Shown here: positions 1 through 60,000 of the stretch, one piece after another
Layout of the letters: every line of letters starts with the position of its first letter
Position numbering within the stretch: the stretch's first letter is position 1
Assembly: GCA_038087875.1 (NCBI GenBank)
Contig: CM075991.1
Coordinates: 12,898,001 to 12,958,000, forward strand
DNA length: 60,000 bases
Reading direction: 5' to 3'
Source of the DNA: Malacoraja senta
Taxonomy: Eukaryota
Position numbers and translations under genes: made by a program
Notes under the pieces: generated by a model
Seen by the model: only the letters and a program-made list of their open reading frames with translations
Database searches by the model: none
Told to the model about the DNA's origin: nothing

Positions 1-348
1 TAGATTGCCTGGGCTCGTACATGAAGAATATATCTGTGGAACCAAGGAATGAGGCTGTTATGGAGAGGAATATGTCTGGAACCAAGGAATTAGGCTGCTA
101 TGGAGAAGAGATATAAACATTGGGGGAAGGAGCAGAGAATAAGTGGCAGCTATGATGCATGTTGGCCATGCATGGTGAAACGAGTCAGTGTTTTATTGTC
201 ATATGTCCCATATGTCACAAAGAGAAGCATGCATGCGGTGTATGATAGACTTTAGGAGCATTGTTTACTGATGGCACATTTTAACTTGCGGGGTTTTCCT
301 TTCCTGCCCTTTGGTGTTTCAGAATTGGCTTCTCTACTTCTGTTTCAG

Positions 349-574
349 GCCCTATCCAATGTGCCTCCGTTACGTAATTATTTCTTGGAGGAAGAAAACT
401 ACAAGGACATAAAGCGGCCACCAGGAGACATAATGTTCCTGCTGGTGCAGAGGTTTGGAGAGCTGATGAGAAAGCTGAGGAATCCCAGAAACTTCAAGGC
501 TCATGTATCTCCACATGAGATGTTGCAGGCTGTTGTCCTGTGTAGCAAGAAACGTTTCCAAATTACCAAACAGG
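349..574 (+). CDS. USP39: USP39 exon, 226 nt (ALSNVPPLRNYF...FQITKQ)
   Basis: Acceptor tttcag|GCC, donor CAGG|gtgagt. Confidence 0.95.
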
Positions 575-3500
575 GTGAGTTTTCATTCTTCTGGCTGAGT
601 ATTACAGAATCTACAAAGATTTGGCGGGAGAATAAAGAAGCCCCCACTGAAATTCTATTCCTTTGTATTTTGACTTGGTTAACGTACATGTGTTGTACTT
701 GCTGATGTACTTTAAAATAAGACAAAAAATGTTGGAACTAATTAGTCAGGCAATATCTCTCCAATCACCAGCAACCCTCTGTGTGGAAAGAGTTGCTGCT
801 CGGCTCCTTTTTAAATACCTCTTTTGATAATTCCCAGAACCTTTCAGTGAATTATTTGTCTGCTGTTGCAGGTGATGCTGTTGACTTCCTGTCTTGGTTC
901 CTAAATGCACTTCATATGGCACTAGGCGGGAACAAGAAGAAAAAGAGTAAGTCGTTATATATAAACAAAAATTATTACATGAGCTCATTCATATGTTTTT
1001 GCGGTGTATGAATCTATATTTGGATCTAAACACAATCTATTTTCTGCCACTTATAACGTGATTTTTAAGTTACCGTTATTGTTAATCTAACTGCCCATCA
1101 GCCCTGTGTGTAAAGCTTGTAGATTGACCATGTGGTAAATTCCCCCATTTTCTTTTGCTTTGTGGAGATGCCTTCTTAACCAACCTATATGTAGATTGAA
1201 GTTCACTATCATGACAGTGACATTCTCATTGTGTTCATCTTTAACTTCCTGTTTAATTCCACACCCATCATTACCACTAATGTTGGAGGAACAATAGACA
1301 ACTCTAACCAATGTTTTCTGCCCCTTGGTGTTTTCTATTCTACCCATACAGATTTCACATGACTTCGATAGAGTAATACAGCGCGCACGGAAACAGGCTC
1401 TTTAGCCCAAACTGCTCATGCGGACCAAGATCCCCATCTATGCTTGTCCCACGCCCACATTTGGCCCATATCCATGTACCTGTCCAAATGTCTTTTGAAT
1501 GTTACTATTGTAGCTGCCTCAAATACCTCCTCTGGCAACTCGTTCCATATACCCACCTGTGTGACTTCCACATCAAATAAATTATTAACATTCAATAGGC
1601 CCACATCAGACTTTGGCCATCTAGCCAATCACTGCAGTAATCCTAATGCTCCTGAATTCTGCCATAGCAAGGTTCATATGTCTTTGGGTGTGGGGAGTGA
1701 AATATGTTTTATTTTGTTGAAGAAAGAGGAAGTTGGTGGGTTGCCATTGTTTTGATAAGTCGTGGGGATCAACTGAGCTGTTGAGATGGTAGTGTGTAGG
1801 TAATGTGGAGCTTGTGAAGATTGCTGTGGTCTTGTTTTTTATTCCACGTGGCCTCTCAACATTGGGACATATTCCTCATTGCAGCCATCATCAACAGTGT
1901 GTTCCAGGGTTCCATGCGGATATTTACAAAGAAGCTGCCTCCACCAGACCTGGTAAGGCCCTTTATCATCTCTTGCTTTCATTGTATGTTTTTTTCCATG
2001 CCTTCTGATTGCAGATCAGAACAGGTAAGATGTGAACACAGGGAGGGGGTTTGCTGAGAAATGAACTGACTATCAGAGACAGGATATTGGAGACTACAGG
2101 CAGGTTGCCTGTGTCCTCCTGGGAGAACAAATGGACAACCGAGTGGCTTTAAGGTCTGAAGCTTTTTAAATGCTGTGCCCAAAGCACATTGTTGCCACCA
2201 CTTTTAGAAATTATTGCAGCTTTAAGATCGGAATGCTACAGCTGTTTGATACATTTTTAGTTGCACTTATTCTTTTTAGCCACATGGTGGCATATAGGTG
2301 CCATTAATGCAAGTTGGTGCAAGTCCTGCCAGTGTTGTGAGTGGAATTGTTTCAAGCCCTTCATCATTAGTGTGGGCGAGGTGCAGGAATAGAGTCGAAC
2401 AATTCAGACTGTTTCACCTTTCTTTTACTGCAGTATGTCAATTAGTAACTTGTCAAGATAGTGATTATTAGTAAAAGGACACAAAGTGCTGGAGTAACTC
2501 AGCGGGTCAGGCAGCATCTGTGGAGAACATGGATAGGTGACGTTTCACAGAGTGCTGGAGTAACTCAGTGGGTCAGGCAGCATCTGTGGAGAACATGGAT
2601 AGGTGACGTTTCACAGAGTGCTGGAGCAACTCAGTGGGTCAGGCAGCATCTCTGGAGAACATGGATAGGTGACGTTTTGGGTGAATTGTGAAGCCAGAGG
2701 AAGGAATTTTGGAGGAGGGGAGAGGTAGGTGGGAATCCAGGTGTGGTGGAGATGAGGAGGGTGAGGTGGAAGAAGGGGGGGGGGTTGCAGGAGTTACCTA
2801 AAATTGGAGTATTCAATGTTCCCCTCCCCTGAGCACCACCTGGACTCCCACCTGTTTCTGCCCTACCCCTCCCCCTCCACCCACACACACACAATTAGTC
2901 TGAAGAAGGATCCCGACTTGAAACATCGCCTATACATGTTCTCCAGAGATGCTGTCTGAGCCACTGAGTTACTCCAGCACTTTGAGCTCTTTTGTGTAGC
3001 ATCTGCAGTTTCAAGTTTCTACATCGTGGCTATTAGTGCTGGGAATGCAGCAGGTCCCTAGTTTTCTTCAAACACTTCTTTGTGCAACTAACCTTCTTGT
3101 ACCACACAATCAACCCCCTAAACTACCACTTGAAACGCTCTTCATGCAAGTTGAACAATGGTTAGTTACAATGTAAAATTCCCTCTAGATTTCCCCATCT
3201 AATATTCTCAGTGCAGGTAAAGTATGAGATAGTTACAAGGTAAAGGTCCTTCTACGTTAGTCTAATCGTCTTACTTGGGCAGTGTGCAGCAGGGCTTGAT
3301 ACAAATTGAACTTCCCAACAGCCTCAATCTAAGAACTGCATGACATTTTAACCTGAGTTTTCAGTAGACTCTCAGCCAATGTTTAGAATTATTTAGCTTT
3401 ATTTAACCATTGAGCACAAATGATCAGTAATGGCCTTCAGTTACTGTCTATTATTATTCTTCTGTTCATTTATAGAGGTTCACGCACGTATGTCAATGAC

Positions 3501-6500
3501 TTTAGAAGGGACTTGCTTTACTCCACTGGCAGTCTGCTATTGGTGCTTATACAGACTGGACACTTGTGCCAATGTTCATGGGCTGATGATTGTGGAATAG
3601 GTTATGAAGGAAAACCACGATGAAACTGCTGAAGACAATGGTGGTAATGTTGGTTAGGTGAAACTGAACAAAACCAGGCTTACTGCCTCTAATGGCCTTT
3701 TCCTCCTGATTTTAAAACAAAAAAATCAGTGTTGAAAACTGCTGGACCAATAGGTTGTGTTTGATTGATTTTAGTAATGGGAGCTTGGCAGTGAGTGCGG
3801 TGTACTCTTTAAAGGGGATCAGAGCGATTCCAAGGAGCCTGAGGGAATGATTTAAAACATTGTCCATCACCTTGAGAGCTGAGCTTGCATCTTGTCAGCT
3901 TGATGAATGGCTGGTATAATCGTTCCTCTTGTGACCATTCAGCCAGCAGTAATGCATTGAGTATGGAGATTAGTTAGCTGCCAGTGGCTTATCTCGTGTT
4001 CAAAACATGTTAATAGACGTTTAAAAAGAAAGCATTAACTTTATTTTCATGTCCTCTCTGTAGACACCGGAGGAGAAAGAGCAACTGCTGGAAATGCAGG
4101 AGTTCAAGGAAACCATGACAGAGTCCACCTTCTTGTACTTGACCCTTGACCTGCCGACTGCACCCCTGTACAAGGATGAGAAGGAGCAGCTGATTATTCC
4201 ACAAGTTCCGCTCTTCAACATCTTGGCAAAATTCAATGGCATCACAGAGAAGGTTGGTGCAAAATGAGAAGGCAAACGAGAATAAAACTCAATATCTTAG
4301 CAAACATAGCAAATGTAATTGAACTACTAAGGCAGCAGTGATATCAGAGTGTACAACAGGACTGCCAAGGAACTGGGAGATCAGTGCTGAGTGTGGAAGC
4401 CGTTCTGTGCAGTGCCCAGTAGGCGATGGTGCATGTAATACAGCCGTGGCTCTTTAGTACTAGACTTCCAAACCCCTAATGTTTCCTAGTGGTTTTGACA
4501 ATAGTTACTTTTCAAGTTTAGCTTAGTTTTTTTAGTTTAGAGATACAGCATGTTAACGGGCCCTTCGGCCCACCAAGTCTGCACCGACCAGCGATCCCTG
4601 TACTATAGTTCCATCCTAACAATGTAGCTAGTAGAGCCGTTACCTCAGCTCCAGCTACTCCACACAGTCCAGACCTCGGATGCTGTCTGTGTGGAGTTGG
4701 CACGTTCTCCCTGTGACCACCTGGGTTTCCTCCCATGTGCCTAGGATCTGAGTGCTGGTAGATTTGTTGACCTCTGTAAATATCTCTGGTTAGTGGTGGC
4801 ATTCGGGGGGATTTGATGGGAATCTGGGAAGAATAAAATATAATGAGTATAATAGGTGCTTGAAGGTTAGTGCAGATGCAGTGGACCAAAGGACCTATTT
4901 CTGTGCCGTACAACTTTATTTCAAAACATGTAATCAGGTCATGTTCCGCAGAGTTGTATGTGAGACCTGACTGCGCACAGATTGGTTCATTTGTTATTAA
5001 TCTAATTCCTATTGGAAAACCGATAATTATTGTGCATCTCCTTTTTGTCTGATCACTGTAAAAGCACGAGTAAAAAAGGTCGTGAATTAGGTCGTGGAAG
5101 TGGGACAGGCCCTTTAGTAGTTTGCTGAATGGCCTCGGAGCAGTTACGTGGAGTATATAGAATGGGAATGGTGTCATGAAAAGGCCAGGCCGAGTGCGGT
5201 TCTCTTCCCCAAAGAATAATATTGAAGCTATTGGATATATTTTGGATATGAAAACAGCATGATTAATTTGAACTGAACACCAGTTTTATTTAACAAGGAA
5301 GCTTTAACAACTATATTTATTTTATTTAATTACTATGGTTGGATTCTAATTTGAGTTTTTAATCTTATTCATCCAGTATCACAACTGCTATTCTATGTGG
5401 CAATATTTTCCAACATTATAACAGTAACCACATTTGCAAGCATTTTATTTGCTGCAAAACATTTCCCACTACCCTGGGGTTATGACAGGTGCTCCATGCG
5501 TGCAAGCTCTGGCTCTGACACCTTGACAACTGTTCTTTCTATTTTCTTCAGGAGTATAAAACCTACAAGGAGAATTTCCTGAAGAGGTTCCAGCTGACAA
5601 AGCTCCCACCCTATCTCATCTTCTACATCAAGAGGTTCACAAAGAACAATTTCTTCATTGAGAAAAATCCCACCATTGTCAACTTTCCAATTACGTAAGT
5701 AATACACTTCACCTTTTAGTTGAATGTGGTTGTATTCGAGTTACTCATAAAGTAACACAGCACAGAGATGGGTCCATGTGGACCAAGGTGCCGTCTAAGC
5801 TAGTCCCATTGGCTTGTGTTTGGCCCATATCCCTTTAAATCTTTCCTATCCACAGAGCTGTTCAAATGGCTTTTAAATATTGTTATTGTACCTCCTCAAC
5901 CACTAACTCTGGCATTGTGTTCCATATATGCCCCATTTTCTGAATAATAAAGATGCTCCTTGGGTCTCTTTTAAATCTTTTCCCTAACACCTTAACCCTA
6001 TGTGCTTAAAATGGTGACTAAAACTGTGCACAATACTATGTGCAGCCCCACCAACGTCTTGTACAACTGCAACATCTCAATTCTTGTACGCAATGCCCTG
6101 GCTGATGAAAGCCAGCGTGCAAAATGCTTTCTTCTTCATCCTGTCTACCTGTGATGTGAATAAACTGTGTACTTGCACTCCTGGCTACCTCTGCTCTACA
6201 ACGCTCCCTAGAGAATTTGATGGTCTTTCTCAGAACTGACCTAGTTTGACCTGCTGCATCTTTGTAATGTGTTGATAACTAGTGATTGTAACCAAGCTTT
6301 GTTGAGGCGATTCTCATCTGATTTTGACACCTGGTGTATGGGTGAGTTACCATAAGACACGAACAGAAGCATTCTGCTTTTCTTGGGCTGGAGGCACTAA
6401 CGTATTTGTAACACTTCCTCTTCTGCTTGGCTGATGCAGTATAGACATTCAAAATAACAATGAAATGTGCTGGAAATACCAGCTGACACAATACTTTGTG

Positions 6501-9500
6501 AGCTGCTCAGGTGAATGGGGTGAAATTAAAGAACGGGTGAAAGGTAAAAGAATGTACTGGGAGATACACAACTCTCCAGGTGCTGGGAATCTAAAAGAGT
6601 AAGAATGCAGGAAATATCCAACAGATCAGGCAGCATCTTCCAGGAGTTCAGATAACAAGGATTTAGTGTTTTAAAACATTCCTGTTTATTGCAATGTGTT
6701 TCAGGAACGTGGATTTGCGAGAGTACCTGTCAGAGGAGGTTCAGGCGGTACACAAACACACCACCTACGACCTGATAGGTAACGTGGTCCATGATGGGAA
6801 GCCCGGTGAAGGAGCGTACCGGGTCCACGTTCTGCATCATGTGAGTATACTGCTGGCAGTTCCAGGCATCCCTTGCTCTTTATGTGAGTGATAGAACAGT
6901 AGCTGTTCGCAGCCTTGAGTGGAATGTATGAATGAACACAACATCATGTCACAGATACAGGGAGGAAGCTAGGCTGAGCATGATCTATATCAGTTCTATA
7001 AACTACGCAGGGGACAACAAATATCTCCAGTTGCTGATTTCTTTATCAGGTTTATTTTTATTTTTTTTTAATTTTTATTTATCAGGTTTATGAAGCTATA
7101 TTTTTTCAGCTCATTCTTGTGTGTTGTATGCAAAACAAAAGATTTTACTGTTTACGTGACAATAAAGTATCAATCAGGATAGGATCGTCAAACACAGTGC
7201 CATTCAGAGTATTGTGCTGTGTTGACTCTGGCAAGAACTGTTTATGATTGCTGCATCCTTGCTCTCTCTCTGAAGGCCCACAGTTTTCTGCCCTTCAGGT
7301 ATTTTTCTAATTTCCTTTTGAGTGTCTCATAGTTTAATACTTCACTAGGACTCATTGTCATTATTGCTTCAGTAAATACGTAATGCCTTTTAACAGCTCT
7401 CGGCACAATAAATGGGATGACAGCTGGAAGTCGTGAATAGTAAGGTGTTTACAGGGTATTAAACCCAGAACTGCACCTTGGTGAATTTTGGCATCTGTAT
7501 CCTGGTCCCAATCACCCTCTTTGGCTCAGTGTCTTATTATTGCCTCATTTTCTGACCTTTGGGATTGTCACATTGCTTATCTGGGCATCCAGTTCTTAAA
7601 CAGCAGAAATTTCCTCCAACCAGATATTAGGAAAATGGAATATAAGAACAAATTGCACATTTCAAGAATTCTCTGCTTTTGTTTCAGATTTTCACTTTCA
7701 TTTTGAACGGCAAGGTACATAGAGGATGGGATAAGGCAATAAAAGATAAGCAATTTCAGACACTGAGAGCCCAATGTTACAGAAAGCCCATAAAAGAATA
7801 CTAAATGTGGCAGTGTAATTAAGAGGAAGATAATAGGAAAGTAAAGGAGGCCATGAAAAAGCAAAGGAAATCCAGCACTGTTTTATAAGAGCAACAGGAT
7901 AATTATGGAAAGTGTTGAGCCTGTTAGGGACTAAAAAACGAATGTGTTTGTAAGTGGAGGATGTGGGCAAGAGTCTCAATGAGTACGTTGTGATTGTCTT
8001 TACGAATGAGGGTTAATGGTGATATAAAGGAGAGTGAATGCTTAATGTTGGAGGAGATTCACATAATAGAGGAAGAGTGAATTGCCAGCTACGCATGAAG
8101 ACCTGGTCCTAACATGCTGTTGAGCCAAGATAGAAAAGAAAAAAAGACAGGCATATTTCCTTTGCCATAAGAGTCAAGAGCCAAGAAACCAAGAATCCCT
8201 GATTGTTAAAAGAAACAAGGGAGGCTCGGACTATCATTTTCTAATACTCCCTGGCTGTGGAGAAATGGCAGAGGATTAAAGCACTTCTAGTGTCCTACAA
8301 TTGTTTCAAAAGGAATAAACCAAGGAATTATTGGCCAATTTGGTTCATCTCTTAAACTGTCAGCAAAGTGGGCAAATTATTGGAACCAATTGAGGGCTAG
8401 TGTAAACGATGATGTAGAAGGCAGGATTACTCAGGAAAGTCTGCATGGGTCTATTAAAGAAAGGTCAAGTCTGTCTTGTGGAATTGGATTTTCGATGGAT
8501 GTGAGGGCAATGTATTTCACATGGTCCATATAGATTGTTTGCTCAGGTAGACCGCAGTGTGAACACCAAATGCAGGTCACTAGATCTAGTTCTGGTCCAC
8601 GCGATACTGTAGAGGGTGCAGAGGAACATTTTGAAGAATTTTGCCAGGACTGGAAAATGTAGGTGTGAGGAATGATTGGATCTGCTCGGGATGGAGTCGA
8701 GGATGTTGAGGGGAGACCGAAAATTCTGTTGAGCCAAGATAGAAAAGAAAAAAGACAGGCATATTTTCCTTGCCATAAGGGTTAATAATTAGGGGACAAA
8801 GATTGAAAGTAATTGCTAGAAGTATTTAAAGGAAATGGGGAAGCTTTACACTCGGGGGCAGAAACTCTTTGACTGAATGGGTAATGAAACCAGAAAGCCT
8901 CACTGCATGTAAAGAGTACTTGAAAAGATGTGATGTGCATGGCTACAGAAGAGAGGTGAGGTTAGGCTGGATGTTTTTTTAGCCATCTGGATGGACATGA
9001 CAGCCTCAATGGTTTCATTCTGTGTCATAATTTGTTTTTGAATCTGTCCTGTGGTTTACAGTGTCAGGATTTTTGTTTTTGCATCGAGATCTTCACTGGT
9101 TAATCTGAATGGAAAGCTGTTGTGTAAACTAGGTAGTGTATCCACATGTTTGACCAACAGGTCCATTACACTGTGTGCTATTTCCTGCAATGTAAGAAAC
9201 TCTCTTTTAAATATAATAGTAAAACATAAACTGCTGGAGGATCTCAGCTGGCCAGGCAGCAGCAATGAAGGCAAATGGACAGATGATATTTCAGGTTGGG
9301 CCCCTACACCAGTCTGAAGGAATTTATAAAATGGTCCCAACCTGAAACGTCCTTCCACAGATGCTGTCTGACCCACTGAGTTCCTCCACAACTTTGTTTT
9401 ACTTGAGATTCCAACATTTTCAGACTCTTCTATCTCCTTTTTGCAAACATAATACTTGTATCTTTCTGGTTCTCTCCTTTCAGGGAACAGGGAAGTGGTA

Positions 9501-10595
9501 CGAGCTGCAAGATCTACAAGTTACTGATATCTTGCCACAGATGATCACCCTATCTGAGGCCTATATTCAGGTTAGTACTGCCAGGGGCAATGTCCTGCTC
9601 CACATACTACTGTTTGTATTCACACAAGACTACTGATTATATAAACTCCAGATGTAGTTCAGATAAAAAGGCAAATTTCAATGGAATTTAAGAACAGAAA
9701 ATGTGATTAAGAATGCACTAGGGCAAGCTTAAAGCTGCAAGGACAGGAAGTCAGTCTTTGTCTCTGTGTACATTGAACTCTTCACTCCATCCCAGGTTTT
9801 ATTCTTTCCTGGGACCAGGAAGTAATAGAATTCCATACTTCCTGTAATCTTTCTTCTCTGACCAAAAGACTCTCTATACTACAAATGGTATTCCTGGATG
9901 CTCTCTAGAGCATGTGCATTCTCCTCTGCTGTCCTCAACTGGATTTCATTTTCTTTCCCAATAATTGAAAATACCTCGAACATGGGTAAGGAAATGGGAG
10001 CAGGTGTAAGCCACACTGTCCCTTAAGCCTTTCCCTCTTCAGTCAGATCATGGCTGATCTGGCCCAGCACTCCGCTCCTCCATTGGGAGAATGTTTCTTT
10101 TTGCCAGTCCCACCACTGTAATATTTGGCATGACATAGAGGGACGTGGGCCATATGTAGGCAAATGGTTGGCATGGACAAGCTGGGCAAAAGGGCCTGCG
10201 CCTATGCTGTATGGCTCTACGATAGTCAATGGGAACTCTATATGTGTTGGTTTGAATTGGCAAGCCAAAGTAAGAGGAGCTAATGCTTCAATGAACAGCA
10301 GTTTGAATCTTCTTCCTTGGGGAAGGTTCAAAAGACTATAATGGTGTCATTGTGTTGACTGGAATGGACTTTATGATAGGGAGCTACTCAGTTCAGACTA
10401 TTGAAGATGAAATAATCATTGGTGTTGGAAATAGTATTCATGATGTTGCTCAAATCCACACTTGAGCTGAATGGTGCAAAGAGCACTGGTGCTGAATGAA
10501 CCAAGCAGCTCGTGTCAGCTCCACTGTTTCATCAACAGATCTGGAAGAGACGAGAAGACAGCGACGAAAGTCTTCCCAGTCAGAAAGGAGCATGA
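349..10595 (+). CDS. USP39: USP39 (U4/U6.U5 tri-snRNP-associated protein 2, inactive USP-family protein), 3' part, 8 exons: join(349-574,872-946,1885-1952,4064-4252,5552-5694,6705-6840,9484-9570,10539-10595); 5' exons lie upstream of the window
   Basis: The spliced translation ALSNVPPLRNYFLEE...HVSPHEMLQAVVLCSKK...DFLSWFLNALH...FQGSMRIFTKKLP...LTLDLPTAPLYKDEKEQLIIPQVPL...KRFTKNNFFIEKNPTIVNFP...HDGKPGEGAYRVHVLHHGTGKWYELQDLQVTDILPQMITLSEAYIQIWKRR closely matches vertebrate USP39 as I recall it. All introns are GT-AG with compatible phases. The His-box reads GAY instead of GHY, as expected for this inactive DUB. Confidence 0.97.
872..946 (+). CDS. USP39: USP39 exon, 75 nt (GDAVDFLSWFLNALHMALGGNKKKK)
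   Basis: Acceptor ttgcag|GT, donor AAGA|gtaagt; phase 1-1. Confidence 0.93.
1885..1952 (+). CDS. USP39: USP39 exon, 68 nt (TIINSVFQGSMRIFTKKLPPPDL)
   Basis: Acceptor ttgcag|CC, donor CTG|gtaagg; phase 1-0. Confidence 0.93.
2473..3026. mobile_element. Penelope-type inverted composite insert with three 66-bp tandem units in the left arm
   Basis: AGTGCTGGAGTAACTCAG...GGTGACGTTTCACAG three times (about 2481-2678), an inverted copy at about 2897-3020, and an imperfect flanking duplication GTGATTATTAGT/GTGGCTATTAGT. Confidence 0.65.
4064..4252 (+). CDS. USP39: USP39 exon, 189 nt (TPEEKEQLL...KFNGITEK)
   Basis: Acceptor ctgtag|ACA, donor AAG|gttggt; phase 0-0. Confidence 0.94.
5552..5694 (+). CDS. 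USP39: USP39 exon, 143 nt (EYKTYKENFLKRF...IVNFPI)
   Basis: Acceptor cttcag|GAG, donor AC|gtaagt; phase 0-2. Confidence 0.94.
6705..6840 (+). CDS. USP39: USP39 exon, 136 nt (NVDLREYLSEEV...HVLHH)
   Basis: Acceptor tttcag|G, donor CAT|gtgagt; phase 2-0. Confidence 0.94.
7700..8960 (+). mobile_element. Old, fragmented CR1-like LINE remnant
   Basis: Degenerate CR1 ORF2 and 3' signatures without an open frame. Confidence 0.45.
9484..9570 (+). CDS. USP39: USP39 exon, 87 nt (GTGKWYELQDLQVTDILPQMITLSEAYIQ)
   Basis: Acceptor tttcag|GGA, donor CAG|gttagt; phase 0-0. Confidence 0.95.
10539..10595 (+). CDS. USP39: USP39 last coding exon (IWKRREDSDESLPSQKGA*)
   Basis: Acceptor caacag|ATC; TGA at 10593-10595; the IWKRR...GA end resembles the human C-terminus. 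Confidence 0.92.
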   Translation: MWKRREDSDESLPSQKGA

Positions 10596-11350
10596 ACTGG
10601 GACCGGGAGAATCTTCTGACCATCGGCATCTTCCCCGTGATGCTCAGGGCCGGTGTTGAGCAGACCCTGAAGATGCTGGCAATATTTCAACCAAAGGCTG
10701 ACCATACCCACGTTTGGCAGATGCGGAGTACACGGACATGGCAATGATGCAGTGATTTCCTGCCTCTGGTGTTCAAACTAACTTCTCCAATACGGAGTTG
10801 TAAAGGTGTGCAGGGATTTAGATGATACTGGGGGGGGGGGGGTTGCCAGGGATATGTTGATGGAACTAGTCCTATTTGCCAGAGCCAGGCAATAGCAGAA
10901 ATGGCCTGATTTGCCCTGGAAAACCACTCGCTGTTTGAATCATCTCTGTCTTTGCATTCTGTTTGCTGGAAAACTGGCAGCATGAATCCCAGAGGATGTT
11001 GCAAACCTCTGTTTTGTTATGACCTTGCTTCATCTTGCTCAAGCAGAAGCAGCCTTCTGCATTGTGGCTGATGTTTCAAATGCTGCAAAGCTGAGAGGAG
11101 CTATTTACTGATGTTGCAGAGTGCAGAAACTGTTTTGCTTTAGGCTGGGAACATCAGTGCCCATGTGGAAATCTGTCTTAATTTTGTAATATGTTTAGGT
11201 GAAAGATCTTTGAATACTGAAGGAGAACAGGATCTGGGTATGTTTGAATTGGTTTAACTAATTCTTGCTCTTTGTTAGAAATTATAGCAGCAACACATTT
11301 CTCATGGTCAACCTCCTCGATTATTTTGTCAATTTCTGTCAATCGAGATA

Positions 11351-11356
11351 AATAAA
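11351..11356 (+). promoter_or_regulatory. Candidate USP39 polyadenylation signal (alternative AATAAA at 11463-11468)
   Basis: AATAAA about 750 nt after the stop codon, followed by T/GT-rich sequence. Confidence 0.6.
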
Positions 11357-12236
11357 ATTTTCATTTAAGTTTTGGTTGGCACTGAGCATTCAATAGTGGG
11401 GGGTTAATTAGGCGATCGCACATTTGCTGATGTAATTGACCAGGTATCTCAACCACCTGAAGAATAAAGTCATGTATTTTTATATTTTAGTAATCTAACT
11501 TCTCTCCTGAAAGTGTTGCTTTCTTTGCACTTGCGTGGATGATAGCCTCTGGCCTGTGCCTGGCACGCATGAGCCTAGACAGTGTTAATCTGTAAATATT
11601 TGCTTATGATCGTGTCCTCTGGCAACTGCTTGCTTTACACTTCCACTGGGCAAGCTCAGGAGAATGGGAAACCATGCAGATGCTGCTATATACCAAAGTG
11701 CTGGAGTAACTCAGCGGACCAGGCAGCATCTCTGCAGTAAGTGGATAGGATAAAAAAAGTGTCTGAAGACAGGTTCGGACCCAAAACGTCACATCCATTT
11801 TCTTCTGAGATGCTACCTGACCTGTTTAGTTACTCCAGCACTTTGTCTCTATCTTTAGATTTATATCTGTTGTAAAGTCACACAGTGCAGGAGGTCACAA
11901 GCCTTCAACCAACCAGGTTGGTGCCAGTGGTTAGGTATGCATCTAAGAGGATGTCAGCCACCCACCAGAAACTCAAATGCAGGAGATGCTCACTGCTAGG
12001 GCGAGTTAACATCTGTGTTTGGGGGATCTTAGCACTATGCTGAGGCATCTTGTTTGGGGAGGAAAGGAAAATGCTTGCTTCCAAAGTGACTTGGCACTAT
12101 GCTCTTGGTAGCAGGATAGGCTGCCAACATTCAGGGTTGGCCTTGCTCCACTGACTATTCAAGGGAGATGGTACATCCATGTATTGAAGGACGCAAGTAT
12201 GAATCACACTTTAAGGAAGTCATATGTGGATTAAAG

Positions 12237-13324
12237 TTTATTTAAGAAACAGAGCATTGTTTAAAGCACTTAGTCTGTTCAACAAATGCAAAACCAACAC
12301 AAGCATGACAAAATGCTAGAGTAACTCAGCGGGTGAGAAGGAATGGGTGACGTTTCAGGTCGAGACCCTTCTTTAAACTGATCATCACTACTACAGCCAC
12401 ACAGGACTAAGACCAATCAAGTAAATCTTCAATCTCTATCAATTATTAAAACTCCATCACATTTACAAAGTATTAGCCTCTTGTTGTAAAATTACTGCCA
12501 GCCCCCTCCTACATGGTTGGTTTGTTACATCTGCTTGGAAGCTGTCCGAATTCATCAATAGCAACGTTATGCAACACTTGACAAGGTGCAAGAGTAGAAA
12601 TATAAGAGATATTCACTAAATAGCAATGAATTGTTTCTAAATACTGTTTAATTTCTGCAAAGTGCTTTATTGAACATTAACATTTCACCTCAAACTTAAC
12701 ATCAAGATATTAACAGTTTAAACTTCATTCAATTGTTGAGCAACAGTTGTTTCCCACACATCAGGAAATTCCTTCAGATTTAAAATACAGCACAGGTGGC
12801 CATTTAGCCCATTAAAATGTATACTGGCTCTTGGCTTTGCAATCCCATCAGCCGCACCCCTCCCCCACCTGTATTTGTTCCCTCTCATTGAACCAGCCAC
12901 GGTTGAAAATAGCTTCCCTGTTTTAGGTCTCTGAACTCACCAAAATCTCTGTGAAATTGCTTTGCTCCTAAAGATTGTAGGGTTAGAGTCGTCTCATCTC
13001 TTCCATGCACAATACACTGACGTTTAGCCAATCACCAATCCTTTCCTTTTAAAATGTTACATTTCAGCAGTTGCTTAGGAAATAATTACTTTCTATCAAT
13101 CTGTGTTAGACAAAAGCTCTACCTAAATATGCAGCATCCAGAAATGATTAGTTGGAAGGAAAAAAGATAATGCGTTTCATTTGGACACTTCAATTAAAGG
13201 GAGTGTGCTGAATATAGAATTAAGCAGAAGCTATAGCGACACAAAACTGCTTCAAAATACACACGCACACAGCCCGAATCATCATTTAACTGGTCCCGAA
13301 ATGGAATCTCCTTTGATTTTTATT
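12237..13324 (-). promoter_or_regulatory. Candidate polyadenylation signals of the SFTPB-like gene (AATAAA on - at 13319-13324, 12666-12671, 12237-12242)
   Basis: TTTATT on the + strand downstream of the stop codon; which one is used cannot be told from sequence. Confidence 0.45.
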
Positions 13325-13364
13325 AAATTTGCTGCAGTCTTCTGCCAGAGATGCTAAATTAGCC

Positions 13365-13400
13365 TTATATCCAGCCGTGTTCCTCGCAGTATTTAGTACT
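13365..13400 (-). CDS. SFTPB: SFTPB-like exon 11 (STKYCEEHGWI*)
   Basis: Acceptor tttatag|AGT; TAA stop; completes SapA like prosaposin AVEHCKRHVWN. Confidence 0.88.
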   Translation of the reverse strand, partial: STKYCEEHGWI

Positions 13401-16400
13401 CTATAAAGAAAATCAAAAACAAGATTAGTTTGAATTACGAGAAAACAGCATGCTTCATCCACCAGCCACCTACTCTTCAAAACTCTTTGTCTCATTCCTC
13501 ACGCTCGAGCATCACCTAACCATTTCTGGAGAAAATGGACAGGTGATGTTTCAGGCGGGCTGAGTGAAGGTGTTCTGCAAAACGATCGCCCAGTCTACGT
13601 TCGGTCTTGCCCATGTATAAAAGTCCACACCTTGAACAACAGATACAGTAGATGAGGAGGTGCATGTGAACCTCTGCCTAACCTGAAAGGACTGACGGGG
13701 TTCCTGGTCCAAGTCAAGGGAGGAGGTAGACACAAGTGCTGGAGAAACTTAGCGGGTGCAGCAGCATCTATGGATCGAAGGAAATAGGCAACGTTTCGGG
13801 CCGAAACCCTTCTTCAGACTATTCAGGAGGTATGGGGACAGGTGTTGCATCTCCTACGGTTGCAGGGCAATGATCCCGCTAACCCTCGTGGGATCACTGG
13901 ATCAGGGATCAATTCTGTAGATCCTTGCTGAAATATCAGGTCTAGTCCCTGTACTCGAATAAGGATAGATGTGATAGAAAGAGTGCAGCCAATAGTCAGT
14001 AGGTCGGTGACTGGGATGGTGGGTTTGTGATGCAAGGAATGATTAAATAGCTTGTGTTTTTGATACAAGATTTAGAGAGGATCGATCCTATTGAAAGGTA
14101 CAAACATTGATCGGGTGTTCAGAACCATGGTCACAGTGCATACGGGGCTAGACAATATGGACAATGATGAAGATAACATATCTTCAGAGGGGAGTGAATC
14201 TTTGGAATCTTCTATCAAATAGAACCATGGAGGCTCAGTTGTCAAGTTACCAGGACTTGAGGACCGGAGCTACAGGGAGAGGTTGGGCAGGCTAGGTCTC
14301 TATTCCTTGGACCACAGGAGGCCAAGAGGGTGATCTTATAGAGGTGATAAAACCACGAAGGGGATTAGAGAGGCTAAATGCACAGTCTTTTACCCAGAGT
14401 AGAATAATCAAATGAAACAGAGAGCATTGGTTTAAGGTGAGAGGGGAAATAGTTAATAAGAAAATTGAGGGGCAATCTTTTCCACACAGAGGGTGATGAG
14501 TATATGGAACAAGGTGCCAGAGGAGGTAGCAGACACAGGTACTACAAGAACATTTGGACAGGTACATGGATAGGAAAGGTTCAAAGGGTTATGGGTCAAA
14601 AATAGGCAGGGGGACTAGTATTGGCTAGCTTGGGCAAGTAGGGCTGAAGGGCCTGTTTCCATGCTGTGTGACTTCAAGAGTGAGGTTGATAAATTTTTAG
14701 ATAAAGGTAATCAAATAAGAAGCAGATAGAGCTAGAAAACTAAATGGCAGAGCATACTTGATGGGCCGAATGGCCTACTTCAGCTCCAACTCTTATGTAT
14801 CTGGTGTCCCTTTTCTCCAGAGATGCTGCCTGACACTCTGAGTTACTCCAGCACTTTGTGTCTATATTCAGTGAAAACCAGCATCTGTAGTTCCTTCGTA
14901 CACCTTATGTTCTTACAATTCATTTCTACAAATCAGAGCTTGTAACACTGAGTCTGTGTAAATTGTATTTAGATCTTTAAGTTCTAACTTGGATGTGCCA
15001 GGAATGTGAAAGGCATGCTCTCAATTCTGAATTGTGGATCCAAATCAAAACTAGACACAAACAACAATCAGGCTCGAGGGTCACCCTTAATTTCTTGTCC
15101 CAATAAATTTCTACTGCTGTCATTTCCCCAACATCACATGAAGAAATTAAGTCATACTTACTTTGCAGCGAGCGGCTATTGCTTTATCCGAGCACCAGTG
15201 GGCTGGTCCCCAGGTACATTCATTTTTTCCAAGCTGTCTTACTACGGTCTTTCTTACACAGAGATCAAGGTCCTGTTAATAAATCATATACACAGTAATG
15301 TTTGCACAGCCACTCTACCCACTCCCAACCTGCCCAAGTCCTTCTGCAGTCTCTGCTTTCTCCACACTACCTGCACTCCATCTATCTTTGAATCATCTTC
15401 AAATATGGCCATAAAGCCCTCAATCCCCTCATCATTGATATACACTAGCGGTCCCCCTGTGGAACTCTGTTAGTCACTGGCAGCCAACAAGAAAAAGCCC
15501 CCTTTATTGCCACTCTTTGCTTTCTGCCATCCATCCAACCTGATATCACTAACATCTTCCCTTTGATACCTTAGACTCTCATCTTTAACAAGTCTCACGT
15601 GCGGTACCTTAAAAGCTTTTTGAAAATGTAGATAACATCCACTGACTCTCCTTTGTCTGTCCTGCTAATTACTTCCTCCCTCAGGGGCTAAAGTCCTATC
15701 AATAAATCATATACATGGCAATGTTTGAACTGCCACTCTCCCAACCTGCCCAATTCCTTCTGCAGTCTCTGCTTCCTCTAAACTACCTGCCCTCCATCTA
15801 TCTTTGAATCATCTGCAAACTTGGCACAAAGCCTTCAACTCCCTCATCAACCTCAAGTTCAAGTGAGTTTATTGTCATGTGTCCCTGATAGGACAATGGA
15901 ATTCTTGCTTTGCTTCAGCACAACAGAATATAGTACGCATTTACTACAAAACAGATCAGTGTGTCCATATACCATTATATAAATATATACACACATGAAT
16001 AAATAAACTGATAAAGTGCAAATAACAGATAACGGGTTATTAATGTTCAGAGTTTTGTCCGAGCCAGGTTTAATAGCCTGATCGCTGTGGGGAAGTAGCT
16101 ATTCCTGAACCTGGTCGTTGCAGTCCTGTACCTTCTACCTGAAGGTAGCAGGGAGATGAGTGTGTGGCCAGGATAGTGTGGGTCTTTGATGATACTGCCA
16201 GCCTTTTTGAGGCAGCGACTGCGATAAATCCCCTCGATGGTAGGGAGGTCAGAGCTGATGATGGACTGGGCAGTGTTTACTACTTTTTGTAGTATTTCCT
16301 CTCCAGGGCGCTCAAGTTGCCGAACCAAGCCACGAAGCAACCGGTCAGCATGCTCTCTACTGTGCACCTGTAGAAGTTAGAGAGAGTCCTCCTTGACAAA

Positions 16401-19400
16401 CCGACTCTCCGTAATCTTCTCAGGAAGTAGAGGCGCTGATGTGCTTTCTTGATAATTGCATCAGTGTTCTCGGACCAGGAAAGATCTTCGGAGATTTGCA
16501 CGCGCAGGAATTTGAAGCTCTTGACCCTTTCAACCATGCTGATATAAACAGGACTGTGGGTCCCCATCCTACTCCTTCCAACGTCCTGCTATCAATGCTA
16601 GGATTTTCCCTTTCATACCATCTACTTTAGCAACCTCACCTTCAGCACCTTAAAGCCTTTGTGAAAATCTAGATAGACAACATCCACTGACTCTCCTTTG
16701 ACTGTCCTGCCATTTACTTCCTCAAACAGTAGCAGAATATCTTCACTCTTACCTTGCAAATGTCCTTTGATTTATCGGACATGGGAATCATCGTTTCGAG
16801 CTGGGGTTTGTAAGCATAAACAAAGTCTTCACACTAAGGGGCGAATCAGATTAAAACAGTTAATCAGCTGTTCTGTTCTGATAGAGCTAATGATTTATAT
16901 TATTGCATTGTTCTTCATATGTAGGCGAATTCCAGTACAAAACTCTTAACTAATGGGGGGGAAAAAAAGACAGTGACAGTACTAATACACAGTATAGTAT
17001 GGATGGCATGGTGGCGCAGCAGTAGAGTTGCTGCCTTTCAGTGGCAGAGGCCCAGGTTTGATCCTGACCAGGGTGTTGTGTGTACAGAGTTTGTACGTTC
17101 TCCCTGTGACCACGTGGGATTTCCCTGGGTAATCCGGTTTCTCCCACACTCCAAAGACATACAAGTTTATAGGCTAATTGGCTTTGATAAAATTGTAAAT
17201 TGTCCCTAGTGTGTAGGTAAGTGTTAGTGTGCAGGATCGCTGGTCGTCGTGGACTTGGTGGGCCGTAGGGCCTGTTTCTGCATTGTATCTCTAAACTAAG
17301 CCAACTAATGTCAGTACAAAGTGTAGGAAAGAACTATAGATGTTGGTTGACATCAGTCATCAGTCCACCCACTCCCCCAACATCAGTCTGAAGGAGGGTG
17401 TCGACCCTAAACATCACCATTTCCTTCTCTCCAGAGATGCTGCCCTGTCCCGCTGAGTTATTCCAGCACTTTGTGTCTAATGTCAGTGCACTACAATGTA
17501 CTGAGAATAGTTAAACCAGGAAGAATGAACAAGGGGTGAAAATCAGTGATGTAATTGCAGCTAAATTGATTAATTAACAATGAAAGTCCACCAGACATCA
17601 TTGAACTTCAAGGATCCAGTTAGGTCTGACAAGCAAACAGATATTTGCATGATGGGTTAACCCAATGTAGCCGGGCAGCAGAAGAGCCAGGAGGAGGTGG
17701 AACACCAAAGATAGACAAAATGCTGGAGTAACTCAGCGGGACAGGCAACATCTCTGGAGAGAAGGAATGGGTGACGTTTCGGATCGAGACCCTTCTTCAG
17801 ACTTTGTGTACCAAGGTGAACTATATTCATGGAAGTTCCTAAATATTTTTATGCTTCAAAATAATATTCTTTAACATAATTTCACTTCCTTTCATCACTT
17901 CTACTTCTGTATTCAGTTGCAACAAAAAAAAGTGGATGTACCCGACAATGTGTCCTTGTACACCAGAGACTCTTGCTAAACATTTGCTTCCTCCTCCACT
18001 GTTGTGTGAACTTCACTTTTTGAAGAAACGTTTTTCTAATATGGGAGTGGAGGCACAGCCACATTTCCTGCCCGTCCCTCCTTGAACAGGTGGTGTTCTT
18101 CTGGGGTAGGTACTTCCAAAATGCAGTTGTGTAGGGAGATCCAAGACACAATGAAGGACTAGTGATTCATTTCAAAGTCCGGAGGGTTTATGGATTTAGA
18201 GGGTGGTATGCCTACTGCCTAGGTTCACATCATTTGGATGTGGTCACAGGTTTGGGAGAGGCTATTAAGCAGCATGGGCAACTAACTGCAGGGCATTCTG
18301 TAGATGGCTCACAATGGCAGCGACAATTACTATTTTACATCAGCATTTACATCAGCTTCATTGGTAGTTCCGTATAAATTTAAACCTTATTCAATATTCA
18401 GCAAATATCCTTACTTCTGATCTAATAAATTCATAAGTTAGAGGAGCAGAATTAGGCCATTTGGCCCATCAAGTCTACTCTGCCATTAATCATTGCTGAT
18501 CTATCTTTCAGTCACAACCCCATTCTCCTGCCTTCTCCCCATAACCACTGACACCCGTACTAATCAAGAATCTATTAAGGGCCTGTCCCACTGTATGAGG
18601 TAATTCAAGAGTTCTCCCGAGTTTCCCCCCCCCCCCCCCCGATTCGAACTCAGAGATTGTCCGTAGTGGGTCCGTAGGCGTTCGTGGATGTCTTGTAGCG
18701 GCTCGTAATGCTAACGGTAGGTACTCGGGAAATCCGGTAAACTCGTGACATTTTTTCAATACTGCAAAAAATGTCCACGAGTAAAACAATACTCGTGATG
18801 AAAAAATATGGTTACTTTTTACTCGTACAAGCCGCTACGAGACATCCACGAACTCCTACGGACCCACTACGGACATTCTCCGAGTTCAATTCAGGGGAAA
18901 ACTCGGGGGAACTCTTGAATTACCTCGTACAGTGGGACAGGCCCTTTCATCTTTGCCTTGAAAATATCAATTGATGGCCTCCACAGCCACCTGTGGCACT
19001 GAATACATGTCCCCACTCAATAGTCTTCAGGCAATGCTTTGTAGCACTGAGCCCTGTGCCCCAAAACTACTGACATATCTGGTCCACCTTTTGTACAATT
19101 TCAATATTGAACCAATAATGTGGACATTTGATCAGGAACATCATTTGAACAAAGGAAGAAAAGTCCAATCTGACTCATTGCTGCCCAATCAGTCCACTCT
19201 CACATCCTCCACCGCTGATGGAAGGCATTGTCAACACTCATACCTTCTGGATCTCCTTGACTCACCAAGAGAAAGGGCGTCCCTGACAATGAGCTGCAGG
19301 TTTTAATCATGTCTGTGCCACTCTTCTGACCAAGGGAGAGATGGTTCACCATTTTTTCACATCCGTCACAAGTTGGCATACCCAGGTCATCAGTCAGTTC

Positions 19401-22400
19401 ATCTACATTGTGGGAGAAATTCATGTTAGACAGGGTACAGACTTTATCTGTAGACTTTTCTAGACACTGATCCTTCTTTTCATTGCATTCTTGCAACGTT
19501 GGTGAAATTCCACCACTAAAACACCCTTGACACCAATGTTGTTACCTGCTGCTCTACACTGGGGGAAAAACCACAAAGTTAGGAAAAAATTTAGAGTTAA
19601 AAAAATGATGGGACTCATTGGTCAGGCAGCATCAGTCCATCATCGGCTCTGACCTCCCTACCATCGAGGGGATCTATCGCAGTCGCTGCCTCAAAAAAGC
19701 TGGCAGCATCATCAAGGACCAACACCATCCTGGCCACACACTTATCTCCCCGCTACCTTCAGGTAGAAGGTACAGGAGCCTGAAGACTGCAACGTCCAGG
19801 TTCAGGAATAGCTACTTCCCCACAGACATCAGGCTATTCAACTCAACTCAAACAAAACTGTGAACATTACTAGACCATTATCTGTTTATTTGCACTTTAT
19901 CTGTTTATTTATATATGTGTGTATATATTTATATTATGGTATATGGACACACTTCTGTTCTGTATTCATGCCGTCTATATTCTATTGTGCTGAAGCAAAG
20001 CAAGAATTTCATTGTCCTATCTGGGACACATGACAATAAACTCTCTTGAATCTTGAAGTTTAAAGGGGCAAAGGTTTAGAGGGTGGTGAGTGCTTAGATC
20101 ACACTGCTAGGAGTGATAGTTGATGCAGATACAGTACAGTGTTTAAGAGACTTTTGGATATGCAGGGAATGAGCAGATGTGGATTATGTCCAGGTAGATA
20201 AGAGATGGTCTTGGCATCATAGTGGGCCGAAGGGCCTGGTCCCATGCTGGACTGTTCTATGTGGCAGTGAACATAACATTACAAGATTTAAGTTAACTGT
20301 AGAAAAGGAACAATCTCAAGTAACAATAATTGGACAGATTAATTTCAACAGATTGGGAGAGACACTGGTTCCCAGGTTAAATTGAGGTAAAGATGTAGCA
20401 GATTAGGCCTCCTTAAGGAAGCAAAGGTTCAGATGAGGCTCTATCACATGAGGAACCAGAAGCAACAAAGAGATTCAGAGCATCCTTGGATGATGAAAGA
20501 CACAGAAAATTATTGCAAAAGAAAAAGGTTGTTTATGAGTAGGAACGAGAACCAGGTTGATTTCAAAATAGTCCGGAATGAAAACTTGAGGCAAAATAAT
20601 GAGCAAGGAAAGATTAGCTGCAAATGGGAATCTGAAGGCGTTCTAATGAGTGCATGCCTACAGAAAATTTCTTGAGAGATAGAATGTATTAAAGAAAAGA
20701 ACAGGAGTTGACTCTGCCACAGGTTAGATGTTGTATCAGTCTTCACCAGGAATAATAAACACTTGCACAATGATAGTAATGTTGGGGAGTCCAGATCCAG
20801 GGGCCACAGTTTAAGAATAAGGGGTAGGCCTTAAGGACTGAGATAAGGAAAAACATTTCACCCAGAGAGTTGGGAAATTCTCTCCCACAGTGGAGGCCAA
20901 TTCACTGGATGTTTTCAAGAGAGTTAGATTTAGCAAAGGGAATCATGGGTTATGGCGGGGGAAAAAAAAGAGAACAGGGTACTGATTCTGGATGATCAGC
21001 CATGATCATATTGAATGGCGGTGCTGACTCAAAGGGCAGAATGGCCTACTCCTGCACCTATTTTCTATGATTGGATTACTTCCTACACAGAGTCTTTATT
21101 TTTCAATAGACCACGATGTAAACACCCCGATCTAGAAATTGAAACGCACATCCTCAATTAAAAGATGGCGAGATCACTGAACTTTCCCTGCAGTTCACAT
21201 AATCTGATTCATCCAGACTCCTGAATGTATATGTAGGATTACCCTGGATAAATATGACTATGAAAACTATTTAAATGAAGTTCAGCAACATGACCAGAGC
21301 ACTTGTTGAGAACATTCCAAAGGCAATCAGATCCATTGATGGGAGGGAGGAGGGTTGTAAAGAAATGGGCTGCAAGTAATCAAGGAATTAGTGGATTTAA
21401 TCCACACCTGGAAGTGACCTCAATCACCAATCCCTCAAGGGCAAACTTCCAAAAGCAACAATTGTGCAGATAAGTTTGCTCCCCCAGGAGGGCAAGATTA
21501 GCAACAGATCGAGCCAACAATCCTCTCCCGTTGTAGGGCCACATGGAGATACAACTAAAAGCAGTTTTTTAATTTTTTCCACTGGCAGATTGTCAATTTG
21601 CTACCTTTGATACCAAATGAAGAGGAGCCATTTTGTTGGGGTAACCATTCTAAAGATGCCCTGTGACATGAAAGGAACTAGGGTGGGTGACAGAGGGAAT
21701 GGAAGAATCAACAAGACATTTGATTTTTATACCATGATCATCTGTCTTCACTTCTAAAAATGGAGAGCTATAAAATGGAGAGCTATAAATAAGGCCCCTC
21801 TATCGAGTTGTAAATGACTGGAGTTCTGGACAGTTACCTGATAAATCGACGAAGCAGAGTTTAAGACCAAAGCAGATAGCATTGGGCCCGAGTTGTTTGA
21901 GAATCATATCAATGATTATTGCGCCGTCATCTTTTACAAGCTCTTGGCACTTTTCAGAATATTGTTTGGGCACGACACTGCAAATCAGATTAAGCTCTTT
22001 GAGGATGAGAGCCTGTAAATGGATAAATTATCATTTATTAACAAAGCAAGCAAAGATAGGAACCACAACAATCCTACAACTGTTTCAGTCCCTGCCCTTT
22101 CACGGATTGTATATTGGAGAGGACATTATCCACCCTCTGAAAGGTGTTTAAAAAAAATTAAGAAATTAAGAAAAAGCAGCTAAATCAAGAAGTTGTGATG
22201 CCTTCAAACTTTGCCCCATTGAGTCATAGAACACATAGAAACATAGAAAATAGGTGCAGGAGTAGGCCATTCGGCCCTTCGAGCCTGCACCGCCATTCAA
22301 TATGATCATGGCTGATCATCCAACTCAGTATCCTGTACCTGCCTTCTCTCCATACCTCCTGATCCCTTTAGCCACAAGGGCCACATCTAACTCCCTCTTA

Positions 22401-25400
22401 AATATAGCCAATGAACTGGCCTCAACTACCTTCTGTGGCAGAGAATTCCACAGGTTCACCACTCTGTGTGAAAAATGATTTTCTCATCTCGGTCCTAAAA
22501 GACTTCCCCCTTATCCTTAAACTGTGACCCCTTGTTCTGGACTTCCCCAACATCAGGAACAATCTTCCTGCATCTAGCCTGTCCAACCCCTTAAGAATCT
22601 TGTAAGTTTCTATTAGATCCCCCCTCAATCTTTTAAATTTATAGTAAATGGCAGTCAATGCCGATAGATCCTCAGGGTGAACGCATGGCCGATATCAGAT
22701 TTAGTATCATAGAAGACAGAGTGAGAGAGAACAGTCGAGCAAACAGATACACGAGCCAAAGGTCCATCCTTATTGTATATTTGGCAAATAACTCACCTTA
22801 GTCCGTTCCGTTGGAAGAATTTTCTCCAGTTCTTTCAAAACAAGCAGACATAACTCACACGGTGGCAGATATTTCACCTGCAAAATAGATTTAATGGAAT
22901 TGTGATTACTCTGTACTTTAAACCATTCTTCAAAGGTGCAAGTGATAGATATTATGCATCACCAACCAAGTACTCCTGTAGAAGTCTGATACATATTACA
23001 GCATTACAACAAAACCTGACGACTCCAGTGAACTATTCCTATACACTTATACTTAACCAAGATTCTGCTTACGTGTTATAATCCTTTCTGAACAGCAGGC
23101 ACTGTACTTCCGTACTCGTGATAACAAAGTACCATTAGACCAACAGTGCATTTCAATCCCAAACTCAGAATACATTTTCACCATTACCTAGGCTGTATTT
23201 TTCCAACCGCCCCCCCCCCCCACAATAATTATCAGTGTAACAGAGGTATTTTGTGCAAACACGTTCCTATTGGAATTAGATGAACCTGTCATATCTCATT
23301 TCACTTACCATGAATGCTTCTTCCCAATCGTTTGAGGTTGGATTCCACTCTGGATTAAATGACTGAGATTTAGATCCCATGGAGTGTCACAGGTCACAAG
23401 GTCATGTGATAGGAGTAGAATTAGGCCATTCGGCCCATCAAGTCTACTCCACCATTCAATCATGGCTGATCTATCTCTCCCTCCTAACCTCGTTCTCCTG
23501 CCTTCTCCCCATAACCCCTGATACCCGTACTAATCAAGATTTATTCCACACTGGACTGCGGGGATGGGGCTGACCTCATTTTACCAGCTGCAGTCAAGAT
23601 CTAAACATGCGTGGTGCTGCATAGTTCTCAAATAACATTGTCCTTGCTAAGTTTTCTGCAGCTCAGCCTCTCCCATCACAGGAAGATCGAAAGACAGTTA
23701 AGGGCCTGTCCCACTTTCACGACCTTTTTTACTCGTGGACATTTTTCATCATGCTAGAAAAACACCCCGACCTACTTGATGCCACGAGTACCTACGACTA
23801 GCATCACGGCCTGCTACGACCTACCATGACCTTGTGACGGCCATGCTGCGAGTATGTAAAGGGCAAACTCGGCAGAGGTCGTGAATTAGGTCGTGAAAGT
23901 GGGACAGGCCCTTTAGAATCCACCGTATAAGGTGCTATAATTCCATTAATTAAATCGGAATTCCAGTGTCAGTAACTTTGACCAGGTATTGCAAAAGCCC
24001 ATCTGTTTTAGTAACAGCCACTGGGATCAGTCAGCTCGTGATCGGTTCTTAATCGTTGTTCAACTCAGCTGAGGTTAATTAAGGCGGAATCACACATTTT
24101 GGACTTGCCTGCAAAACTCAAATTCCACAATCTGATAAACAAAACCCAGCAAGATTGGTTACGTAGTGAATACAAATTGGAGGTTTCAATCCTTATTGTA
24201 CAAAGCAGGCATCAGAGAGTCATATAGGTTTGAAACAGTCCCTTCAGCAAAACCTGTTCATGCCAACCAAGGCATGAAAACTAAGCTAGTCCCATTCACC
24301 TACATTTTGGTCATATACCTCTGAACCATCCTTATCCATTCCCGTCATTTCTTTTCTAGCTTCCCACAGTGTCCTTAGCTCCATCTGATCAGGGACTATG
24401 ACATTTATCCAACTTAGTACGTCTTAGGGCATCCAGCACATTGTTGGCTTGCAATATGGATAGTCCTCAAGACACGTCTGTTAACTTTCCCATCTTCGCT
24501 AGTCTTTTGAGTCTTTTTCCACAGTAAAAACAGGAGAAATATTATTTGAGGGCCTTACCCATCTCCTGTAAATCTGCACATAGATGACCACTTTCATTTT
24601 TGAAGGGGACTATTCACTCTCTAGTTCCTTTCTCCCCATAACATACTCATGAAATCTCTGGAGTCTCAGTAATCTCAGTAGTCTTGTATGGCAGAGCTAC
24701 CTCATGTTATTTATTTGTCCTCTTTTAGTTTAGAGATACAGCACGGTAACAGGTCCTTCGGCCCACCGAGTCCGCACCGACCAGCGATCCCCGCACATTA
24801 ACACTAGGGACAATTTACATTTATACCAAGCCAATTAATCTACAAACCTGCACGCCTTTGGAGTGTGGGAGGAAACTGAAGATCTGAGAAAATCTACGCA
24901 GGTTATGGGGAGAACGTACAAACTCTGTACAGACAGCACCCGTAGTCAGGATCGAACCTGGGTCTCTGGCGCTGTGAGGCAAAGCAACTCTACCGCTGCG
25001 CTACTGCGATTTCCTTCTTGCATATGCTCCTCAATCCATCAGCGAGTTGCTGGATACCAGCTGCCTGTACCCGACCCATGCCTCCTCCTGGACTGCAGAG
25101 AGGGTACAGGTCCTCTCCAGCGTACCACCATCTGATGTATGCTTGGTGGCATGGGTTTGCTGGCTGCTGCAGGGGTAGTGGGCATCTTCTGCCCTTGTGG
25201 CAACTCGGTTTGTAGACGTATTTCCAACGTAAACTGTTGGGTGATGAAGGGTTGTCAGGAACAGAATCCTGTCCTAACCTGGGAAGAACTGGAATATACT
25301 TGACCTTGGGTCTAACCGAGGCTAAGTTACAATGCTCCTCATTAAAGTAACAGCTAACAAGCATGGAGAGGACACCCAGGAAGAATGGTTACCATTTGAG

Positions 25401-28400
25401 TTACCATTCCCGTTTAAGAATAGGGAGAGAAAATGAGTCATCATTGGTCCTCAGGTACGTGTGCTATCAATGATCACCATTCATAGCATTTTCCTAGCGG
25501 TCAAGTAACCATCCCTACACTGAACGCAGCCTAGATTGCCCGCTCTAATCTTGCCCGTCGAGTTTGGACTCAGAACCTTTCTGCCTCAATCAGAAATGCT
25601 TCCTTCCCTCCCACTCTGCAGCCGTTGCTGAAAGTCTAGGTATGCAACCTGTGGAATGATCTTACCTGCCGCTTCATTTCTGTCATTGTTTGATGCCGAC
25701 GATAGATGTCATGGCTCGGTTCAAGCTCACGGATGGCATTGGGTTCCTCTATGTCCTCGAAGTCTGGCAGCAGGCTGACACACAGAGCAGCACACAATGT
25801 CTCAGGATTCTTCTATGACCCAAAGCACAGGGTACACATGAAATGAAAGCTGACTGCATCAACCCATCTCCTCAGCTCTGGCTGATCTACTGTGTAACTT
25901 TCTGTAAATTCTATGTAGTTTTGAAAACAGACAGCGAGGTTGGCAAGTCACTTTGCAGAATCTTCCTTCCCAATTAGTTTTTCTTTTTCGTTCAGTCCCA
26001 GAAATTAACATGGATTTCCAGTGACTTGGTGTATTTAATTGTGATGTCTTGCTTTCATTACAAGACAGAATAAATGAAAAAAATGCACACTTTCACAATA
26101 GTCTTCCTTCACATTTACATTTTTAGATATAAAAAAAAAAAATCACAACTGACAAATCTATCCAAGATCATAATACAGAACAATGAAAAGTGGAAGTGGG
26201 TTAGTTTGATTCCGTTTAGAGATACAGCATGGAAACCAGTCAGTCTAGACCCGTTCACACCTGTTCTATGTTATCTCACATCCACTCCCTACACACGGGG
26301 CAATATGCAGCAACCAATTCAACTAAACACACGCACCTTTGAGGGTGTGGGAGGAAATCTGAGCACCCAGAGAAAATCCACGTGGTCACAGGGAGAAACT
26401 GCAAACTCCACACAGACAGCAGCCAAGATCAGGATGGAACCCGGGTCTCTGGCGCTGTGAGGCAGTGGCTCTACCAGCAGCATCGCCCACTTCAAATAAT
26501 GACATTTTAAGCTTTTTAAGGTAGATAAAAATGCTGGAGAAACTCAGCGAGTGAGGCAGCATTTATGGAGCGAAGGAAAAGGTGATGTTTCGGGTCGAGA
26601 CCCTTCTTCAGACTGACGAAGGGTCTCTACTTAAGCTTTTTATGCTGTTTAACAACTGATATTCATTTGTTTTGATATTGATCCCCAGCGATAGGCCAGA
26701 AGACCACAAAATTAAATTGCAAACACAAAATGTCTACTATTCAAAACAAAAAGTAATATTTAAACTAATTGATGTAGCAGCAGCTACAGAAAAATCTTAC
26801 TCAAAAACACCAGCAAGATACATCTGCGTGTATCTTGTTGTATCTTCTAGTTCCTCACACCCACATCATTTACAACTAAAATAGTTTAAAGTTCCACTTT
26901 CATTCTTAACAGCGACAGTAAAACCCGAAGTGAAAGTAATGGGTAGGAGAAGCAGAATTAGACTTGTTCTCGTTCATGTTGCCACTACATGTATCATCCA
27001 CAAACATCGTTCATCTTGCCACTACAAGTATCATCCACAAACATACTCACTAGCTCACTCTTCAGGAATTGAATTGCAAAGGGAAGAAAAGCTTCGACAT
27101 AAGTCGTACACTTGGCTGATAACGGCTTGGATGGGATCATGGAACAGATTTTGAGTAAGATGGCGTTCAAATCATCCTGCAAAATAGATAGGAACTGGGT
27201 GACCAGCATGCAGAGTGCAAACAAGCATTGTCAAATGAGAAACATGCAACTTAACCAGTCAAAACTAAATATACACAAAGTGCTGGAGTAACTCAGCAGT
27301 TCAGGCAGCATCTGTGGAGAACATGGATAGGTGACGTTTCACAGAGTGCTGAAGTAACTCAGCGGGTCAGACTGCATTTCAAGAGAAAAGGAATAGATGA
27401 CGTTTCGGGTCAAGACCCTTCTTGAGTCTGAAGAAGGGTCTCGACCGGAAACAACACCTATTCCTTCTCTCCAGAGATGCTGTCTGGCCCACTGAGTAAC
27501 TCCAGCTTTGTGTCCATCTTCGGTTTAAACCGGCATTTGCAGTTTCTTCCTACACAGTCAAAACTAACGATGTGCACAAAAATGCTGGAGTAACTCAGCA
27601 GGTCAGGCAGCATCTCTGGAGAAAAAGGAATAGGTGATGTTTCAGGCTGAGACCCTTCTTCAGACTCGACCCGAAGGGTCCCAACCTGAAATTCCACCCA
27701 TCCTATTTCTCTGGAGTTGCTGCCTGAGATGCTGAGTTACTCCAGCACTTTGGTATAAACCAGTATCTGTAGTTGTCCGTTTATATAAAACTAATGAGGA
27801 ATTGCTGATAAATCTACAGCAGGGTTTTAGTCTGGCTTGTAGGTTTATTTGGAGCAGAAAGAATCTTGCCCACGACAGATCGATTTACCGCTGGGTCCTA
27901 ACACGCCTGGCCTGGTCTGGAAAACTGTTACTATGTCCAGTTCACTTATCAGAGTAGTATATCCATTTTCTGATCCGATCCGTACCCTTTCATACCTGTA
28001 GTTTCCCTTCCCCCTCACTCAGTCCGAAGAAGGGTCTCAACCCAAATCATCACCCATTCTCTCTCTCCAGAGATGTTGCCTGACCCGCTGAGTTACTCCA
28101 GCACTTTGTGTCTATCCTATCCGATCACAGTCATGTGTAGAGCATGGGTAAAGTACAACATTCCCTCCTACAGCCCCCACTACTTCCATTCCCAATGGGA
28201 AACCACCGATAGATCCAGACCTACTCTGACCCCCCCCCCCCTTTCACAGGGATGTGCCCAGTCAGTGCCACCTGCCCCACATGAGGAGCTGTGGAATGAT
28301 TCAGGGAGACATACCTGCACAGCCTTGTTCTCCACCACCTTGTCTACCGCTGCGGCAAGTTCCTTACACCTGGCGCACAGGTTGAACTAAAGGAAAGATA

Positions 28401-31400
28401 AGAAGCATGAATCTTGGCACCTTGTGAAATATGAAGGTGTTTTGGATATGGCTTTGCAAATGCTGAGAGATCATGTTAAAGAGGTTAAATTATTCACTTG
28501 CTTCTCTGTCTTCCCCATCCCCCACAACTTTTTTCCTGAACAATAAAATGTTATTCAGTTAGTCAGTTCCAAAATACTGAAAACATCAAAACTGCCCACC
28601 AGTTTGCAAACATCAATTAATCAATCATCAAATTATGTTGTCATCCTTACCCATGCCATGTTCACAGAAGGCTTCCAGAGTCCTCGTGGACATTGCGTGT
28701 TCCCTCTCCAGGGACACGTGGGCACGGACGTAAGCCTGAGAGATGGGCAGGCAGTCGACTCGGCAGAATCCTTGACTGCCTGCTACCTGGACCCGTGAAT
28801 GGCCTTCTTGGCCCTCCCCAACCAACCTTGCCCCCTCCGTACTGGGTGACCAAAGATCAAAAGCGTGGGGTTGAATTGCAGCTGAAACTTGAGTAGCAGC
28901 CCCTTCAGATATTTAAATAGGGGCTGCAATCTCTCACACTCCATACACACATGTACATGGTCTCTTCCACACCACAGAAGTGACAGGCGGCTGGCCTGTC
29001 TGTGAACCAACTTAAATATCTATTTCACGCCACTGCTCCGTACAACACTACTGCCCCAGGTCACTGGGCATCCACTGGCTGCCTTGCTTTGACAGCTTTA
29101 CAGTACAGCCTAATACACAGGTTGCCACTGCTTGGCCAGTTGCAACCTTCTGCACTCAATATCAAACTCTCTAATGTAGCAACTCATTCCTTCCACTTAT
29201 CCAATTTAACACTGCCATTGCGGTATTGGATGGTCTGGGGGGCGTGAGCCACATCCTTGATACTAACACTTTGTCCAGAAGATGCCCATCTGATCCCAAC
29301 CACTACAGTAACTCGTTTGGTATCACTCTATCCGGGATGTTTCTTTTCTTCTACATACCTTCTCTTCTACTCAAATGCTTTTTCTTGCTTCTGACCAGGG
29401 ATCAGACCTACAACCCTGTTTTTCTCTGCACAGATGCTATTTGACATCCAGAGTGCTTTGACAACCCCTAATCTAGGCATCGTTCTGCATTCTCTCCAAA
29501 GTCTCCAGATCCTTCCTGGAATTGGGGTAGCCAGAAGAGTACCCCACCAGAAACACAGAGAGCAGGGTCAGGGAGAGTACCATCTATGTTTTGTTGATAT
29601 TCAAGCCTGCACCAGAAAAAGTGAAGTGAAAAGTGAAAAAGTGAAGTGAGAAAGAGATTTCCATTGTGTAGCAATGTAAACTTCATTATTGCTTCACTAA
29701 ATCTGTTCTGGACAAAAACACGAGGCTAAAACTGTAGATCGTTGCTCAAATAGGAAATTTCTACATTAAAAAATGTACTCATTTTAAATGTACTTTATAT
29801 TAGCACGTTATTTTAATTTCAACATGGTTACTTCATCAGTGTTGCAACATCTTCAGCAGAGTTCTCATTTCCTCATAATTCAGACCTCTGTGGAGCAAAA
29901 CTCCACAACTTCCTTAGACACAAAGGTTGCTGTGAACGGTAATTATATTTCAAAAATATTTCATTGACCGCAGAATATTTTACTGTTGGAAACGGGTGCA
30001 ACACAAATAAAAATATCCAACTTGGTTCTTCTGAAGAATGAAGGAAGATGGTAGAGAAACTAAGTGTTTGCTACAGATTGTAAAGGGCTTGCATATAAAG
30101 GCAGGTCTGGATGAGCTCATGTCTAGCCAGGGTTGATTAAAGGCAGCCAACATCCAGTGATTCATTCAGATCCATTACAGAGAACAAATCTCACCAACCC
30201 AAGGACACATTGATGGCAGGCTTGAACTTGAAGAGATGAGAAGGCACTAGTGATTATGAATCAGTCACCGATTCCAAAGATGGGTCGTCTCCAGCTATGG
30301 ACTGTGCAAAAGAACCCTCTTGCATCCATGATACATAATCACAACATGCTTCACACTCACCCCTTTTGATTCGGACCATTCGGTATTCATACACTTCACG
30401 AACGAGCCACACTCTAGGGTAGTCTTCAGGTCCTTGCACATAGTCTCAACGTCGGGAGGACACGAGCTCTTCATCTCAGGACGGACCAGAACTGTGATAT
30501 AATAAACCAGAGTCATTGCCGCACCCAAAGCATCAGTCACTCTTTACTTTATCCTCCAACTCACACCCTGTGATGAAAAGTGTAGGAAAGAACTGCAGAT
30601 GCTGGTTTAAATCAAAAGGTAGACACAAAATGATGGAGTAACTCAGCGGGACAGGCAGCATCGCTGGAGAGAATGGGTGACATGAAACGTCACCCATTCC
30701 TTCTTTCCAGAGATGCTGCCTGTCCTGCTGAGTTACTCCAGCATTTTGTGTCTACCCGGTGATGAAAAGATCAATTCATGTTCTGGTGCAGTTTTATTGA
30801 CATTTGGCCTCAACCAATGTCTTGTGTGTGCATCTTGATCTGGATCTGCAGTTCCTTCCTACACAGAATAATGACTTTGCCAGTCTCAGTCTCACTGCCA
30901 CAATGGACAGAAGACCTCAGAGGAACTTCCCAATCCCTGTTTCTTCTCCATATTCTGCTGATTTACAATTGAAATTCTGAAAAATTCTTTGAATTGCAGC
31001 AGCAGGAAATGTGACTCGACAGCCCAGAAACCTACAGGTAGAATGTTGTCCACCCCACTGCACTAGTTTCCCATTGATTCCCCAATCTAGCAAAGCTGGG
31101 GGCAGGGTGCATCGCAGAATACCAGAGTTACTTTGGTGTGTCATCATCTCCAATATGCACGTCCATTAAGCAGCCTATGTGAGCAAGTGCGGAATTGGGA
31201 ACTTTACTCTCTATCCTAAAGTTTGGCCAATATTCATCCCTGATCACAGATTCTGGTTATAGAATCATTTAGTGATACAGAATGGAAACAAGCCCCTCGA
31301 CCCAACTCCTCCAACATATCTACCTACGCTCATCCCATTGAGTTGCACTGGGGCATATCCCAGTAAACCTTTCCCACCCATATACATATCCAAATGTATT

Positions 31401-34400
31401 TTAAATGTTACAATTTTACCTGCCTCTACCGCTTCTATTAACCCACCAAAAAAGACTGTGCCCATCTACCCTATCTATGTCACTTCTAATTTTATCAACC
31501 TCTATAAAGGTTGCCCCTCACCCAAGGCCAAAGTCCACCTGGTTAATTCTCCTACTGCTGTTGCATGACCTTGGCTGCCACGTTTCCCCACTACTTGGGT
31601 GTCAGGAATGGGATGTGAAAGGCATCATATAAATGCAGCTACCTCAGGCTCCCAACACATTGCCAGCGCCACGTTAGGCGAGGCAGTCACTCCAATGCGT
31701 GATGTTTCTACAGGAAAGTTTGGACATTGAGATACACAGAGTGTGAACAAGTGCTCGACACTGTAATCCTCCACTACAAGTCGATGAGATCCAGGCATAT
31801 TATTGTCATGTGTACCAAGGTACAGCGAGAAGCTTTGTTTAGCAAGTTCTCCAATCAAAGCAGATAATACGATACATTGATACAATCGCCAAACTCGGGT
31901 AGCATAGGTAGAGCAAAGGAAATGATACAGGGTGTAGAGTGGAGTTCCAACATTGCACACAACAGTCCCAGAGACCTGCAGATGAGATTTCACAACAAGG
32001 ATCTGATACAGGTAGCAGCATAGCTGGGAGAGGGCCATTATCCTTGTGATAGAAGCGATGCAAAGTTAAATCACGCTGCTTAAATGAACACAACAGTACA
32101 AAACTGAAAGGGCGCTGAGAATTTTATTGTTACCAATTTCCTCCCCATTTGAAATCAGACTCCTGTTACAGAGAAAGTTCATTTAGAAACATAGAAAATA
32201 GGTGCAGGAGTAGGCCATTCGGCCCTTTGAGCCTGCACCGCCATTCAATATGATCGTGGCTGATCATCCAACTCAGTATCCTGTACCTGCCTTCTCTCCA
32301 TACCCCCTGATCCCTTTGTCTCGGTAACTCACCTGACCACTACATGGTATTCCCCCGACTGTGGCCAAGGGTGCATTAGCTCAGGTAGCGGGGACACTTT
32401 ACACAGCCTCGATCAACCTGTTGCCTGCTGATGGGAAGTGTTTGACCAGTCATGCAAAACTGGGCAAGAGAAGGCAGCCATGATAAGTACTGCAGTACGG
32501 TGCTCCTGCACACTGCAAGTGCTGCAGGTACTTTAGTGGTCGAGCATGCAGATAGGCTCCAGAAAGCCTGCACGTACCTTATGGCACCTGGAAGAATTCA
32601 CCTACTCCCGTCGCACAAATGACTTTGGTTTTTGCACCACAATGATTACTTAGTATTAGGATTAACAACTTATTGTATTTTTTTATTATTATACATCATC
32701 CGTGTGTTATTGCGTTAATGGGTCTGTGAATCTGCAGCAAGAATTTCATTATGCAAGGCAATGGCCACTCAACTCATACAATTCTGACCCAAAACATCAC
32801 CCATCCTTCTCATCTACAAATGCTGCCTGGCTTGACGAGTCACTCCAGCACTTTGTGTTTCATTTAAGATTTGAGCATCTGCAGTTCCTTGCGTCTCCAT
32901 AAAATGACTCTTTCAATCGCTGGCTGCTGGTTCCAGCTGATTAGCCCAGGGCAGAGTTCAGCTCCATTCACTCATTTGCTGCGGTTAAAATGGCCAACTG
33001 CACCTTGAACTTAATCGATGGCTATTCTGCAGATTTAACGTCAGGATTTAAGAAGCATCACGGCTGATGCTTCTCTCAACCTGCTGAGGGTCCTCTGCTG
33101 CCGTGTCATCGAGTCGTAGAATAATAGTGTGGTAACAGGCCCTTCGGCCCAACTTGCCCACACCGGCCAACATGTCCCAGCTGCACCTGTCCCACCTGCC
33201 TGCGCTTGGTCCTCATCCCTCCAAACCTGTCCTCCTCGACTCAGTCAGCGATTGTTCCACTGAGTCACTCGTTTCCCATCTACACCTCACGCTGCCTCGT
33301 CAAGGCCAGCAGCATAATCAAGGACCAGTCTCACCCCCAGTCACTCCCTCTTCTCCATTCTCCCATCAGGCAAGAGGTACAGTAGTTTGTAAACTCACAC
33401 CCATACATTCTGGGACAGTTTCTTCCCAGCTGTTATTAGGCAACTGAACCGTCCTCTCACCAACTAGAGAGCGTTTACCTCATTGGAGATCTTTGAACTA
33501 TCTTTGATCACTTTATCTTGCCAAACGTTGGATCCTTTATCTGTACACTGTGGATGGCTTGGTTATAATTAATATAGTTATGTTTTCCACCAATTGTGAA
33601 CACCTAACTGATCACATTCCTGCTGCTTGGTATTCTCCAACTAGTCTCCTGTCAAAGATGGAACCAAAGTCATCGAGAATACCAGAGGTGCTGCCTTGCT
33701 GAAAGGAGAGACGTTAGTATCACAGCCAAAACTAGTCTTTATCTCAGCATAGTTCGGGCCCACAGTAATGTATGAACAGTCTTAGGAACAGCAGTCGGTG
33801 CTGGCTCGAAGGGCCGAATGGCCTACTCCTGCACCAATTGTCTATTGGAGTGTGCGAGCCAGGAACACAGCACCAACTATTCATCAACGATGACATTCTT
33901 GTTTCCCCTCACCTTCTGTAGTTGTGAAACTGAAGGGCACAGGGGAATAGAGAGGGAATAATCTAGTGTTCCGTTGTGCTGGGATGGAGGCATCTTAACC
34001 AAAAGTAACTAAAACACTAACTACATCTTAGATAGATCCTTTCAGCAGATAATGTTTGGGATAAAATACAATTAACCTGAAGCTTGGACAAGGCAACAGG
34101 AAGACATTTCCAATCTACTGTTCACAAAGATAGTCACTGGTGATGTTTTCTTCACCTCTCGCATGTGTCTGTTTCAATTATTCTGTTAGCAACTGATGCC
34201 ATAAATAGTCACTAATCAAGGCTTTAATCAAATCACGACAGACATCAGAACACCCCCGCCCCACAGTGTGGACTAGAAGAACAATGATTAGTCCCTGTTA
34301 ATTATGGTGATTTACAAAAGTTATTGGAAAGGGAAACTTGAAATCCTGGGATCAGGAATGCTGTGACATTCCAAGTTGCAGGATCTGAACATCCGGCTCA

Positions 34401-36203
34401 TCGCAGTAGAGTGGAGACACAGGAAACTGCAGATGCTGGTCTATCAAAAAAAGTGCTGGAGTAACTAGGTCAGAAAAAGAGTCTCGACTCGAAATAGACA
34501 ATAGGTGCATGAGTAGGCCATTCGAAATGTTGCCTTTGCATCTCCTCCAGAGAGAGCTTTACCCACTGAGTCACTGTGTGTTTCTCATTGCGGTCTGGTT
34601 TTGCAAGATCTGCACTATCACAAGTACAGTTTTATTGATTAACTCCATTATCAATGCATCATTTCACTACCAGGACCATTCCATGCTCACAACCAAAGAG
34701 TCTTTCTAAATAATTAATATTTTCTTTATATATCCATCCACAGATGGCTGTGGAGGCCAAGTCAGTGGATATTTTTAAGGCAGAGATAGATATATTCTTG
34801 ATTTGTATAAGTGTCAGAGGTTATGGGGAGAAGGCAGGAGAATGGGGTTAGGAGGGAAAGATAGATCATTGAAAGGTGGAGTAGACTTGATGGGCCGAAT
34901 AGCCTAATTCTACTCCTATCACTTATGACCTTATCCTCTCAATCAATATCTTAAACACTTTGAAATGTTGATGGGATGCGAGAGAAAACAGTTCACAGCA
35001 AAATAAATGAAGGTATGGAGTTAATGGAATGGTTGAGAGCTGGCACAGACTGGGTGGGCTGAATGGCCTCCTACCTCAGGGGTTCCCGACCTTTTTTGTC
35101 CCATTTGTCCCAGGCAACTTTAATAGCACATAACAATGTTATTTCACTTATTTATGAACAACTAATGATGAACAGATACCTGTATACCAGAACCAAACAG
35201 TCAGTCAATGAGAAAAAATATGTACAAATCCAGAATCAACAAATTTACCCCCTGGGTAGGCGAAATTTACCCCAGGTTGGGAACTCTTGTTCTACAGCCT
35301 AAGGCAAACATGAAAAGAATCTACGAGATACTGGTGATAGACACTAAATGCTGGAGTAACTCAGCAGGACAGACAATATTTCTGGAGAGAAGGAATGGGT
35401 GGCGTTTTGGGGTCGAGACCCTTCTACTGTATAACAGATACTAGAGCTGACACCTAAGGTACTGTACACACACAATATGGCAGATATAAAACTGGTTTAG
35501 CAAAGGAAGGATTTAGAGCTCATAGAGCAGACCATGGAGAGGTCGAATGAACCAGGAAGTGACAGAGTTTAATGGACAGCTCCTTGCTTCGTGATTATTC
35601 AGCTCCACATTTAAAGGAGCAAAGTAACTGCGGATTAGATTCCAGTAAAGATTCCAGAACACAAAGTGCAGAGAAGCTGCAATCACAGAGCCGGTATACT
35701 GAGAGTCAGTCCGTAAAGCGACCCATAGAGATGGGGTCCCAGACACGGGCAACACAAGGGGGGGGGGTCGTCAGGGGACCCTCGCCGGGCCTGGGTCAAC
35801 TGGGCGACATGAATCTAAGTCGAGGGGGTGATGTGAGTCGGGGAACCGGCGCTGTGTTGTCATCAATGCAGCGGCGACAGGAGCGGGGGGAATGTGACCC
35901 AGTGTCCGGCAACCTCCCCCACCCCACCCCGGCAACGACCCCCCCCCCAGCCCCCCGCAACCCCCAGCCCGCGGTGGGGGAACACAACGCACTGACTGTC
36001 GCCAGAAATCTACAAGGGCGAGCGGGGTGAGAGCAGGACATCTCCAGACCCGGGGCCACAACCCGAGACACTGACGGCAACTCAATACCCCGTCACCCAC
36101 CCACCCCTGTCCCACCTGAACCACCACCCCTGTCCCCCACCCTCACCCTCTTATACCCACCTGGTGACAGACACAGAACGGCGAGGATAATCAGGGCAGC
36201 CAT
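13365..36203 (-). CDS. SFTPB: Surfactant protein B-like / prosaposin-family precursor, 379 aa, 11 exons: complement(join 36161-36203,30361-30491,28315-28386,27051-27176,25666-25812,22797-22877,21838-22012,19266-19402,16753-16833,15162-15272,13365-13400)
   Basis: The exons total 1140 nt with no internal stop, all junctions are GT-AG and phases match. Architecture: signal peptide, SapA, three six-Cys SapB domains, SapA. The 72-, 126- and 81-nt phase-0 exons correspond to the SFTPB exon layout as I recall it. Three SapB domains argue against prosaposin, which has four. SFTPB also neighbours USP39 tail-to-tail in human. Confidence 0.88.
13515..13870 (-). mobile_element. Penelope-like element fragment with a nested short hammerhead-motif repeat (about 13727-13820)
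   Basis: Minus-strand remnant QSFQVRQRFTC...(Y)MGKTERRLGDRFAEHLHS resembles a GIY-YIG endonuclease region of Penelope-like elements. Confidence 0.55.
14250..14670 (+). mobile_element. CR1-like LINE 3' fragment
   Basis: Remnant GLEDRSYRERLGRLGLYSL...GDLIEV, followed by a typical 3' tail ending gggcctgtttccatgctgt. Confidence 0.65.
15162..15272 (-). CDS. SFTPB: SFTPB-like exon 10 (DLDLCVRKTVVRQLGKNECTWGPAHWCSDKAIAARCK)
   Basis: Acceptor taacag|GAC, donor AAA|gtaagt; canonical SapA motif CTWGPxHWC. Confidence 0.93.
15851..16575 (-). mobile_element. Rex1/Babar-type (L2-related) LINE 3' fragment in SFTPB-like intron 9
   Basis: ORF remnants KSFKFL...IIKKAHQRLYFLRRLRR...NFYRCTVESMLTGC and KKAGSIIKDPHYPGH...LPSGRRYR...RFRNSYFPTAIRLLN; short (CTTGAA) tail. 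Confidence 0.85.
16753..16833 (-). CDS. SFTPB: SFTPB-like exon 9 (CEDFVYAYKPQLETMIPMSDKSKDICK)
   Basis: Acceptor ccttag|TGT, donor AAG|gtaaga; 81 nt; resembles human CKQFVEQHTPQL...TTCQ. Confidence 0.9.
17001..17300 (+). mobile_element. tRNA-derived V-SINE (HE1-like)
   Basis: Head GGTGGCGCAGCAGTAGAG...GGTTTGATCC (A/B boxes), core GAGTTTGTACGTTCTCCC...CCCACACTCCAAAGAC, tail CTAAACTAA. Confidence 0.8.
18578..18945. mobile_element. Harbinger/PIF-type MITE inserted in a LINE-tail repeat
   Basis: Long terminal inverted repeats AGGGCCTGTCCCACTGTA(T/C)GAGGTAATTCAAGAGTTC and an internal palindrome; TTA on the left, TTC on the right. Confidence 0.8.
19266..19402 (-). CDS. SFTPB: SFTPB-like exon 8 (DELTDDLGMPTCDGCEKMVNHLSLGQKSGTDMIKTCSSLSGTPFLL)
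   Basis: Acceptor atgtag|AT, donor TTG|gtgagt; phase 1-0; SapB3 Cys1-3. Confidence 0.88.
19630..20056 (+). mobile_element. Rex1/Babar-type LINE 3' end, same subfamily as 15851-16575
   Basis: QSIIGSDLPTIEGIYRSRCLKKAGSIIKD...RFRNSYFP, shared 3' UTR and CTTGAA tail. Confidence 0.85.
21838..22012 (-). CDS. SFTPB: SFTPB-like exon 7 (ALILKELNLICSVVPKQYSEKCQELVKDDGAIIIDMILKQLGPNAICFGLKLCFVDLS)
   Basis: Acceptor ttacag|GCT, donor TCAG|gtaact; SapB2 Cys3-6; CSVVP resembles human CRVVP. Confidence 0.93.
22225..22635 (-). mobile_element. CR1-like LINE 3' end
   Basis: RLRGDLIETYKILKGLDRLDAGRLF...SRTRGHSLRIRG...; (TTTCTATG)n tail. Confidence 0.85.
22797..22877 (-). CDS. SFTPB: SFTPB-like exon 6 (VKYLPPCELCLLVLKELEKILPTERTK)
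   Basis: Acceptor ttgcag|GTG, donor AAG|gtgagt; LPPCELC resembles LPYCWLC at the start of mature SP-B. Confidence 0.92.
23701..23912. mobile_element. Harbinger/PIF-type MITE, 212 bp
   Basis: TIR AGGGCCTGTCCCACTTTCACGACCT; TTA duplication at 23698-23700 and 23913-23915. A solo end of the same family lies at about 5065-5113. Confidence 0.85.
24722..25008 (-). mobile_element. V-SINE (HE1-like)
   Basis: Reverse complement of the SINE at 17001-17300. Confidence 0.8.
25666..25812 (-). CDS. SFTPB: SFTPB-like exon 5 (KNPETLCAALCVSLLPDFED...TEMKRQ)
   Basis: Acceptor tcatag|AAG (tandem NAGNAG alternative start at 25809), donor CAG|gtaaga; end of SapB1 plus linker. Confidence 0.85.
26203..26487 (-). 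mobile_element. Degenerate V-SINE
   Basis: Same head, core and tail, more diverged. Confidence 0.65.
27051..27176 (-). CDS. SFTPB: SFTPB-like exon 4 (DDLNAILLKICSMIPSKPLSAKCTTYVEAFLPFAIQFLKSEL)
   Basis: Acceptor ttgcag|GAT, donor CTA|gtgagt; 126 nt; SapB core. Confidence 0.92.
27269..27786. mobile_element. Two adjacent Penelope-type hairpin inserts
   Basis: Each has inverted GCTGGAGTAACTCAGC...GCTGAGTTACTCCAGC arms; CAGTCAAAACTAA is duplicated at 27256-27268 and 27555-27567. Confidence 0.7.
28315..28386 (-). CDS. SFTPB: SFTPB-like exon 3 (FNLCARCKELAAAVDKVVENKAVQ)
   Basis: Acceptor ctttag|TTC, donor CAG|gtatgt; 72 nt; CxxC start of SapB1. Confidence 0.9.
28640..29040 (-). mobile_element. 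Tx1/L1-type LINE ORF2 C-terminal remnant
   Basis: HVCMECERLQPLFKYLKGLLLKF...FNPTLLIFGHPVRRG...AKKAIHGSR resembles the post-RT Cys/His region of Tx1-like elements. Confidence 0.65.
30361..30491 (-). CDS. SFTPB: SFTPB-like exon 2, divergent N-terminal SapA (VLVRPEMKSSCPPDVETMCKDLKTTLECGSFVKCMNTEWSESKG)
   Basis: Acceptor tcacag|TT, donor GGG|gtgagt; four Cys and terminal Trp in SapA spacing. Confidence 0.88.
35077..35289. mobile_element. hAT-like MITE
   Basis: Imperfect TIRs CAGGGGTTCCCGACC and GGTTGGGAACTCTTG, internal AATTTACCCC repeats; the 8-bp TSD is only partly conserved. Confidence 0.5.
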
Positions 36204-36400
36204 CTCCGCTCCGGGAACACAGGACACCGACACTAACACTGACACTGACACTGACACTGATACAGACACCCCGACCCTGGCTCCGCGCCGCTGTAAATAA
36301 GCGCTGGTGCCGCCGGGCTCGGCCTATTAGCACAAGGACGCGCCCCTCCCGGGTTATGTCATCTCATCTCAGCCCAGCGCCGCGCTCTGCGTCACGTCTT
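35730..36400 (-). promoter_or_regulatory. CpG/GC-rich promoter and first-exon region of the SFTPB-like gene
   Basis: Clear rise in CpG and GC content against an AT-rich background; TATTTA-like motif on - near 36294-36299, about 90 nt upstream of the ATG. Confidence 0.65.
36161..36203 (-). CDS. SFTPB: SFTPB-like exon 1, signal peptide MAALIILAVLCLSP
   Basis: Good Kozak context gagATGG, hydrophobic leader, donor CAG|gtgggt; phase 1 matches exon 2; lies in a CpG-rich region. Confidence 0.82.
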
Positions 36401-36960
36401 CCCCTCTCCAGCCCATCCCAGCCCAGCTCAGCCCGTCCCCATCCCCATTCCCATCCCCTCCCCAGCCCAGCTCATCCTCTCCCCTCCCCTCCCCACCCAG
36501 CCCATCCCTACCCCAGCTCAGCCCAGCCCCATTCCCATCCCCACCCCCCCTCCCATCCCAGCCCATCCCAGCCCGTCCCAGCCTATCCCTACCCCATCCC
36601 AGCCCGTCCCAGCCCCATTCCCATCCCTACCCCAGCCCATCTCCATCCCAGCCCCATTCCCATCCCCACTCCCATCCCCTCCCCACCCAGCCCATCCCTA
36701 CCCCAGCTCAGCCCAGCCCCATTCCCATCCCCACCCCCACTCCCGTCCCAGCCCATCCCTACCCCATCCCAGCCCATCCCTACCCCTTCCCAGTCCGTCC
36801 CAGCCCCATTCCCTTCCCTACCCCAGCCCATCTCCATCCCAGCCCCATTCCCATCCCCTCCCTAGCCCAGCCCATCTCCATCCCAGCCCCATTCCCATCC
36901 CCTCCCTAGCCCAGCTCATCACATCTTCACCCTCACTCCATCCCATCCCATTCCAGCCCA
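36400..36960. repeat. C-rich low-complexity pentamer repeat (CCCAT/CCCAG/CCCCT)
   Basis: About 560 bp of degenerate CCCAK units; G-run-rich on the - strand. Confidence 0.9.
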
Positions 36961-36964
36961 GCAC

Positions 36965-37530
36965 ATGTATAAAATATATAGGAAGGAATTACAGATGCGG
37001 GTTTACACCAAAGATAGACACAAAATGCTGGTCTCAAGAAGGGTTTCGACCCGAAATGTCACCCATTCCTTCTATCCAGAGATGCTGCATGTCCTTCTGA
37101 GTTGCTCTAGCATTTTGTGTCTGAATAAAAGTATGTCTGGTTCTTTGGTCAGCCACCTTCGGTCTTCGTCCTTTGTTCTTGACCATTCCGTTAACATAAA
37201 CAGATACATCCCGTGGAGAAATAATGAACTGCAGATGCTGGTTTACCAAAAAAAAGAAACAAAGTAGTGGGGTAACTCAGCGGGTCAGGCAGCATCTGAG
37301 GAGAACATGGGTAGGTGAAGTGTGTGGGAAGGAACTGCAGATGCTGGTTTACACTGAAGATAGACACAAAATGCTGGAGTAACTCAGCGGGACAGGCAGC
37401 ATCTCTGGAGAGAAGGAATGGGTAACGTTTTGGGTCGAGACCCTTCTTCAGATCCAGAGATGCTGCCTGTCCCGCTGAATTACTCCAGCATTTTGTGTCA
37501 ATCTTCAGTGCAGTTCCTGCCTACACATGG
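36965..37530. mobile_element. Cluster of Penelope-type hairpin repeats
   Basis: Several nested or adjacent GGAACTGCAGATGCTGGTTT...GCTGGAGTAACTCAGCGGG arms and their inverted copies. Confidence 0.65.
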
Positions 37531-37819
37531 ACAGGTGATGTTTCCAGTCTTATGTCTTGTTCATTCCATAGACTTTGCTTTCATGACTAAATCCCTCTAT
37601 CAGATCTCGTGGTGTGGATGTGTTCTGTGGTCCCACTAAAGCTTATTTATCTTTCCCAAAGTGTGGCATTCAGAGCTGGACACAATTCTCCAACTGTGAC
37701 TGGTTCATCATGTGTTGGAAGGAACTGCAGGTCAGGCAGCATCTGTGGAAAGGAAAGAGGAAGAGAAACAGAGGTCTGTGTTCTTGTATTTCTTCCTTGC
37801 GGAATAACCTGTTGACTTA

Positions 37820-38520
37820 CTATGACATAGGAGCAGAATTAGGCCATTCGGCCCATTGAGTCTACTCCGCCATTCAATCATGGCTGATCTATTTTTCCCT
37901 CTCAACCACATTCTCCTGGCTTTTCCCTGTAACCTTTGACACCCTTACTAATCAAGAACCTATCAATTTCTGTTTTAAAAATACCCAGACTTGGCCTCCA
38001 CCGCCGTCTGTGGCAATGAATTCCGCAGATTCACCACCCTCTGGCTAAAGAAATTCCTCCTCATCTCCCATCTCCAATGTAAAGGTGTGTTCTATATGGT
38101 TAGACTGTGTCTGGTCATAGACTCTTACCGAATAGTGAAAGGCCAGGACAGAGTGGATGTGGAGAGGATGTTTCCACTTGTGGGAGTGTCTTGGACCAGA
38201 GGCTATAGCCTCAGAATAAAAGGATAGGAGATGAGGAGAAATGTATTGAGTCAAAGGGTGGTGAATCTATGGAATTAATTGCCACAGACGGCCATCAATG
38301 GATATTTGTAAGGCAGAGATTGACAGAATCTTGGTAAGGGTGTCATAGGATAAGATAGAAGGCAGGAGAATGGGGTTGAGAGTGAAAGATTGATCAGCCA
38401 TGATTGAATGGCGGAGAAGACCTGACTGGCCAAATGGCCTAATCTGCTCCCAGAACATATGGACTCTCCCACTACTGGAAACATCCTCTCCACATCCACT
38501 CTATCTGGGCCTTTCAGTGG
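37820..38520. mobile_element. CR1-like 3' fragments in alternating orientation
   Basis: YRIVKGQDRVDVERMFPLVG...RGYSLRIKG on +, flanked by - strand tail fragments. Confidence 0.7.
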
Positions 38521-41159
38521 TGAACAATGACCACTTGGGAAGGTGAGAAGATGGTCAGGGTCTCGGGGATGCCTGCACCCCAGGATTGAGTCACTGTCTC
38601 TTTGTTGGAGGACAAAGGACCATTTTGGTTACTGGTAGACAAAAATGCTGGAGAAACTCAGCGGGTTAGTTATTTCCTTCGCTCCATAGATGCTGCCCCA
38701 CCCGCTGAGTTTCTCCAGCATTTTTGTCTACCTTTGATTTTCCAGCATCTGCAGTTCCTTCTTGAACATCTTGGTTTCTGGGTTGTGATCTTCCTGCCAT
38801 TGGTGCGGGCTGCTTGGAAAACGTAAACAAAAGACTGAGTCTGTAAAGACAGATATCTTGTCTCTCTTGCAGTTAGTTATTATTCTCATAAATATATTCC
38901 TCTTACCCAGAGAACAAACCTCAGATCACTCTGTGCTCCACTCAATTCTGACCCTGTCTGGTTTGGAGTTGCCAATAGTGTTGGTCATGTCAGTGAGGGA
39001 TAATCTGTCATCCATTCCATACATTTGTTCTTTATTCCAACTGTTCTGGGACCTCAAAAGGACACCAAGTGCTGGAGGAACACAGCGGGTTAAGCAGCAT
39101 CTCTAGAGAACATGGATAGGTGACGCTTTGTGTCGAGACCGTTCCTCAGTCTCGACCTGAAACATCACCTATCCATGCTCTCCAGCGATGCTGCCTGACC
39201 TGCTGAGTTCCTCCAGCACTAGGTGTCCCTTTGTGCATTAACCAGCATGTTTGATTTATGTTCTGGGACCTCAGCAATTGGATTCTGGCCTCCACTGCGG
39301 TATTTGAAACCCAATAATAATCCTGCCCTTTAATGCTGAATAGAACAGTCACAGTGTGTCCACAACATGGCTGCAGTCTGTGGACTGATGCCCCTGCTTC
39401 AACCTGCAGGTACATTAAGTAATGCACAAGACAACTCATTGTCCTCTGAGACAGCCAGTGACCAAAAAATACGCACATCTACTATCTACCTCATTGGGTT
39501 CCCTTGGACTATCTTTGATTGGACTTTAGAAGGTAGACAAAAATGCTGGAGAAACTCAGCGGGTGCAGCAGCATCTATGGAGCGAAGGAAATAGGCAACA
39601 TTTTGGGCCGAAACCCTTCTTCAGACTTTGATTGGACTTTATTGGCTTCACCTTGCACTAATAAGTTATTCCCTTATCATGTATCTGTACACTGTAAATG
39701 GCCCGATTGTAATCATGTGTTGTCTTTCCGCTGTCTGGACAGCACGCAAAAAAAGCTTTTCACTGTACCTCGGTACACATGGCAATAAACTAAAACGAAA
39801 ATTAAAAAACTAAAGGAAAACTTTTGTCTTCGTCAAACCACAACAGCTTCATGGTTCTCAACATGTCTGCCCAGAAATTCATCCCAATTTTCCCAAATTG
39901 CTAATAACAAATTATAGGGTTGCAATGCTCTTTTGACTTCAAAACACCAGCCCAGCCATAAATATATTTAACATTACTAACTAGAGATGAATTAGTTTGT
40001 AAGGATTAAAAATGTTTTAAAACACATGGTATGGAGGTTATGCAAATGCATTAAATTGGGGCAGTATTCCTATTAATCTGAAGAAGACTCTTGAACTGAA
40101 ACGTCACCCATTCCTTCTCCCCAGAGATGCTGCCCGTCCCGCTGAGTTACTCCAGCTTTTTGTGTTTATTTCCTATTTTGTAACTTTTCCTCTTTACCTT
40201 GTTGGTCAAAATTGTCCCAAGTGCAAAATTCAGCAGATTCAAAGGAACCGAAACTGAGGAAAAATCTATATACTGGTAAATGAAAGGACGGTACATCAGT
40301 AGACAATTTTACCACTAAAATCTCTTCCCTGTCAGGTGAGTGTAAGTCAAACTGGAAATTCACTATTGCCTGTCTCTGTGGAACATTTACAACGTATAAG
40401 ATGTGCAAACCTGTCAAAACAAAAGCCATGGAGCCCAATTGGCCTTTCCAACATTGGGTATGTAGTCTTGGTTCCCACGTCCCTGCAAGTCCACTTCCAG
40501 GCCCTGTTTAAATCTGATTAGGGCTTCTGCCTTCAGCATCGTTTGCGGCAATGAGTTGAGATACAGAGCTGGAGCAAGGTGGACGATCAGGAACCGTGGA
40601 ACATAGAAGGGAATCTAAGTCTGTCTAGTGGACAAATACTTGACTGAGCACACGGCCGGAATACATCTATTTGAATGCGAGACGTCGGAGAAGTAAACTC
40701 TACTTGGAATATGTGGCTTGTATAAAAGGACAAACAATCTGGACTTGTATTTGGTGAAGTTCAGAAGAACCACTGGCGATTTTATTGAAACATACTAGAT
40801 GCTGGGGGTGTTGATTGGGTTGGACACCATGAGGGTGTTTACTCTTGTGGAAAAATCTGAATCCGTTTTTCAATAAATTTGAGCCCATTTGCGGCAGAGA
40901 TAAGAGAAATTATTTTATTTCACAGTTGCCTGAAAGAGGTATCACTTCACAGCTGAGAGGGTGATGGAAAGGGCGTTTAGCACGCTGGCCTTCATTAGTA
41001 AAGGCTTTCAGTATAGAAGCTGGGACATTCTGTTGCAGTTGTGCAAGCCATTGGCTAGGCCCCTCTTGGAGTATTAGGTTCAGTTTTGGTCAACTTTATA
41101 TAGGAAAGATCCTATTAAGCTTGAAAGAAAGCAGAAAAGATTTAAGAAATGTAGCCAGG

Positions 41160-41615
41160 GGGGCTACGTGAGGATGCTGTTCATAGACTTCAGTTCAGCC
41201 TTCAACATGATAGTCCCCACCAGACTTGCTGAGAAGCTGCTGGAATTGGAGCTCAACACCCCCTGTGTGCCTGGGTCCTGGACTTTCTCACCGCCAGGCC
41301 CCAGGTAGTCAAGATGGGAGGAAATACATCGAAGTCCCTCACCCTGAGCACAGGATCCCCCCCAGGGTTGCGTCCCCAGCCCCCTGCTGTACTCCCGGTA
41401 CACACATGACTGTGTGGCTAGGTTCAGCTCCAACTCTATAATCAAGTTTGCTGATGACACTGTGGTGGTGGGCCTGATCTCCGATAACGATGAGAAGGCC
41501 TACCGGGAGGAGGTGGCTGATCTGACACTCTGGTGTCAAGACAACAGCCTCCTCTTGAATGTCAAAAAAACTAAGGAGCTGATCGTGGACTTTAGGAGGG
41601 CACCACATCCGAGGA
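41160..41615 (+). mobile_element. Rex1/Babar-type reverse transcriptase fragment, frameshifted
   Basis: [14 protein letters not shown]...GSPQGCV...IIKFADDTVVVGLISDNDEKAYREEV...LLLNVKKTKELIVDFRR. Confidence 0.88.
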
Positions 41616-44600
41616 CGTATCTACCCGCCCTCTCTCTGCAGCGCATCCTTGGCCTCTTGTTACTTTGTGAAGCACGTAGATAATTATTAAACATTTCTCC
41701 ATAATATAATTTCAAGTAATTATGTTGATAGTCTGTGAATTATCAGTTGTTATCCATTGCAGGGATTTGAACGTGATCACATTGAAAGGACATGTTAAAC
41801 ACATAAGAAACTACACTTGATCACACACACGTCCTTAGTGAGTATTGGAGGGGCTGAGCCAGTTGTATCCACTGCTTCAATCCTATGTATTCTCGTGCCT
41901 GAGCTACAAACCAGTGGCTGATACAGGAATTGAGAAATTATTTAACAGGCAAACGTAGAAAAGAGAATGATAATGAACCAGGTAAAGGGATAGTAATGGG
42001 ATTGGTTTGGAAGATTCTAGGTGAAGAACTGTCCAGATGTAATGGAGAAAATGACTTGCTTTATTTGCAGTTTTGATGGGATTATCTGAGGAGGTCTGAG
42101 TGCAGTATTTTAGTTGGCAGACCCAGAAGCTGTGACACCCTGCACGCTATGCAGTTTAATCTCCACAGATCCCATGATGTTATCTGAGCTTTGTTTTGAA
42201 GTCAAATCAACATTTTATTTCAGTAACTGCATACCATTCATGTCCAGTTGTTGTGGATGATTATCTTTCAGCAATATATCCAAGAAGAGTTTAAATACTA
42301 ATCCAGATCACATGGTCACAGCATTTACCCAGCGACGTCACACAACACAGAACATATATAGATGTACAATACTCAAACAGGCCCTTCAGCCCACAATGTC
42401 CATACTGAACACAGGGTCGTCTAACAGCATTACCCTGATTTGTAAGCTTGGCTCCAACAAGTGTTGTGTGATTGGCACCAGGCAGGTTTCCATTCGTTCC
42501 CCTGGAGATGGTTATGGATAGACATGATAATTTGGCCATGGAGGCTTGGTTATTGTGTTCATTAAAAATGGACATTGATAGATTTGTGGATATTAAGGGA
42601 ATCCAGGAGTACGGAGATGGTCCTGGAATATTGTGCGAGATAGATTACCCATGATCTTAATGAATGGTGGAACATTGAACATAGAACACTATAGCGGAGG
42701 AAAAGGCCATTCAATCCACAATGTCTGTGCCGAACATCATGCCAAGTTCCTAGGTACAAAATGCTTGAAGGTTTGGATGGCCATTCCTGCTCCTATATCT
42801 TCTGTTTCACATTCTTATGTTGAGGGGGAGAAGTGGGTCGCTGATTGCAGCTTGCGGGAGTTGCGTGAAGAAGCTCCCTCCCCTCATGGCATGACCTCTC
42901 CAGGTGCAAGTATTGAATCTGAATCTCACATGGGTAATAGGAGATACATGATCCGTGGTACTGACGGGTCATTGTAACTAAGGAACAGGCACTCCATCTC
43001 GTCATAGTCACAACTGGCGCAGAAATTAAAACAGAATATCCCGAGAAAGGTCTTTGCTGAAACAACAACCTGATCTCTTCCTCTCTCTCTCCTGGTTTGA
43101 GATCGATCTTGGGCTTTTGTTTCTGACTTTCTTCAATATTTAAAACTTCTATGGAACTAAACTTGTATTGTGTGTATTTGACCAAGTTGACAAGATCTTC
43201 TTTATATTGCTTTAAAAGTCAATGTTCCCAGAAAGAGCGTTCTCACCATTTTCTGCTTTTATTTCGGCTTAGATTCTGCCTGAGAGTCAAAGGAAACGGG
43301 CTTCAACGTGTTATAGTGTGAACGATAGGCAGCTGAAAGCACATTCAATAGCAACTTTGAAAAAGTTTGAGATCAGTAATTGCAGGAAGGAAAAACTACA
43401 GGGCAATAATGGTTGAGCAGGGACAGACACAAAACTCTGGAGTAACTCAGCGGGACAGGCAGCCTCTCCGGAGAGAATGAATGAGTAAAGTTTTATGTCA
43501 GAACCTTTGTTTAGTCCTGAAATGTCACCTCTTCCTATTCTCCAGAGATGCTGCCTGTCCCGCTGAGTTACTCCAGCTTTTTGTGTCTATCTTTGGTTTA
43601 AACCAGCATCTACAGTTCCTTCCTACACATGATTGAGCAGGGAATTGGGGCTGACTGGGGCATTGTGCAATGGTCCAGATGCCAACCATTCTGTGCCGCC
43701 GATTCCAGCAGAGCAACACTCACTCGGTGACCAGTTGCGAGGGTGACACTTCAGGTGATGCTCTTGCAATATCCCATTGCACCACTTGGTGGCGACCTAC
43801 ATGTAAGGTTGATGTCCAGAGGATGACATTACCAGCCTGCAGTCTCTTCAACGTTGCTCTTTCGCCACATGGTGGCAAGAATGAGCTTGTTATTGGAGCA
43901 CAAACATCTGCAATGTTTCTGGAGAGTTGTGGCTTTTTAATGCTGTGGTTCATTTTAATGTTGCAATTTCACCTATAACCAGTCCATAAGCTTTATTCAT
44001 TTTTAACCTACACCCTGTACCACACATCCACTGCCTTGCTCTGGCTGTAGTCATGACTTACATTCCTGGCCAATTTGATTGCACTTTTTCCAATTCCATC
44101 TCTATCTTTCCACTTTCATCACCAACTTTTGTCCACTTCATTAGTCCGTCTTGCTCTTGTTCCATTGCCTGCCTTGTTCTGATTTCACTTCCGGACAATT
44201 TCCAATTCCATAGATGGACACAAACAGCTGGAGTAACTCAGCGGGTCAGACAACATCTCTGGAGAAAAGGAATAGATGACGTTTCAGGTCGAAACCCTTC
44301 TTCAGACTCGATCCGAAACGTTACCTATTCCTTCTCTTCAGATATGCTGCCTGACCTGCCTGTGTCTGTCTTTGGTTTATATCAGCATCTACAGTTCCTA
44401 TCTACACAAAAAATCCTAGGTCCTTGGGAAGATAATTCCATCCTTAATCTTCATTTTTTTCAGCAGGAGAGACCAGGGTTAGGCAGAGGTAGGTTGAATG
44501 TTTTAACATTACTGGTACTGGGTACCTGTGGCTTAATTTGCTCTTAATTCCTACATCCCATGGACATAGATCATGAGTTCCCATATTTCCTTTCCTCATC

Positions 44601-44704
44601 ATTGAATCAAAAGTTTATTTCTACAAAGAAAAACTGCAAATGTTGGATCAAAAGAATGGACTGGAACAGAATCCTCTCTGTGATCAACATTGGATGATGA
44701 TAGA

Positions 44705-44960
44705 AGCAAGGAACGGCACATGCTGGTTTACACAAAAGGACACGCAGTGCCGGAGTAACTCAGCGGGTCAGGCAGCATCTGTAGAGAACATGGATAGGTG
44801 ACGTTTCACAGAGTGCCGGAGTAACTCAGCGGGTCAGGCAGCATCTGTGGAGAACATGGATAGGTGGCGTTTCACAGAGTGCTGGAGTAACTCAGCGGGT
44901 CAGGCAGCATCTGTGGAGAACATGGATAGGTGGCGTTTTGCGTCGGGATCCATCATCAGA
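44705..44960. repeat. Three 66-bp tandem units of the Penelope-type repeat
   Basis: Same unit as at 2481-2678. Confidence 0.8.
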
Positions 44961-47644
44961 CCAGTGGATGATGGCAACTCTCTGCTTTGAACTTTTAGTT
45001 GAAAATGAATCATGGATTTTCAGTGCCCTCTATTCCTCTTTCTGTCAGTTGTTATGCTACTTAATATCTGTGATCCCTCAGAGTGTAAAAGAGTACAGAC
45101 TGCAGACACCACATTCCCTAAGTCAGAGAATGAGCAGATTTTACAACATAGTAAAGGAGGTTTAGTTTTATCATTTTAAACTGAGTTTCCTGATGGTTCA
45201 ACATGTGAAGATCTACTTGCAAGACCACTGATTCATTGAACGGAGCATATTTCAAGCCTCATCCCCACTGTATCCTGAGATACTCACTCTCTGCTGGGAC
45301 AGCAAGCTATTCGGATTCCTGGAAAATTTACCAGGATACCGTGTTTTTATTCCCACTGCCTCCTTTATGGGCACAGGAATTGGGAACAGGAATGAGTTTG
45401 TGTTCATGGAAACGACATCCTCACCTGGGTGCCCATGTGAGTGAAATTTTGAATAACGATCTGTGTTTGTGGGTTTGTATGTTTGGGTGTGCCTTTGGTG
45501 ACAGGGAAACAAAACTGGGAAATAAAGATTTTTGCCCTTGTTTTTTAATTATACAACAGACTGACGTGTGTTTTATAATACCTACCAGACCAGCTGATCT
45601 CAGCAGCATTGAGAACCTTGTTTGTGTACCTAATCCTCATATACTGGGACATGGTCTTAGCTCCCTCCCACATTGCCATGCACTCGTCTGACACTGGCTC
45701 CCGGTCTCTGGAATTCTCTATCCCAGAAGGTTATGGATGCTGGATCATTGGGGAGTGTTTACAGAGGAAGTAGATAAATCTTTGAAAAGATCAGGGAATT
45801 GAGGGCTTTGGTGAATTGGCACAGGAGAGGAGATGAGGTCTGGGACAGTTCATCCATGATCGTGTTGCATTAGGGTAGACTCGAGACAAAGTATACTAAC
45901 TCTTACGTCCTTATAAGATAGACACAAAAAGCTGGAGCAACTCAGCGGGTCAGCTTTTTACTCCAGCTTTTTGTGTCTATCTTCGGTTTAAACCAGCATA
46001 TACAGTTCTTCCCTGCATCCGATGACCTGATGTTTTTTTGAGTTTCACTGGGTTTCTAGCTTGCACCAACAATTATTTTTATAAAGGGCAAACTCATGCT
46101 AAGCATCCGAACCTTTCAGTGTCGAGGTGGGCAGAGTTACATTGAACATTTTTTTGTAAGGAGAGGGTTAAACTCAGACAACACATCAAGTGATTCATTG
46201 AAGGTACACATTGAGTTGCCTACAGAATAATATTAGTTTCAATGTTGTTTTAAGTTGACCTGTTTTCTCCTTATCTGAACTATGTCCAGTTGATCATGAC
46301 AGCGTACGTATAATTTGAGAGTTTTACTTGAATCGTAGGTGCTGATTGCAGGGATACTGATTGCATTGTCTTAAAAATAACCTTGCATTCAAGGTAAGCT
46401 TTCAGGCAGATATGCAAGGAGCTACAGCCAGCATCTTCAAAGCTTCACCAAGCAGTTGCCTGCCTGGAACCAAGCTTATTCAAGCCGTTATCCCTGGTGA
46501 TGCAATGTGTGAGGGCTAGTGCCTGGGGTTGGGGTCTCCTGCTGTGATGTTCACTGCAGACCTGCTACACCGAAGCCGAGAGATCATTTTCCACTCTCCG
46601 ATTGCAGAGACATGCCCCCTGCTGCTGTTTTTAATAGACATGCCAAACAGTGTGGCTGTGAAGTGAGGACTTTCCCTTCTGCAGGACAGGCTGCAGATCC
46701 TAATGAAGATGAAACAATGGTACCAGGAGAAAGAAGAGGAGAAATATGCTTCAATTAGTTCATTTACTCTGCCTGCTATCATGTCCCCTCTGAAGTGCTG
46801 GCAGTGCTGGAGGAGTAATGGGGTGACACTGTGATTCATGGCTTTCAAAGGCCTTTGCCTGGCGCTGCACATGATCTGTTTACACAGACCCGCGAGAGAA
46901 AGAGGACAAATCACACACAAGGTGCCATAGGGACACAATTTCCTTGAATTACATTTTCTGACGGAGGTTCAGGGGACTGTGTCTCGTTCTGGGGTTTGAA
47001 TAGTTTGGCTCGTGTAGTGGGCCAAAGTGACCCAGCACGGCAGCTATTGCTGTCACCTTCCCCCTCATTGTAGGCGCCTGATAGAAATATGCTGCTCAAT
47101 GGTGCAACAGAGAGGAGCTGCGTACCCATTAACCTTCTCCTGACAGTGACACAAACCATTACGCACCAAGTCTTCCTTCACTTCTTCAATGAAAAAAGGT
47201 GTTCAATGCTCCCATTTAAATAAAGCAAGTGCAAATACAGTCCGGGTAGCATGGCCTAAATAAATAGATCAGTATGTACGGACCCTGTGCACACAATGAC
47301 AGGCTACAGAGCAGCTTGTACACAGAGTGTGTATAGTATGGTAATGCACAGCTGATGCTCACAGAGGTCAATGTGGTACACATTCAGGTACACAGCGACA
47401 GTGTACAAGAGCAGTGTTTCAGTTTTGGACATTACATCTTCAATCAGTATCCTGGAATAGCGGAATATAAAATGAACTCAAACTTTCCCTCTCCTGGTCA
47501 CAATCCGTAACTCCTGCTGGAACAGACAAACAACAAACTCCTGCTTGCACATCCTTCAAGGGCAGCTTGGATCTAGATTTAAATACCCTGCTCCCTGGCC
47601 CCGTATTGGTGCCCGATATATAGCTTTGTGGGCTCAGAATGCTC

Positions 47645-49729
<2,085 letters not shown>

Positions 49730-49849
49730 GCGGTGATGAACTACCGCTGTGCCGATGGTGCTTGGCGAGGATCAGAAATGGAAGTAAGTGGGTGATTGTG
49801 GCTTTGGTGAGCGTTTCCAATCTGTCCAGCACAGAGCCACTGAGTGTTA

Positions 49850-52802
49850 AGGGCCTGTCCCACTTAGGCAATTTTTTAGCCGACTACAGGCGACTAGGCT
49901 GTCGCCACATGGTCACCGGGGTGTCGCCTGTATGGTCACGAGTCGTCTCCTCAGTCACCCAAAGAGTCATAGCGTCTATCTGGTCGCTGCTGGATTTTCA
50001 ACATGTTCAAAAATTGTTGGCGACAGTGGGTTTGACGCCAATGAGCGTAGCTTGACTTCTCCTGACGTTGGTGCTGTCATTGGTTGTCGCCAGGTGACGT
50101 AGGTTGTCGCCGGTGCTGACTTTGGTGAATTCCATTGGCGACAACCTACATCAACCTACGTCAACCTACATCAACCTACAGCAACCTACAACCTACATCA
50201 ACCTACATCAACCTACATCAACCTACATCAACCTACATCAACCTACATCAACCTACATCAACCTACATCAACCTACAACCTACATCAACCTACATCAACC
50301 TACAACCTACATCAACCTACATCAACCTACAGCAACCTACATCAACCTACGTCAACCTACATCAACCTACATCAACCTACGTCAACCTACATCAACCTAC
50401 AGCAACCTACATCAACCTACAACCTACATCAACCTACATCAACCTACATCAACCTACATCAACCTACATCAACCTACATCAACCTACATCAACCTACATC
50501 AACCTACATCAACCTACGTCAACCTACATCAACCTACAACCTACATCAACCTACATCAACCTACATCAACCTACATCAACCTACATCAACCTACATCAAC
50601 CTACATCAACCTACATCAACCTACATCAACCTACATCAACCTACAACCTGCATCAACCTACATCAACCTACATCAACCTACATCAACCTACATCAACCTA
50701 CAACCTACATCAACCTACATCAACCTACAACCTACATCAACCTACAACCTACATCAACCTACATCAACCTACATCAACCTACATCAACCTACATCAACCT
50801 ACAACCTACATCAACCTACATCAACCTACATCAACCTACATCAACCTACATCAACCTACATCAACCTACAACCTACATCAACCTACATCAACCTACATCA
50901 ACCTACAACCTACATCAACCTACATCAACCTACAACCTACATCAACCTACATCAACCTACATCAACCTACATCAACCTACATCAACCTACAACCTACATC
51001 AACCTACATCAACCTACAACAACCTACATCAACCTACATCAACCTACATCAACCTACATCAACCTACATCAACCTACATCAACCTACAACCTACATCAAC
51101 CTACATCAACCTACAACCTACATCAACCTACATCAACCTACAGCAACCTACATCAACCTACGTCAACCTACATCAACCTACATCAACCTACGTCAACCTA
51201 CATCAACCTACAGCAACCTACATCAACCTACAACCTACATCAACCTACATCAACCTACATCAACCTACATCAACCTACATCAACCTACATCAACCTACAT
51301 CAACCTACATCAACCTACATCAACCTACGTCAACCTACATCAACCTACAACCTACATCAACCTACATCAACCTACATCAACCTACATCAACCTACATCAA
51401 CCTACATCAACCTACATCAACCTACATCAACCTACATCAACCTACATCAACCTACAACCTGCATCAACCTACATCAACCTACATCAACCTACATCAACCT
51501 ACATCAACCTACAACCTACATCAACCTACATCAACCTACAACCTACATCAACCTACAACCTACATCAACCTACATCAACCTACATCAACCTACATCAACC
51601 TACATCAACCTACATCAACCTACATCAACCTACAACCTACATCAACCTACATCAACCTACAACCTACATCAACCTACATCAACCTACAACCTACATCAAC
51701 CTACATCAACCTACATCAACCTACATCAACCTACATCAACCTACAACCTACATCAACCTACATCAACCTACAACAACCTACATCAACCTACATCAACCTA
51801 CAACCTACATCAACCTACATCAACCCACAACCTACATCAACCTACAACCTACAACAACCTACATCAACCTACAACAACCTACATCAACCTACATCAACCT
51901 ACAACCTACATCAACCTACATCAACCTACAACAACCTACATCAACCTACATCAACCTACAACCTACATCAATCTACGTCAACCTACAACAACCTACATCA
52001 ACCTACATCAACCTACATCAACCTACATCAACCTACATCAACCTACAACCTACATCAACCTACATCAACCTACAACAACCTACATCAACCTACATCAACC
52101 TACAACCTACATCAACCTACATCAACCTACAACAACCTACATCAACCTACATCAACCTACAACCTACATCAATCTACGTCAACCTACAACAACCTACATC
52201 AACCTACATCAACCTACATCAACCTACATCAACCTACATCAACCTACAACCTACATCAACCTACATCAACCTACAACAACCTACATCAACCTACATCAAC
52301 CTACAACCTACATCAACCTACAACCTACAACAACCTACATCAACCTACAACAACCTACATCAACCTACATCAACCTACAACCTGCATCAACCTACAACCT
52401 ACATCAACCTACAACCTACATCAACCTACAACAACCTACATCAACCTACATCAACCAACATCAACCTGCATCAACCTGCGACAGGTACCAACGACTGAAT
52501 TGTCTTCAGTTGTCGCCAACAGGGTCACTGCTTGTCATTGCTTATCGCAGGTGGACGTAGGTTGACTTTGGTTGTCATAGGCTGTTGCCTGTGTGGCCGT
52601 AGGTATGGCTGTAGGTGTGGCCGTAGGTGGCCGTTCTAATGGGTAGCCGGTTGTCGGTAGCTTGCTGTAACTTGACGTCGACTAGGTGGTAGCTTGTTGT
52701 AGACATTGTCGTGGTGGGGGGGGGGTTCCAGTCGCAGTTTTTTCGGTGACCTGCCACAACTATCACAGTCGCCTAAAAAATCGCCTAAGTGGTACAGGCC
52801 CT
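49850..52802. mobile_element. Harbinger/PIF-type non-autonomous element containing a satellite
   Basis: TIRs AGGGCCTGTCCCACTTAGGCAATTTTTTAG and CTAAAAAATCGCCTAAGTGGTACAGGCCCT; TTA duplication at 49847-49849 and 52803-52805. Confidence 0.85.
50143..52479. repeat. 10-bp minisatellite (AACCTACATC)n with 7-bp AACCTAC variants
   Basis: Directly visible, about 2.3 kb. Confidence 0.97.
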
Positions 52803-53625
52803 TTATGATTGGACAAAGCATCTACCCATTCTATCCAAAAATTAATGCCGTAGTTTGAAAAGAGAAGCGTTACAGCTTTAAGATCGCTTCTTATATCTAA
52901 ACAGAATGGTAATATGGTAATTTTGAAGTGTTGCAAAGGAATGTCATTGTAAGGTTCAGACAGCTGATGATGGATGGTGCTGATACAGGCTTGAAATTGT
53001 GAGGAAATATTCCAGATCCATCAACTCCTTCAACCTCCTGATGCAGTTAACGCTTCTCTGCATCTGAGAGCAGAAATACTCATAAACGCTGTACTTCTCA
53101 GGTAATTGACTTTTTTTGCAGGAATTCTCAGTTTCCCTATAAAAAGAAAATTCATTTCAAATTACTAATCTAATGTCATCATTATGTTTACTAAGCATGG
53201 ATGATGTATATGAGAGATGCTGGCTTGCTCCTGAGTGCTTAATGACGCATAAGATTAAGTCCTGTGCTTCAGCTGTGCCGTGCCTCCCCTTCTGGTTCCC
53301 AGGCTGGCAAGGCATCCCGGGAAATCAAGGTAGCTGCTTTTGATGGCCGCTGCGTTTACCTGCCTGTGTACAAGCAGCTGTCAGACTCCAGCCGCTTGTA
53401 ATTGATCTCTACAATAAACCAGGGCCCAAGACCAACCTCGGTCCAGGGCCCAACCCGTCTGCACCCTGGACTTGTCACAATCCCTTCTCCTGAAGGTGCT
53501 GACTCATTGACAGAACACAGGAACGGAGAGGGAGGTGGCCATTTGGCCCATCAAGCCCTGCCATCCAAACACATACTCACCAACACTTACTCCCAGCATC
53601 AATGACGTACAACATCAAAGACAAA

Positions 53626-54252
<627 letters not shown>

Positions 54253-54789
54253 GAGTGGGAGTACGGTTCTGAAGACCCCTGAATTTGACCTTAGTGGCCA
54301 CAACTAAGCTTGAACACTGAGTGTTTGTGAATCATTTAGGCACCAAATCTGATGACATTCTCACCCAACATCTGCACAGGATAAGGTCAACGGCTTGTGT
54401 CCCTTCTTCATGGAAACCTCAAGCTCATTTTAGCCCCACTATTTCTGCCCCCACTGAACAGAGACTACAGACAGGGGATTAAAACCTGCGAGTTATTCAG
54501 CAGCGACAGGCAAACATTCACTGGAACATCGGGAGCTGATGAAGGTTAGTCAGGTCTAGGTGAGCTTACTGTCATGTACACCAGCATGGTGAGGTGTAGA
54601 TTCACTGTAGATCTTCCTTCAAACCAGCAGGACATGTACACAACTCAGACAACTCACCAAAATATAAATTATACATAAATTACACATAAATTGCGCGACA
54701 GTAACAATTCCACCTCAAAGTGCTGATTCCATTCCCATTTTTAATCGGAATCCATATCCGTCCTTTTCCCAATGCCTTCCCCATCCTTA

Positions 54790-55050
54790 TACTGTTTCCA
54801 CGTGCGGATTCGGTCCACTCTCACCCATGGCTGCCGGAAGGGGGAGTGGACGCAGGCGCGTATTAGCAGCCGCTGCTCTCTCTTCCATACTGTGTTTTTG
54901 ATTTTTGTGATTTTTTTAAAATTCTGTTTTAATTTGTGTACTTATGATGTCTTTACTATTTATTTCATTCCGTTTACTGTAAAATCTGTAAGGTGTCCTT
55001 GAGATTTGAAAGGCGCCCATAAATAAAATGTATTATTATTATTATTATTA
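54790..55050 (+). mobile_element. L2-like LINE/SINE 3' end
   Basis: GTAAGGTGTCCTTGAG...GAAAGGCGCCCATAAATAAAATG followed by a (TAT)n tail. Confidence 0.6.
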
Positions 55051-55721
55051 TAGCCTTGATTTCATTCCACACCCATATTCATATCTAACTTACATTCTGT
55101 GCCAGACATCCACTGCCTTGCTCTGGTTCCAGCTACAGTCACAGAACAGTAGTCTTGTCCTAGTTACATTCCTGGCCAATTTGATTGCACTTTTTCAAAT
55201 TCCATCTCTTTTCTTTCACTTCCATCACCACCTTTTGTCCACTAAATTATTCTGCCTTGTTTCTCGTTCCATTGCCAGCCTTGTTCTGATTTCACTTCCG
55301 GCCAATTTCCAATTCCCAATTCCATGTCCTGCTTTGTTCCAGATGCAACCCAGCCTTCTGCCAAACCCCTCCCATTCTAATCATAAATCTGTATTTTTAT
55401 AAAACTATTTCCAGTCATGAGTGGTGGAGAAAGTTCCAAAAAGAAAAAATGAGGAACTGAATTAGCAGACACTTGTTCATGTGTGGCTTGGTCAAAGAAA
55501 GGCAGCATGGATTTGTGAGAGTCAAATTGTGTAATAAATATAACCGTTTTTTGATGGATTAACAGGGAGGGGGGATGAGATATTTTTGGACTTCCAAACT
55601 CCATTTAATAAGTTGCAACATAATGGGTTTGACATCAAGACCATGGAATAGAGGGAGCTGGAGTAGCGTGGATAGAAACACAAGTTGGGTTTCAGCAAAC
55701 TGACAGTAGTAATGCAAGAGT

Positions 55722-55935
55722 GGAGAAGGGTCTCGACCTGAAACGTCACCTATCCATGTTCTCCACAGATGCTGCCTGACCCGCTGAGTTACTCCAGCAC
55801 TCTGTGAAACGTCACCTATCCATGTTCTCCACAGATGCTGCCTGACCCGCTGAGTTACTCCAGCACTCTGTGAAACGTCACCTATCCATGTTCTCCACAG
55901 ATGCTGCCTGACCCGCTGAGTTACTCCAGCACTCT
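55722..55935. repeat. Three 66-bp tandem units of the Penelope-type repeat, opposite orientation
   Basis: Reverse complement of the unit at 2481-2678. Confidence 0.8.
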
Positions 55936-57089
55936 GCAGCACTATTAAGCAGCAGGTTTTTTTGGGATGAAGGGAACATTGCATTGTAGTTCCCCAGGGA
56001 TGGGTACTTGCACTGCTGCTAATATATATATAAATGATTTAGATGTGTGTACAGGACACCGTCTTCAATGACAGACACACATAATATAGCAAGCTGTGAG
56101 GAAGATTGTTATAGATTTCTAGCAGATATGGACAGGTTAGTAAAATATGTGGATGGGTAGCAGATGAAACTTAACATTGAAAAATGCAAAATGTTATATT
56201 TTTCTAAGATGAATGATGAGCCAAAATATAGTAAAGGACACAATTAGCAAATTGCTACAATAACAGGCAGCTGCTATATTTATGCAAGTCTCTGTGTGGC
56301 AGATAGAGAAATGGTGAAACAAATCATCTAGGATGCCAAGGCTTTATACGTAGTTACAGAGTACAAGACACAGGAAGTCTGCACCACACTGTAGGAAGGT
56401 TGTGACTGGACTGAAGAGGGAGCAAGGAGATTGCCCAGGATGTCGTGTAGGACGAGGTACCTCAATCATGAGGGGAGTCTGGACAGGCTGGGTTTGTCTT
56501 CCATTGGGAAGAGCAGCCTGACACAGGTCTAACTGAGATGTACAAAATTGTGAGTGTCATAGGTAGCCACTTGTTAGTAGCAAGCAAAAATATCTAAACC
56601 CAGATGGCAAAGGTTTAGGATCAGAGGTTTAGAGGGAAAATAAGAAAGGATCTTGTTGATGTGGAATGCCCAAGATGCCTGAGATGTTGGGGAGAGAGAG
56701 ACTCACACTACATTGAAGAGAGGTCTAGAGCAGCACATGGATCACCAAGGCTGAGGAGGTACAAGGTGCTGCAAATGGGTTTAGATGGATGCTTGACAGT
56801 CAGTAGTGGTGAGAGACCAAAGCAGCTGTTTCTGTATTAGATGATGATGTGTTTGGGATATGGATGTCACAGGCAAGGCCAGCATCATTAAACACTGCCG
56901 TCTTCCAGAGGGGTGTGTGTACGGTGTTCTAGTATTCAGAACAGCAAGAATGAAGAAGCAATGTATTTCCAGGTGGGGTTGGTGGAGGGGAGCATCACAA
57001 CTGCACGATGTGAGGAGCCCACAAGCAGGGTTGTGGTGTTTCACGATGCTGGTCTTGCCAGTCACATCCGAGACGGCAGTGGTTTAACT

Positions 57090-57750
57090 CGACAGGATTT
57101 CCAAAAGGTTAATTTGCAAGTTGAATTGGTAGTAAGAAAGGCAAATGTAAAGTTAACATTTATTTTGAGAGGACTAGAGTAAAAACAGGGATGTAATGCT
57201 GAGGCATTATGCGGCACTAGCCAGACCATATTTGGAGCATTGTGAGCAGTTTAGGGCCCCTTATCTGAGGAGGGATGTGCTGGCGGTGGAGAGTGCCCAG
57301 AGGAGGTTTACGAGAATGATCACAGGAATGATTGCATTAACGTTTGATGAGCGTTTGACAGCACAGGGCTTGTACTCGCTGGAGTTTAGAAGGATGAGGG
57401 GGAACCTCATTGAAACTTACCGAATAGTGAAAGGCCTGGATTGAGTGAATGTGGAGAGGATGTTTCCACGAGTGAGAGAGTCTAGGACCAGAGGTCACAG
57501 CCTCGGAATAAAATCATGTTTATTTAGAAAGGAGATGAGGAAGAATTTCTTTAGTCAGAGGGTGGTGAATCAGACAGCAGTGGAGACCAAGTCATTGAGT
57601 ATTTTTTAAGGCAGAGATTGACGGATACTTGATTGGTAAGGGTGTCAGGGGTTATGGGAAGAGGGAAGAAGGCAGGAGAATGGGGTTGAGATGGAATGAT
57701 TGAACTCGATGGGCCAAATGGCCTACTTCTGCTCAAATGACTTATCAACA
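57090..57750 (+). mobile_element. CR1-like LINE ORF2 3' fragment
   Basis: YAALARPYLEHCEQFRAPYLRRDVLAVESAQRRFTRMI...GLYSLEFRRMRGNLIETYRIVKGLD. Confidence 0.85.
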
Positions 57751-59627
57751 TCCATATGCTAAAAGAGTCATTAAGTCCCACAGTTTCTGTGTCATAATGG
57801 TGCAGAAGCTGACAGGAACCTGTAGGTGGTGGTGTTCTCCTGTGCAACTTACTCTTGTCCCTCTTGGTGGTAATGGTTTTGAGTGGTAGGTACTATTAGA
57901 ATAGTCTATATTTTGTAGATGGCACACACTGCAACTAAGGTCGAAGTGGCTTACATATCTGCACATTTTTGGCCCCTAGTTTGAATGGCCAGATCTGTTC
58001 TGAGTTTGTTCCATGTCGAACAAGTGTAGGGCCAGACAAGACGTCACAAAATGAGAAGAGAATGTCTCCACAAGGACTGTGTGGTGTTCGTTCCCTCCAA
58101 TGTCAGGGACAGATACTTCCGCCAGTCTTGTTTTAATTCCACTTGCAGGCTTGTTGTGAGTCTGGCTGCTTTACTATTAGTTGGATCTTATAACTTAGTA
58201 ACAGTCGGCCACTGCTCCACCTCTCCTTCTTCACGCTGAGCTTTCTGCACAGGTTCAACATGTGTAAATGCATCTGTACCCATGATTCTCCACTTATTTC
58301 ATCCCAGTCGTTTTTCTTCTCAAAATAATTTGCGTTTTATTGAGGTAATGTATTTAACACTAGTGCCTGTCATCCAGACTCACACCGACACACACACAGA
58401 TACACGACACACACATGACACACACACAGATACACACACACACAGATACACCACAGCTTGGCCTTGATTCCAACGTTAGAAAGGCTTTGAGCTCAAGTTA
58501 GAACTGCCTCTAGTTGCAATATTTTCACTGAGTCAAGAATTCCTGGGAAGGTGAAGTGAAGGGAAAAGGCCCAGGTTCAGCAGCAAAGGGGAATGGGCTA
58601 TATGAAGAGCAGCAACAGCTTGTGTTTATGTAGCTGTCATAATGTGATGAAGCCCCACAATCATTGGCATTGTGAAGAAGAGCAAAGGAGATGGGACAGT
58701 CCAACTGGGAGATGACCCGTTGATGATACAGCAGTAGCTATGTAACCAGAATTGTGGACAGCCGGGTGTCCTGGGGTCAGGAAGCCAGTGGTTGAAGGAC
58801 AGATAAACACTTCCTCCACATCAGGTCCATTGAGTCAGGGATTGCTTCTCATGAGAGGGATGATTGGACTCCCTGCCCCATGGCTTGTGTGTGATTGACC
58901 ACACCTCCAGGGTGGAATTGCTACTTGCCCACAGTTGGCAGTCACACCTATCTCCTCACTCCGCCTGCTCCAGGCTTCTCCACACTTGACTGGAAGCACA
59001 CATGCCAACCCAGCTCATATCCTGTCAATGATTAAAACCCTGGAGTTAAAAGTCCAACCGAGTGCAAGAAAATCCTCAAGTTACTGGCTTCCCATCCAAA
59101 ACCCCTCCCTTCACCTATGTAACTGACTCTCAATGTTTGACCCTTCTGCTCTTTGTCTAATATTATACATCTCAGTGAAGTATCTCTTCAGCCTCCTCTT
59201 TTCCAAAGAAAACAATCCTATCTTTCCTCAAGGCTATAAAAACATCCTCATAAATCTCCTCCACACTTTCTCTAGTAAGCAGTGACGAACACTATACACT
59301 GTTCTAATTACTGCAAGGAAAGTTCAATCAGGGCTTAATAGAGGTGATCAAAATCATAAAACAAACGTTGATGGAGGAAGTAAGGAAACCAGCCCCAGAT
59401 TAAGCAGGGCTCGATTGAGTACGATCGAGGAAGTTGTAGATTTTCATGTAACTGGTAAAAATATAAGTGGCAATTGAGGCAAGATTCTTAGTCTGTGGGA
59501 GGTTCTGCCGTAGAAAGCAGTTCCTGAAAGAGTAGGCAAAGTAATTCAGTGGTAACATTAGTAGATAATTAGATTAATGCTGAACAGAAAATCTACAGGA
59601 CCATGTGTAAAGAACAGGGGAGTGAGA

Positions 59628-59916
59628 TTAGTTTAGTTTAGAGATACAACGCAGAAACAGGCCCTTCGGCCCACCGAGTCCGCACCGACCAGCGATCCCC
59701 ACACATTAACACTATCCTACACGAACTAGGGACAATTTTACAAACCTACAAACCAGCATTTCTTTGGAGTGTGGGAGGAAAGCAAAGATCTCAGAGAAAA
59801 CCCACGCAGGTCACGGGGAGAAGGTACAATCTCCGTACAGACAGTACCCGTAGTCGGGATCGAACCCGAGTCTCTGGCGCGGTGAGGCAGTAGCTCTATC
59901 GCTGCGCCACCGTGAC
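59628..59916 (-). mobile_element. V-SINE (HE1-like), well preserved
   Basis: On -: CACGGTGGCGCAGCGATAGAG...CGGGTTCGATCCCGACT head through to the CTAAACTAAACTAA tail. Confidence 0.85.
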
Positions 59917-60000
59917 GCCTGTTATTAGATTAATTTAATTTTTTTGTCCACGCAACCTGCACAAAGAGCAGCATGAAAGATCTCCCTCTGTCCTGTATCG

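Follow-up and report, generated by a model that had tools for sequence, protein, structure and literature searches.

A surfactant protein B gene in the skate Malacoraja senta and its saposin C-like middle domain

Structure of the skate SFTPB gene

The window analyzed here, a 60,000-nucleotide stretch of the Malacoraja senta genome, contains an SFTPB gene on the minus strand (36203-13365). Its 11 exons splice into 1140 nt that encode a 379-aa precursor with a sole, terminal stop codon, and all ten introns (784-5669 nt) carry GT-AG borders. The precursor has a signal-like start, a SapA domain, three six-cysteine SapB domains, and a second SapA domain, with 27 cysteines and no N-glycosylation sequons, and thus matches the intact product described in the initial annotation. 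In a crude control that ignores splice sites, we chained random segments matched in length to the exons, and none of the 20,000 chains was open. Using the Amblyraja and Leucoraja proteins as tblastn queries (E ≤ 1), we matched all 11 exons in order. Pfam searches of nine single exons placed two above the curated cut-off, gave saposin matches below the cut-off for three, and gave no saposin match for four.

Spliced support for the exon joins is partial. A 1990-nt contig from run X6, of a related skate, directly spans four of the ten junctions (exons 1-2, 2-3, 3-4, and 4-5) and agrees with the remaining six by length only; the contigs come from other species and are RNA by guess, the window's own sequence occurring in no run recorded as RNA.

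Features of the window:
35600..36500, no strand: CpG-island-like promoter over exon 1; GC 57-66%, CpG observed/expected 0.64-0.79 (window 0.33)
36161..36203, minus: exon 1 (43 nt, phase 1); encodes the ATG and a hydrophobic signal-like peptide; the X6 contig links it to exon 2
30361..30491, minus: exon 2; a degenerate SapA at the N-terminus; Pfam SapA at E 0.0048, short of the cut-off
28315..28386, minus: exon 3; first part of SapB domain 1, which is saposin A-like; other skates have one codon more
27051..27176, minus: exon 4; SapB domain 1; Pfam SapB_2 E 0.031, below cut-off
25666..25812, minus: exon 5; last part of SapB domain 1, then an acidic, poorly conserved linker
22797..22877, minus: exon 6; first part of SapB domain 2, which is saposin C-like (mature SP-B position); Pfam SapB_1 E 0.0013, below cut-off
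21838..22012, minus: exon 7; SapB domain 2; exceeds the Pfam SapB_2 cut-off (E 4.8e-05) and is spanned by the X6 contig
19266..19402, minus: exon 8; first part of SapB domain 3, a short and divergent domain
16753..16833, minus: exon 9; SapB domain 3
15162..15272, minus: exon 10; last part of SapB domain 3 plus the C-terminal SapA, the latter exceeding its Pfam cut-off (E 1.4e-07)
13365..13400, minus: coding portion of exon 11; last residues of SapA, then the stop codon; X6 and X14 contigs diverge from the genome at 13400
13000..13364, minus: 3' untranslated region (minimum extent); one contig per run in 4/4 runs; AATAAA at 13324, 12671, and 12242
349..10595, plus: 3' exons of a UCH-family gene, tail-to-tail with SFTPB; Pfam UCH E 2.6e-07; exons and stop seen

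The first 18 residues are identical to those of Amblyraja and Leucoraja. By alignment, the exon 2 SapA lacks the GP-x-x-WC motif that is present in Heterodontus and coelacanth. Exon 5 has two AG acceptors spaced 3 nt apart, and its 147-nt form agrees with the X6 contig. An AATAAA signal lies 41 nt downstream of the stop codon. Searches for a second or tandem copy gave one weak tblastn match (E 0.4-0.46) with 16 proteins across the 460 kb around the gene; genome-wide, a 61%-identical query (P0013) returned seven matches, all to this gene, and three weak ones (E 0.59-0.74) without confirmation from any saposin protein.

The CpG-island promoter would be compatible with broad expression. A motif scan of this promoter gave no NKX2-1, GC-box, CCAAT, ETS, or full E-box match. 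The same scan, uncontrolled for chance, gave two partial matches, one FOXA-like and the other CLEAR-like, to which we give no weight.

Gene neighborhood

The tail-to-tail UCH-family gene, from its translation, is presumably USP39, in keeping with the arrangement anticipated in the initial annotation, and we take two further neighbors to be GGCX and RNF181. Among 13 neighbor fragments, four exceed their Pfam cut-off (synaptobrevin, S-AdoMet synthetase, UPF0561, and PAX), with UCH just under it in that search and above it in another. ATOH8, proposed in the initial annotation as a synteny marker, was not seen within 200 kb of the gene in a short-motif scan. In cattle, SFTPB neighbors MAT2A, VAMP8/5, C2orf68, and USP39 (PMC12075139). 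The skate gene ends a putative MAT2A...C2orf68-USP39-like block that matches this arrangement.

Orthology to SFTPB

In a tree of 33 proteins, the window protein groups with Amblyraja and Leucoraja (100/99), and all eight elasmobranch rows fall together (100/100). The elasmobranchs and the SFTPB proteins of coelacanth, gar, and caecilian stand apart from 18 jawed-vertebrate prosaposins (PSAPs; 100/100), in a sampling of non-mammalian SFTPB with long branches on three SFTPB rows. None of the three outcomes that the initial annotation had set against its own assignment occurred, the spliced support coming from a related species; the protein does not group with PSAP, and a topology forcing the window protein together with skate PSAPs was rejected (p-AU 1.47e-42). 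In six of six species that have both genes, the SFTPB-type protein outscores PSAP. Tree, topology test, and neighborhood agree, and the gene is almost certainly orthologous to SFTPB; its host is a rajid-type skate, the kind of lungless cartilaginous fish that had been proposed. The same three lines support a role that would predate the lung.

The closest relatives share the domain order and 376-379 aa size class: Amblyraja radiata XP_032869785.1 (78.7% identity) and Leucoraja erinacea XP_055518437.1 (77.6%), which already carry the labels ‘pulmonary surfactant-associated protein B’ and ‘prosaposin-like’, respectively, the second being the label that had been suspected. The window protein differs from them at 76-82 residues, mainly in SapA, domain 1, and the linker, and lacks the one sequon of Amblyraja SFTPB. 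Tetrapod proSP-B likewise comprises a SapA and three SapB modules, and its mature SP-B carries an extra cysteine for an interchain disulfide dimer (PMC4933373); the skate gene shares this module set and neighborhood. The C-terminal SapA is kept in the window, coelacanth, gar, and caecilian but is absent from human proSP-B.

Amblyraja PSAP (XP_032868780.1) also has SapA at both ends and saposin A- and C-type domains, but the window protein has three SapB domains rather than four, shows 28% local identity, falls in a separate clade, and has no acidic glycosylated domains. The initial annotation had argued from this domain number; the count of three holds for the window, but it does not separate SFTPB from PSAP, because caecilian SFTPB has four SapB domains. 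A paralogue of prosaposin whose saposin B was lost independently, with only a superficial likeness to SFTPB, is a scarcely credible and largely refuted alternative. It draws on the PDB search with the Amblyraja orthologue, in which saposins C and A rank best and mouse SP-B comes after them, on the ‘prosaposin-like’ label of several orthologues, and on the finding of no other saposin precursor in the Malacoraja senta assembly, but it is contradicted by the tree and AU test, by the SFTPB-type neighborhood, and by the presence of both genes in three other skates.

Prosaposin in the assembly

PSAP was not found in the Malacoraja senta assembly with snake, Narcine, or Amblyraja PSAP queries, nor in genome searches with Pfam SapA, SapB_2, and SapB_1, which are weak searches (SapB_1 missed even SFTPB exon 6). 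Two weak SapA genome matches contain stops. As a measure of sensitivity, Amblyraja PSAP returned nothing, yet the 61%-identical SFTPB-type query recovered seven SFTPB exons. No PSAP was found beside CDH23/ANAPC16 in 400 kb of contig C14, a stretch with three 200-N gaps and a 37-kb duplication (99.8-99.9%), where the gene order departs from the human order. The missing prosaposin is most likely an assembly gap. Its loss in this species, with SFTPB as the only saposin precursor taking over the lysosomal job, would be surprising, and is very unlikely because three other skates retain PSAP and the assembly has gaps.

Domain character

Each of the three SapB domains has six cysteines in saposin spacing, with net charges of +1, 0, and -3. 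Saposin profiles score domain 1 best as A (65 bits) and domain 2 best as C (68 bits), and domain 3 is weak throughout (A 8, B 22, C 17, and D 13 bits); the third domains of coelacanth, gar, and Heterodontus score best as saposin D. None of the three scores strongly as saposin B, whose equivalent is absent. For the Amblyraja orthologue, the top PDB sequence and fold matches are to saposin C. Its predicted model is helical (mean pLDDT 62, pTM 0.27) with a TM score of 0.83 to saposin C at E 0.022, all fold matches falling short of E ≤ 0.001. Six-cysteine spacing and the predicted helical fold place the window protein in the saposin-like protein (SAPLIP) superfamily.

Domain 2 occupies the position of mature SP-B. 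It has six cysteines, a net charge of 0, and a GRAVY of 0.46, compared with seven cysteines, +4, and 0.77 in caecilian SFTPB and +3 and 0.92 in gar. Relative to mature SP-B, it lacks the dimer-forming extra cysteine, is not cationic, and is less hydrophobic. Domain 2 thus shows none of the features that distinguish lung SP-B (a seventh cysteine, a strongly hydrophobic character, and positive charge) and resembles saposin C, which makes it a natural ‘before’ state for the changes that render a saposin surface-active.

Evolutionary rate

SFTPB evolves several times faster than prosaposin in skates. Amblyraja and Leucoraja share 86.7% identity in SFTPB and 98.0% in PSAP (about 13% vs 2% difference), Amblyraja and Rhinoraja share 63.8% and 88.1%, and SFTPB is far faster in all six elasmobranch species pairs. 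Differences are more frequent in coding pieces (62/533) than in exon 11 plus the 3' UTR (23/401; Fisher p 0.002). A rough dN/dS of 0.82-1.22 over 533 nt, from minimum-change counts against four stand-in proteins, would fit relaxed constraint and positive selection equally.

Rapid change is common among immune effectors, and we tentatively consider, at somewhat less than even odds, that skate SFTPB is an effector under pathogen-driven positive selection. Drift under relaxed constraint, with a minor function, would accord with the same dN/dS and with the degenerate N-terminal SapA and domain 3; it is nonetheless improbable, given that all four skate-type sequences compared retain an open frame and three six-cysteine domains and that the signal peptide and domain 2 are 94-100% and 89-90% identical, respectively, to those of the two closest skates.

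Function of the skate protein

SFTPB in cartilaginous fish is already known, with copies reported in sharks and skates. The gene is not new, since close orthologues are annotated and a 2024 preprint covers bamboo shark sftpb, in another lungless cartilaginous fish, with a tree and expression in spleen, immune cells, liver, and gill; it traces the gene to the 2R duplications and proposes an antibacterial or immunoregulatory role (bioRxiv 10.1101/2024.07.14.603411). One more lungless fish confirms the point, already in print, that surfactant's single indispensable protein has a gene older than lungs. The available text of that preprint neither compares sftpb domain by domain nor gives a rate specific to the gene, and our literature search, in the portions of the sources available, found no study that addresses how skate sftpb is selected or functions. 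The ‘before’-state middle domain and the SFTPB rate in skates are our modest additions.

We favor, with a probability of roughly two in three, an immune or lysosomal lipid-binding role for the product. By analogy with its family, the precursor would enter the secretory pathway, and proteolysis in acidic compartments would free three small saposin domains, which might extract lipid or perturb membranes in lysosomes or phagosomes of immune and other cells; the product would not be a lung-type surfactant. The domain 2 features described above would thus make lysosomal or phagosomal lipid binding the likelier activity. Sugar-based lysosomal sorting depends on glycosylation, and therefore cannot apply to a protein with no sequons. 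The expression evidence comes from another species, the bamboo shark, where sftpb is expressed broadly, is high in spleen, occurs in immune cells, and is poorly co-expressed with abca3 (bioRxiv 10.1101/2024.07.14.603411). An antibacterial action resembling that of mammalian SP-B(N), which is bactericidal at acidic pH (PMC8538444, PMC7279303), may also be envisaged. SP-B(N), NK-lysin, and other antimicrobial saposin-like proteins share the six-cysteine helical fold and offer a possible working analogy, but the window protein is not single-domain, and its near-neutral domains, unlike the cationic ones of typical antimicrobial saposins, argue against an antimicrobial role.

The protein might instead be a housekeeping lysosomal activator that works alongside prosaposin, assisting sphingolipid hydrolases in the manner of saposins A and C, with no special immune role. 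The A and C scores of domains 1 and 2, the broad shark expression, the CpG-island promoter, and the C-terminal SapA retained as in PSAP would all suit such an activator. We consider it unlikely in view of the much faster evolution than PSAP in all six elasmobranch pairs, the retention of PSAP in other skates, and the lack of acidic glycosylated domains (+1/0/-3 and no sequons vs -11/-4/-6/-10 and three sequons in Amblyraja PSAP).

Less probable still is a protein secreted by gill, gut, or skin, surface-active or mucosal in its action, that would be a true functional forerunner of surfactant. The signal-like peptide, the absence of sequons, and an in situ signal in bamboo shark gill (bioRxiv 10.1101/2024.07.14.603411) are consistent with secretion at such surfaces, but domain 2, with no seventh cysteine, no net charge, and moderate hydrophobicity, points away from it, as do the low abca3 co-expression of shark sftpb and its highest level in spleen.

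Gene model and splice evidence

Rebuilding the gene from sequence places its 11 exons on the minus strand, with GT-AG boundaries in all ten introns. The joined exons (1140 nt) encode 379 aa and 27 cysteines with a single stop at the end, and an AATAAA lies 41 nt past the stop codon. The precursor comprises a signal-like peptide, SapA, three SapB domains of six cysteines apiece, and SapA; translated anew, it reproduces exactly the exon number, length, and domain order of the initial annotation. A crude control, 20,000 random chains built from segments of matching length, yielded no open frame, and the Amblyraja and Leucoraja proteins match all 11 exons in order. The gene is real, intact, and correctly identified.

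Features of the window
36203 to 13365, minus strand: SFTPB, exons 1 to 11
30361-30491, minus strand: N-terminal SapA, whose GP-x-x-WC motif is lost in skates and two sharks; the C-terminal SapA keeps it
25809-25815, minus strand: tandem AG acceptors of exon 5, 3 nt apart; an isoform one residue shorter is possible
13400-36160: SFTPB introns, dense with high-copy SINE/LINE-like repeats that dominate mapped-read depth
36300-37000: C-rich low-complexity tandem stretch directly upstream of exon 1, adjoining a CpG island
47500-54300: long simple repeats, with CA-type runs (~47600-49800 and 53600-54270) and a ~2.4-kb tandem array (50100-52500), producing long spurious ORFs

Splice evidence comes from one 1990-nt contig of sequencing run X6, from a related skate rather than the window's species and RNA only by guess. 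Among the runs recorded as RNA, none contains the window's own sequence. The contig spans exons 1-5, 7, and 11 plus the 3′ UTR. It runs directly from exon 1 to exon 2, skipping a 5669-nt GT-AG gap, and links exons 2-3, 3-4, and 4-5 (counting unmatched letters at the joints). In it, the 335 letters separating exons 11 and 7 add up exactly to exons 10, 9, and 8 plus 6; between exons 7 and 5 there are 97, six below the window, fitting the linker of the relatives P0002 and P0005 (Leucoraja), which is two residues shorter. From these joints and lengths, the splicing predicted in the initial annotation is seen at four of the ten junctions and fits by length only at six, in this related skate's contig of guessed RNA origin. 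Through the 27 listed coding differences from the window, 17 codons change the residue, 16 of them to that of P0002.

Orthology and gene neighbourhood

The window protein is 78.7% identical to the Amblyraja radiata “pulmonary surfactant-associated protein B”, 77.6% to a Leucoraja “prosaposin-like” protein, 60.8% to Rhinoraja, and 42.3% to a Heterodontus “prosaposin-like” protein. These identities mark the host as a rajid-type skate. We built a maximum-likelihood tree of 33 proteins picked from ~330, one isoform per species and gene; it contains neither mammalian SFTPB, PSAPL1, nor NK-lysin, and four rows are long-branched. The window protein groups with its skate relatives (100/99, 100/100) inside an elasmobranch clade of eight rows (100/100). 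This clade joins coelacanth, gar, and caecilian SFTPB, and a 100/100 branch splits off 18 jawed-vertebrate prosaposins and three outgroup rows, upholding the proposed SFTPB orthology. Grouping the protein by force with three skate PSAPs, as a skate prosaposin, costs 528 log units (p-AU 1.47e-42) and was rejected. In all six species having both, the SFTPB-type protein outscores PSAP as a match to the window protein.

Exons of S-AdoMet synthetase, synaptobrevin, and UPF0561 domains lie within 200 kb on one side of SFTPB, together with exons that we take to be RNF181 and GGCX, a matching Pfam hit being absent for both. On that side a UCH-family gene, ending at ~10595, stands tail-to-tail with SFTPB, as the initial annotation expected of USP39; the ATOH8 it also expected was not seen in a short-motif scan of 200 kb of 5′ flank. 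The 5′ side, where ATOH8 sits in mammals, is occupied at ~+100 kb by a paired-box gene of PAX2/5/8 type (L016:364-558, a nearby stretch), presumably PAX8. No second saposin gene was seen in a scan of 460 kb around SFTPB. In cattle, the accessible part of PMC12075139 places SFTPB in one 1.5-Mb window with USP39, C2orf68, RNF181, VAMP8, VAMP5, GGCX, and MAT2A, and PAX8 likewise on chromosome 11.

Domains and lung-peptide marks

Profiles of saposins A-D were built from 17 prosaposins; the top score of domain 1 is with saposin A (65 bits) and that of domain 2 with saposin C (68 bits). Domain 3 has diverged too far for the profiles to place it; its counterpart in coelacanth, gar, and Heterodontus is of D type. 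Because the four-domain SFTPBs (caecilian P0105, and P0041) are A-A-C-D, SapB number alone cannot define the family. In these proteins the saposin A-like domain is doubled and saposin B is not retained.

Human proSP-B, as described in the portion of PMC4933373 available, has an N-terminal SapA and three SapB modules; mature SP-B dimerises through one additional cysteine. The window's middle domain has six cysteines, net charge 0, and GRAVY 0.46, whereas that of caecilian SFTPB has seven, +4, and 0.77. The Amblyraja orthologue has saposin C as its top match both in sequence (E 9.5e-12) and in predicted fold (TM 0.83, E 0.022; model mean pLDDT 62). With such a middle domain, nearest to saposin C, this is an SFTPB gene without the marks of the lung peptide.

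Evolutionary rate

In 7/7 species pairs, conservation is lower for the SFTPB-type protein than for PSAP, including Amblyraja-Leucoraja (86.7% vs 98.0%), Amblyraja-Rhinoraja (63.8% vs 88.1%), and Heterodontus-Mustelus (41.6% vs 72.7%). The window differs from the X6 contig at 62/533 bases in four coding pieces and 23/401 in exon 11 plus 3′ UTR (Fisher p 0.002), and 5 of the 27 listed coding differences are synonymous. The rough dN/dS over coding pieces, from two sequences, is 0.82-1.22, varying with the stand-in protein. Given that the cysteines and signal peptide stay fixed, these two sequences hint at positive selection on SFTPB in skates; relaxed constraint may instead explain the ratio.

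Prosaposin in the assembly

Three other skates, Amblyraja, Leucoraja, and Rhinoraja, carry PSAP as a gene of its own. Six queries did not find prosaposin in the whole genome G000, which contains the window; there, a 61%-identical query recovered seven exons of the SFTPB gene. PSAP was also not found in the 400 kb of C14 that take in ANAPC16 and the end of CDH23 (G000:C14:12660001-13060000), a stretch with three 200-N gaps whose gene order differs from that in human. The plain reading is that prosaposin probably falls in an assembly gap, its likely chromosome having scaffold gaps; true loss is the less likely alternative. At C14:12728552-12803260, two copies of a 37-kb stretch carrying an hnRNP-like gene flank a 200-N gap and are 99.8-99.9% identical, so the duplication is probably false.

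Likely role

Saposin-type precursors are cleaved in acidic compartments into lipid-binding domains, and the skate precursor would be cut likewise. We propose, at a probability of roughly 0.65 and by analogy, that it serves in lysosomal or phagosomal lipid binding and is likely antibacterial, with processing, location, and activity all inferred. Counted against this role are the absence of sequons from the protein and its near-neutral domains. According to the accessible parts of PMC8538444 and PMC7279303, the N-terminal domain of mammalian SP-B is bactericidal at acidic pH and also promotes phagocytosis.

A skate SFTPB gene is already known in kind. The available portion of bioRxiv 10.1101/2024.07.14.603411, whose genomes include little skate and thorny skate, places sftpb at the 2R duplications, with a tree. 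It describes the bamboo shark gene as broadly expressed, with a mean FPKM of 84.9; expression is high in spleen and present in immune cells, and in situ signal appears in spleen, liver, and gill. The role it puts forward is antibacterial or immunoregulatory. Since it reports shark sftpb, its expression, and an immune proposal, the pre-lung role suggested in the initial annotation was already in print.

In the catshark orthologue (Scyliorhinus torazame, P0109), domains 1 and 2 are strongly cationic (+10 and +12, vs ~0 in skates); judged by sequence, its domains are better candidates than the skates' for NK-lysin-like killing.
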